Position numbers and translations under genes: made by a program. A stretch of 36,695 nucleotides of DNA, taken from the NCBI GenBank assembly GCA_003650545.1, contig QMQO01000001.1:68845-105539 (forward strand), read 5' to 3'. The DNA is from Candidatus Woesearchaeota archaeon. Lineage in GTDB: Archaea; Nanobdellota; Nanobdellia; Woesearchaeales; B72-G16. Shown piece after piece: positions 1 through 36,695 of this stretch; within the stretch, counting starts at the first letter, position 1, and each line of letters starts with the position of its first letter. The notes under the pieces are model-generated. The model saw nothing but the letters and a program-made list of their open reading frames with translations, was not told the origin of the DNA and did no database searches.

Positions 1-894
1 AGGTGAAATTCAGGGCTCAATTTTTTTAGAAAAAGATTACTGATCTTAGATTGAATTACTGAATTTTAGATTCTGATTTTAGATTGTTTTAGATTGAATA
101 TGTTATTTTTTTGTTATGATTTTTCATTAGTTTGAGTTTGATGATTTTCTGATGATTTTTCTCTAAACAATTTTTTTTAATTTGCATTTCTTTAATTTGT
201 TTTTCTTATTTTTAATATTTTATCTTTGATGTTTTATAGTGCATTTTTAAAATTTTAAATAAGAATAAAGAATAATAAATCTATTCTGAAGATTTAATCT
301 GATGTTTTGAAATGTACTGATGTTTTGAAATGTAATAAATGTTTTTCATTTTTGCTTAAAATGTTTAGCTTTTTACACATACAATTTTCTTAGCATTTTT
401 GCATTTTTTGTTTATTTTTTTCTTTTTTTTAAACTTGTTTTTTCAAAAATAAAATACCGACAAAAGTTTTCATTATACCAATTCTATTTTCTAATTATGC
501 TTACTTTATTCGGTAGTTCTGTGTTGTAATTATGCAGATTTATGTCGTCATTTTTCAGATATTCATTGGCTTTATTTTTATCATATTTTTATTTAAATAG
601 GAAAAAAGTCTATAGAAAAAGTGAGTTTTTGATTTTTATTTTTATTGGTTATAACTTGTATGACTTGTAACTTAAAATAAGATGAGTGTGCTAAAAATAA
701 GTAATCTAAGCTGAAATATTTTTAGCTATAAATCGAACAGACTTAAAAATGATAGGTTGTTGAAAATAGAATAAACTTTTGTGTTAGGCACTATTTAATT
801 TACTATTGAAGAAGAAATTTTATTTGATTTTATCGACGAGAAAAGTTTTATCTTGTTTTTTATAGTTTTATATGTTTCTTTATAGTTTTATTCA

Positions 895-3800
895 TTATTT
901 GCATCCATAAACCTTTATGCTTTTTCTTGCGACTGTGTAGCGGTTTTTGTCTTCAACAATAACTCTTAAATAGCTGTTTTTTGGAATAGCGGCTTTAGTA
1001 TTACAAGTGAACTCATCATCTGCTGTCTGTTCCAGAAGTTTTGGGCAAATCTCTTGATTAACATAAACATTAACCTTTTCTGGGATCTGGCTACAGTCTC
1101 CTTCACGATTGATCTTTATGGTTATCTTGCTATTAATAGGTAAGGGTGTTTTTTGTTTTTCAGGGCAATCATTAACTTCAGGCTCGATGATCTGGATACA
1201 ATGTTCAAGTGATGTATATTCTTCGCCTTTGAATTCTGCAATAATAGCTCCTGGTTCGCAGACTTCGGCAAAATCTGCATCAACAACAGGAGCAACAGCA
1301 CTTGGTGTGCTATCTGTGGTGTAGTATAAATCAGCATGTACTTCGCCTTTTCCAATCGAGAATATGTTTTGGAGGAATGTTTTCATGTCTTCATTATCCT
1401 TATAGTCACTTATATCTGTAGAGCATCTTACTTTAATATTTTCTAGATTGTCAATTGAGATTTTATTTTTATATTCATTTTCTTTTTTGCAAATAAGTTT
1501 TCTGTCTTTGTTATTTATGTAGATATCTATATATGCATTATTCGCTTCACGTGCTCCACAATCATTTGCTACAATCACTTTAATATCTTCACCTTTACAT
1601 AGTGGCTTGCTTGCAACATCGCTTCTTGAAACAGGTTCTATTATTTCTAGCTTGGCGTTGTGTTTACAGATATTGAAGTCTTTAGGGATCATGGCATCGT
1701 ACACTGGCTCGAGCGTAAGTACGAGTTCATTTCCCTCAGAATCTCTCAGCACTTCTGCGCTCTCACCAGTATAATCTTGAATATTTGGATCAGCGTCGTT
1801 GTTCTTGTCGTTGAATAATGTTAACTCTAGCTTGTATCTGCCTGTTTTGAAATCAGGTATGATTTTTTCAGGAGTCTTCTCAAGAATATAGCTAACTTCG
1901 TCATCAACTTTAGCATAGACTGATAATGGTTTAACACTGGGCCGAGTTAAATATATGTTTATATAGCTATTACTAACATCGGAATCATCAGCATCACACT
2001 CTACAGCATATTCATCATCTTTAGTCTGCTGACACTCTATTGTCTGTCTTTGGCCATTTTTAAATAACACCCATTCAGCAGTTATATGATAATATTGGAC
2101 TTGTGTAGTAGAGGCCTCACTACCAATTTCTTCAGTCTGTGTTAATCTTCTATCTGCTACAATAAAAGATATCTTGTGAGGTTGATTATTTTCTATTTTA
2201 GAGATGATTTGAGAGATGTCTATTGGGCCTATTCTGAATTTTTCTTCTTCTTCTTTAAGATTGCTAAATGGTCCGTTTTCACCAAATTCAATAGCCTTGA
2301 TCTCTCTTGGTTTGTCTGGAGTAAGTGTCATAAAGTTACTAATTGTGCCGCGCTTTTTTTCAGTTCCATCAGGATCTTTCAACACCCATTGAACAGATAT
2401 GGGGATTGGCTTTTCAGCATCAGTAGATTCAAGATCGAACTTGACAAACAGAGGACTTCCAGGATAGTATCTCTTGTTTTGAGGCACTAACATTATTTTG
2501 TGCTTTGTAACAGAACCAAAGAATGCTTCAGGCATCAGGCTCTGGCATTTTATCCCAGGTGGAACAATGCTGAAACTACACATATACCCAAGGCCGCCCA
2601 TAAGCTTTATGTTTTCAATCTTTGGCTTGTCATTGCCAGGCTTTGTGAATGAGCCATGGATCTTGTAAGTGTCACCTAGTTGGTATTCATATTCTAGTAT
2701 AACCTTGTTGAACCAATCACCTGTATCAATATTATAATGCATTGTCTTTGTTACCTGGCTCATTGCAGGGATTGTGTATTGTTCTATAAGTAAAGGTTGT
2801 TGTTGGGGTTTACAGCTTTCCTTGTGTTCACCACTTAAAGGATCACACACTAACCAGAGTCTATAGGTTACATCAGTGCTGCCAGAGATTATACCAAGAC
2901 TGATTGTGTAGTCAATACTCAGCTTGTTTGTGAATGGGTTATAGTAGCCTGCTCTTGCCTTTGGCATCATAGGACCTATTATTGGCGGTGTTGGTACAGT
3001 GATGATAGTATCAATTAATGCGTTTATGTCTGTCCAGTCGCCTGTAAATGCAACCATGCAAAACTTGTTAACTAAACCATCTCTGGTAAAACCAATCTGG
3101 CTTGCTAGCTTTGTTCCTGCATATCTGTCCTCAATTGTCTGTTTTGCGGGGTTATCTTGCATAAGTTCTATCATGTTCTCTTTTCTATTTATAAATGTTT
3201 GAGGTCTGTCTCTGGTTGCATACTTCCTAAGCGCGTAGCCGATCCAGTCGCATGTGTACTGGCCGATCATGCGCTCACAATAACCGCCTTGTACCTTACC
3301 ATAATAGGCTTCTGATAGACATTGTTTCATAGCTTCTAGGATTCTCTTATAATTAAGAAGGTGACTATGTATTCCTGTGATACAACCACACTGTATGCTT
3401 GTGATTATGTCGTCATAAGGATTGATGTTTTTCTTGCCAAAGCATTTGACATCGTCAAAGTATGGAGCTTTATCAATATAACAACCTCGCGGCAGAGCTA
3501 GACGTTCTTTGCCAAAACGAGGATTATTTCTTATAGATTGGATATCATCAGAGAAGAATTGTTGATACTCTAGGTTATCAACGCAGATATAATATTCCTC
3601 AGCCCCAGACGATCCTATGCCGCCATATGCAACTGCAGCACCAGGAAAACCAGTGTAGCCTATGACTGTTCTCTTTACAAGCTTCTTGTTGTTCTTGCAT
3701 TTTATGGTTGCTTTGTTATCTTGTGTGGTTATCTCAAAATCTTGGCTATCTAATTGTTTGTATGATTTATATATATCTGAATTCACACTTATTGTTGCTT

Positions 3801-5982
3801 TCTCTAGGTCATATTCATACTTGAACACCTTATTACCAATCTTGAATGTTTTTGTTTGTTTCTGCAACAAGGCGTTTTCTGCAATTTTCCTGTTCTCTGG
3901 GGTATCTTTTAAATTATTATTATCAAGATAGGCCTCAATTTTCTTGTCAGTGATTGCATTATTGATCTGTTTAGATGTTAAGCCGAATCTGTTGCAGTCT
4001 GGTGGTACTGAGGGACAACCAACTCTGTCACACACACTATACAATGAACGTTGATTGCTTTCTGAATATGGTGCAAAGAGATTGTAGAGCTGATGCGCAA
4101 CACAGATGCCGAGTGCTGCTTTTGATGCTGAGCTGGTGTATTTTGTTATCTTTTCCAAGCCTTTGATTCCTTTATTCAATGTTTTTATTGTCTTGTTCAC
4201 GAACTTGGGTGAGAGCCATCTGCTTGTTTCTAATGGCTTTTCAACCTTGATTTTGTGCTCAATATACTGAATTTTAATTGTGTCTGTTTTATCGCCAGCT
4301 TCTTGGTAAGTAATCCTAACCTTTAGTGCAAAATCAATAGTGTCAGGAAGATCTTTGTAGACATCTCCCTGGAACTGTCTGACCTGAATCTTGTTATAAA
4401 CAAACCAGTTGTTTTGGTCATCTCGCCATGCGCGAATGCCTTTGTGATCTTTAACTGCGATGAAATGGTTATCTAGCCTGTTACCATCAAGATCGATTGA
4501 GATGCTTTTTATCTTAACCCTGGTTGGATCGCCTATAACATAATTTAGATCGTACATTAATGAGACCTCAACAGGGCCTAAACGCATGGTATCTGTATAA
4601 ACTTCATTTGGTATTGTAAAGACGTTTGTGATTTGCCACTCGTTTGCACCAGGAACCATCTGGAACATTACTGATGTCTGAGCAATATTGCCTGCCTCGT
4701 CCATTGCAATAATAGTAAGGTGGTTTGCACCTTCTGCAATGCCGATGTATTTCTCAAAGTTTCCTGGACCTGCATGAAATGTTTTATCGTATTTGGCGAT
4801 TTCAGCGAACAGATCTATCCTGGTTGGATCTGTTGGATCATTGGCTTGGAGTATGATGTCGCCTGTCGGGCTTGTCATGATTGTAACAAAGTCTTTATTA
4901 AGCTGCTGAGTGAAGGCTTCCTCGCCAGTGTTTATAACACGGACCCATGCTTCTTCTGAGAGTTCGCCTTCCAGCTTGATAACTGTTTTATGATATGGAC
5001 CTGGATCGCTTGTTATCGTGATCGTAGGCGGCGTTACATCGACCTTAACATCGAAGCTATGTGTTGCATTATTTCCTGCTGCATCCCTAGCAAGAAATGT
5101 TATTCTATGAATTGCTTCACCTGTTATAGGAAAGGTATCATTTATCCTACCTGTCGTTGCGTTGAATCCTGTGAGTTGCTTGAAATCGCATCTGCTTATA
5201 TTTTTTGGTGTTACATAGTCTTTTTCTGTTAGAATCTCATCGCAAAAAAAGATTGTTACATTTTCAGATACACTACCTGTTACAGGAAGTTTTGCTTTGT
5301 AAGTTGCCTTTGGCAGCGGATCAATAACAAAAATAGGAGGGTCTATATCAATTGTAGTGGTGAACCACTCGGTCTTTATATTTCCTGCAGGATCTTTGCT
5401 TATAACAGTTACATTATTAAAACCACGGTTTAGAATGACAGAGAAATTAAATTTACCAGAAGAACCTGTCTTAAACATATAATCTGTAGTGCCTCCGATC
5501 AGTGGAATCTGTTTTTGACCAAGGAATACTGTGATTTCTGTGTTGGGCTCAGAGCCACCAGACACAGGAAACTTGAATCTGTTGTAATATTTTGGTAGTG
5601 CGTCCAATAATATACGGATGTCTTTTATCTCTTGTGTTTTGAAGTTATAATATCGACCATGATTATTATCTATTGTGTTGTTGAGACCTATAATGAAATA
5701 ATATATTGTGTCTGGCTCTAGATTTTCAATTATGAAGGTGTGTTGCTTCATCACAGCAGGAATTGCGATTGTGTTGTTTAGGTTAGTTCTTTCTTTACCA
5801 TAGTGTATTGATGTGTTGTAATATTCTGTAGTGTTAAATCTGATTATGGCTGAGTCGAGTGTTGTCTCTTTCTTGATAGTTAAGGCGGATGATGCTGGTA
5901 TGATTATTAGAGTAATGATTATTAGAGTAAATAGGATAATCAAACCTAAGATTTTATCTGATTTATTTGATCTCTGGTGCAT
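895..5982 (-). CDS. Very large (~1695 aa) secreted/surface protein with N-terminal Fn3/Ig-like repeats and a Cys-rich central region
   Basis: The ORF track gives 895..6057. ATG 5982 (MHQRSNKSDKILGLIILF...) is preferred because it has a GAGGT Shine-Dalgarno-like motif and is followed by a signal-peptide-like hydrophobic stretch. Repeated Ig-like motifs: SKDPAGN, ARDAAGN, AMDEAGN with DxxPP. Confidence 0.75.
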   Translation of the reverse strand: MHQRSNKSDKILGLIILFTLIIITLIIIPASSALTIKKETTLDSAIIRFNTTEYYNTSIHYGKERTNLNNTIAIPAVMKQHTFIIENLEPDTIYYFIIGLNNTIDNNHGRYYNFKTQEIKDIRILLDALPKYYNRFKFPVSGGSEPNTEITVFLGQKQIPLIGGTTDYMFKTGSSGKFNFSVILNRGFNNVTVISKDPAGNIKTEWFTTTIDIDPPIFVIDPLPKATYKAKLPVTGSVSENVTIFFCDEILTEKDYVTPKNISRCDFKQLTGFNATTGRINDTFPITGEAIHRITFLARDAAGNNATHSFDVKVDVTPPTITITSDPGPYHKTVIKLEGELSEEAWVRVINTGEEAFTQQLNKDFVTIMTSPTGDIILQANDPTDPTRIDLFAEIAKYDKTFHAGPGNFEKYIGIAEGANHLTIIAMDEAGNIAQTSVMFQMVPGANEWQITNVFTIPNEVYTDTMRLGPVEVSLMYDLNYVIGDPTRVKIKSISIDLDGNRLDNHFIAVKDHKGIRAWRDDQNNWFVYNKIQVRQFQGDVYKDLPDTIDFALKVRITYQEAGDKTDTIKIQYIEHKIKVEKPLETSRWLSPKFVNKTIKTLNKGIKGLEKITKYTSSASKAALGICVAHQLYNLFAPYSESNQRSLYSVCDRVGCPSVPPDCNRFGLTSKQINNAITDKKIEAYLDNNNLKDTPENRKIAENALLQKQTKTFKIGNKVFKYEYDLEKATISVNSDIYKSYKQLDSQDFEITTQDNKATIKCKNNKKLVKRTVIGYTGFPGAAVAYGGIGSSGAEEYYICVDNLEYQQFFSDDIQSIRNNPRFGKERLALPRGCYIDKAPYFDDVKCFGKKNINPYDDIITSIQCGCITGIHSHLLNYKRILEAMKQCLSEAYYGKVQGGYCERMIGQYTCDWIGYALRKYATRDRPQTFINRKENMIELMQDNPAKQTIEDRYAGTKLASQIGFTRDGLVNKFCMVAFTGDWTDINALIDTIITVPTPPIIGPMMPKARAGYYNPFTNKLSIDYTISLGIISGSTDVTYRLWLVCDPLSGEHKESCKPQQQPLLIEQYTIPAMSQVTKTMHYNIDTGDWFNKVILEYEYQLGDTYKIHGSFTKPGNDKPKIENIKLMGGLGYMCSFSIVPPGIKCQSLMPEAFFGSVTKHKIMLVPQNKRYYPGSPLFVKFDLESTDAEKPIPISVQWVLKDPDGTEKKRGTISNFMTLTPDKPREIKAIEFGENGPFSNLKEEEEKFRIGPIDISQIISKIENNQPHKISFIVADRRLTQTEEIGSEASTTQVQYYHITAEWVLFKNGQRQTIECQQTKDDEYAVECDADDSDVSNSYINIYLTRPSVKPLSVYAKVDDEVSYILEKTPEKIIPDFKTGRYKLELTLFNDKNNDADPNIQDYTGESAEVLRDSEGNELVLTLEPVYDAMIPKDFNICKHNAKLEIIEPVSRSDVASKPLCKGEDIKVIVANDCGAREANNAYIDIYINNKDRKLICKKENEYKNKISIDNLENIKVRCSTDISDYKDNEDMKTFLQNIFSIGKGEVHADLYYTTDSTPSAVAPVVDADFAEVCEPGAIIAEFKGEEYTSLEHCIQIIEPEVNDCPEKQKTPLPINSKITIKINREGDCSQIPEKVNVYVNQEICPKLLEQTADDEFTCNTKAAIPKNSYLRVIVEDKNRYTVARKSIKVYGCK

Positions 5983-7972
5983 TTTGTGGTGACCTCGTAA
6001 CAATGATGTTGTTCCAGTTCTGCGCAAATGTATCAATGTCAGGACTCTCTGTTGCAAGGATGTTAAACTTGATTTTTCTGGCGCCTGAAAGTTGATCGCG
6101 TGTGATTCTGTAGTTGTCTAGCTGAAGCCCACCAATTGGTAGATCTCCTTTGATGAGAACCGCTTTTATGTTGTAGCTGTAGTCTCCGAAGATCAGCTCA
6201 AAGGTGTTATAGTCGCGAGCCGCTTCGACACTCGGGTAGAATATTGTTTTTTTGAAATTGTTCTCTTTGTTCTCAACCTCTATAAAGACGGTTTCGTTTT
6301 CCAGAAGCTGGCGCATTGAATCATCAGTAGTATCTATAATGTTAATCTCAACTTCCAACTGCTTTAGCTCCTTTAGATTAAATGAAACTACCTCTTCGTC
6401 TATGTTGTTGTCTGATGTAATCTCTGTTAGTTGATCTGGTAGATATCCTTGTTTGCTTGCAGTCAAGATACCGTTTCTACAGTTAGGTAATCTTGTGCTT
6501 AAGAAAGGTTCTGGGCTTAGCTTGATTTGGCTTCCCTCAAAGTATTGATAGTCTGTTTGCCCAATGTTACATTCAAAGCGTGCACACCTGTAAGTGATGT
6601 TGACTCCAGCCAGACTCTCTCCTGTTTCAAAATCTTGTGCAAAGATAAGAAATTTAGAGTCTTTGCTGTTACAATAGTCATTTTTAGTTAACCCTTGGTC
6701 AATGCTATCATCAAGCACAATCTTATAAGGATTTGTTATCTTGTAAGGTTGGTTCTTCTTTATTTGTACAGGGATCAGGAAATAAAAAATTGCCTGATCG
6801 CCTACAGTGTCAGTCACGTCTGTTATCTTAAATAATAACGGGTAACTAACATCATAGAAATGGTGGTATATCTTTATACACTGACCGATCAATGGGATAT
6901 TTCGCTCGTAAGGCTCTACAAGAAAGCCAGTTTTCGGTGCAACATCAAAAGACATAGGAAACAACTCAACTTCCCGACCATTTCTTTCGATAGTTGCATC
7001 AGAGAATTGGTGCTCAACTTTTAATTTACTGTGTTTTTTTGTTAATGGAATTACATAATTTATCTTGGATGCGTCAGGGTCGTCGGTTGGAAAGATTCTT
7101 GGTGATCTATAATAATCCAAATAATCTTGAAGCTCCGGCGATGTTATTTGTGATGGTGCTGTGTTCTTAAACTCGAGAAATCGCAGATTATATTTTATTA
7201 TTTTCTTCAGGTCCTCCTTAAGATCTGAGACAAGCCACTGACGTTGACCACAGTAAAACTCTGCACCTTGATAAGGGAATTTCCCCAGCCTATCAGTATT
7301 CGCTGTTGCAATCATGTCCATTGTAAGCTTTTCTAAAAATAAATTTTGATTTTCATAATCGTTAATTTCGTTTGCTAGATCAATCATGTCTCCCAAACGA
7401 ACCTTGATAACAGCTTGGTATTCAGGCAGACTTTTAGTCTTTGTTCTGCCAAGATCTGAGATTCTTATTGGATAGTTGACAACCACAACAACTCTGTCTG
7501 TTTGTATGGATACTTCAACTTGCAAAGGAACATTTTCTTCTATTATGAATTCTTGCTTAAAGAAAGACAGATTTGCTGTGCATTTTCTAAGATTTGTTTT
7601 GATGTATTTGCTAAGCTGCTTTTCAACATCTTTTCTGTCTAGTGAGCGATCCTCACCTTCGTAATACCAGTATGGAATTTTGTATGCGCCGTATTCATAG
7701 TATGCGAGAGGATTTCTGTCGATATGCGGCGGAAGCTCGATATATCCGCCCTGTAGCGATGCAAGCTTTATTGCTTCTCTTGTTAAATCATTGATACAAC
7801 CATCAACTGTGTTCTTGATGGGCATGAATTCTATTGGAATAGGTGGTCTTGGCTCAACCTGTCTCAGCTCTGTTAGAATGTATGATGTTAGAGCAACTAA
7901 TATTAGAACGATTAGGCCGATGATTATATAAGTGGTTATCTGACCTTTTTCACCTTTTTTTTCTAATGGCAT
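5963..7972 (-). CDS. 669 aa protein with a class III (pilin/archaellin-like) signal peptide; Woesearchaeota-type surface/pilus-associated protein
   Basis: N-terminus KKGEKG|QITTYIIIGLIVLIL matches the prepilin-like cleavage pattern. The gene overlaps the start of the downstream giant ORF. Confidence 0.7.
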   Translation of the reverse strand: MPLEKKGEKGQITTYIIIGLIVLILVALTSYILTELRQVEPRPPIPIEFMPIKNTVDGCINDLTREAIKLASLQGGYIELPPHIDRNPLAYYEYGAYKIPYWYYEGEDRSLDRKDVEKQLSKYIKTNLRKCTANLSFFKQEFIIEENVPLQVEVSIQTDRVVVVVNYPIRISDLGRTKTKSLPEYQAVIKVRLGDMIDLANEINDYENQNLFLEKLTMDMIATANTDRLGKFPYQGAEFYCGQRQWLVSDLKEDLKKIIKYNLRFLEFKNTAPSQITSPELQDYLDYYRSPRIFPTDDPDASKINYVIPLTKKHSKLKVEHQFSDATIERNGREVELFPMSFDVAPKTGFLVEPYERNIPLIGQCIKIYHHFYDVSYPLLFKITDVTDTVGDQAIFYFLIPVQIKKNQPYKITNPYKIVLDDSIDQGLTKNDYCNSKDSKFLIFAQDFETGESLAGVNITYRCARFECNIGQTDYQYFEGSQIKLSPEPFLSTRLPNCRNGILTASKQGYLPDQLTEITSDNNIDEEVVSFNLKELKQLEVEINIIDTTDDSMRQLLENETVFIEVENKENNFKKTIFYPSVEAARDYNTFELIFGDYSYNIKAVLIKGDLPIGGLQLDNYRITRDQLSGARKIKFNILATESPDIDTFAQNWNNIIVTRSPQNAPEIK

Positions 7973-8145
7973 TTTTTATTTATTTTCCTTTTAGTCAAAC
8001 TTTTATTCCAACTTTTCTTTAGCAAGTATTCTATGTAGGTAGAGATCTTTATCATGTTTTTATCACAGTATTCTCTAATCTCTTTGTAGAGATTTTTGTC
8101 TAGAGAAATGCTGATCTTGATTTTTGTCTGATTACCTTTAAGCAT
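7963..8145 (-). CDS. Small ribbon-helix-helix (CopG-like) DNA-binding protein
   Basis: KIKISISLDKNLYKEIREYC...ISTYIEYLLKK gives a beta-alpha-alpha pattern. It is the first gene of the operon. Confidence 0.6.
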   Translation of the reverse strand: MLKGNQTKIKISISLDKNLYKEIREYCDKNMIKISTYIEYLLKKSWNKSLTKRKINKKCH

Positions 8146-8458
8146 TTTTTTTTCTTAATTTTCTTACTTATCTTACCTGTATTACTTGTATGTTTTAACC
8201 TACTTTTAGGATTTGTCCTGAAAGTATTACTTAAATCTATGTTATGTTACTTAATGTTATATAAATCTTTTGGATTCTAATATTCTAATAATATGAAATC
8301 TATACAAAACTTACAAAACCTTAAATAATCCAAATCTTACTACCCAACATACAAGAGAATGAGCCTTGGCTATAAAAATGCTTGGATTTATTATGTAGTG
8401 GTGACTAGTAAGTTATTTATTCTGTTATGTTTTCTTACCTTTCTGAGAGGTAATTGCT

Positions 8459-9385
8459 ATGAACAATGATGATCAAAAAGATATTGACGAATTAATTAGA
8501 GAGTTGTTTCAAAAACAAGAGGAATCTGCAGAAAAGAAACTTTTGCTTCGTCCTTTTGACAGGGAGACTCTTTCCAAGATACCAAAGCGCGCTAGTTTTG
8601 ATGTCTTTAAGAAGCCTTTTTTTAAAGGGGTTAACCCAAGATTCAATCTTAGAATCAGACATATAGAAAATCTCGTTGAGTTGGAGTATCATTTAGAGTC
8701 TAATAAAAATCTTTATGGCGATTTTTTTAGTGTTTCTCCTATAAATTTTATTCCTGAGACCTCATATGAAGACAAATATGTTTCCTCTGTTATTCTTAGA
8801 TGTGAAGAGTATAGAAAGTATAATCAGCCAGAACCGATTGGACCAATAGAATCTGTGTGTGAAAAAGGTGTGTTTTTTTCTAATTATAAAGAGATCATTA
8901 TAGCAGAGTCTTTTAAAAGATCATTGTGTTTTGTAGATGCAAAAGATCACATTGCAGTGGCTCTGGTTGTTGGAGATGGTATATTAGTGCCTTCTTATGT
9001 TAAAGAACTTCACACATTTACATGTGATATCGAGTATGAAGATCATGTATTATATATGCGTTTTGTTGGACCAAAATACAAACTTAAGGATTCGCAATTG
9101 AGTGTGTATAATGATTCTTATCTGTTATATAAGCCAACCTCGACATATTCAAGATACTTTAAACAAATCTTTACCTTAGATGCTCTAGAGAGTAGGTTGC
9201 CCAGAGCAGCTACTATTGATGAGAGGATTAGCAGAATAAAAAATCAACTTGTTAGTTGCGGTTTAAAGCAAGATGTAATCTTTGCGTCATTAAAAATACC
9301 ATTTGGTACATTTGGTATGGGGCGTTCACTAAAAGAAAGGTATTTAGGTGTGTTAAGAGATTTATACCTAAAAAAATTAGGCTAA
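8459..9385 (+). CDS. Hypothetical protein, paralog of 9852..10523
   Basis: 308 aa ORF with GAGGT upstream; shares sequence blocks with the next ORF. Confidence 0.65.
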   Translation: MNNDDQKDIDELIRELFQKQEESAEKKLLLRPFDRETLSKIPKRASFDVFKKPFFKGVNPRFNLRIRHIENLVELEYHLESNKNLYGDFFSVSPINFIPETSYEDKYVSSVILRCEEYRKYNQPEPIGPIESVCEKGVFFSNYKEIIIAESFKRSLCFVDAKDHIAVALVVGDGILVPSYVKELHTFTCDIEYEDHVLYMRFVGPKYKLKDSQLSVYNDSYLLYKPTSTYSRYFKQIFTLDALESRLPRAATIDERISRIKNQLVSCGLKQDVIFASLKIPFGTFGMGRSLKERYLGVLRDLYLKKLG

Positions 9386-9851
9386 ATTAAGTTAATCTTG
9401 GATTAATCAACCATTAATCAATCGAGTTTCGATAGCCATCTTTCATCGCTCACAGCAGTCATCCTTGAAAATAAATGGATTTTATAATTTTTAAAGAATG
9501 TAAATACTAAAGAATATAAATACTAGTGTTTAATAATATATTTATATGAGGTGTTTTTTTAATATATGAGATAGTTAATTTTTATATATTAGATTGTTAA
9601 TAATCTTTTGATTATTAAATCAAAAACATAATTCAAATTTGAATTGTGTTGGGTATGAATTTTGTTGAGATTGCAAAAATTTTGCAAAAATTTCAACTAT
9701 TTAAAAAATAAAAATTCAATTTAAAATCAAATTAAAATCCAAATTTTAGGTATTTATCTCAAATCAAGATGTTAAGGTTGTCCGTCCCTAAGGTTGTTAA
9801 GACTTATAGTTATATAGTTAAATTATATAGTTAAATTCGGGGGAGGGTAAA

Positions 9852-10523
9852 ATGAAGAGAGCTCCATATTTTTTATCAATGCTTTTTGACAATTTTTCTC
9901 TAGTTGAAAGGCGCGAAACCTATGATAATTTTAGAGATTTTAGTGTTAAGCCAGTCTTTAACTTGAGGGTAAAGCGGATAGACCTGCGTGAATTACTTTA
10001 TCTGGATAGTAAAGAACTGGCTAAGAAACAAGCTGATACAGGGGTTTCTGATTTTGAGAAGGCATCATCAATCATTCAATGTGTCTCAAACTCCCTTGTA
10101 TTAGCCGATAGCAATGGGTATGTTGCTGATTCTGCAGTTGTTACTGGAGGTACGCTGCTGCCGTGTTTAGTTACTGATTTACATTCGATTCCCTGCGAAA
10201 TTCATTATAGGGATGAGAGGTTGTTTTTAAAGTTGCTTGATAGGAAGAGAAAAAAGAACGAATCTGTATTGGGTTATCATAATAAAAAACTGACATACGC
10301 CTATGCTAAAGAACATTTTCCATTGTTAAGTGTACCTTTATTTACGCTGGAAGGTTTAGAAGCAAGGTTGAAAGATGCATCAGTGAGTGATAAAATAGAA
10401 GCAATAGAAAAGCAACTTAAAGAAAGTGGGCGGGAAAAGAAACTCAAAGGTTTGATAGATATAGAAGATCCTGATGAACGCTTAGAAGCTTTAAGGACGA
10501 TTTATAGAAGAGAGTTTAGCTAA
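9852..10523 (+). CDS. Hypothetical protein, paralog of 8459..9385
   Basis: 223 aa ORF with GGAGGG upstream; shares sequence blocks with the previous ORF. Confidence 0.65.
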   Translation: MKRAPYFLSMLFDNFSLVERRETYDNFRDFSVKPVFNLRVKRIDLRELLYLDSKELAKKQADTGVSDFEKASSIIQCVSNSLVLADSNGYVADSAVVTGGTLLPCLVTDLHSIPCEIHYRDERLFLKLLDRKRKKNESVLGYHNKKLTYAYAKEHFPLLSVPLFTLEGLEARLKDASVSDKIEAIEKQLKESGREKKLKGLIDIEDPDERLEALRTIYRREFS

Positions 10524-10685
10524 GTTTGTGGTAGGATGTTTGATGTTTGTTTATCCTAAATTTACCCTAAACTTTATTCTTTTTATGTTTTTTGGTATAA
10601 TTCATAATTATAATTCATAATTCCACTATAGTTCTACACATTTTGAGCATGCATTTGATATGCTTAGAGAAATTTTAAGAAATTA

Positions 10686-12425
10686 TCAGTGGTATTTTTT
10701 TAGGCTCGTCTGTCCCTTCTGTTTGCCTTCTGGCACTTGAATCTTTTCAGTTAGTATCTCTTGTCCTGTCTGTTTTTTGATGTTCAATGCTATGGCTTTA
10801 CCAATTAACTGAGCTAACAATGTTACATCTGCTCTCTTTACATCACCCAGATTGCGAATCTTGTTGTTGAATAGTTTTCTTGCACGTACCCTGCCTATGT
10901 CTTTCAACTTTAGAAGTGGAAGAAGTTCTTCGTGAACACCATATTTGAGACGGAATCTTAACTTTTTAATCTCTCTTAGTAACGATTGAAACTGCAAAAT
11001 TCTAGTTAACTCTTCTGTAGAATAAAGCAACCAGTCGGCAATCTCGAGCTTGACGCGGATCTCGCCCGGACGAATATCGTATTTCTCAAGAAGATATTCT
11101 TCATTGCACTCTTCGATCCAGTCTAGCATAAACAAAGCTGTTTTAACAGAATTGATGTAGTCTCCATATTCTGACCCGTAGATGTCGGGTTCATTCTCTA
11201 GTAGATGATCTTGCCATTCAATGATTGAGCTCTGTATATCCTCATATTCTCTAGTTTTAACACGTAAAAGCGGACGCATCTCTAATGTGTGACTTATAAT
11301 CTGAAGAAATGATATCGGTTTGATGCTATAGGGTTTAGACGCAGCACATTTTATAGCTTCTATGATGTGGTGTGCTGTTAGAGGATCAAGGTATAGTTCA
11401 GCGATTCTCTTGCCGAGAGTGGTTGCTCTATAAGATTCAAAAGATTCTATGTTAATAGAATTGGTTGCTGCATTGTTACCTTCTTTATTGTTATCAAAAT
11501 TGTCAGAATTATTGTTATCAGAATTATTATTGTCGGAGTTATTATTGTCAGAATTATTATTGTTAGAATTATTATTGTCGGAATTATTATTATCAGAAGT
11601 TACAAGACTATCTGCACTAGTAAAATCTTCGGATCCTTTTTTGATGAATTCAAAATCCTCAAGCATGTGGATCACCTTTTCAAGGATTAGTTTTATGTGT
11701 TCCATGTCTTTAAACTGGTGCGCCCAAAATGTTCTCGAAAAGAAATTCAGCATTTCTTTCTTTGTGCTTACAACACCTGTAGCTATTAATGATAGCACAT
11801 ATGTCCTAAGAACAGGTTCAACAGCAAGCTTTGAATATATATCTTCAGGATAACCATTGATGTAACGTTTTATAATCTCTTTTCTTTCATGTTCAGTTGA
11901 TGCGATTGCAACAGCTTCGCCAATCTTTTCGTATTTAGGGCGACCAGCCCTGCCGGACATTTGCATATATTCTAGAACTGGGACATATTTTAATCCCTGA
12001 TGCGTATAACGTTTCAGGTCCTTGGTGATTGCTCTATATGCGGGGAGATCAACACCCATTGCAAGACTGGGGGTACACGCAATGATCTTTAGTTCACCAG
12101 ATCTGAATGCTTCTTCTATAATATCGCGTTGTTTTGCGGTGAGACCAGCATGATGGAATGCTGTACCTTTTTTGACACATTTTGCGAGACGCAAGCATTG
12201 CTTTGTTGGTTTACTTATTGCTTTTAATATCCCATCTGCAAGTTTTGTTAATTTTGTGTTGGTTGTTTTGATATGTTTGGCAATGTCCTCTGCTGTTTTC
12301 TCTGCTGATCTTTTAGTGTTCACAAAGATTAAAGCTTGCTTTTGCTTATTAATCGTATCAATAGCTATATTAATTACAGGATAATCTGTTGGCTGAGCAA
12401 TTTTCATTTGAGAATCAAATTTCAA
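10686..12425 (-). CDS. hel308: Hel308/Hjm Ski2-like helicase, C-terminal part only (RecA2, winged helix, ratchet, HhH); RecA1 with Walker A/B is absent
   Basis: Motifs QALIFVNTKR, AFHHAGL, TPSLAMGVDLPA, QMSGRAGRP, ATTLGKRIAELYLDP and IGRVRARKL are present. There is no GKT or DExH motif. Confidence 0.85.
   Translation of the reverse strand: MKFDSQMKIAQPTDYPVINIAIDTINKQKQALIFVNTKRSAEKTAEDIAKHIKTTNTKLTKLADGILKAISKPTKQCLRLAKCVKKGTAFHHAGLTAKQRDIIEEAFRSGELKIIACTPSLAMGVDLPAYRAITKDLKRYTHQGLKYVPVLEYMQMSGRAGRPKYEKIGEAVAIASTEHERKEIIKRYINGYPEDIYSKLAVEPVLRTYVLSLIATGVVSTKKEMLNFFSRTFWAHQFKDMEHIKLILEKVIHMLEDFEFIKKGSEDFTSADSLVTSDNNNSDNNNSNNNNSDNNNSDNNNSDNNNSDNFDNNKEGNNAATNSINIESFESYRATTLGKRIAELYLDPLTAHHIIEAIKCAASKPYSIKPISFLQIISHTLEMRPLLRVKTREYEDIQSSIIEWQDHLLENEPDIYGSEYGDYINSVKTALFMLDWIEECNEEYLLEKYDIRPGEIRVKLEIADWLLYSTEELTRILQFQSLLREIKKLRFRLKYGVHEELLPLLKLKDIGRVRARKLFNNKIRNLGDVKRADVTLLAQLIGKAIALNIKKQTGQEILTEKIQVPEGKQKGQTSLKKYH
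11506..11595 (-). repeat. Six 15-nt tandem units encoding (SDNNN)n inside hel308
   Basis: GAATTATTATTGTCA-like units on the + strand start at 11506, 11521, 11536, 11551, 11566 and 11581. Confidence 0.9.
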
Positions 12426-13182
12426 TCTTTTCTTTTGTAGGTTGTTCTAACGCTGCTCTGGCTTTGGTTATTGTTATATCTCCGAAATGCTTTAGTTGTT
12501 CTATGTTAATTTTTCTACTGTTAGCCAGATGCAACAACGATATGAATGTGTATATAACATCTGCTTTCTTTTTTGAAGGCAGGATTTGAGAGAATTTAAC
12601 CTGCTCAGTCTCCTTAAACATACTTTCTATTTTACTATAGACCTTTTCGATTAACTTGCTTATATCTATCTTTTTCTTCGGTACTTCAACCTTACGGAAT
12701 GTATCTGGTTTGAATGGCCTTCTATGTTTTACTTCGAGAGCTTTATCTAATGCCTTAACCAAGTCAAAGATTGATACTTTTCTTCTTCTAGGCTGTGGTG
12801 TTCTTGGAACAAGTTTAACACCAGTATCCTGGCTTGGATATTTCATCGCTCTATACTCTTGTTGCAGTTCTTCATAAAACTCGTCTGTTTCTGGTGATGT
12901 AAGTAATTGATCAAGCGCGTTTATGTCGTCCTTCAATAGTTTTCTTGACTTTATTCTAAGAAGAATTGCAGATGCAAAGATGAGTTTGGCTGGCAGGTTT
13001 AGATTTAGCTCTTTCATTGCTTTAATCGTCTCCAAAAAACGAGCAGATAGCTTTGATACGTCTATATCCCAAGGATCCATCTCTTCGCTCTTTATTGCAT
13101 TATATAGAATGGACTTCCATGTGATCTCTTCTTCACTCATCAATAAATTGTATATGCGATCTTGAATTTCTTTTTTTGACAT
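12415..13182 (-). CDS. scpA: Segregation and condensation protein A (kleisin)
   Basis: Motifs MDPWDIDVSKL, ASAILLRIKS, RKVSIFDLVKAL and VIYTFISLLHLAN...IEQLKHFGDI. Confidence 0.9.
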   Translation of the reverse strand: MSKKEIQDRIYNLLMSEEEITWKSILYNAIKSEEMDPWDIDVSKLSARFLETIKAMKELNLNLPAKLIFASAILLRIKSRKLLKDDINALDQLLTSPETDEFYEELQQEYRAMKYPSQDTGVKLVPRTPQPRRRKVSIFDLVKALDKALEVKHRRPFKPDTFRKVEVPKKKIDISKLIEKVYSKIESMFKETEQVKFSQILPSKKKADVIYTFISLLHLANSRKINIEQLKHFGDITITKARAALEQPTKEKIEI

Positions 13183-13326
13183 AAGTTCATTGTTTTTCTT
13201 TAATATATAAATATTTGTAGTTTTATGGTGTTGAAATGTGAAATTCTTATATGAAATTTAATTGTTGTATGGAAAAATTTATAAATAATCTATATTTTAA
13301 GGTTGTGAGAAAAGAGAGGTTAGAGT

Positions 13327-14766
13327 ATGCAGAGATATGTGCGATTTGGGATGTTGATTTTGTTAATATTAATTTTATCTTCATTATCGTATGCTGCATC
13401 AACTGCTAACACAACCACGAATATTTACATTCTTAATTCTGCTCCAAACATAACTTCTATTAGTGATTCTCCAGACCCTGTTGAGATAACTACACAGACA
13501 ATGACTTTTACAGCAAATATTACTGATAACAATGGTGTTCCTCAAGATATAGCTTCAGTTGTTGTTGAGCTTAACAATGGGACAGGATCAACAACAGACG
13601 ATATTAATTTAACAATGACATATAATGAAGGCTCAGGTTTATATAAAAATACAACTTATTTTGTGCCTCATTCAGGAACATTGGGGGCTTGGAGTTACAT
13701 TATTTACGCAACCGATAATACAGGAGCTGTTGATAGCCTGTCTGGCGCATTCACAGTACAGGATACGCTTAGACCAAATGTAACAAATGTGTTACCATCT
13801 AAAAATATAACTCTTATAGATGATTCAAATGTTAGCATCAATGCAACAGTAACAGATAATGGAATTATCAGTTCAGTGATTGTTGAGGTGACTCAACCAA
13901 ACAACTTTAAAGAAAATGTAACTGCTACTTATCTTGGAAATAATGTATATGGTTATACTTATACGAATACAACACAAGACGGTTATTATAATGCGACTTT
14001 CTATGTGTATGATACAGCAAATAATCTGAATAATTCCGGCTACACATACTTTATAGTGGGAGATATTATATCACCTTCAATTGGACAACCAGTTAGTACG
14101 CCACAAGCTGTTGACCCTGGTAATTCGCTCAATATAACAGTAAATGTTACTGATAATATTGCTGTGGATACTGTCTTGGTTGAGATACAAAATATTAACT
14201 ATACAATGAATGATGGTCCTGGTAATTTATACTATTATGATCAACATGATACATCTGTTCCTAATGCAGGAACATATGTTTATACTGTGTATGCAAATGA
14301 TACTTCCCAAAACTGGGGAACGCCACAGACAGGAAACTTCACGATTAATCCGTTGGTGTCGATCACAATAACCCAAATACCAATTGACTTTGGTAATGTA
14401 ACAGTGCCTGCAACAAACAGACGCGCAGATAATGGTACGGCAGGTAGTGGGTACTCAGGAGGAACGATCAAAGGGTTCCCAATGATTGCTAACAACACTG
14501 GAAATGTACAAGAGAACTTTAGCATTTCAGGAACTGACTTGTATGGTTTAACTAATTCATCTTATACAATCACTGTTAGCAATATTAAGTATGACACTGA
14601 CAATAACATAACAGGCGCCAGTTCATTATCAGGAACACCAACTAGGTATGCTGGAAATGTTATCCGATTTAACATCCAGAATGTATACTTTTGGATAACA
14701 GTGCCTACAGGAATACCGAGCCAGGCATACCAAGGTAATGTAACTGTTTCAGCACAACAATCGTAA
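13327..14766 (+). CDS. Secreted Ig-like repeat glycoprotein (surface/S-layer-like)
   Basis: Signal peptide; rich in Thr and Asn with many N-x-S/T sequons; repeated ITANVTDN / YANDT motifs. Confidence 0.7.
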   Translation: MQRYVRFGMLILLILILSSLSYAASTANTTTNIYILNSAPNITSISDSPDPVEITTQTMTFTANITDNNGVPQDIASVVVELNNGTGSTTDDINLTMTYNEGSGLYKNTTYFVPHSGTLGAWSYIIYATDNTGAVDSLSGAFTVQDTLRPNVTNVLPSKNITLIDDSNVSINATVTDNGIISSVIVEVTQPNNFKENVTATYLGNNVYGYTYTNTTQDGYYNATFYVYDTANNLNNSGYTYFIVGDIISPSIGQPVSTPQAVDPGNSLNITVNVTDNIAVDTVLVEIQNINYTMNDGPGNLYYYDQHDTSVPNAGTYVYTVYANDTSQNWGTPQTGNFTINPLVSITITQIPIDFGNVTVPATNRRADNGTAGSGYSGGTIKGFPMIANNTGNVQENFSISGTDLYGLTNSSYTITVSNIKYDTDNNITGASSLSGTPTRYAGNVIRFNIQNVYFWITVPTGIPSQAYQGNVTVSAQQS

Positions 14767-14868
14767 AATGATTTTTATGCCAAAAAATACAAAATAGAAT
14801 TTGCTGATTTTTGGTGTCTCGAAATCCGCATGGCGGATCTTTAGGATTTTTAAACTTGAGGTGGGGCA

Positions 14869-16203
14869 ATGAAAAAAATATTCTTTTTTTTGATTTTTTT
14901 TTTAGTTATGATGTCTGCTTTTGTTGTTGCTAGAACAGGTATCGCTGTTGCACCAGGTTGTTATAAAGTTGGTGTCAATGGTAATTGTGTTAGGGATTAC
15001 CATCTGAGAAATGAGTCTGTGGTTTATTATGAATTCAGGGTTTACAACTATGATAATCATTCAAAAGGTTTTGTGGTCTATACAGAAGGGGTAAACAAGG
15101 ACTCTATTAATATCGTACCCAAAACTTTTAATTTAGGTCAGTATCAACAAGGAGAACAATGTGGTGAATCTGAAGGCTGTAAACGTATCATTGTTGCTGT
15201 TCATGTATCAAAGCTTTATACAGGGAATTACTCTTTTCCTATAATTATTGAAACCTTAACTGGTGGAAGTGTACTCTCTCTAAAACAGCAGGTTATTGCA
15301 AGAATACAATTAGGATTGGTTGATACATATGAGGAATTAAATGAACATCTAAATAAGCAATCGGCTGCACAGCAAATTCCTAGTCAGGAAGAGTTTGAAA
15401 AAGAATCTACTAATATAACAAGAAAAGAGAAGGTGGTTTATACATATGTGGATATACCTGGCAGACCATATTGGCACTATATACTTTTTTTCACGATTTT
15501 GGTTCTGGTTATTGCATTTCTTATGCTATTTTTCCTTCCGATTAAATTAAAAAGATATCTTAAAGTAAAAGGGGAGGGTTATAGCCTTTTGATAATTGCG
15601 AAAAATATTTCTTTTTTGAGATTGATACATAATTTTGTGATAGTTTGTACCTTTAAAGATCCTTTCTTGATAAAGAGTGTCAATGTGAATAACAAACCTA
15701 TTAGCTTAATACGAGCTGATGCAAAAAAAAAGAACACATTCAACAACCTTATAGAGAATGTGATTAAACACTCGACTGCGTTCCACCTGGATAAACATCT
15801 AATAATTTTCTGTAAGGGTAGACTAAAGTTTAATAAATCTGTTAATATAGAAGTGAAGTTTAGTCAAGAAGATTTTGAAGAAGATTTTGAAGAAAAGCCT
15901 AAAAGAGAATTTATACATTTTAAATATTACATTCTGGAGGGGCTGTCAAAGGCATTACGTGATATAGACCTAAAGATTTTATATGAGCTAGAGCCAACTG
16001 AGATCGAAGCCAAGGCTATAAGACATCACGATTATAAAGGCCTATTAAAGCTTATGAGGAAAGAGCTCAAGTATCTTTACCTAGACCATTATTTACTTTG
16101 TGCAGAAGCTTTAAAGATTCTTGTGAAAAACAAAAGGTTTAAGAGATTCCATTTTTTATTGAGGATATACGAAAACTTAGTGAGGGAGCATGGGAAAAAA
16201 TAA
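14869..16203 (+). CDS. Membrane-anchored hypothetical protein (signal peptide, extracellular domain, TM helix, cytoplasmic domain)
   Basis: 444 aa ORF with hydrophobic N-terminus and an internal TM segment (YILFFTILVLVIAFLMLFFL); GAGGTG upstream. Confidence 0.65.
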   Translation: MKKIFFFLIFFLVMMSAFVVARTGIAVAPGCYKVGVNGNCVRDYHLRNESVVYYEFRVYNYDNHSKGFVVYTEGVNKDSINIVPKTFNLGQYQQGEQCGESEGCKRIIVAVHVSKLYTGNYSFPIIIETLTGGSVLSLKQQVIARIQLGLVDTYEELNEHLNKQSAAQQIPSQEEFEKESTNITRKEKVVYTYVDIPGRPYWHYILFFTILVLVIAFLMLFFLPIKLKRYLKVKGEGYSLLIIAKNISFLRLIHNFVIVCTFKDPFLIKSVNVNNKPISLIRADAKKKNTFNNLIENVIKHSTAFHLDKHLIIFCKGRLKFNKSVNIEVKFSQEDFEEDFEEKPKREFIHFKYYILEGLSKALRDIDLKILYELEPTEIEAKAIRHHDYKGLLKLMRKELKYLYLDHYLLCAEALKILVKNKRFKRFHFLLRIYENLVREHGKK

Positions 16204-18289
16204 TCTTTTTATTGGTTTTATTGTTCTCTTGGTTTTGTTAGTACTTCCTATGGCATATTCTGATGTAACTTCTGCAAATGTATTTCTTAATCCACAACCG
16301 ACAGGCGAACCCTGTGTTTCAGATGAGGGTTGTATAACAGGACTTTGTGTGCCGGGTTATGGTATTTGTGCTTGCCTGAATAATGGGCATTGTCCGAATG
16401 GTTATGTTTGTATTAATAACCTTTGTGTTACTTCTCATCTTTCGACTGATTTTAACAAATACTCTATGAATACGAATGTCACAATAACAGGGGATGATTT
16501 TAGCAGCAATGGATTGTTAGAATTATCTATTAGAAATTCAAGTGCTTTTGTTTTTGGACCATTAAATAGATCTCTGGATTCAGGAGGATGGTTTACCTAC
16601 TCGTGGAATATATCAGATAGTCCATATGGAAATTACACTGTTGTTGCTACTGATTTGAATGAGTCTGCATTGAGCAAGAATATAACTTTTCAGGTAGTGC
16701 CTCCATATACTCTGAGCGTGAGGGTTGTTGATGCTTCAAATGCGAGTATGCCGAGCATAGTCAATATAAGCATCAAAAGAGCAGGACAAAATGATTCAGA
16801 GTATCATTTAGATGATGAAAATATATCGACTGTTTTGAGTTACGCTGTATATTATAACATAAGGATACAGCCAACAGATGAGATAGATGTTGAAGAGGTT
16901 TTTATTGATAGCCTTGTAAATATAGGCAATCTATCTGGAGAGCTGGTTGGGATAGACGATACACCAGAGAATGCGTCTACATTTGCCAATTTTGTTGCTT
17001 TGGCTGCAATACAGCCTTATTTTAATGTTTCTCGCATAGATCATTATAGTGTAGTCATAAAGCACCCTACAAATAAAACATTTGTTTTATTTAAATGTGT
17101 TGACTGGAATTTTACAGAAAGAAGGTGTAATACAGACGCAACGAACTGGACGTTTGTTAAGTTCGTAACAGCTGGTGCTTCTTTAACTACTGTTGATATA
17201 TACAATCAGGGCGATCCTGGTTTGGGTGTTTTTACATCATGTGGGCGGGATATAGATGGTAATGGCAACAGATGCGATTCAAATGAAGATTCCTTAAGTT
17301 GTCCCGAGGATTGTCCACCAGGCTCTCCGCCTCCATCAGGTGGTGGCGGTGGTGTCTATTATCGTAGTTATTCTCCAGCAGTGTACAAGGCTATCAATGC
17401 CACCCCCCCAGAAGAAATTAAAAAGCTATTAGCTGATGGAATGAAGCTACTTGTTCCATACATGATAAAGCAATATTATATAATAAATGATAGCGCTTCT
17501 ATATTGTTGAAGGATCAGTTTGATGAAATTATTGTAGGAGCACATGTTAAAATAATCAAACCTGATGGCGAGGTCTATAACCTAAAGACCGGCATGGATG
17601 GAACTGTTATGATTGTATTTGATATCCCTGGGTTATGGAAGGTACAATTCTCAAAGGAAGATTACATTGCGACTCAAATCGAAATTAATGTTGGACTTAA
17701 AAGCGAAGTGATTATGCCGTTCTTTATTGAAAAAGTTAGGATAAGTTATCCATTTTTTACAATCTTTGTGGTCTTGTTTGGGGTATTGGCATCGTTGTTC
17801 GTTGTACATAGTAGTGCACATGTTGTTAAATATAGAAGAACAGTGATGCATGATATTTTATTGTTAAAAGAAAAAGAAAAACAGTTAATGATGGAGCATA
17901 GCCTAAAAAATAAACAGTATGTGCAACAAAAGAAAAAAGAGCGTTTGGCCACATTAAGGGAAAAAGAGAAAAAAGAAAAAGCCAAGGTTAAAGTGTCGGC
18001 TGTCGAAGAAAAGCATGTAATAGATACTGATAAAAAGCATGTTAAAGAAGCCCCAAAGAAAACTTTTATCGAGAAAATTAGGGAGCGTTATGTTGTTAGA
18101 AGCAGGAATATGGCAGATGCTAAGGCTAAAATGGCAAAGGATAGGATGCTTGCGAAGAAAATAGAAGAAGGCCAAGCTGAGATCAAAAAAGCTGAAGTAG
18201 TAAAAGAGGACGCAAAGCATGAGCATCTAAGGAACAAGTTGATTTCTAGATTGAAAAGCTTTTTGGGAAAGAAAAGAAAAAAGGTATAG
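16190..18289 (+). CDS. Membrane-anchored surface protein with Cys-rich modules, Pro/Gly linker and Lys-rich cytoplasmic tail
   Basis: 699 aa. Cys modules CVSDEGC...CINNLC and CDSNEDSLSCPEDC, linker PPPSGGGGG, TM helix near residue 520. Confidence 0.7.
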   Translation: MGKNNLFIGFIVLLVLLVLPMAYSDVTSANVFLNPQPTGEPCVSDEGCITGLCVPGYGICACLNNGHCPNGYVCINNLCVTSHLSTDFNKYSMNTNVTITGDDFSSNGLLELSIRNSSAFVFGPLNRSLDSGGWFTYSWNISDSPYGNYTVVATDLNESALSKNITFQVVPPYTLSVRVVDASNASMPSIVNISIKRAGQNDSEYHLDDENISTVLSYAVYYNIRIQPTDEIDVEEVFIDSLVNIGNLSGELVGIDDTPENASTFANFVALAAIQPYFNVSRIDHYSVVIKHPTNKTFVLFKCVDWNFTERRCNTDATNWTFVKFVTAGASLTTVDIYNQGDPGLGVFTSCGRDIDGNGNRCDSNEDSLSCPEDCPPGSPPPSGGGGGVYYRSYSPAVYKAINATPPEEIKKLLADGMKLLVPYMIKQYYIINDSASILLKDQFDEIIVGAHVKIIKPDGEVYNLKTGMDGTVMIVFDIPGLWKVQFSKEDYIATQIEINVGLKSEVIMPFFIEKVRISYPFFTIFVVLFGVLASLFVVHSSAHVVKYRRTVMHDILLLKEKEKQLMMEHSLKNKQYVQQKKKERLATLREKEKKEKAKVKVSAVEEKHVIDTDKKHVKEAPKKTFIEKIRERYVVRSRNMADAKAKMAKDRMLAKKIEEGQAEIKKAEVVKEDAKHEHLRNKLISRLKSFLGKKRKKV

Positions 18290-18398
18290 AGCATCCTAAG
18301 AACTAACATTAAGTTAACTTCTAAAAAAATATATTGGTTTGGTGTTTCTTGAAGAATAAAAAGCTAAAACTAAAGCAAGTGAGAAAAATTATAAAGAA

Positions 18399-18554
18399 TG
18401 AGCCCGAGGGGATTTGAACCCCCGACTTCGAGAGATTAAATCTGTGTTTTGATCTTCACTCGATCTCTAGCCTGGCTTACCTTTTTTTTTCAGGATATCA
18501 GTTTTGCTGTCTCTTGTGAGACTCGAGCACTCCACCAGACTAAGCTACGGGCTC
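18399..18554 (-). tRNA. tRNA-Ile(GAT) with three BHB introns: 18503-18523 (position 30/31), 18465-18495 (37/38), 18427-18456 (45/46)
   Basis: Removing the introns gives a 74-nt cloverleaf: GAGCCCG TA GCTT AGTCTGGTG GAGT G CTCGA CT-GAT-AA TCGAG TGGTC GGGGG TTCAAAT CCCCT CGGGCTC A. Confidence 0.9.
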
Positions 18555-18578
18555 GATGAAAAGGGCCTTATGGCCCAA

Positions 18579-18765
18579 CGCCTCCGGGCAGATTTTCTCG
18601 CTGCGAAAGCAAGCTCACAACATCTCGAACTGCCGACCTTTGCCGGGTAAAGCGTTTAGTTTTACCTTGCGGTGACTGCTAGTAGGTTTAACAGCTTCGT
18701 GGTCTCAGAGAGACTCGCACGCTCTACCTATTGCTCCATGCTTAACATGTCTAAGCTACGGAGGC
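18579..18765 (-). tRNA. tRNA-Asn(GTT) with five BHB introns: 18731-18750 (15/16), 18696-18715 (30/31), 18674-18688 (37/38), 18640-18667 (43/44), 18593-18623 (59/60)
   Basis: Removing the introns gives a 73-nt cloverleaf: GCCTCCG TA GCTT AGTAGGTA GAGC G TGCGG CT-GTT-AA CCGCA AGGTC GGCAG TTCGAGT CTGCC CGGAGGC G. Confidence 0.9.
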
Positions 18766-18788
18766 ATGTATTTTGGATAAATTAGTCG

Positions 18789-18796
18789 TTTTTAAA
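18789..18796 (-). promoter_or_regulatory. Putative TATA box for a tRNA-Asn/tRNA-Ile co-transcript
   Basis: TTTAAAAA lies about 24-31 nt upstream of the tRNA-Asn 5' end. Confidence 0.5.
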
Positions 18797-18921
18797 GTTT
18801 ACTGTTTTCTGTTTTGAGTGCTCATTGTGAAAATTGGTTACAAAAATGATCTTCTATGTTATCTGTTATCTTTCTGAGATTTTATAGTAGAAATTACAGA
18901 AAAAAAATTTAGGTGATTGTA

Positions 18922-20057
18922 CTAAAATAGTCTTTTCTGTCCAGATTCATCATCATGTTTTAAATCATACCAAGATATAGCCATTTGAAATGGTGAATGT
19001 CCCATTGGTTTTTCTATATAAAAGTGACCACAGCTTTTATTGCTTCTAAAATTACCATGATGCATGTCTCTATTGTAGCCAGCATCTTCGGTTTGATAAA
19101 TTATATCTGATTTTACTGCATCTCTTGTAGAATCTTTATATGTTTTTACAAATCTAACAAAACGTGGTGTGATCATGCCTTCGAATCTTGCAATTCCTAG
19201 AATATCTTCTATTCTTCCACTGACATGCTCTTTGTTCGTTTGTCAATAAAAAGTTCAAAATAACCACTTGATGGTTTAGTTACGTCCCATGTACCTACTA
19301 AATCCGGTTCTTCGTCAGAAAATCTTCCTCTCTCCAAAAAATTAATTGCTTTTCTCAAGCTGATAAAATCATAAGCAACATTTAGATCTGGAATGGCTTC
19401 ATCTATGAATCTTAAAATAAACTTAGAATCTACAACAATATCAGTTGAATATTGTCCAAATTCAATTCCATATTCCTCCTTAATTTCTTTTTGGTTTAAC
19501 ATCCACGCATCAGTATGCCCAATTCCAGCAATAACAGTTTGCACTTCTGCAGCAACAATGTTTCTTAAAATAGCATCGTCTCTTTCTATTAGGTGTATTC
19601 TGTCAGAATTAATCTGAGCCCTGTATAACTTTTCATTTAGCTCTACTAATTTTTTATAATGGTCCCTTTGTGACAGATCATAGTCTAATTCAGAATATTT
19701 TTCTATTATCTTCCTAACTTCAATTATTGTCTGAACATATTTTAACCAAGTAGTTTTATCCTCAAGCCATATAATCCTATGACCAGATGCTGTACAGATC
19801 TGGGCTATTCTGTCCCAGTACCTTGTTGAAGATAGGTAAGCCACCCTAAAACTATTATCGTGACAGATGGCCATAAGATTAGCTTTTACTTCTATCCAGT
19901 CTTCTGGACTTAAATTTTCAATTCCAACTCTAGTCCCTGCAGGAATTTGTTTCAATTTTTCTTCTAATTCTGAAGAAGGTTCTAGATCTATTTCTATTTT
20001 GCCTGACAACAAGTTTACTATATATCCCCCATGCACAACGCCGAACAGTCTTATCAT
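18922..20057 (-). pseudogene. Hypothetical protein split by a 1-nt frameshift near 19230-19240 (joins ORFs 19209..20057 and 18922..19176)
   Basis: ...YFELFIDKRT continues in the shifted frame as EHVSGRIEDILGIARFEGMITPRFVRFVKTY, which runs into the 84 aa ORF. It could be a pseudogene or a sequencing error. Confidence 0.6.
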
Positions 20058-20240
20058 CTTACTTTATCTTTTACTTTACCCTTTTATTTTACCTAGGAAT
20101 ATTAAGATCTTTTCGCTATTAATTCTTGTAACAATATTAACCTTAAAAATCTTTTGGAATAGTAATATGAAATAATGGGATGGAATAGTGGAAAGATAGC
20201 TGATTAGATTCTTTTGAACAGACAATTTTTTATTTAAGAC

Positions 20241-20547
20241 TTATCTAGTTGCTGTTTTCCATAAATATTCAAAATAGTTCTTATAAGATTCATAGACCTT
20301 TTTGTGTTCTATTAAAATGCCTATTGGATTTTCCACCCATATGATCATCGCAACTTTTCCATCAAAAACATACCGTAGAAACAGAAGAATTGAATTCTGA
20401 CAGGACATATTTTATTGTTGTTAGGGGTATTATTGTTGGTTTTATTTTAATGTTAGCTACAATTCGCATTTTAATTTTTCTCTTTACTCTTTCTTTGTTC
20501 CATTTTGGGTAATCATATGGCAAATATTCTTTTATTTTGTATTCAGC
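20241..20547 (-). pseudogene. Truncated, frameshifted C-terminal domain of a TrmB-like transcriptional regulator (not in the ORF track)
   Basis: Minus strand reads AEYKIKEYLPYDYPKWNKERVKRKIKMRIVAN...IKYVLSEFNSSVST, then an extra base near 20373, then YVFDGKVAMIIWVENPIGILIEHKKVYESYKNYFEYLWKTATR*. There is an in-frame TGA just upstream and no HTH domain. Confidence 0.7.
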
Positions 20548-20600
20548 TCAAGCCACAAACCAAAACCTTTATATTCGCTCTACTTCTTCATTGTTATAAA

Positions 20601-21164
20601 ATGAACATTGGCTTACTGATAATAATGAGCGTGTACTTCTTTTTACCAGGTGCTTTTGCTAACATGGCTCCTGTTTTCTCTAAAAACATTTTGAAATGGA
20701 TGGCTAAACCGGTTGATTTTGGTTTTAAAGTTCGTGGCAAGCCGTTATTTGGAAAGAATAAAACTTTCCGTGGATTTTTTGTTGGTTTTGTTTATGCTCT
20801 AATTGTTGTATGGGTACAAAAATGGTTGTTTTTGGATTATCCAATTATGAGAGAAATAGCTGTTATTGATTATTCAGCTATCAATATATTCATGTTGGCA
20901 TTTTTGATGAGTTTTGGAGTTCTTATTGGCGATGCTGCCGAATCTTTTTTTAAGAGACAGCGTGGTGTAGAACCTGGAAGATCATGGTTTCCATTTGATC
21001 AACTTGACTTTGTATTTGGATTTTTGATTTTTACACTTTGGACAGTTCCGTGGTTAGTTAATAAATGGTATGTTGCATTAATACTGGTTATAACAATCCC
21101 GATTTTTCATGTGATCTTTAATATTTTTGGGAAATTATTAAAATTAAAAAAAACTTGGATATGA
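20601..21164 (+). CDS. carS: CDP-archaeol synthase
   Basis: Motifs PGAFANMAPV, PVDFG, LFGKNKTFRG, GDAAESFFKRQRG and FPFDQLDF. The start was moved from 20505 to ATG 20601. Confidence 0.88.
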   Translation: MNIGLLIIMSVYFFLPGAFANMAPVFSKNILKWMAKPVDFGFKVRGKPLFGKNKTFRGFFVGFVYALIVVWVQKWLFLDYPIMREIAVIDYSAINIFMLAFLMSFGVLIGDAAESFFKRQRGVEPGRSWFPFDQLDFVFGFLIFTLWTVPWLVNKWYVALILVITIPIFHVIFNIFGKLLKLKKTWI

Positions 21165-21184
21165 AGATAGGGTGACCACCTAAA

Positions 21185-21616
21185 ATGGTAGAACAAACAC
21201 AAACTGAATCTGTCCTGCAGCAACAAGTTTATCCCAAAACAAAGCTGATTTCAGCTCCATGTGAAAAAACAAATGAAGACATATTAAAGATTCTTGCAGC
21301 TGTTGGGTACCCTATATGGATTTTTGCTGCTATAACAATTGCACTTTCTAAGAAAGGAGATAAGTGGCGCTACCACGGATGGCAGGCATTGTTTCTATTT
21401 GTTTGTTATATCATACTGTTCCTCGCATTAGAAACAGTGAAGATGATTTTTGGATTTATATTAGGGGTAGGGTTTATCTTTGGAATGTTACAATGGCTAT
21501 TAACAATTGCGTATTTAACAACAGCAATAGTTTATGGTGTTAAGGCGTATTCTGGCAAAATGTTTCAGATACCATTTGTGTATAAGTTTATGATGATTTC
21601 TATTAAGGAATATTGA
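21185..21616 (+). CDS. Small membrane protein (DUF4870-like)
   Basis: Three TM segments; motifs RYHGWQALFL and KAYSGKMFQIPFV. Confidence 0.65.
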   Translation: MVEQTQTESVLQQQVYPKTKLISAPCEKTNEDILKILAAVGYPIWIFAAITIALSKKGDKWRYHGWQALFLFVCYIILFLALETVKMIFGFILGVGFIFGMLQWLLTIAYLTTAIVYGVKAYSGKMFQIPFVYKFMMISIKEY

Positions 21617-21786
21617 TACTTCTTATTTTTTTAATTTTTTATCTTCTATTTTTTTTTACCTTTTTGATTTTATCTGTCTGAATATTTTTGATTTTATCTT
21701 CCTGAAAGTATGAACTTGTTTTTCTGAAATTATAAATACTTATTTCAGTAAACTATTTATTAATCACTAAATTATGTTTATCTTGG

Positions 21787-22959
21787 ATGCAAAAAAGAGG
21801 TTTTTTCCGCGGCATTGGTAAGAATGTTTTGATCTTAGGTTTTGTTAGTATGCTAACTGACTTAAGTAGTCAGATGGTGTTTCCTTTAATACCACTTTTC
21901 TTGTTATCTGTTCTAAAATCGCCAGCATGGGTTATAGGTTTGATAGAAGGTTCGGCTATTACAACTGCTAGTATTTTTGATGCGTTGTCCGGTCATTGGT
22001 CTGACATTGCACAAAAAAGGAAAAGATTTGTGTTTTTAGGGTATGGATTGTCGACTATAACAAAGCCGCTGTTTGCTTTGGCAACAGTATGGCCTTTTGT
22101 TTTGATTACTAGAATTGTTGAACGTGTTGGTAAGGGTATTAGAGACGCACCGCGTGATGCGCTCATTGCAGAATCGACTACTGTTAAGGCAAGGGGAAAG
22201 GCGTATGGCTTCCAACGTTCGTTAGATGGTATTGGTTCGATATTAGGAGCATGTGCAGCTTATCTGCTGCTCGACATTCTAGGGTATAGAAAACTCTTCT
22301 TGTTAACTTTTATTCCTGGATTTTTTACTGTTCTTCTTATTCTTTTTGTGAAAGAAAAAAAGAGGATTAAATATTATAAGAAAGAAAAACTGAAAATTGG
22401 TTTGAAAAATTTTCCATTAAACCTTAAACTATTCATCATAATGTCAGCTGTATTCTATCTTGGTAATTTTGGTTATACTTTTTTGTTGTTAAAGGCTAAA
22501 GATATTGGAGTTCAAGATAGCTCTGCAGTTTTAATGTACATATTGTTCTATGTTGTTTATTCTTTGTTCACTATTCCAGCAGGATTATTGTCTGATAAAC
22601 TTGGAAGAAAGCCTATACTCCTAGTTGGGTATGCTTTGTTTACAATAACATCTATAGGTTTGGTTTTTTCGACTTCGTTGTTGTCTGTTGTTGTATTTTT
22701 TGCAATTTTCGGAGTATTTTTTGCTGCTGTTGATAGTGTTCAAAGAGCTTTTGCAGTGGATCTGGCGCCTAAACGTCTAAAGGCCACGGCTTTGGGAACA
22801 TTACATGCTGCAATCGGTCTTGTTGCCCTACCTGGTGGTTTTATTGCGGGTATGTTGTGGGACAAAATTAGCCCTGCTGCAACATTTATTTATGGAGCGG
22901 TGTTGGCTGCTATTGCTATTGTAATGTTTTTCTTGTGCATTAAGCCAAAGAAGCGCTAA
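21787..22959 (+). CDS. MFS transporter
   Basis: About 12 TM segments; motifs GLLSDKLGRK and RVGKGIRDAPRDALIA. Confidence 0.9.
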   Translation: MQKRGFFRGIGKNVLILGFVSMLTDLSSQMVFPLIPLFLLSVLKSPAWVIGLIEGSAITTASIFDALSGHWSDIAQKRKRFVFLGYGLSTITKPLFALATVWPFVLITRIVERVGKGIRDAPRDALIAESTTVKARGKAYGFQRSLDGIGSILGACAAYLLLDILGYRKLFLLTFIPGFFTVLLILFVKEKKRIKYYKKEKLKIGLKNFPLNLKLFIIMSAVFYLGNFGYTFLLLKAKDIGVQDSSAVLMYILFYVVYSLFTIPAGLLSDKLGRKPILLVGYALFTITSIGLVFSTSLLSVVVFFAIFGVFFAAVDSVQRAFAVDLAPKRLKATALGTLHAAIGLVALPGGFIAGMLWDKISPAATFIYGAVLAAIAIVMFFLCIKPKKR

Positions 22960-23417
22960 AGCAAAATAAGAATGATTCCAATCACTAAAAACCAAACATA
23001 TTCGATAAATAATTTACCTAACATTTTTTTAAGATTGAGTTTTTCATTATTTGCAAAGAATATTACCCCTATTGTCAAGCCAAGTAAGTAAATTAATGTT
23101 GCTACAAGCTCAAAGCTCTGAAGTGTGAGTGTAGATGCATAATAGAATATAAAAGCGGTCAGTGGAAAAAGTATCCTGTTGCTTAGGTTAAAGAACAATA
23201 ACAACATAAATATGGGGGCTGCAATAAAAGCTGCATATGGGTTAACGAAGTAAGCAAATGTTCCTAGAATACCTGAGAAAAGCGAATTCTTGATGACTCT
23301 TATGTACTTTAAAGCGGGCTTTACTTCTAGCTTTGAGAGATATGCAAGTATTAAGCCAATATAAATAGAAAGAAAAGAAATAACCAATGTTGTTAGAAGA
23401 TTTATCTGTTTGACCAT
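22956..23417 (-). CDS. Hypothetical membrane protein
   Basis: 153 aa, multiple hydrophobic segments. Confidence 0.65.
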   Translation of the reverse strand: MVKQINLLTTLVISFLSIYIGLILAYLSKLEVKPALKYIRVIKNSLFSGILGTFAYFVNPYAAFIAAPIFMLLLFFNLSNRILFPLTAFIFYYASTLTLQSFELVATLIYLLGLTIGVIFFANNEKLNLKKMLGKLFIEYVWFLVIGIILILL

Positions 23418-23548
23418 TTTAGTAGTGGTTTGCCTCTTTTTTGGCCAAGCCAGAGAAATCTTTCGTCAATGCTTTCTTTTTTTCTTAGCAAATACGTTGT
23501 CAACACCGTAATCAACATTATTCCTATTAAGGTGATTATTTCGATCAT
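23402..23548 (-). CDS. Small (48 aa) single-TM protein, below the ORF-track cutoff
   Basis: MIEIITLIGIMLITVLTTYLLRKKESIDERFLWLGQKRGKPLLKWSNR*. It has a GGTGA SD-like motif and fills the gap between alba and the next gene. Confidence 0.55.
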   Translation of the reverse strand: MIEIITLIGIMLITVLTTYLLRKKESIDERFLWLGQKRGKPLLKWSNR

Positions 23549-23585
23549 ACTACTGTCACCCCCAAATTGTTTATTTATTGTTTAT

Positions 23586-23867
23586 TTATTTCTTACTTAG
23601 TAAGATTTCAATAGAGCTGACTCTTACTTGTTTACCTTCTTTATTTTCGAATTCATCTGAGTCTATTTTGATATCCTTTACTTCTACTTGGTCTTTTAGG
23701 AAGCGTTTTATCGCTACTTCGGCTACGTCTACTGCTCTTGAAATAAATTTGCCGCGTGCTTTTACTATTATTTCGTCTGCATTTTTAGTCGTGAACTGCA
23801 TCACTATTGCAGTAACGTAGTTCATAAAGGGTTTGCCCCCAACAAAGATAGAGTTGTCTCCTGCCAT
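23586..23867 (-). CDS. albA: DNA/RNA-binding protein Alba
   Basis: IFVGGKPFMNYV...KARGKFISRAVDVAE...VSSIEI. Confidence 0.95.
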   Translation of the reverse strand: MAGDNSIFVGGKPFMNYVTAIVMQFTTKNADEIIVKARGKFISRAVDVAEVAIKRFLKDQVEVKDIKIDSDEFENKEGKQVRVSSIEILLSKK

Positions 23868-23879
23868 TGCTAAACCTCC

Positions 23880-24074
23880 TTAAAGTTCTTCTTTTGTTTT
23901 TGTAAGTCTTGTAACATACCCTGCAATGATGTTTCTTAGTTTTTTACTTGGAATGTTTGCGAATTTTTCAACTAGTTTTTTATTCTCTTCAAAATTGTTC
24001 TTAAATTCATCTCCGTACTCTCTAATCAATTCGTGTGTTTTTCTCTTTATCAATTGTGTTCTGATACGTCCCAT
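23880..24074 (-). CDS. rps17e: 30S ribosomal protein S17e
   Basis: MGRIRTQLIKR...FEENKKLV...SKKLRNIIAGYVT. An alternative start lies at 24083. Confidence 0.95.
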   Translation of the reverse strand: MGRIRTQLIKRKTHELIREYGDEFKNNFEENKKLVEKFANIPSKKLRNIIAGYVTRLTKTKEEL

Positions 24075-24483
24075 TACTGGCATGATTTTGATTTTTGTTT
24101 ATAAAAGTTTTGTAGAAAGATACATATTTTTAAATGATTGCTATATGGAAATAAAAAAATAGACTAGATATTTTCTTTTTTATTTTTTAGATTTGTCTAT
24201 TATTTTTTTTAGCTTTTTTGAAACTTAGTTTTCTAAAAGCGTACTTTTATAGATAAAATTCATTTTTTTTGGTAGATAAATTTTTATGGATAAGAGCGAT
24301 AAGAGCTAATCAACAAATAAAAATTGATGGAAAATAAAAAATGCAAACCCTTAAATATTCCTTATTTTTTTCAAAATATAAACCTATGACGTATGAAGGC
24401 GAAAGTCTGAAGAGGTAATTCATTGAATTACTTCTGGTAAAGTTAATAAAGACTAAGAGATAAAAACTAAGAGAGGGGTAATT

Positions 24484-24804
24484 ATGGCTGATGAAGATAA
24501 AATCTATGAAATTATCGAGGTCGCAAGAAGTACTGGTAAGATCAAAAAAGGAACAAATGAAGTGACAAAAACACTTGAAAAGGGTGCTGCTAAACTGGTT
24601 GTTGTTGCAAAAGATATCACACCACCCGAAGTGGTGATGCATCTTCCTTTACTTGCTAAAGAGAAGAATGTACCGCTAGTGGAAGTGCCAAGTAAAGAAG
24701 AGCTTGGTGCAGCAGCAGGCTTAAGTGTGGGTACTGCAAGTGTTGCAGTCATTCAAGAAGGGGAAGCAAAAAACCTTATCGAAGCATTGAAGAGCGAAGG
24801 TTAA
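24484..24804 (+). CDS. rpl7ae: 50S ribosomal protein L7Ae
   Basis: [12 protein letters not shown]...[16 protein letters not shown]...ELGAAAGL. Confidence 0.95.
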
Positions 24805-24806
24805 AA

Positions 24807-25112
24807 ATGGGGTCTACAAAGATAAGGGATTATACAAAGTTTAAGAAAGGTCAAGAAGCACAGACAAAAGGGCAGATTAACTTCAGTACAGCAGTTCCAG
24901 CAAGAGTCGAAGAGATAATAGGTCGGACCGGTGCAAGAGGCGAAGCTATTCAAGTTAGGTGTAAGGTCTTGGAAGGACGGGATCAGAACAAAGTGCTTAG
25001 ACGAAATGTTAAAGGACTTGTTAGGATCGGAGACATCCTGATGCTACGTGAGACTGAGATAGAAGCACGACCTTTGAGTAGGAAGGGTAGGGGTGTGATA
25101 AGAAATGTCTAG
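24807..25112 (+). CDS. rps28e: 30S ribosomal protein S28e (N-terminally extended)
   Basis: [21 protein letters not shown]...[19 protein letters not shown]. Confidence 0.93.
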
Positions 25113-25293
25113 ATGTGACTTCTGTAAAAAGGTTATAGAGCGTGGTACAGGAAAGATATATGTCAAATCAGATGGCAAAATTCTTTATTTTTGTTCAAGT
25201 AAATGTGAAAAGAATACATTTAAGCTAAATAGAAAATCACGTGAAACAAAGTGGACTCGCGAGTACCATAAACTAAAGAAGACAGGTAGATGA
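25105..25293 (+). CDS. rpl24e: 50S ribosomal protein L24e
   Basis: CDFC...[21 protein letters not shown]...KWT. Confidence 0.95.
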
Positions 25294-25299
25294 TGAAAA

Positions 25300-25890
25300 A
25301 TGAAAAAACTAGAAGAACATGTTGAAAGAACTTTAATTCTTGCAAAGCACGATGCTATCCAACGTGGTTTAGTTGGAGAGATAATCAAAAGGTTCGAGAA
25401 TCGTGGAATGAAGATTGTTGCATGCAAAATGGTAGAGCCAACGGAAGAAATGTTGGCTTTGCATTATCCAGATGATGAAGAATGGAAGAAGAGAGTTGGA
25501 GCTAGAAACAGAGAGATCATGGCTGAAAAAGGTATTGAGATGAAAGAGAGTGATGTTGAATTCGGTGCCATGATAAGAGCATATAACATGGCAAGTTTAC
25601 GTGGTACCCCGTTACTAGCATTTGTGTTTGAGGGTTTGCATGCAGTTGAGATCGGAAGAAAAATAGTAGGTCATACAGAACCTCGCAAGGCTGATCCTGG
25701 AACAATCAGAGGAGATTTTTCAACAGAGAGTTTTCAGTTAGCAGATGTTGAGAAACGAGTTGTTCGTAACTTAGTGCATGCATCTGGCTCGAAAAAGGAA
25801 GCTGAAAACGAGATTAAGATTTGGTTTAAGGACGAAGAGATCTATGACTATGAAAAACACGACTGGGTTGTGATGCATAGCTTTGACTAA
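25300..25890 (+). CDS. ndk: Nucleoside diphosphate kinase
   Basis: ERTLILAKHDAIQRGLVGEII, PGTIRGDF and NLVHASGS. Confidence 0.93.
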   Translation: MKKLEEHVERTLILAKHDAIQRGLVGEIIKRFENRGMKIVACKMVEPTEEMLALHYPDDEEWKKRVGARNREIMAEKGIEMKESDVEFGAMIRAYNMASLRGTPLLAFVFEGLHAVEIGRKIVGHTEPRKADPGTIRGDFSTESFQLADVEKRVVRNLVHASGSKKEAENEIKIWFKDEEIYDYEKHDWVVMHSFD

Positions 25891-25912
25891 TAGTTTTGAC
25901 TAAGGTGGTAGA

Positions 25913-26581
25913 TTGAATGTTGTACTATTAGGATCGCAGGGTGTTGGGAAAGGTACGTATGCACAACGTTTAAAGGATATCTATAAGATTCCACATGTTG
26001 CAATAGGCGATCTATTCCGAGAAGAGATGAGAAGTGGCAGCAAGCTTGGCAACAAAATTGCTGAATTTGTAAATACCGGTAAGTTAGTCCCTGATGATAT
26101 TGCGCTAGAAGTTTTGAAGAAAAGACTCACAAAAAAAGATACAAAAAACGGTTTTTTGTTGGATGGTTTTCCTCGCACATTAGACCAGGCAAAGGCTTTG
26201 GAAAAGATAACTAAGATTGATAAAGTTATTTATTATCATGCAAGCGAAGATGTTATTGTTGATCGTCTAAGCGGAAGAAGAACTTGTAGGAAATGTGCGC
26301 ATATTTACCACATTAAATTTTTACCACCTAAAAAAGAGGGTGTTTGTGATATCTGTGGAGGAGAACTCTACCAAAGAGAAGATGATTATCCTGAAGCTAT
26401 CAGGAAAAGACTTTCTATTTATTACAAGAAAACCGCTCCCCTTATTGATTATTATAAGAAGAAGGGTTTGCTTGTCGAAATCGACGCTAACCTAAATATT
26501 TCAGATCCAAGATCGCATATTATTAAAGACACGCAAGATATTTTAGACAGATTAAAACAAGAAAAACAAATGAAAAATTAG
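25913..26581 (+). CDS. adk: Adenylate kinase (long, zinc-lid type), TTG start
   Basis: GSQGVGKGT, GFLLDGFPRT and a CxxC...CxxC lid. Confidence 0.93.
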   Translation: MNVVLLGSQGVGKGTYAQRLKDIYKIPHVAIGDLFREEMRSGSKLGNKIAEFVNTGKLVPDDIALEVLKKRLTKKDTKNGFLLDGFPRTLDQAKALEKITKIDKVIYYHASEDVIVDRLSGRRTCRKCAHIYHIKFLPPKKEGVCDICGGELYQREDDYPEAIRKRLSIYYKKTAPLIDYYKKKGLLVEIDANLNISDPRSHIIKDTQDILDRLKQEKQMKN

Positions 26582-26602
26582 ATCTTTGATAGATGAAGAT
26601 GG

Positions 26603-26686
26603 AAAAAATATGCTAAAAAAATATGCTAAAAAATGTGCTAAAAAAATGCACAAAATGTCTAAAAAAAAATATGCAGAAAAAATATA
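26603..26686. repeat. Degenerate tandem repeat of AAAAAATATGCT-like units in the adk-fusA intergenic region
   Basis: About 6-7 imperfect 11-14 nt units are visible directly. Confidence 0.6.
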
Positions 26687-27071
26687 CTGCTTCTATGCCC
26701 ATGTTTGCTAAGGAATATTTTAAATAAACTATGATTTACTATTTTAAATAACATAGAATTTAACATTTACGAACCTATACAACTTTGAAGTTGAACGAAA
26801 GATTTAAAAACGGCTCTCAAATACTTTGATATAACTTATCCTTAAGTAAGAATATGTTACCACTGTTACCACATCTTGTGGTTAACAATTTTCGCGGATT
26901 TGAATGACGAGAATGACGAGCAAGGATAAATGTTGCAAAACCTGTTTAAATGCAATAAAATAGCTAATCAATAGCGTAAAATTCAAAAAATTTAATTATT
27001 ACTCAATGAGAAGAAAGATGCTCAAGATTTAGAAATTGATTTGGACTTTATGAGAGGAGGTATGAAAAAAC

Positions 27072-29287
27072 ATGGCTGAAAGGATGGTTGAAAAGGTTAC
27101 TAGGCTCATGAAAGAGCAATCACAAATCAGAAACATCGCTATTGCGGCCCATATCGATTGAGATTAAAGCGAGAGCTTATTCTCCGAGTGCATGGAAAAA
27201 CCACATTTTCTGATAACCTTCTAGCTGGTGCTGGAATGATGGCTGAAGAACTAGCCGGAAAAGCTTGTGTTCTTGATTTTCGTGAAGACGAACAAGAAAG
27301 AGGAATCACAATCGATGCTGCCAATGTTTCGATGGTGCATGAATTTGAAGGCGAAGAATATCTGATAAATCTTATCGATACTCCAGGTCATGTTGACTTT
27401 GGCGGCGATGTAACAAGAGCGATGCGCGCTGTTGACGGTGCTATTGTGCTTTGTTGCGCTTCTGAAGGGATAATGCCTCAGACAGAGACTGTTCTGAGGC
27501 AGGCTCTAAAAGAAAGAGTTAAGCCTATCTTATTTATCAATAAAACTGATCGCTTGATCAAGGAGCTTCAGCTAACGCCTGAAGCAATGCAAGAACGATT
27601 TATTAACATAATAAACAATGTTAATCAACTGATAAGAGGTATTGCAGAAAAGGAGTACGCAGAAAAATGGCTTGTTAATGTGCAGGATGGTAGCGTTTGT
27701 TTTGGTTCTGCATTTCATAATTGGGCGTTATCTCTTCCATATATGAAAAAGAAGGGAATTACGTTTAAGGATATAATTTCTGCTTACCAAAGTGGAAATG
27801 ATGAGGATTGGAAGGCTCTTAAGAAAAAGGCGCCATTACATGAAGTTGTTCTTGATGCAGTTGTAAAGCATTTACCAAATCCTCTTGAAGCTCAAGAATA
27901 TAGAATCCCTAAGATTTGGCACGGTGAACTTGAAAGTGAAGAAGGTAGGTCGTTAGTCAAATGTGATTCGAAGGGACCATTATTTTTTGTGATTACTAAG
28001 GTTGTTATAGATCCGCAGGCTGGCGAGATTTCAGCTGGCAGGCTCTTTTCTGGAACAATGACTAAAGGAACTCAGGTTTTTTTGAATCGTGCAAGGCAAC
28101 ATGCAAGGATACAACAAGTTTATATTTATAACGGAGCAAAGCGCGAGATTGTTGACAATGTTCCAGCAGGAAACATAATAGGTGTTGGTGGATTGAAACT
28201 GGGTTTACCTGGTGAAACAGTAACCTTTGAAGATACAGAACCGTTTGAGAAGATCACTCACATCTTTGAGCCGGTTGTAACAAAGGCAATCGAAGCTAAG
28301 AAGCCTAGCGACTTACCAAAGTTAATAGAAGTGCTAAGGCAGGTCCAGAAAGAGGATCCTACTATAACAATCAATATTAATGAGGAGACAGGTGAGCATT
28401 TAATGAGTGGGATGGGAGAACTCCACTTGGAGGTTATTGAGCATAGAATTGTTAAGGATAAAGGTATCGAAGTACAGACTTCCCCTCCTATAGTTGTTTA
28501 CAGAGAAGCAATCACAAAACCAGGTGAGGAATATATGGGTAAGTCACCTAACAAACATAATCACCTATTTTTCGAAGTAAGACCATTAATGCCAGAGGTT
28601 GCGAAAAAAATAAAGAAGGATGAAATATATGAAGGTAGGATCAAGAAAAAGGATCAGAAGTTGATAGATGCATTTGTTGAGGCTGGCTATGATGCAAAGA
28701 CAGCTGCGAAGATTAAGAATGTTTGTAAAGGCAATATACTAATAGATGGTACTCGAGGTATAGTACATATTGGCGAGATAATGGAGATGGTAAATGACAT
28801 GTTTGAAGATGTGATGAATGCAGGTCCAATAGCAAGAGAGCCTTGTATTAATATGGAGGTTACACTAACTGATTGTAAACTACATGAAGATGCTATTCAT
28901 CGTGGACCTGCACAGATCTACCCTGCTGTTCGTGAGGGTATCCGTGGAAGTATTATGTCTGCAAAACCCATTATATTTGAACCAGTACAAACATTACAGT
29001 TTGAGGCACCAGCAGAATATATGGGCGAGTTGAGTAAATTAGTGAGCAATAAACGTGGACAGTTATTGGAGATGAACCAAGAAGGAACGATTGTTGTTGT
29101 TAAGGCAAAGTTACCTGTTGGAGAAATGTTTGGATTAAGCTCAGACTTAAGATCTGCAACAGGAGGCAGAGGAAACTTCTATTTGATTGACCAGAGCTAT
29201 CAAAAACTGCCAGACGAGTTACAACAGAAGATCATTAAACAGATTCGTGATAGGAAAGGTTTGAAAGAAGGGCAGGTTGGGGTATAG
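27072..29287 (+). CDS. fusA: Archaeal elongation factor 2, intron-split: exon 1 27072-27158, exon 2 27191-29287 (727 aa after splicing)
   Basis: Exon 1 MAERMVEKVTRLMKEQSQIRNIAIAAHID joins exon 2 HGKTTFSDNLL...ERGITI...DTPGHVDF...HEDAIHRGPAQ. GAGGAGG lies upstream. The ORF-track start at 27158 is an artefact of the intron. Confidence 0.95.
27159..27190 (+). other. 32-nt BHB-type mRNA intron in the EF-2 gene
   Basis: Sequence TGAGATTAAAGCGAGAGCTTATTCTCCGAGTG. Exon helix CCAT/ATGG, central helix ATCG/CGAG, bulges AT|T and TG|C, intron helix GAGA/TCTC, terminal AAGC-GAGA-GCTT hairpin. Confidence 0.88.
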
Positions 29288-29567
29288 ATTCTTAATAGAT
29301 TCTTAAATTAATGTAGCTTAGGTTAAGTCAACCTTGATAGGTTAACTTTGATAGGTTAAACTGCCCTGTTTCACATGTACCAAAGATGACTAGAAGCATC
29401 TAATATTAGCATACTTATTAGCACACTTAAGTTGATAGTGCCATTAGCTTGAATCAAAAAATTGTTCTGTTAAATAATTATTTTCTTATATAGAAATAAT
29501 AGTAACATTTATAAATATGGTCAAAAACCCATATAGAACTTATTTATAATAGTTGGAGGGGTATTAC

Positions 29568-30860
29568 ATGGCAAAAGATAAAGAACATATCAACATAGTG
29601 TTCATCGGACATGTTGATCATGGTAAATCCACGATTGTTGGAAGATTACTATTTGACAGCGGTAATATCGATGAACAGACACTTAGAAAGTTGAAGGAAA
29701 AAGCAGCAGAGCTAGGTAAAGCTGGCTTCGAGTTCGCTTTTGTGATGGATAACCTGAAAGAGGAGCGAGAACGTGGGGTTACTATTGACCTAAGCCATAA
29801 GAAGTTTACAACTGATAAATATTACTTTACTATAATCGATGCTCCTGGACATAAAGACTTCATCAAGAACATGATTACCGGCGCAAGCCAGGCTGATGTA
29901 GCTGTTCTGGTTGTAGCTGCAAATGATAGTGTGATGGCACAGACAAAAGAACACGCCTATCTTGCAAAGGTACTTGGAGTGCAACAGATGATTGTTGCAA
30001 TTAATAAGATGGACATTAAAGGAGTAGAGTATAGTGAAGAACGATTCAACAAAGTTAAAGAAGATGTCACAAACTTGCTAAAGTCGATAGGATTTAAGAC
30101 AGAAGAGATACCATTCTTGCCTGTTGCAGCTCTTGTTGGGGATAATATTGTAAAAAAGAGTGAAAAAATGGAATGGTATAAAGGCGATACTCTTCTGCAG
30201 GCTATGGATAACCTAAATCCACCAGAAAAACCTACTGAATTACCATTGAGACTACCAATACAGGATGTATATAATATTACTGGTATTGGTGTTGTCCCTG
30301 TTGGTAGGGTTGAGACAGGCGTAATGAAGGTTGGCGATAAAGTAATTGTTGTGCCAGCTCGAGAAGGTAAAGGTATAACTGGTGAAGTGAAGAGTATAGA
30401 GATGCATCATGAGCAGATGGATCAAGCTGAGCCTGGTGATAATGTTGGTTTTTCAGTGAGAGGTATTGGAAAGAAAGATGTAGCAAGGGGAGATGTTTTA
30501 GGCCACGTAGATAATGTGCCGACTGTAGCAGAAGAATTTACAGCGCAGATTATTGTGCTAAATCATCCTAGTGTGATAACTGCTGGTTATACACCTGTTT
30601 TCCACATTCACACAGCACAGGTTGCATGTACTATTACTGCGATTGAAAAGAAGCTAAACCCTGCAACAGGTGAAGTTATGCAGGAGAATCCTGATTTTAT
30701 CAGGAATGGCGATGCTGCTATAGTAAAAATCAAGCCAACACAACCTTTATGCATTGAAAAGAAAGAAGATATTCCGCAAATGTCAAGCTTTGCTATTAGG
30801 GATAGTGGTGCGACAGTCGCAGCAGGTATGTGTATTGACTTGAAAAAGAAAGAAATATAA
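29568..30860 (+). CDS. tuf: Archaeal elongation factor 1-alpha
   Basis: [26 protein letters not shown] and NKMD. ATG 29568 follows a GGAGG SD motif. Confidence 0.97.
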
Positions 30861-30952
30861 ATTTTTATTTTAAGTTTTTATCAAATCCTAAAAACCAGCT
30901 TTTAGTTGGTTCATGGTAAATGATCGTAAAGTTTATCATGAGGTAAACGACC

Positions 30953-31264
30953 ATGCAAAAAGCTAGAATCAAGATTGCAAGTGCAGATATAGATAAAGTG
31001 AACCAAGTATGTGACCAGATTAGAGGTATTGTTGAGCAGGTTGGTGTTGATATGCGTGGTCCGATACCTTTGCCGACCAAAAAATTAAAGGTTACAACAA
31101 GACGTTCTCCCTGTGGCGATGGAAAGGCTACTTGGGAGCGCTATGAAATGCGTATCCATAAAAGGTTGATTGATGTTTCAGTTGATGAACGAGTTCTTAG
31201 GTTGATTATGAGGGTTGCTATCCCTGAAGGATTAAATATAGAGATTGAGATGGTTGGAGGATAA
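30953..31264 (+). CDS. rps10: 30S ribosomal protein S10 (uS10)
   Basis: RGPIPLPTKKLKVTTRRSPCGDG...WERYEMRIHKRLID. Confidence 0.96.
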   Translation: MQKARIKIASADIDKVNQVCDQIRGIVEQVGVDMRGPIPLPTKKLKVTTRRSPCGDGKATWERYEMRIHKRLIDVSVDERVLRLIMRVAIPEGLNIEIEMVGG

Positions 31265-31265
31265 T

Positions 31266-31273
31266 TTTATAAA
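31266..31273 (+). promoter_or_regulatory. Putative TATA box for tRNA-Ser(GGA)
   Basis: TTTATAAA lies 26-33 nt upstream of the tRNA. Confidence 0.55.
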
Positions 31274-31298
31274 TCAAGTATTATTCTTCTAATGTAAA

Positions 31299-31555
31299 GC
31301 CGCGGTCGCATAACCTGGTACGCTTACTCGCTTATGTTCGTAAAGCGTACATCTTCCACACTATTGATGGGCTTCGCTTGGCGTGTCCTATCCTGAGCAA
31401 TGGAAGAATGATGGAAGAATGTTATGTGCGATGTGTATGTGAGAAGCGCAGGAGATTGCGCTGGATTGGAGATCCAGTTCCTTTGGGAATTGTGGGTTCA
31501 AAAACGTTGAAGCAAAACTGAAGAAACTTCACGATTGAATTTCCCACCCGCGGCG
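31299..31555 (+). tRNA. tRNA-Ser(GGA) with two BHB introns: 31320-31454 (135 nt, D-loop 20/21) and 31503-31541 (39 nt, 59/60)
   Basis: Spliced 83-nt cloverleaf GCCGCGG...CTGGA TT-GGA-GA TCCAG, long variable arm, GTGGG TTCAAAT CCCAC CCGCGGC G. The length and body match tRNA-Ser(CGA). Confidence 0.9.
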
Positions 31556-31579
31556 TATTTAAAATGAAAATTATTTAAA

Positions 31580-32581
31580 ATGAAAATAGCTATATTGAGT
31601 GGAGGAAAGTGGGGAACAACCCTTTCTGTTCTATATGCACATAAATACCCTGATAGTAAAGTCAAGTTTTGGATACGTGCAGAAAGTAAATACCGGGATC
31701 AACCATTAGTAGAATATATAAAAACAAATAGAGTGAATCCAAAAAGATTTCTCGATATAAAAGTTCCTAATAATGTTTTTGTTTCTTCAGACATAAAATC
31801 TGTTGTTAATGATGTTGATATTGTTCTTTCTGCAATTCCTTCAGAATACCTGAAAGAACATCTTCCGAAACTAAAAGGACTTAATTTTAAACAGTTTGTG
31901 AACTGTTCAAAAGGAATTGTTGATGATAAACCTATTTCATTTTATTTTAAGAGTCTTTTAGCTGGGGTGCCATATGCAACTATTTCTGGACCAAATATCG
32001 CTAATGAGATTATTGCAAATTTTAATGATAGAGGCAAGATAAATCCTTCATTTGCAACTATTGCTTTTGATAATGAAAACGCTATACAAGATTTGGTTTC
32101 AATATTAGATTTTAAACCTTATTTTATATTAGATCCACATAACGATATAAAATCAGTAGAATACTGCGGAATACTTAAACAGGTATATGCTTTAGCATTA
32201 GGTATCTGCGTTGGACTTGGTTATAGTGGAAATACCATTGCAGGGCTTTTCCACGCATGTGGTAGAGAAATTAAAAAACTGTTGGCGTTTCTAAATGCAA
32301 ATCCTAATGTGTATGACGAGACATATGCTGGCTATCCTGATCTGGAAGTGACTTATAAGTTCGCTAGACATGGAAGAACAGGCAAACTTATAGCTGAACA
32401 TGGCTTAAATGCTGCGAAAGAAGAGATGAAGGGTGAATGTATAGAAGGATTTAGGGTGCTTGAATCTATGTATAAACTAACAAATGATCTGATACATTTA
32501 CCCATCTTGAAATGGTTATATTCGATTATTTATCAGGAAGATGATATTAAACCAATATCTGAATTGGTAAATTCTTTTTAG
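31580..32581 (+). CDS. gpsA: NAD(P)H-dependent glycerol-3-phosphate dehydrogenase-like protein (GpsA family, divergent)
   Basis: KIAILSGGKWGT, NCSKG, ISGPNIANE and VEYCGILKQVYALALG. The usual GLGDL..TC..SRN region reads GYPDLEVTYKFARH. Confidence 0.8.
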   Translation: MKIAILSGGKWGTTLSVLYAHKYPDSKVKFWIRAESKYRDQPLVEYIKTNRVNPKRFLDIKVPNNVFVSSDIKSVVNDVDIVLSAIPSEYLKEHLPKLKGLNFKQFVNCSKGIVDDKPISFYFKSLLAGVPYATISGPNIANEIIANFNDRGKINPSFATIAFDNENAIQDLVSILDFKPYFILDPHNDIKSVEYCGILKQVYALALGICVGLGYSGNTIAGLFHACGREIKKLLAFLNANPNVYDETYAGYPDLEVTYKFARHGRTGKLIAEHGLNAAKEEMKGECIEGFRVLESMYKLTNDLIHLPILKWLYSIIYQEDDIKPISELVNSF

Positions 32582-32818
32582 GATTATGGTAGTTTATTTT
32601 GGTTGGATCAAAGGAGTAAAGCAAGAAAGAACCTTAATTTCCGATTACCTTATTTTCGGTTTAACTTAATTAATTTTAACCAGTTGCATAATTTCAATTT
32701 TACAATTACAGAAACCTTTAAAAATAAATGATTTTCTTGTGTACATATATATAGTTAGTATGTACAGTTAGTTATTTAGGTTATTTAGTATGTTTAAAAT
32801 AGCAGGATAAAAATTAGT

Positions 32819-32893
32819 GCCTCTGTAGTGTAGTCCGGCCAATCATATTGCCCTCTCGAGGCAATGACCCGGGTTCAAATCCCGGCGGAGGCA
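32819..32893 (+). tRNA. tRNA-Glu(CTC), no intron
   Basis: GCCTCTG...TTGCC CT-CTC-GA GGCAA TGAC CCGGG TTCAAAT CCCGG CGGAGGC A. Confidence 0.95.
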
Positions 32894-33029
32894 TCCTAAG
32901 GTTATTCTTTCAAAGAGGTATTCTTGCTAAAGTGTAAATATTATTATTCTCACGATAAAAGTTCCAAAAATACTATGAATGCTGGAATTGCAATCAATCT
33001 GATTCAGTCTACTGGGATTTGATTAGACT

Positions 33030-33476
33030 TTACTTCAATAATAACTTCTTAGCTTTCTTCTTTAACTGTGCAACCTTTGGCAATGTTATCTTTAAAACAC
33101 CATTCTTAAACTCGGATTTTGCCTTATCAGGGTTAACAATTGCAGGTAGTGTAAACGCTCTATAAAAACCACTATAAGATCGCTCTTGTCTGTAGAAATC
33201 TTTTTTCTTAACCTCGATTTCTTCCTTTTTTTTAGCTTTTATCTCTATTCTTTCGGGTTCGACATTGATGATGATGTCTTTCTTATCGATACCTGGAAGC
33301 TCCGCAGTAATTTCTATTGCATTCTTCTTGTCCCTAACATCAACCAATGGCTGTCTTAACTGTATACCAGTTCTTTTCATAATCTTTTTCTGTTCAGCCC
33401 AGAAGTCATCAAACATCTTATCCATTTCCCTTCGAAAACGTTTCATTTCTTCAAAAGGATCCCAGATGTCTTTCAT
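33030..33476 (-). CDS. hsp20: Small heat shock protein (Hsp20/alpha-crystallin)
   Basis: PLVDVRD...AELPGIDKKDI...ERSYSGFYRAFTLP...FKNGVLKITLPK. Confidence 0.93.
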   Translation of the reverse strand: MKDIWDPFEEMKRFRREMDKMFDDFWAEQKKIMKRTGIQLRQPLVDVRDKKNAIEITAELPGIDKKDIIINVEPERIEIKAKKKEEIEVKKKDFYRQERSYSGFYRAFTLPAIVNPDKAKSEFKNGVLKITLPKVAQLKKKAKKLLLK

Positions 33477-33600
33477 GGTGTATCACCTCCTTTTTAGACG
33501 TAGTTTCGAATTACTATTTATAGCTTTGTATTTTTAAGAAATCAAGCATAGTCCCTTGTTTGATAATTTATATAAAATATAAGTTAATTCTTTTATCTTT

Positions 33601-34137
33601 ATGGCACACACAAAACCAATACCAAAGGTTAAACTTTTTATAGGAATAATGTATGTTAATGAAACTTTCTTTAATAAGGCTGTTGAAATCTTAAAGCAGT
33701 CTTTTGGTGAAGTAGAAGACATATCCGAAAGTTATAATTTTAATCAGTTTACGGATTACTATAACAATGAGATGGGCGATGGGCAAGTGAAAAGATTTAT
33801 CGTTTTCAGGGATTTAATAGATAGGGATGAACTGGCGAATATTAAACATCTAACGAACAAGATTGAAGACGATTTTGCAGTGAATGGTAAACGCTTGATC
33901 AACTTAGATCCTGGCTATCTTACTGAGCATAACGTGGTTTTAGCAAGTGCCAAGGAACAACCGCACAAGGTTTCAATTGGTATGGGTATGTTTGGTGATG
34001 TTGTGCTCGTCTATAGAAGTGGTAACTATAGAAGCTATTTTAAAACATTTGCAGATTATAAAACAGAATTTGTACAGAAATATTTATTAAGTGTAAGAAA
34101 AAAGTATCTTCTGCAAAGGAGGTCGGAAAATGTGTGA
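33601..34137 (+). CDS. DUF4416-family protein
   Basis: FTDYYNNEMG, LANIKHLTNKIE and RLINLDPGYL...VVLASAK. Confidence 0.75.
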   Translation: MAHTKPIPKVKLFIGIMYVNETFFNKAVEILKQSFGEVEDISESYNFNQFTDYYNNEMGDGQVKRFIVFRDLIDRDELANIKHLTNKIEDDFAVNGKRLINLDPGYLTEHNVVLASAKEQPHKVSIGMGMFGDVVLVYRSGNYRSYFKTFADYKTEFVQKYLLSVRKKYLLQRRSENV

Positions 34138-34417
34138 AAATTGTGGATGTGGTTGTGAAAGAAAGGATGTTGATTGTTGCGAGAGCTGTGGAATGCCGAT
34201 GGAGTCTGTTGAGATGAGAGGGGGGGCTAAACCAGATAATAAGTATTGCAAGTATTGTTGTGACGAAAATGGCAATCTCAAGAGTAAGGAGGAAGTAAGG
34301 AAGGGGATGATTGAGTTTTATAAAGCGCAAGGAAAAAGTCAGGAAGAAGCTGAAAAGTTTGTTGACGATTATATGAAGAAGATGCCTGCTTGGAAAGAAG
34401 GAAAAGAAGGAGAATAA
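34130..34417 (+). CDS. Putative zinc-ribbon protein
   Basis: CESCGMPM...YCKYC...MKKMPAWK, with an extra Cys-rich N-terminus. Confidence 0.75.
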   Translation: MCENCGCGCERKDVDCCESCGMPMESVEMRGGAKPDNKYCKYCCDENGNLKSKEEVRKGMIEFYKAQGKSQEEAEKFVDDYMKKMPAWKEGKEGE

Positions 34418-34446
34418 ACTCAAATTAAAATGAAGGAGGTAATAAA

Positions 34447-34686
34447 ATGAAGAGTGGTGAGGCATTTAAATGGGTTGTATCAACAATAGCTAGTTATTTC
34501 TGCATTTACATAGCATTTTACATTATTAAGAATGTTTCTGTGATTAATCTTTGGCTATGGTCATTGATATTTTTGGTGCTGTTGTTCATAGCAATACTGG
34601 TGTGTCCATTCTTAAATAAAATGCTCTGTACATGTCAAACAGCTAAAAATCCCAAAAGAAAAAAAAGTAATACGGTCGTGGTCTAG
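34447..34686 (+). CDS. Small two-TM protein whose 3' end overlaps the tRNA-Gly gene
   Basis: Strong AGGAGGT SD motif; the TAG stop at 34684-34686 lies inside the tRNA D-arm. Confidence 0.6.
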   Translation: MKSGEAFKWVVSTIASYFCIYIAFYIIKNVSVINLWLWSLIFLVLLFIAILVCPFLNKMLCTCQTAKNPKRKKSNTVVV

Positions 34687-34828
34687 TGGTATGACCGCAC
34701 CCTCCCAATCTCTCAACCACAAGCAAAATTTTTGTGGAATAATAGGCGAGAGGTGCTAACCCGGGTTCGAAAGATTGTTAGGGTTAAGTCAAACCTGAAC
34801 CCTATCAGCGAAAATCCCGGCGGCCGTA
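34672..34828 (+). tRNA. Probable tRNA-Gly(CCC) with two introns: ~34707-34750 (37/38) and 34772-34814 (59/60); anticodon arm anomalous by 1 nt
   Basis: Acceptor ACGGTCG/CGGCCGT with discriminator A; D-arm GTCTAGTGGTATGAC; anticodon stem GCACC/GGTGC; 4-nt variable loop; T-arm CCGGG TTCGAA|T CCCGG with a perfect TTCG/CGAA BHB helix. Confidence 0.75.
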
Positions 34829-34846
34829 TTTTATCCGTATTTTATA

Positions 34847-35038
34847 TTAATTTATGGCTTTAAATTTTTTTATGCTTCTGTCATAGGTGCGTTCTATATC
34901 ATCCGGAAAAAAGCATGCTGGTAACTCACCTAAATTTTTATGATAAGCAATACACTCACAGCAGATACCTTTTTTGTCGCAGGGATAGGTGCAGTTGCAA
35001 TTCTTTAGATTTTCTTGCTTGTTTGGACAAGGTTTCAT
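34847..35038 (-). CDS. Small Cys-rich protein (DUF6485-like)
   Basis: [31 protein letters not shown]...ERTYDRS. Confidence 0.7.
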
Positions 35039-35060
35039 GATTATGCTTGGTTTGGTAATG

Positions 35061-35068
35061 TTTATAAA
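35061..35068 (+). promoter_or_regulatory. Putative TATA box for tRNA-Ser(CGA); may be shared with the divergent small gene
   Basis: TTTATAAA lies 26-33 nt upstream of the tRNA. Confidence 0.55.
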
Positions 35069-35093
35069 GATTGTTATATTCTATGTGTGATGA

Positions 35094-35204
35094 GCCGCGG
35101 TGGCACAATTAGGTACTGCGCTCGCCTCGAGAGCGAGTTCCTTCGGGAATTCCCGGTTCAAAAGCGTTGAATAAACTTAACGATTGAAAATCCGGGCCGC
35201 GGCG
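35094..35204 (+). tRNA. tRNA-Ser(CGA) with one 28-nt BHB intron at 35163-35190 (59/60)
   Basis: GCCGCGG...CTCGC CT-CGA-GA GCGAG, long variable arm, CCCGG TTCAAA|T CCGGG CCGCGGC G; central helix TTCA/TGAA. Confidence 0.93.
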
Positions 35205-35304
35205 TTTTATTACTATTATTATCATGAAATCATAATACTTTTTGTAACTATCTAGTGACTAAAAAAAGACAAAATTTATATATTTTGAATCTATTATTCT
35301 CTTT

Positions 35305-36048
35305 ATGGAATTTATATGGGGTCCAGAGCTTGATAAAGTCGTTATAGAAGGATTAAAATTAATAGATAAAATAAAGATAAGTGGCTTTAACATAGAAGAT
35401 GATTTATTTCTTAATGAAATTTCTATACATGTAAAATATTATCACTCTGTTAAACAGCATATTGATAATATTAAACAGCATTTACAAACAGAATTTTTTA
35501 ATAAGGACAAAGTTGAATACGTCTTAAGGGAACATTTAAAGGACGGTTTATTCAAATGGGAAAAAAGATTTAAACATCAAGAAGATTATAAATATATTGT
35601 ACTCATAAAAAAAGGACAAGAACATGTAATTAAAAGGATAAATTATGACGAAACCTTTGACTATATTGATACAAATCTTGTGATGGCTGTATCAAAAAAC
35701 CATGTGTTAACATACACATTAGATAATGATTATATACTTAATTTCCTTGAAATATTAATCAATAGTACAGACCCCTCTATGTCACCAGTAAATGATTGGT
35801 GCGACGAGGTGCCTTTAATAGTGTTTAAAGACAAACAAAATATTATAACTTTAGACGATAAATTAAAAAATAATTTTGGTGAGGCTATTAATATTAAATT
35901 TATTAAGGATAAGTACTGTATACAAAGTTTACAAACTACAGAGAAAGCAGAAAAAGCTCTTAAGAGACTTGTTAAGTACGAATGTGATTTTAGAATTGAA
36001 AAAGAAAGGAGGTTAGTTAATAAAAAGTTCTTAGAATATTTAATTTAA
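35305..36048 (+). CDS. Hypothetical protein (AT-rich)
   Basis: 247 aa ORF with no recognised motif. Confidence 0.6.
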   Translation: MEFIWGPELDKVVIEGLKLIDKIKISGFNIEDDLFLNEISIHVKYYHSVKQHIDNIKQHLQTEFFNKDKVEYVLREHLKDGLFKWEKRFKHQEDYKYIVLIKKGQEHVIKRINYDETFDYIDTNLVMAVSKNHVLTYTLDNDYILNFLEILINSTDPSMSPVNDWCDEVPLIVFKDKQNIITLDDKLKNNFGEAINIKFIKDKYCIQSLQTTEKAEKALKRLVKYECDFRIEKERRLVNKKFLEYLI

Positions 36049-36321
36049 AGAACTCCCGCTAGTTATTCCTATGATATAAGGATTTTTTCTTTGATTGCGT
36101 TCTTGCGTATATTCTGCAAGGTTTTTATCCTCAAAAGACCTTACTATAATATTGCCGCCTTGATGAAACCAATCAGTCAGGCTCATACTTTGTTCTATTA
36201 AATAAGTCTTTATTTCTCTCCTTAAACTAGCGTCTCTAAGGTCCGGATCTTCGTCTATTCTTTCTAATAGATCTTTTTCTACATCGTTTCTTGGTTTTGT
36301 GGGTGTTTTTAACATATTCAT
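36040..36321 (-). CDS. Hypothetical protein
   Basis: 93 aa ORF with a TATA-like sequence upstream. Confidence 0.45.
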   Translation of the reverse strand: MNMLKTPTKPRNDVEKDLLERIDEDPDLRDASLRREIKTYLIEQSMSLTDWFHQGGNIIVRSFEDKNLAEYTQERNQRKNPYIIGITSGSSLN

Positions 36322-36370
36322 TATAAAAAGCTATACAACATTAAAATATATAAATATTTCTATTATTTGG

Positions 36371-36529
36371 TTAAGTAAGGTTGGTGGTGCTGGCAAACAT
36401 TCGGTTATGATGATATAACCATAAACCAGAGAATGCTAGAGCGCCCCTCGCGCTTTGGAATGTGCTGAACCATTTAAATCTGCGTTTGATTTTCTCTTCT
36501 AGCTTCTTTGTAGGCATTGTTTTTTTCAT
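36371..36529 (-). pseudogene. Possible C-terminal remnant of a DDE (IS6-like) transposase
   Basis: A 52 aa reading frame, ...KIKRRFKWFSTFQSARGALAFSGLWLYHHN..., resembles transposase C-termini. Recognised by pattern only. Confidence 0.3.
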
Positions 36530-36583
36530 CGGATAAATCCGATTCTATACTATATAGTTTTGATAATTTTTCATTAAATGAAA

Positions 36584-36695
36584 GAGTGCGCAGCGAAAAT
36601 TTCGGCGCACTCAACTTGACGCGATCAAGTTAGTGTAAGCTTTCGTTGCGTGGAGGCAACGAAAATGAAAGGTTTAAAACACTTCACCCATTCAG
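36584..36695 (+). mobile_element. Probable left end of an IS200/IS605-family element: three hairpins and the start of a TnpA-like ORF at 36665 that runs off the window
   Basis: Hairpins at 36584-36612, 36613-36631 and 36641-36664; GGAGG then ATG, giving MKGLKHFTHS..., similar to Y1 TnpA N-termini. Only 10 codons are visible. Confidence 0.45.

What the first reader, a model, noticed from the sequence alone, without database searches (positions are those of the whole stretch)
18399..35204. Genome-scale BHB intron invasion: 14 introns across tRNAs and an mRNA in one window
Seen in sequence: 13 introns in 5 of 6 tRNA genes, 10 of them at non-canonical sites (15/16, 20/21, 30/31 x2, 43/44, 45/46, 59/60 x4), plus the EF-2 intron. 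Many have relaxed motifs with a mismatched central helix or a missing outer helix. Inference: this lineage has a permissive splicing endonuclease and ongoing intron gain that has spread into protein-coding genes. One established hypothesis is that such introns destroy integration sites of mobile elements in tRNAs. The four T-loop introns fall in the 3' half that integrases usually target. 'Missing' tRNAs and 'pseudogenes' in related MAGs may be intron-split genes.
Basis: partly seen in the sequence, partly recalled or inferred. Interest (0 to 1): 0.85.

Follow-up and report, generated by a model that had tools for sequence, protein, structure and literature searches.

The report
Intron-riddled tRNA and protein genes
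In this tiny DPANN archaeon nearly every tRNA gene is cut into pieces by one to five short protein-spliced introns, and the same kind of intron also interrupts the genes for translation factor EF-2 and ribosomal protein uL11, which is very rare in archaea.

Summary
The window (a Woesearchaeota/DPANN MAG) holds six tRNA genes. A 32-nt BHB intron splits the P-loop codons of EF-2 (AHID|HGKT).

Genome-wide, my splice-aware search recovered 30 tRNA genes with 30 different anticodons. They carry 71 introns, 52 of them non-canonical; 59/60 is the commonest site (22). Twenty-seven of the 30 genes are interrupted. ARAGORN accepts all 30 spliced products, and none of 90 reversed or shuffled controls reached the threshold score.

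A second split protein gene was found: uL11, with a 16-nt intron. All 29 relatives examined have it uninterrupted.

Short BHB-type inserts also sit in the EF-2 P-loop codons of 6 of 79 readable relatives, at three sites, scattered on the EF-2 tree.

EndA is a single 176-aa alpha4-type gene with no insertion relative to the M. jannaschii enzyme. RtcB is present.

No RNA data exist, so splicing itself is inferred. Heavy tRNA disruption in DPANN is partly published, and this scan has already noted two multi-intron tRNAs elsewhere in this genome. tRNA genes with more than three introns, and EF-2 and uL11 mRNA introns, were not found in print.

The parts
18399..18554 (-). tRNA-Ile(GAT) gene with three introns: 18503-18523 (30/31, 21 nt), 18465-18495 (37/38, 31 nt), 18427-18456 (45/46, 30 nt)
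   Evidence: Rfam tRNA 38.7 bits with an 85-nt gap. Splice-aware solution. ARAGORN calls the spliced product tRNA-Ile.
18579..18765 (-). tRNA-Asn(GTT) gene with five introns: 18731-18750 (15/16, 20 nt), 18696-18715 (30/31, 20 nt), 18674-18688 (37/38, 15 nt), 18640-18667 (43/44, 28 nt), 18593-18623 (59/60, 31 nt)
   Evidence: Solved. The outer helix of the 37/38 intron forms only once the 30/31 intron is removed (1 pair in genomic context, 9 after). ARAGORN calls the spliced product tRNA-Asn. Not seen by ARAGORN or Rfam on the genomic DNA.
27072..27158 (+). EF-2 exon 1 (29 codons, MAERMVEKVTRLMKEQSQIRNIAIAAHID)
   Evidence: Read and translated. Relatives have the same N-terminus joined directly to HGKTT.
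27159..27190 (+). EF-2 BHB intron, 32 nt, beginning with an in-frame TGA
   Evidence: It is the only cut that restores AHIDHGKTT. BHB counts (central H, outer h, inner h' pairs) 3,4,4, score 25. The MFE fold shows the outer and inner helices.
27191..29287 (+). EF-2 exon 2 (698 codons plus stop)
   Evidence: Pfam GTP_EFTU match starts at model position 14, followed by EFG domains II-V. 61-77% identical to relatives' EF-2.
31299..31555 (+). tRNA-Ser(GGA) gene with two introns: 31320-31454 (20/21, 135 nt) and 31503-31541 (59/60, 39 nt)
   Evidence: BHB counts (H, h, h') 4,3,5 and 4,5,1.
32819..32893 (+). tRNA-Glu(CTC), uninterrupted
   Evidence: ARAGORN and Rfam, 59.5 bits.
34672..34828 (+). tRNA-Gly(CCC) gene with two introns: 34708-34750 (37/38, 43 nt) and 34772-34814 (59/60, 43 nt)
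35094..35204 (+). tRNA-Ser(CGA) gene with one intron: 35163-35190 (59/60, 28 nt)
   Evidence: The central helix is UUCA/UGAA with all 4 pairs.

Best explanation
These are archaeal bulge-helix-bulge (BHB) introns, present at very high density.

Proposed mechanism: each primary transcript folds so that both exon-intron borders lie in 3-nt bulges on either side of a 4-bp helix. The splicing endonuclease EndA cuts both bulges, and the RNA ligase RtcB joins the exons. EndA here is one 176-aa alpha4-type gene.

In tRNAs this happens up to five times per transcript and is partly ordered. In tRNA-Asn, the outer helix of the 37/38 intron exists only after the 30/31 intron is removed.

The same machinery must remove a 32-nt intron from EF-2 mRNA and a 16-nt intron from uL11 mRNA. 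Unspliced EF-2 mRNA stops at the first intron codon, and unspliced uL11 mRNA is frameshifted.

Position 59/60 is the favoured site. I infer that this is because the exon side of its BHB is the universal T-loop sequence UUCR plus the T stem, so one intron design fits any tRNA.

Shown: gene structures, BHB geometry, restored products, presence of both enzymes, comparative presence and absence. Inferred: that splicing occurs, its order, and how the introns spread.
For: Window:
- 13 introns in 5 of 6 tRNA genes.

Genome:
- 30 tRNA genes with 30 distinct anticodons and 71 introns. ARAGORN accepts 30 of 31 spliced candidates; the rejected one was dropped.
- Only 7 tRNAs are visible to ARAGORN or Rfam before splicing.
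- 0 of 90 control sequences reach the threshold.

EF-2:
- Exon 2 starts at Pfam GTP_EFTU position 14.
- The unique frame-restoring cut has BHB score 25, with a random frequency of 2.1e-5.
- 6 of 79 readable relatives carry 30-33-nt inserts in the same P-loop codons. In each, the frame-restoring cut is the best BHB (scores 21-31). Three of these inserts hold in-frame stops and the other three shift the frame.

uL11:
- Exon 1 matches Pfam L11_N positions 2-19 and exon 2 matches positions 21-58. The split codon supplies position 20.
- BHB counts (H, h, h') 4,6,3, score 33, with a random frequency of 2.5e-7.
- 29 of 29 relatives are uninterrupted.

Enzymes:
- EndA is over the Pfam cut-off, with both domains.
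- The Y/H/K catalytic positions align with the M. jannaschii enzyme (alignment; the identity of the triad residues is recalled).
- RtcB scores 456 bits.

Assembly:
- An independent assembler reproduces the 17 kb without a difference.
Against: - There is no RNA evidence. No RNA run holds this DNA.
- My search imposes the 3-4-3 geometry and picks intron sets that give a cloverleaf, so individual boundaries can be off by 1-2 nt, and weak ones could be mis-assigned. Examples are Ile 37/38 (score 16), Arg(CCT) 37/38 (11 nt, score 16) and Trp 15/16 (score 16).
- Only 18 of 71 introns are strict hBHBh'. 21 have a central-helix mismatch, 17 lack an outer helix and 23 lack an inner helix.
- EndA looks like the alpha4 type, which the literature describes as cutting only strict motifs (Kaneta 2018, passages).
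- About 16 expected tRNAs were not recovered.
- The genome is a MAG, 85% complete with 3.9% contamination.
Confidence: 0.85

Rival explanations
1. The EF-2 and uL11 interruptions are not introns. They are sequencing or assembly errors, or real inactivating mutations (pseudogenes) in a population consensus.
For: - Both are short insertions that break the frame.
- The genome is a MAG.
- A look-alike case does exist: the B12-radical-SAM gene at C3:39674-39698 is broken by a 25-nt tandem duplication that only mimics a BHB.
Against: - A second assembler gives the same 17 kb at a depth of about 34 with no variant.
- Neither insert is a tandem copy of its flank. Identity to the flank is 0.22 for EF-2 and 0.44 for uL11, against 0.60 for the duplication.
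- The exact frame-restoring cut coincides with a rare BHB in both genes, and in six other genomes for EF-2.
- Both genes are essential and single-copy here. Only one uL11 match was found in the genome.
Confidence: 0.05
2. The inserts are passed over during translation, by programmed frameshifting or ribosome bypassing, rather than spliced out of the RNA.
For: - Archaeal cbf5 introns were at first confused with frameshift sites (Yokobori 2009, conclusion passage).
- The inserts are short.
Against: - Inserts of 16-33 nt with stops at their start, each flanked by a BHB of the same geometry as the 71 tRNA introns in the same genome, are what EndA substrates look like.
- No slippery-site or take-off/landing codon pair was looked for.
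Confidence: 0.03
3. The intron load is an old, inherited state of Woesearchaeales that is being lost in many lineages, not an ongoing invasion.
For: - Heavy tRNA disruption, measured by the proxy of few Rfam hits, is seen in many separate families of the order.
- The D|H introns of the window and of L023 are alike in sequence although the two are far apart on the EF-2 tree.
- Loss of a cbf5 intron is documented in Crenarchaeota (Yokobori 2009, abstract).
Against: - The uL11 intron is in 0 of 29 relatives.
- EF-2 introns sit at three different sites. The sisters L049 and L064 differ in site.
- Similar 59/60 introns occur in the unrelated tRNA-Arg(GCG) and tRNA-Pro(TGG).
Confidence: 0.3

Closest known systems
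Multiple-intron tRNA genes of Thermoproteales (Sugahara 2008 and Fujishima 2010, as summarised in Fujishima & Kanai 2014; passages read)
   Same: - BHB introns at canonical and non-canonical positions.
[quoted passage not shown]
- Similar introns occur in different tRNAs, suggesting transposition-like spread.
   Different: - That review gives a maximum of three introns per gene; here one gene has four and two have five.
- The lineage is DPANN, not Crenarchaeota.
- EndA is a single alpha4-type gene rather than the (alpha-beta)2 type with a specific loop.
- 59/60 outnumbers 37/38 (22 versus 19).
cbf5 pre-mRNA intron of Desulfurococcales and Sulfolobales (Watanabe 2002, recalled; Yokobori 2009, abstract and conclusion read)
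   Same: - A short BHB intron inside a protein-coding gene, to be removed by the tRNA splicing endonuclease.
- Lineage-specific gain and loss.
   Different: - Different genes (EF-2, uL11), a different phylum, and a different EndA type.
- EF-2 introns occupy three nearby sites in different genomes.
- Splicing is not shown here.
DPANN tRNA disruption and EndA diversity (Kaneta 2018; passages read)
   Same: [quoted passage not shown]
- Flags incomplete tRNA sets, including in one Woesearchaeota genome.
   Different: - That paper links the disruption to an 'L3' insertion. The EndA here aligns with M. jannaschii EndA with room for only one extra residue (172 residues against 171), so I see no such insertion.
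- The passages I read give no intron counts per gene and mention no mRNA introns. I did not see its Figure 7.

Membership tests
Archaeal BHB (bulge-helix-bulge) intron | Two 3-nt bulges separated by a 4-bp helix, with a cleavage site in each bulge | tested here: met
   All 13 window introns, the EF-2 intron and the uL11 intron fit with 3 or 4 of 4 central pairs. The geometry was imposed by my search. Such scores are rare by chance: 2.1e-5 at score 25 or more.
Archaeal BHB (bulge-helix-bulge) intron | Flanking helices h and h' (strict hBHBh') or at least one of them (relaxed) | tested here: met
   18 of 71 are strict. The others keep at least one flanking helix of 3 or more pairs, or a perfect central helix.
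Archaeal BHB (bulge-helix-bulge) intron | Removal yields a functional product | tested here: met
   30 of 30 retained spliced tRNAs are called by ARAGORN, each with a unique anticodon. Removal restores the EF-2 and uL11 reading frames and conserved motifs, which match relatives.
Archaeal BHB (bulge-helix-bulge) intron | Splicing endonuclease and RtcB ligase encoded in the genome | tested here: met
   EndA at C6:38247-38774 scores 111 bits to PF01974. RtcB on C10 scores 456.7 bits.
Archaeal BHB (bulge-helix-bulge) intron | Spliced RNA or a circular intron observed | not testable with these tools
   No RNA run holds this DNA.
alpha4-type (homotetrameric) EndA | One gene of about 180 aa with an N-terminal and a catalytic domain, and no second subunit gene | tested here: met
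   176 aa with PF02778 and PF01974. Only one match in the genome at E<=1 with its own sequence, and one with the Pfam model. The genome is 85% complete, so a missed paralogue is possible.
alpha4-type (homotetrameric) EndA | No specificity-loop insertion (L1/L2/L3 of Kaneta 2018) | tested here: inconclusive
   Residues 5-176 align to residues 1-171 of the M. jannaschii enzyme, leaving room for at most one inserted residue. The N. equitans alpha subunit has six extra residues next to the catalytic His that this protein lacks. I could not see the paper's definition of L3.

The most novel reading that the evidence does not exclude
BHB introns in this lineage behave as small mobile elements that can enter any abundant transcript able to offer a short self-complementary docking site. 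The universal T-loop (59/60) is the main port of entry in tRNAs. The EF-2 P-loop codons (CCAU...AUGG, made by two His codons) are a recurrent port in mRNA; they are hit at three positions in different genomes, and inteins also insert there. A by-product would be that synthesis of two partners at the ribosome's GTPase centre, EF-2 and uL11, depends on the EndA/RtcB splicing capacity. All of this would run on an alpha4-type endonuclease that lacks the known broad-specificity loops.
Probability: 0.25. Interest if true: 0.9.

Novelty: new variant of a known kind. Interest (0 to 1): 0.75.

Why it matters
1. Gene finders miss most tRNAs of such genomes. Here 7 of at least 30 were seen. They would also call EF-2 and uL11 truncated or absent, which distorts completeness estimates and metabolic readings of DPANN MAGs.

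2. In the papers I could read, the only archaeal pre-mRNA splicing confirmed so far is in cbf5. Two essential translation genes with BHB introns, one of them recurrent across a whole order, would widen that to a general phenomenon and give test substrates.

3. An alpha4-type EndA without known loops, in a genome where 53 of 71 introns are relaxed, challenges the published link between enzyme type and intron diversity.

4. Five introns in one tRNA gene exceeds the published maximum of three.

Tried and rejected
- **RNA evidence.** No RNA holder was listed for the EF-2 region. Only the probable source DNA run was found.
- **Early search scripts.** The first versions were too slow or timed out. 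They were replaced by a weighted BHB filter and an arm-chaining search.
- **Other split CDS candidates.**
  - B12-radical-SAM at C3:39674-39698 is a 25-nt tandem duplication, not an intron.
  - GatD, NDK/ADK, exosome, CobA-like, RNase HII, NifS, TBP and TFB junctions are adjacent genes or gene starts.
  - C2:85156-85174, C11:23315-23331 and C21:10990-11029 are unresolved; Pfam gives no shared family.
  - The relaxed scan (score 18 or more, introns up to 80 nt) gave 483 loci. I recognised only EF-2 and uL11 as split conserved genes. In-frame introns without stops, and introns in unknown proteins, would be missed.
- **rRNA.** The SSU gene has inserts of 46 and 43 nt in hairpin loops. The best BHB at the first is weak (counts H, h, h' 3,7,2, score 22), so it is not settled. 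The LSU gene was not analysed beyond its length.
- **EndA comparison.** Genomes with few and with many detectable tRNAs both have a single gene of equal length, so no obvious difference was found.
- **Missing tRNAs.** Ala, Thr, further Met, Glu(TTC), Gln(TTG), Pro(GGG/CGG), Val(GAC), Leu(TAA) and possibly other tRNAs were not recovered. Possible reasons are the limits of my seeds, more than six introns, split genes, or the missing 15% of the genome.
- **Integration-site protection hypothesis.** Not tested.


Full report
**What the window is.** It is 36.7 kb of a 1.64-Mb, 36% GC, 133-contig MAG, 85% complete. The nearest EF-2 sequences are 61-77% identical. By their record titles they are mostly Candidatus Woesearchaeota, Pacearchaeota or Nanoarchaeota MAGs; the remaining titles read 'uncultured Methanosarcinales archaeon' or simply 'archaeon'. 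That places the organism in DPANN. All 40 sampled relatives are of the same order but of other families.

**Checking the observation.** ARAGORN finds one tRNA in the window and Rfam finds two. Reading the G+C-rich islands showed six tRNA-like loci.

I wrote a splice-aware search with three steps.
- It lists candidate introns that fit the BHB geometry: exon positions a-6..a-3 pair with intron positions b-5..b-2, there is a 3-nt bulge on each strand, and the helices are scored by pair type.
- It lets an outer helix be read across another strong intron.
- It chains D, anticodon and T arms and the acceptor stem over all ways of skipping such introns.

| Gene | Intron positions |
|---|---|
| Ile(GAT) | 30/31, 37/38, 45/46 |
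| Asn(GTT) | 15/16, 30/31, 37/38, 43/44, 59/60 |
| Ser(GGA) | 20/21 (135 nt), 59/60 |
| Gly(CCC) | 37/38, 59/60 |
| Ser(CGA) | 59/60 |
| Glu(CTC) | none |

These come; coordinates are under parts. In tRNA-Asn the outer helix of the 37/38 intron has 1 pair in the genomic sequence and 9 once the 30/31 intron is skipped. This implies an order of splicing.

**Is it more than chance?**
- ARAGORN, which knows nothing of my scoring, of 31 spliced candidates tRNAs. I dropped the rejected one.
- The 30 have 30 different anticodons, with no duplicate.
- Reversed and shuffled versions of the 30 loci (90 sequences) gave one solution, at score 16.2, below the threshold of 20.
- A Logan contig of the probable source run covers window 18300-35300 with no difference and no gap at a depth of about 34. 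The inserts are therefore not an artefact of the MAG's assembler. This is not independent data.

**Genome scale.**
- ARAGORN with intron search finds 7 tRNAs, and Rfam finds 7 over its cut-off.
- My search was seeded in two ways: on T-arm plus acceptor pairs (488 seeds, 217 kept), and on G+C-rich acceptor pairs (2038 seeds, 459 run). It recovers 30 genes with 71 introns.
- Introns per gene: none in 3 genes, one in 5, two in 5, three in 14, four in 1 (Arg CCT), five in 2 (Asn GTT, Trp CCA).
- Positions: 59/60 x22, 37/38 x19, 30/31 x5, 15/16 x4, 19/20 x3, 20a/21 x3, 20/21 x2, 43/44 x2, 45/46 x2, and nine single sites. So 52 of 71 are non-canonical.
- Lengths run from 11 to 135 nt.
- 18 of 71 are strict hBHBh'. 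21 have a central mismatch, 17 lack an outer helix and 23 lack an inner helix.
- This is a lower bound.

Two of 2485 intron pairs are more alike than any of 2500 shuffled pairs. One pair is the 59/60 introns of the two Ser genes in the window. The other is the 59/60 introns of Arg(GCG) and Pro(TGG), which are unrelated tRNAs.

**EF-2.**
- Exon 1 (27072-27158) ends ...AAHID, and the next codon is TGA. Exon 2 (27191-29287) begins HGKTTFSDN in another frame.
- Pfam's GTP_EFTU match in exon 2 starts at model position 14.
- Only one cut restores IRN...HIDHGKTT. It has h CCAU/AUGG, H UCG/CGA plus an A.G mismatch, bulges AU|U and UG|C, and h' GAGA/UCUC, for a score of 25. Scores this high occur in 2.1e-5 of 3.9e8 position pairs.

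Of 80 relatives' loci:
- 1 is masked at the site.
- 69 are contiguous.
- 4 carry a long in-frame insert ending ...HN|TTFSDN. I read this as an intein from the recalled terminal motif and did not test it.
- 6 carry 30-33-nt inserts.

In all six with short inserts, the frame-restoring cut is the best BHB (scores 21-31):
- L023, L074 and L075 are cut at D|H, as in the window.
- L043 and L064 are cut inside the Ile codon.
- L049 is cut at K|T.
- L043, L049, L074 and L075 have in-frame inserts. L043, L074 and L075 hold stop codons.

On an EF-2 tree the intron-bearing rows are scattered, each beside intron-less close kin. The D|H state needs 3 changes (at least 2 forced by well-supported branches) and is not clustered: 198 of 500 shuffles score as low. 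L049 and L064 are sisters with different sites (quick IQ-TREE, midpoint root).

**A second split protein gene.** I scanned all position pairs for strict BHBs (34,070 at score 22 or more) and asked which of them join two open frames. I repeated this with a relaxed threshold.
- One clear case emerged besides EF-2: uL11 at C22:18173-18188. It is a 16-nt intron with counts (H, h, h') 4,6,3 and score 33, with a random frequency of 2.5e-7.
- Exon 1 matches Pfam L11_N positions 2-19 and exon 2 matches positions 21-58 plus the RNA-binding domain.
- The spliced junction reads AAPPLGPA-L-GPLGVNIGQ, as in relatives.
- All 29 relatives examined are contiguous: 25 by pattern and 4 by eye with one variant residue. 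One of them, L115, is from a genome flagged unpublished.
- A third candidate, a B12-radical-SAM gene, is a 25-nt tandem duplication and was rejected. The other candidates are adjacent genes.

**Enzymes.**
- EndA is a single 176-aa gene with both Pfam domains. No paralogue was found at E<=1.
- Residues 5-176 align to residues 1-171 of M. jannaschii EndA. The protein lacks six residues that the N. equitans alpha subunit has next to the catalytic His.
- Nine relatives, five with many and four with few detectable tRNAs, all have one gene of the same length.
- RtcB is present in a 1008-aa open frame. Its Pfam match is split at model positions 45-50, which suggests an intein.

**Relatives.** Rfam tRNA hits per genome range from 0 to 41 among 40 genomes of the order. 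Nearly complete genomes with few hits include G011 (9), G013 (9), G016 (13, one contig), G017 (10) and G020 (10). Others have many: G004 (41), G025 (38) and G036 (39). This is a proxy for disruption, not an intron count.

**What is known.**
- Fujishima & Kanai 2014 (passages) state a maximum of three introns per tRNA gene and describe intron transposition in Thermoproteales.
- Kaneta 2018 (passages) report DPANN alpha4-type EndAs with an 'L3' loop linked to increased tRNA disruption, and incomplete tRNA sets, including in one Woesearchaeota genome. I did not see its figure or supplements.
- Yokobori 2009 (abstract and conclusion) state that no archaeal pre-mRNA splicing other than cbf5 had been confirmed.
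- Six full-text searches found no paper on BHB introns in EF-2 or uL11, on DPANN protein-gene introns, or on archaeal tRNA genes with four introns. The library omits most subscription journals.
- Earlier notes of this scan describe the three-intron tRNA-Phe and tRNA-Leu(UAG) of this same genome. My search re-found both.

**Verdict.** The reading 'BHB introns at genome scale, extending into mRNAs' is well supported at the DNA level. 'Permissive endonuclease' and 'integration-site protection' remain untested. Splicing itself is inferred.

Noticed in passing
L048, L061, L070, L073 (relatives' EF-2, just upstream of position 1501): Four relatives carry a long in-frame insert in the EF-2 P-loop ending ...NHNF[VI]AEGM[FV]IHN|TTFSDN. 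It looks like an intein at GK|T, a few bases from the BHB intron sites. The intein reading rests on a recalled terminal motif.
   Followed up: partly
G000 C10:11502-14324 (-), loci L082/L083: RtcB lies in a 1008-aa open frame. Its Pfam match is split (model 1-50 and 45-426) by about 1.5 kb, probably an intein.
   Followed up: no
G000 C2:12700-14291 (-) SSU and C2:8872-12141 (-) LSU; L121: The 16S gene has 46- and 43-nt inserts in two hairpin loops, and the 23S gene is about 283 nt longer than the Rfam model. The best BHB at the first 16S insert is weak (counts H, h, h' 3,7,2), so mini-intron versus expansion is open.
   Followed up: partly
G000 C3:39674-39698 (+), L085: A B12-binding radical-SAM gene is frameshifted by a 25-nt tandem duplication that mimics a BHB. 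It is either a real mutation or a population variant.
   Followed up: yes
window 25300-25890 (+): The nucleoside diphosphate kinase ORF is 196 aa, and Pfam matches it in two stretches (the best covers model 66-135 at residues 102-181). This suggests an insertion of some 40 residues in the middle.
   Followed up: no
window 18837-18923 (+): A weak Rfam match to a C/D-box snoRNA family (snoR27, E=7.2) with box-like AUGAU and CUGA elements lies right beside the two tRNA genes. It is possibly an archaeal C/D-box sRNA.
   Followed up: no
G000 C14:12371-12579 (tRNA-Leu CAA) and C36:8563-8729 (tRNA-Met CAT): Their 37/38 introns share TT(A/T)TTGAGTGATGAGC, which contains a box-C-like UGAUGA. They may encode or derive from a guide sRNA.
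   Followed up: no
L049 and L064 (relatives' EF-2): These sister sequences on the EF-2 tree carry their introns at different sites, 9-10 nt apart (K|T versus inside the Ile codon). This could be intron sliding or independent gain.
   Followed up: partly
G000 contigs C23, C26, C44, C116: Candidate peptides from these contigs look G+C-rich and unlike the rest of the genome. They may be part of the 3.9% contamination.
   Followed up: no

Follow-up and report, generated by a model that had tools for sequence, protein, structure and literature searches.

In Thermoproteales, several introns can interrupt a single tRNA gene at both canonical and non-canonical bulge-helix-bulge (BHB) sites, and such genes are invisible to standard gene finders (Sugahara et al. 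2007/2008, as relayed in the available sections of a 2014 review, PMC4033280). The same sections give three introns as the maximum for an archaeal tRNA gene and link multiple introns to an (alpha-beta)2 form of the endonuclease EndA with a Crenarchaea-specific loop. In Asgard genomes, 92–95% of tRNA genes are interrupted according to extracts of one report (PMC11291895). Available portions of a bioRxiv preprint of October 2026 (10.64898/2026.10.13.758758, not peer reviewed) likewise describe most Asgard tRNA genes as interrupted, with ~2.2 intervening sequences each and a maximum of five; the sequences lie at BHB sites, many escape annotators and the presence of EndA does not explain the load. 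Nuclear tRNA genes of the red alga Cyanidioschyzon merolae carry at most three introns each, and RT-PCR indicated stepwise removal in which D-stem and T-loop introns leave before the intron at 37/38 (excerpts of PMC3728597). Extracts of PMC5829648 describe alpha4 EndA as accepting only strict BHB motifs, and also report incomplete predicted tRNA sets in DPANN archaea and a suspicion of hidden, disrupted genes. A literature search on tRNA introns in DPANN and Woesearchaeota found no paper describing genes of the kind reported below.

We analyzed a stretch of 36,695 nt (the window) from a Woesearchaeota MAG (1.64 Mb in 133 contigs, 85% complete, 36% G+C); the window also encodes CDP-archaeol synthase, archaeal EF-2 and EF-1alpha. 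Based on sequence comparisons, we consider it very probable that its minus strand, from 18765 to 18579, holds a tRNA-Asn(GUU) gene of Woesearchaeales (DPANN) that is functional, probably present in a single copy and interrupted by five protein-spliced BHB introns. As in Thermoproteales, canonical and non-canonical BHB sites occur together, several per gene, and the gene escapes finders; unlike the genes described there (as far as the review sections go), it has five introns, belongs to DPANN and is accompanied by a single alpha4-like EndA without such a loop relative to 1a79. As in the portions of the Asgard preprint cited above, tRNA genes of this genome are mostly interrupted (54 introns in 24 genes by a rough census), whereas the system lies in a different superphylum, its five sites are common to many families of one order and a single gene forms a series of zero to five introns within Woesearchaeales. 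Introns in C. merolae are also ectopic, multiple and of BHB type according to the excerpts used; that organism is a eukaryote with some permuted genes, while the exons here are collinear. With five introns in a 73-nt tRNA, the gene ties the highest printed count that we found, in the available part of the Asgard preprint, and is an extreme, record-tying case of a multi-intron tRNA. A first-pass annotation of the window, made from the letters alone, had put the maximum at about three introns per gene, and the 2014 review sections do give three; it also held that five would exceed what is known. That second claim fails on two counts, the maximum of five intervening sequences in one gene given in the preprint and a relative (G067) that carries the same five introns.

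The 187 nt divide into alternating exons and introns of 15/20/15/20/7/15/6/28/16/31/14 nt, of which 114 nt are intron (Table 1), and plain numbering of the product coincides here with standard tRNA numbering. ARAGORN identifies the 73-mer left by in-silico splicing as tRNA-Asn(gtt). Its cloverleaf forms 21 of 21 stem pairs (acceptor 7 bp, D 4 bp, anticodon and T 5 bp each), and the anticodon and T loops measure 7 nt. The textbook invariant positions of tRNA are all present in the product (U8, A14, G18 G19, A21, U33, G53 U54 U55 C56 R57 A58 and C61). The anticodon GTT occupies positions 34–36, within exon 3, and the discriminator is G73, an identity element of tRNA-Asn; neither differs in any of the 28 orthologues. 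The locus opens with a typical tRNA 5' end and closes with the complementary 3' acceptor strand plus G, CCA is not encoded, and no split or permuted layout is seen, the six exons being collinear on one strand within 187 nt. As a proxy for a covariance score, we used the intron-free tRNA-Asn of a relative (G025), located at one of two adjacent Rfam matches (67.7 and 71.0 bits); it is identical to the spliced product at 57 of 73 positions. The first-pass annotation had given the gene the same identity, ends, intron lengths and sites, intron share, two micro-exons and 73-nt cloverleaf, and all of these were reproduced exactly; we add that the gene reads on the minus strand.

Table 1. Coordinates of the focal tRNA-Asn gene and of neighboring and related features; positions refer to the window except in the last row.
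Feature	Coordinates	Strand	Details
TATA-like box TTTAAAAA	18789..18796	-	24–31 nt upstream of position 1
Exon 1	18751..18765	-	tRNA 1–15: 5' acceptor strand, U8, 5' D-stem, A14
Intron 1, 20 nt, at 15/16	18731..18750	-	GCTT/GAGC, central 4/4; inner 5 bp; outer none
Exon 2	18716..18730	-	tRNA 16–30: G18 G19, 3' D-stem, 5' anticodon stem
Intron 2, 20 nt, at 30/31	18696..18715	-	CGTG/CACG, central 4/4; inner GTCTC/GAGAC, 5 bp; outer 2 bp
Exon 3, 7-nt micro-exon	18689..18695	-	tRNA 31–37, anticodon GTT
Intron 3, 15 nt, at canonical 37/38	18674..18688	-	CTGT/GCAG, central 4/4; inner none (bulge-helix-loop type)
Exon 4, 6-nt micro-exon	18668..18673	-	tRNA 38–43, 3' anticodon stem
Intron 4, 28 nt, at 43/44	18640..18667	-	ACCG/CGGC, central 3/4 (A.C mismatch); inner 6 bp
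Exon 5	18624..18639	-	tRNA 44–59: variable loop, 5' T-stem, T-loop to 59
Intron 5, 31 nt, at 59/60 (T-loop)	18593..18623	-	TTCG/AGAA, central 3/4 (G.A mismatch); inner 9 bp
Exon 6	18579..18592	-	tRNA 60–73: 3' T-stem, 3' acceptor strand, G73
Spacer to next tRNA gene, 24 nt	18555..18578	-	GGGCC-ATAA-GGCCC hairpin, then TTTT
tRNA-Ile(GAU)-like gene, three intervening segments	18399..18554	-	Rfam tRNA, 38.7 bits
EndA / RNase Z pair	L101 (G000:C6:36771-40031) 1474-2004 and 2078-3022	- and +	profile matches

It had also been predicted that standard finders would miss this gene, and they do: the unspliced form is called neither by ARAGORN nor by the Rfam tRNA model (RF00005), including in a scan at permissive E-values. 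Over the whole window, the sole ARAGORN call was an uninterrupted tRNA-Glu gene, and Rfam returned the same tRNA-Glu together with an interrupted tRNA at 18554–18399, leaving out the focal stretch. An Rfam E-value scan of 18300–18900 recovered no other RNA family in the introns. An independent Logan contig from the probable source run spans 18300–18900 with zero differences. Upstream, the TATA-like box is preceded by an A-rich, BRE-like stretch, and GAAAnCTATATAAAC-like boxes occur at a similar distance in at least nine orthologues; the box is a putative promoter element. Downstream, the hairpin and TTTT of the spacer may serve as a terminator or as a signal for processing.

BHB geometry fits at all five sites. 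A 4-nt central helix with correctly spaced cuts had been described for every intron; the spacing stands throughout, and the full helix is found in introns 1–3 (4/4 pairs), while introns 4 and 5 each form three of the four pairs. Inner helices measure 5, 5, 0, 6 and 9 bp in introns 1–5, respectively. The strict hBHBh' form does not apply overall, as only introns 2, 4 and 5 have both inner and outer helices in the unspliced RNA; intron 1 is relaxed through the lack of an outer helix (HBh') and intron 3 through the lack of an inner one (BHL-like). The outer helix of intron 3 is the anticodon stem, which becomes contiguous only after removal of intron 2, that of intron 4 has 3 bp and exists only while intron 3 is still present, and that of intron 5 is the 5-bp T-stem.

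Because ten free cut points give much freedom of parsing, we applied three controls. The concern is that ten cuts, for which 187 nt offer very many possible parses, could trim almost any sequence of this length into a cloverleaf, particularly as a 4/4 central helix alone is common, occurring at 2.2% of random site/length pairs. Against this, spliced alignment of the 73-mer to the whole genome scored 106.5 at the focal locus and no more than 51.5 elsewhere, compared to at most 50 for the reversed query and 42.5–54.5 for the 22 reversed queries of the genome-wide census described below. A BHB quality filter (central helix of at least 3/4 plus inner helix of at least 5 bp) was passed by four of the five introns, compared to 1390 of 1,348,500 random site/length pairs of the genome (0.1%). 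Together with 27 independent orthologues, these results effectively refute a chance parse.

The comparative series is the strongest evidence for the predicted parse and the decisive one. Same-gene matches, seen initially in a smaller set of 41 relatives, were collected by a DNA search with the 187 nt across 401 genomes of the same order, of which 28 matched at E ≤ 1e-5, own genome included. Each of the 28 loci contains a single complementary acceptor-strand pair that bounds a gene of 95–187 nt, and introns were then permitted only at the five focal sites. All 28 genes yielded a 73-nt tRNA-Asn(gtt) by ARAGORN, with 21/21 pairs in 26 of them and 19/21 in the other two (L112 and L116), where the 37–44 region is ambiguous. 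Genes with one, two, three, four and five introns number 3, 11, 8, 4 and 2; the second five-intron gene, from G067, belongs to a different family and uses the same five sites. Three further relatives (G025, G028 and G031) have an intron-free tRNA-Asn. With one to five introns at exactly these sites in 27 relatives and none in these three, every junction is thus uninterrupted somewhere. Site occupancy among the 28 is 22 at 15/16, 15 at 30/31, 25 at 37/38, 7 at 43/44 and 6 at 59/60, and the uninterrupted junction is found in 6, 13, 3, 21 and 22 orthologues for sites 1–5, respectively.

At the three more frequently occupied sites, the motifs recur across the series. All 22 introns at 15/16 have a 4/4 central helix, and the second pair of their inner helix covaries (A-T in 12, G-C in 10). 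The 15 introns at 30/31 are also 4/4 without exception, two genes carrying a compensatory exon/intron change to CGTA/TACG, and at 37/38 the central helix is complete in 17 of 25.

The two remaining sites bear on a different reading, namely that the gene is real and not all five segments are EndA introns, with the 43/44 or the T-loop insert being retained or otherwise removed, or with the anticodon region parsed differently. In its favor are the 3/4 central helices of introns 4 and 5, the presence of a 4/4 helix in only one of six orthologues at 59/60 and the behavior of the aligner, which with a divergent reference treated the focal gene from intron 3 through intron 4, exon 4 included, as one gap. 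At 43/44, the central helix is 4/4 (CGGT) in 5 of 7 genes. Against this reading, an inner helix of 5–9 bp lies beside the central helix in 6 of 7 introns at 43/44, and at 59/60 an inner helix of at least 3 bp (4–9 bp) is present in 5 of 6. The inner helices at these two sites (4–9 bp) all differ in sequence among orthologues, and the intron sequences of our genome and G067 cannot be aligned at either site. Orthologues without each insert show exactly the predicted junction (in the numbers given above), and in our reading of the motif parse the BHB register is lost when the cuts are moved by a single base. We therefore regard this reading as very unlikely and retain five EndA introns.

For the history of the sites, an EF-2 tree placed the focal genome with G115 (two introns), G067 (five) and G327 (four), a weak grouping (SH-aLRT 88). 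Mapped on this tree for 26 genomes, the minimum numbers of changes at sites 1–5 are 6, 6, 3, 5 and 5, which are rough values because the tree is a quick, single-gene one with many unsupported forks (11 of 23 inner branches). The EF-2 matches themselves (L001, L003, L004 and others) span ~2700 nt in many relatives compared to ~2080 nt in the window and in other relatives, and the longer ones may contain inteins.

A decaying pseudogene would also accumulate inserts, in that case junk that is never removed, with a working tRNA-Asn elsewhere. The assembly is only 85% complete, one mismatch sits in each of two central helices and the one public run listed for this DNA, its probable source, is a DNA run, all of which leave some room for this explanation. 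Nonetheless, neither the anticodon nor any of the 21 stem pairs is disrupted, and the spacing of the TATA-like box is as expected. The same interrupted design occurs in 27 other genomes, where compensatory changes maintain the BHBs. A check for another tRNA-Asn, proposed in the first-pass annotation, found no locus above background in the 1.64 Mb of this 85%-complete assembly, by either spliced alignment or the census. Decay is therefore highly improbable, and a functional gene is the reading that we carry forward. A second, compact tRNA-Asn may lie on the missing ~15% of the genome, and single-copy status stays probable, not firmer, because the MAG is 85% complete.

The genome encodes one EndA, a 176-aa protein (G000:C6:38247-38774) matching PF02778, PF01974 and TIGR00324 (117.5 bits against a cut-off of 59.6). 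Its residues 5–176 align with residues 1–171 of PDB 1a79, a homotetrameric (alpha4) EndA which we take to be that of Methanocaldococcus jannaschii, with one 1-residue gap (E = 3.5e-33), and it is without the 6-residue insert that precedes the catalytic His of 3iey_A. Searches at E ≤ 10 found no paralogue in our genome, nor in the single-contig G016 (100% complete) or G025 (99% complete). It is collinear with 1a79, and exactly one copy is present in 30 of 32 genomes searched; the two genomes without EndA are 78% and 87% complete. As to the lineage-specific specificity loops (L1/CSL, L2/ASL and, at a less certain position, L3), the protein has the same layout as 1a79, and in an alignment of 30 EndA proteins no core indel tracks intron number, only a Lys-rich N-terminal tail being variable. 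A single gene for a protein of ~170–180 aa, with N- and C-terminal EndA domains and without a beta subunit or fused repeat, has the features of the alpha4 type. The enzyme is alpha4-like. The architecture check proposed by the first-pass annotation is thereby answered as to class, from single-gene features and homology, while the tetramer itself is deduced from homology. The same annotation had expected a broad-specificity endonuclease, and the sole EndA found speaks against this, as its architecture is regarded in the literature as narrow in specificity. Unlike strict alpha4 enzymes, this EndA would have to process introns with no outer helix or with no inner one.

RNase Z (TIGR02651, 305 bits) adjoins the EndA gene, divergently transcribed at a distance of 73 nt. 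RtcB, the tRNA ligase, is present outside the window (G000:C10:11502-14324, minus strand) as one open frame of 1008 aa. Its Pfam match is split into positions 1–50 and 45–426, ~1.5 kb apart, and the insert in the frame looks intein-like.

The five BHBs occupy separate nucleotides and fit a single nested structure of −53.8 kcal/mol (−58.6 with extra pairs), and folding thus imposes no splicing order. The earlier view that five introns imply ordered, stepwise splicing is to this extent not supported. The precursor fold is more stable than 200 of 200 shuffles (z = −3.6). The unconstrained MFE of −68 kcal/mol retains BHB 1, at 15/16, as well as two inner hairpins (introns 2 and 5), and prefers a helix between exon 2 and intron 4 over BHB 2 and BHB 4. 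Against our preferred explanation of a functional, protein-spliced gene, this MFE fold competes with the all-BHB fold, and the relaxed motifs (a mismatch in introns 4 and 5, no outer helix in intron 1, no inner helix in intron 3) face a sole alpha4-like EndA, a type described as strict.

Beyond the DNA, we infer the following pathway. Transcription would start from the upstream TATA box, perhaps jointly with the tRNA-Ile gene, and each intron would fold locally within the 187-nt precursor. Four exon bases located 3–6 nt before the 5' cut would pair with four intron bases at the same distance before the 3' cut. Two bulges of 3 nt would remain, and in four of the five introns an inner hairpin would adjoin this helix. 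The single alpha4-type EndA would then cut both bulges of each motif, ten cuts in total, RtcB would ligate the six exons and circularize the introns, and RNase P, RNase Z and CCA addition would complete the ends. Cut-and-join cycles are probably interleaved, because the 7- and 6-nt exons would keep no more than a few pairs once every cut had been made, with no fixed order required by folding. Just one base pair connects the 7-nt exon to the remainder of the tRNA, and this exon would probably be lost if all sites were cut at once.

We aligned 82 reference tRNAs from three relatives to the 25% of the source genome outside long ORFs. This census gave 24 loci with an ARAGORN-accepted spliced product, 21 of them interrupted, and ~54 introns; these counts are rough lower bounds. 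Loci with zero, one, two, three, four and five introns number 3, 4, 4, 11, 1 and 1, the four-intron gene being tRNA-Arg(CCU) and the five-intron gene the focal tRNA-Asn. Interruption of predicted tRNA genes is thus genome-wide in this MAG. The census includes a tRNA-Leu locus (C1:54278); a tRNA-Phe locus was left unvalidated. Three other routes to hidden genes were abandoned: a search for GC islands (1095 islands) was useless, a regular expression for uninterrupted T-arms gave 24 matches, of which roughly 50% were GC-rich and plausible, a number too small to base a census on, and the Rfam tRNA model at E ≤ 10 returned only 16 matches in the genome.

The Rfam model identifies 7 tRNAs in this genome. 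Among five relatives, it identifies 11 in G011 and 26–38 in the four others, whose genes are compact. The 7 Rfam calls compared to at least 24 census loci show that DPANN tRNA sets are badly under-called, and missing tRNAs should therefore not be read as gene loss.

A broader reading is that Woesearchaeales are a third hot-spot of tRNA introns, counting Thermoproteales and some Asgard lineages as the other two, in which recurrent gain and loss at a few fixed sites would be handled entirely, relaxed motifs included, by a loop-less alpha4-type EndA. We put this forward only tentatively and think it somewhat less likely to be right than wrong. If true, the accepted link of EndA loop and architecture to many non-canonical introns fails, and an alpha4 enzyme manages ten cuts and two exons of 6–7 nt per precursor. 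A series of zero to five introns at the same five sites, alongside the same single EndA, is a natural system for intron gain and loss, and bears on the minimum length of a spliceable exon and on the strictness of alpha4 endonucleases. The value of the gene lies in this series, and in the mismatch between a plain alpha4-like EndA and many relaxed introns, more than in the record.

The tRNA-Ile(GAU)-like gene starts 24 nt downstream of tRNA-Asn and, when spliced against the compact Ile(GAU) of a relative, is called Ile(gat) by ARAGORN, with an approximate third junction near 43/44. The same Asn–Ile tandem occurs in G025 in compact form. A GTCTC/GAGAC hairpin is common to intron 2 of tRNA-Asn and the 30/31 insert of tRNA-Ile; it is found at four loci compared to ~2.4 expected (4.8 on both strands) and is only suggestive of a shared origin. 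A BLAST comparison of 58 census introns against each other gave no cross-gene match at E ≤ 1e-3 that would indicate shared intron origin, the exceptions being loci that had been called twice and a single match of 13 nt.

Several other interrupted genes were observed. Outside the window, tRNA-Arg(CCU) (G000:C7 ~34071-34226, plus strand), the second most interrupted gene of the census, has inserts of 13, 18, 11 and 40 nt. The D-loop inserts of tRNA-Ala(UGC) (G000:C2 ~12016-12302, minus strand) and tRNA-Lys(CUU) (C15 ~27988-28160, minus strand) both read GCATGC..AGCA..GGTTAGCGG by eye, and BLAST gave no match for this pair at E ≤ 1e-3. Within the window, at approximate coordinates, the D-loop of tRNA-Ser(GGA) (~31299-31555, plus strand) holds an insert of 135 nt and its T-loop one of 39 nt, and tRNA-Ser(CGA) (~35093-35205, plus strand) has a 28-nt T-loop insert. 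By eye, the T-loop inserts of the two tRNA-Ser genes are alike (AACGTTGAA...ACGATTGA).

Follow-up and report, generated by a model that had tools for sequence, protein, structure and literature searches.

For two decades, bulge-helix-bulge (BHB) introns in archaeal coding sequences rested on cbf5 alone, a gene whose intron was reportedly also treated by Watanabe in 2002 and Yoshinari in 2006. Introns of 16–44 bp of this kind interrupt the cbf5 pre-mRNA in Desulfurococcales and Sulfolobales (Yokobori 2009, PMC2738675), and the relevant passages of a 2020 study still name cbf5 as the only BHB intron in a coding sequence (PMC7714728). In that study, Schwarz et al. (2020) also demonstrate, both in vivo and in vitro, a BHB intron in the 5′ UTR of the HVO_1309 mRNA of Haloferax volcanii. 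In archaeal rRNA genes, BHB introns can carry the ORF of a LAGLIDADG homing endonuclease (PMC2738675, PMC3082918). Our literature search for BHB introns in mRNA returned only cbf5 and the one Haloferax 5′ UTR and no case in EF-2, consistent with the guess of the initial annotation that an EF-2 intron was undescribed. An example of an endonuclease from an archaeal rRNA intron is I-DmoI; in phages, free-standing endonucleases are associated with ORF-less introns in what is termed collaborative (trans) homing. Here we describe a putative BHB intron in the gene for archaeal EF-2 (aEF-2); among other archaeal protein genes, cbf5 is so far the single one with a described intron of this kind.

The window, the whole analysed stretch of 36,695 nt, comes from a metagenome-assembled genome of a Candidatus Woesearchaeota archaeon. 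Its aEF-2 reading frame is split in the GTP-binding P-loop, between the Asp and His codons (AHID/HGKTT). Exon 1 (27072..27158; all features of the window given here lie on the forward strand) comprises 29 codons, MAERMVEKVTRLMKEQSQIRNIAIAAHID, and the frame from ATG 27072 stops at the TGA at 27159-27161. HGKTT begins at 27191 in a different frame, within an ORF (27158..29287) that reads ...LILRVHGKTTFSDN...; exon 2 (27191..29287) consists of 698 codons plus stop and starts with HGKTTFSDN. Removing 27159-27190 in silico yields 727 aa that read ...AAHIDHGKTT..., and this deletion, which corresponds to cuts after 27158 and 27190, is the sole one restoring AHIDHGKTT. A shift of the deletion by one base in either direction alters residues, so the boundaries are unique. 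Against the NCBIfam aEF-2 model TIGR00490, exon 1 matches profile positions 4-29 (19.4 bits, E 2.4e-4) and exon 2 positions 30-718 (998.4 bits; curated cut-off 738.45), the two meeting without gap or overlap between positions 29 and 30. The reading frames and this profile junction confirm both the split layout and the 727-aa restoration proposed in the initial annotation. Relatives read ...IRNIAIAAHID/HGKTT, and AHIDHGKTT is uninterrupted in 29 of 29 of their loci. Exon 1 retains the start codon, conserved residues and a putative Shine-Dalgarno-like GGAGGT (27056..27061) 10 nt before the ATG, which favours translation from the ATG of exon 1 over TTG 27158. For annotation this is of consequence: gene callers will miss exon 1 and output an N-truncated EF-2 beginning at TTG 27158, and EF-2 is widely used as a phylogenetic marker.

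The source is a metagenome-assembled genome in 133 contigs, and scaffold-gap artefacts do exist in EF-2 of a relative: an apparent three-piece gene in genome G049 proved to consist of scaffold N-gaps with duplicated ends. An assembly or sequencing artefact, with the 32 bases absent from the DNA of the organism, is nevertheless extremely improbable. A contig from a second assembler (Logan, 19,592 nt, depth 33.8) spans 26600-28100 and matches it with 0 differences, free of indels and joints; the DNA run behind it may be the source of the present sequence, and this agreement is not fully independent. A search for sequencing runs containing this DNA listed that one DNA run and none of RNA. The insert thus recurs at about 34x in a second assembly, possibly from the same reads. 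Moreover, an artefact would neither place a BHB precisely where the frame is restored nor recur in unrelated assemblies. The insert is present once in the genome, and EF-2 itself is encoded by one gene; an intact second fusA, which would have spoken against an intron, was not found in this 85% complete genome.

The 32-nt insert (27159..27190) opens with the stop TGA and shows an hBHBh′ layout whose predicted cut sites are the junctions fixed separately by protein alignment. In helix 1 (H1), CCAT of exon 1 (27149..27152) faces ATGG of exon 2 (27192..27195). In the central helix (H2), ATCG of exon 1 (27153..27156) faces CGAG of the intron (27185..27188); three of the four pairs are standard and the terminal A27153.G27188 is non-standard, which makes the motif slightly relaxed. 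Bulges of 3 nt lie on opposite strands, ATT at 27157..27159 and TGC at 27189..27191, and the rule that cleavage follows the second bulge base (PMC2738675) predicts cuts after 27158 and after 27190. The remainder of the insert forms a hairpin (27160..27184) with H3 GAGA/TCTC (27160-63/27181-84), an inner stem AAGC/GCTT and a GAGA loop (27171-74), so that H1 and H3, of 4 bp each, flank the motif. The minimum-energy fold gives the same layout and, together with the base-by-base assignment, bears out the geometry, the 3/4 central pairs and the GNRA-type apical loop of the first description. Its energy of -10.7 kcal/mol indicates no extra stability over shuffled sequences (mean -10.63, z -0.03) and was not counted as evidence. 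When both strands of contigs C1 and C2 are scanned at a fixed intron length of 32, 43 of 394,612 positions fit the motif at least as well (H1 4, H2 3/4, H3 4; 1.1e-4). The same rule finds the intron of this genome's tRNA-His precursor, which lies at C6:25228-25317, at its ARAGORN boundaries, with a score of (6,4,3); the EF-2 insert scores (4,3,4).

A homology-free scan of the genome for further split genes yielded 298,054 relaxed BHB candidates. Filtering for ORF joining left 5,740, compared with 5,664-5,866 in frame-shifted controls, and hence no enrichment. A stricter list of 96 includes the EF-2 intron, and the remainder resemble adjacent genes and repeats. The TrpRS gene beside endA had seemed N-truncated, but the locus began inside the gene, and TrpRS is intact.

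The EF-2 insert resembles the cbf5 intron, as portrayed in the account of Yokobori (PMC2738675), in being a short, ORF-less element in a coding sequence, placed at codons of a catalytic motif. Shared as well are a BHB-like fold, cuts after the second bulge base at the exon borders, and a patchy distribution with gains and losses. It differs in gene and lineage, lying in the EF-2 P-loop of DPANN archaea. According to the cbf5 literature, those introns are tied to a relaxed hetero-oligomeric EndA and their splicing was shown by cDNA, whereas the genome studied here has a single 176-aa unit and EF-2 splicing is deduced from sequence. HVO_1309 is another mRNA on which the archaeal splicing endonuclease acts; there, as described, the intron lies in the untranslated leader and the reading frame is independent of splicing.

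We read the 32 bases, with a probability of roughly 85%, as a BHB intron in the aEF-2 coding sequence that EndA would excise, with RtcB sealing the exons; the insert is very probably a spliced mRNA intron. In the pre-mRNA, exon CCAU would pair with exon AUGG, exon AUCG would pair with intron CGAG to form the central helix, and the intron would fold into its own hairpin, resulting in two 3-nt bulges on opposite strands. EndA would cut at the second bulge bases, after 27158 and after 27190, and RtcB would ligate the exons to GAU/CAU, restoring the 727-aa EF-2. The mature junction GAT/CAT would read ...CATATCGAT-CATGGAAAA..., with NIAIAAHIDHGK as junction peptide, and the intron would probably be freed as a small circle. 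An unspliced message would stop at the first codon of the intron, TGA, after 29 residues. If the message is spliced in this way, these organisms depend on functional EndA and RtcB for translation elongation to begin at all.

Both enzymes are encoded in this genome (G000). The EndA gene (contig C6:38244-38774, reverse strand) specifies a single unit of 176 aa (TIGR00324, 117.5 bits, cut-off 59.6), and RtcB (PF01139, 456.7 bits) carries a probable intein. Single-unit (alpha4-length) EndA enzymes are classically held to need a strict motif. The chance that the insert leaves the RNA by another route, through a different endonuclease and ligase or by self-cleavage, draws on this single-unit EndA and on the imperfect central helix with its A.G pair, and the action of EndA and RtcB on the insert is a prediction. 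We consider it slim: the geometry is that of an EndA substrate, the same rule fits the tRNA-His intron, and EndA and RtcB are both present. In addition, an insert of 32 nt leaves no room for a group I or II intron, as these self-splicing introns have a catalytic RNA core of hundreds of nucleotides, and a search of the whole window at Rfam gathering thresholds found two tRNAs and nothing else, with no match at the insert. Relevant passages of a 2018 study report that DPANN alpha4-type EndA enzymes with an extra loop accompany more disrupted tRNA genes (PMC5829648). Matches to tRNAs number 8 in this genome, 9 in its closest relative and 14 in a relative whose complete genome is a single contig, as against 37-40 in other genomes of the order; from the low numbers, the lineage makes heavy use of BHB introns.

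A stop directly after the last exon-1 codon, followed by a hairpin, also resembles phage T4 gene 60, and raises the question of whether the ribosome skips the insert by bypassing or frameshifting. Bypassing needs matching take-off and landing codons, however, and these are GAT and GTG (the codon ending at 27190) here, while a -1/+2 shift in the frame overlap would add about 11 foreign residues to the P-loop. What the family of related inserts described below conserves is the BHB helices and bulges, not codons. Skipping of the insert during translation can therefore be given next to no weight, and we return to the BHB intron.

The decisive evidence for this putative BHB intron is comparative. 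A pattern scan found P-loop inserts of 22-37 nt in EF-2 of 26 species genomes and 38 metagenome contigs, nearly all at one boundary, between D and H; the hosts are DPANN archaea (Woesearchaeota, Nanoarchaeota, Aenigmatarchaeota). We scored a locus as BHB when H1>=3, H2>=3/4 and H3>=3 were found at D/H. By this measure 23 of the 26 genome loci pass, two fail solely through an A.C in H1, where His is encoded by CAC, and one (L073) has its insert at an adjacent site. Of the 38 metagenome loci 37 could be parsed; 31 pass, contributing 22 new distinct introns. The 37-nt intron of locus L080 is similar to the 32-nt intron of the present EF-2. All 25 D/H genome loci have an open exon 1; in 21 of them the frame of exon 2 continues to its stop (692-704 aa) and in the other four as far as the contig end. 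An EF-2 match starting at the P-loop in genome G310 was set aside, since the contig end falls there. A further candidate, in which the match begins at residue 28, comes from a genome marked as unpublished (G209) and was left out of the family.

Covariation was assessed over 24 distinct intron rows with 500 shuffles. Paired cells amounted to 89.3%, compared with 73.9 +/- 1.2 in shuffles, and the covariation score to 0.449 versus 0.136; no shuffle (0/500) was as high in either measure, and slid controls gave 21-46% pairing. Two-sided changes were seen in 6 of 14 pairs overall and in all five pairs of helix 3, which is 95.8% paired and ranges from 3 to 10 bp across the family. Helix 1 is paired in 88.3% of cells. 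In the central helix, 20 rows combine exon ATC-G with intron CGAx and four combine exon ATT-G with intron CAAx, a CG to UA double change in 4/24 rows. The A.G found here recurs in 14 of the 24 rows, and all four central pairs are standard in seven.

These data also bear on the possibility that the insert is an unspliced lesion, in which EF-2 has been recently disabled or a defective variant dominates the assembly, the BHB-like fold stemming from the near-palindromic exon context CCAT ATCGAT CATGG. Such a view can point to splicing being read from the sequence alone, to a fold energy like that of shuffles, to the intron being absent from all nearest EF-2 relatives sampled, and to the genome being 85% complete, so that a second EF-2 could lie in the missing part. 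On the other hand, EF-2 is essential and single-copy here, and its exon 1 keeps start, GGAGGT and conserved residues. The exon palindrome accounts for H1 only; the partner strand of H2 and all of H3 are intronic and covary. Of the 26 genome loci, 25 have a structurally equivalent insert at this very boundary, as do most of the 38 metagenome loci, with exons intact and pairing kept by compensatory changes; independent lesions would not produce such recurrence. We judge a lesion unlikely by a wide measure. The EndA- and RtcB-processed BHB intron put forward initially is supported by the covarying inserts elsewhere, the intact exons, the presence of both enzymes, the single EF-2 and the second assembly.

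The surroundings of the gene suggest where the intron came from. Of 26 intron loci, 8 have a free-standing LAGLIDADG ORF, full or partial, as the immediate upstream neighbour of EF-2; among 29 intronless loci the count is 0. In the window, EF-2 is preceded by genes for nucleoside diphosphate kinase (25300..25890), which adjoins EF-2 directly in the nearest intronless relative, and adenylate kinase (25913..26581; NF001380, 265.7 bits), and is followed by the EF-1alpha gene (29553..30860). The 490-nt spacer (26582-27071) between adenylate kinase and EF-2 contains a possible eroded C-terminal LAGLIDADG remnant (approximately 26780..27023). It was detected with a profile built from six of the upstream LAGLIDADG ORFs; the match is weak (9.3 bits, profile 304-382, read through stops), and none of 200 shuffles reaches it (maximum 7.3). 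The LAGLIDADG association in relatives and this weak remnant suggest a selfish origin of the intron, not regulation. Most likely the intron entered in a selfish cassette with a free-standing LAGLIDADG gene that has since decayed here. The proposal of a coupling between EF-2 supply and tRNA maturation through the intron found no support here, and the intron is probably without a service role.

We further consider, at slightly below even odds, a two-part mobile element of DPANN archaea in which the EF-2 mini-intron forms the protective half: a free-standing LAGLIDADG gene would settle immediately upstream of EF-2 and its enzyme would cut the intronless P-loop, the BHB intron would interrupt this target, and the pair would spread by collaborative homing. 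The EF-2 studied here would then be an end state, with the intron fixed, the essential gene reliant on the tRNA-splicing enzymes and the endonuclease eroded to the remnant in the spacer. If true, ORF-less BHB introns in protein genes would thereby gain a first proposed mechanism of mobility, and homing would explain why such introns occupy the most conserved codons. As in phage collaborative homing, the nuclease gene lies outside the intron and the intron splits the presumed target site; the phage systems involve self-splicing group I introns in phage genes, whereas the EF-2 intron would be spliced by proteins in an archaeal chromosomal gene, and cleavage is presumed. With the rRNA BHB introns, as far as the cited accounts describe them, the EF-2 intron shares, through its relatives, a LAGLIDADG link and a patchy, mobile-looking spread at highly conserved sites. 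Those introns hold the endonuclease ORF inside, whereas the EF-2 intron is ORF-less and the nuclease gene, where present, is free-standing upstream. The cbf5 intron, by contrast, is called too short to encode such a nuclease in the text of PMC2738675. The LAGLIDADG link in relatives makes the origin and movement of ORF-less BHB introns directly testable.

Some further matches were set aside. An endonuclease match at locus L066 lies inside EF-2, at 20% identity, and was not confirmed by profile search. LAGLIDADG homologues on contigs C7 and C12 of this genome lie within long frames of Cdc48-like and SMC-like genes and are probable inteins, not free-standing genes. An intein, which would be an in-frame, stop-free insertion with Cys/Ser/Thr at its start and at the +1 position, was also considered for the EF-2 insert and rejected, as a length of 32 nt cannot be divided by 3 and the first codon is TGA. 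Inteins do occur after AHI(D/H)HGK in relatives within this order. Such P-loop inteins of archaeal translational GTPases are selfish insertions, as the EF-2 insert most likely is, in the same few codons; they are in-frame and removed from the protein, whereas the EF-2 insert shifts the frame and begins with a stop.

From the ATG at 27072, the EF-2 frame on the + strand of the window reads MAERMVEKVTRLMKEQSQIRNIAIAAHID and is ended by a TGA at 27159-27161; a GGAGGT lies 10 nt upstream of the ATG. The sequence HGKTTFSDN... starts at 27191 in a different frame from exon 1 (27072-27158) and reaches 29287, which is the layout described in the initial annotation. Deletion of 27159-27190 in silico yields, as that annotation had proposed, a 727-residue protein with AAHIDHGKTT. 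Moving the deletion by one base in either direction alters residues, so the protein by itself sets the boundaries of the 32-nt insert. Against the archaeal EF-2 profile of NCBIfam (TIGR00490), exon 1 aligns with positions 4-29 and exon 2 (27191-29287) with positions 30-718 (998.4 bits, cut-off 738.45), and the two pieces therefore abut with neither loss nor overlap. Ribosomal bypass or frameshifting across the insert is most improbable: bypass would have to proceed without matching codons, and a frameshift would bring foreign residues into the P-loop.

The insert is real. The window corresponds to G000:C1:68845-105539, where G000 is the source genome (1.64 Mb in 133 contigs, 85% complete) and C its contigs. 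The sole public run containing the stretch is a DNA run, possibly from the source sample; an independently built contig from it (19,592 nt, depth 33.8) spans 26600-28100 with 0 differences, indels or joints. Misassembly, which the initial annotation had wished to see checked, is contradicted by this second assembly as well as by the recurrence of the insert described below, and we consider an assembly artefact highly unlikely. A second, intact EF-2 had been named as evidence that would speak against an intron; with exon 2 as query, only the EF-2 of the window and EF-1alpha were matched in the whole of G000. Both enzymes presupposed by the proposal are encoded. There is one splicing endonuclease, EndA, of 176 residues (TIGR00324, 117.5 bits, cut-off 59.6), a length equal to that of the single-unit (alpha4) type; its gene is flanked by trpS and the RNase Z gene (G000:C6:36600-39800, L032), and an endA-trpS pairing is described for Haloferax too (PMC7714728). 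The Pfam match of the one RtcB is split by about 1.5 kb inside a 1008-codon open frame (G000:C10:11502-14324, - strand), probably by an intein.

The minimum-energy fold of 27140-27205 reproduced the bulge-helix-bulge (BHB) layout of the initial annotation: a first helix CCAU/AUGG, a central helix UCG/CGA adjoining an unpaired A.G, the bulges AUU and (G)UGC, a third helix GAGA/UCUC and an apical stem with a GAGA cap. The fold energy was unremarkable in comparison to shuffles (z -0.03) and was therefore set aside as evidence. With the splice points set by the protein, we instead counted BHBs of equal quality on pairs of points 32 nt apart: one at least as good was found at 43 of 394,612 positions (1.1e-4; both strands of contigs C1 and C2). 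Applied to the tRNA-His gene of G000, the same rigid rule returned a 16-nt intron exactly at the boundaries given by ARAGORN, with 6, 4 and 3 pairs in the first, central and third helix, respectively.

In a first sample of 29 relatives' loci from different families of the window's order (68-79% identical), every locus had an uninterrupted AHIDHGKTT in the alignment suggested by the initial annotation; inserts were found in a wider search. The intact N-terminus of the nearest relative served as query against 401 genomes of the order, and the 75 weakest matches were re-listed; two of these carried a small insert exactly between the Asp and His codons (D|H boundary), of 22 nt in G127 and of 30 nt in G272, the latter in frame yet containing two stops. 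No second EF-2 N-terminus was listed for the two intron-bearing relatives of the order (92-93% complete). The degenerate pattern 'CATATHGAY, 12-42 bases, CAYGGNAARACNAC...GAYAAY' was then run on one genome per species (185,579 species); as it demands CAT for the first His, its coverage lies outside GC-rich lineages. It returned 26 loci with the titles Woesearchaeota, Nanoarchaeota, Aenigmatarchaeota and, in three cases, Methanosarcinales. At the D|H boundary 23 of these 26 show at least 3 pairs in the first helix, at least 3 of 4 in the central and at least 3 in the third; two fail only through A.C, their His codon being CAC, and in one (L073) the insert sits at the adjacent I|D boundary. Exon 1 is open in all 25 D|H loci, reading M...IRNI..AHID, and exon 2 runs open to its stop in 21 (692-704 residues) and, in 4, as far as the end of the contig. 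The same pattern gave 38 loci on metagenome contigs, of which 37 were parsed and 31 pass; 22 of the introns are new, and one (L080, 37 nt) resembles the window's intron and follows identical exon-1 residues. The three loci titled 'uncultured Methanosarcinales archaeon' (L054, L065, L076) have an EF-2 that groups with Woesearchaeota and Nanoarchaeota rows on the tree, and their label looks wrong.

For covariation we aligned 24 distinct sequences, namely the window and 23 loci, leaving out L073 (other insert site), L069 (identical to L059) and L076 (identical to L053). Standard pairs occupied 89.3% of cells versus 73.9 ± 1.2 in shuffles, and the covariation score was 0.449 versus 0.136, with 0 of 500 shuffles as high in either case; these figures are not probabilities, since the rows are kin and the structure was defined from one row. 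Sliding the partners by 1-3 columns lowered pairing to 21-46%. Every one of the 5 pairs counted in the third helix has changed on both sides. Within the central helix an exon ATC is always matched by intron CGA (20 rows) and an exon ATT by intron CAA (4 rows); at the first position of this helix 14 rows have A.G, 7 have A-U and 3 something else, which usually leaves the motif one pair below canonical. The solid part of this evidence is the double changes in six pairs. An unspliced lesion would not explain recurrent, covarying inserts between intact exons and is unlikely, and removal by another RNA-level route appears quite unlikely. The same recurrence and covariation uphold the core proposal of the initial annotation: the insert is very probably a spliced intron, and we put the probability that it is an mRNA intron processed by EndA and RtcB at roughly 85%. 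Among DPANN archaea it is one member of a conserved family. The suggested coupling of EF-2 supply to tRNA maturation is a possible consequence; nothing here suggests it as the reason for the intron.

In a phylogeny of 49 exon-2 proteins (20 with intron, 29 without) the intron calls for at least 6 changes, at least 4 of them forced by well-supported branches, and the nearest rows to the window all lack it; the sample is unbalanced because every intronless row belongs to the order of the window itself. Six of the 26 intron loci carry an ORF of roughly 400 residues on the same strand that ends at the EF-2 start. The six ORFs are mutually 33-57% identical over their full length, five reach the Pfam cut-off of LAGLIDADG_3, and two further intron loci (L055 and L074) hold a partial ORF only. 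A profile built from the six detected the ORF in 8 of 26 genome intron loci, in 10 of 38 metagenome loci (flank of only 600 nt, some being duplicates of genome loci) and in none of the 29 intronless loci; for the initial count of 6 versus 0, Fisher's test gave p 0.008, with kin that are not independent among the loci. The nearest intronless relative has ndk ending 2 nt upstream of the EF-2 start; in the window, adk and a 490-nt spacer free of genes come after ndk. Read through stops, the + strand of this spacer matches the C-terminal part of the profile at about 26780-27023 with 9.3 bits, a score reached by 0 of 200 shuffles (maximum 7.3), which may hint, no more, at a decayed endonuclease gene. 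A selfish origin of the EF-2 intron appears likely and is now open to testing.

No published BHB intron in EF-2 was found in a full-text literature search (outside subscription journals and supplements), which agrees with the initial annotation; the terms 'bulge-helix-bulge' and 'elongation factor 2' occurred together in a single paper, where EF-2 serves, in the passages found, as a tree marker only (PMC3082918). Besides their own Haloferax 5'UTR case, Schwarz et al. (2020) name only the crenarchaeal cbf5 mRNA intron as previously reported (PMC7714728), and the passages found of a 2026 review of non-canonical splicing leave archaeal mRNA introns unmentioned (PMC13149111). According to Yokobori et al. 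(2009), the cbf5 intron measures 16-44 bp, lies at the catalytic Asp codon, is cut after the second bulge base and is below the size for coding a homing nuclease (PMC2738675). BHB introns in archaeal protein genes are a known kind with one other gene, to which EF-2 is very probably added.

Other interruptions occur close by. At least eight relatives of the order carry in-frame EF-2 insertions starting with Cys after AHI(D/H)HGK: L040 (G011), L043 (G194), L046 (G286), L047 (G159), L048 (G313), L049 (G246), L050 (G076) and L051 (G382). Lying 9 nt downstream of the intron site and measuring about 200 to 520 residues, they are probably inteins. A frame-shifting insert of 31-32 nt lies one codon earlier (AHI|DHGK) in L045 (G320; about 1085-1116, - strand, 32 nt, followed by an intein), L073 (2505-2535, + strand), L086 and L093. 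The rigid BHB rule fails at these boundaries, with scores of (0,2,0) and (0,2,1), and the RNA still folds as a long hairpin; a relaxed motif or other cut sites may apply. L052 (G189:C1) lacks about 20 residues around DTPGH (G3), with a frame change at 2455-2457 that could reflect a deletion, an assembly error or another processed element. An EF-2 in three pieces in L035 (G049:C141) was rejected as a scaffolding artefact, having N runs at 408-545 and 1260-1346 with 20-25 flanking bases duplicated.

Matches to the tRNA model RF00005 numbered 8 in G000 (85% complete), 9 in its nearest relative G002 and 14 in G016 (one contig, 100% complete), compared to 23, 40 and 37 in G007, G021 and G022 of the same order; ARAGORN found 7 tRNAs in G000, 4 with introns. 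The scarcity of standard-model tRNA genes suggests lineage-specific bursts of tRNA gene disruption. Kaneta et al. (2018) describe DPANN alpha4-type EndAs with an extra loop that accompany more disrupted tRNA genes (PMC5829648). Within the window, 18399-18554 (- strand) holds a 156-nt tRNA match (RF00005, 38.7 bits), read by ARAGORN as tRNA-Ile(aat) with an 82-nt intron, of doubtful isotype and intron layout. Elsewhere in G000, probable inteins with a LAGLIDADG-like segment inside lie in a Cdc48-like ATPase (C7:7485-11171, + strand) and an SMC-like protein (GSGKS|C; C12:28500-32492, - strand), and near three contig starts (C7:77-100, C40:78-101 on the - strand and C16:83-106) stand short perfect hairpins that resemble one another and precede GGTATC|CT.
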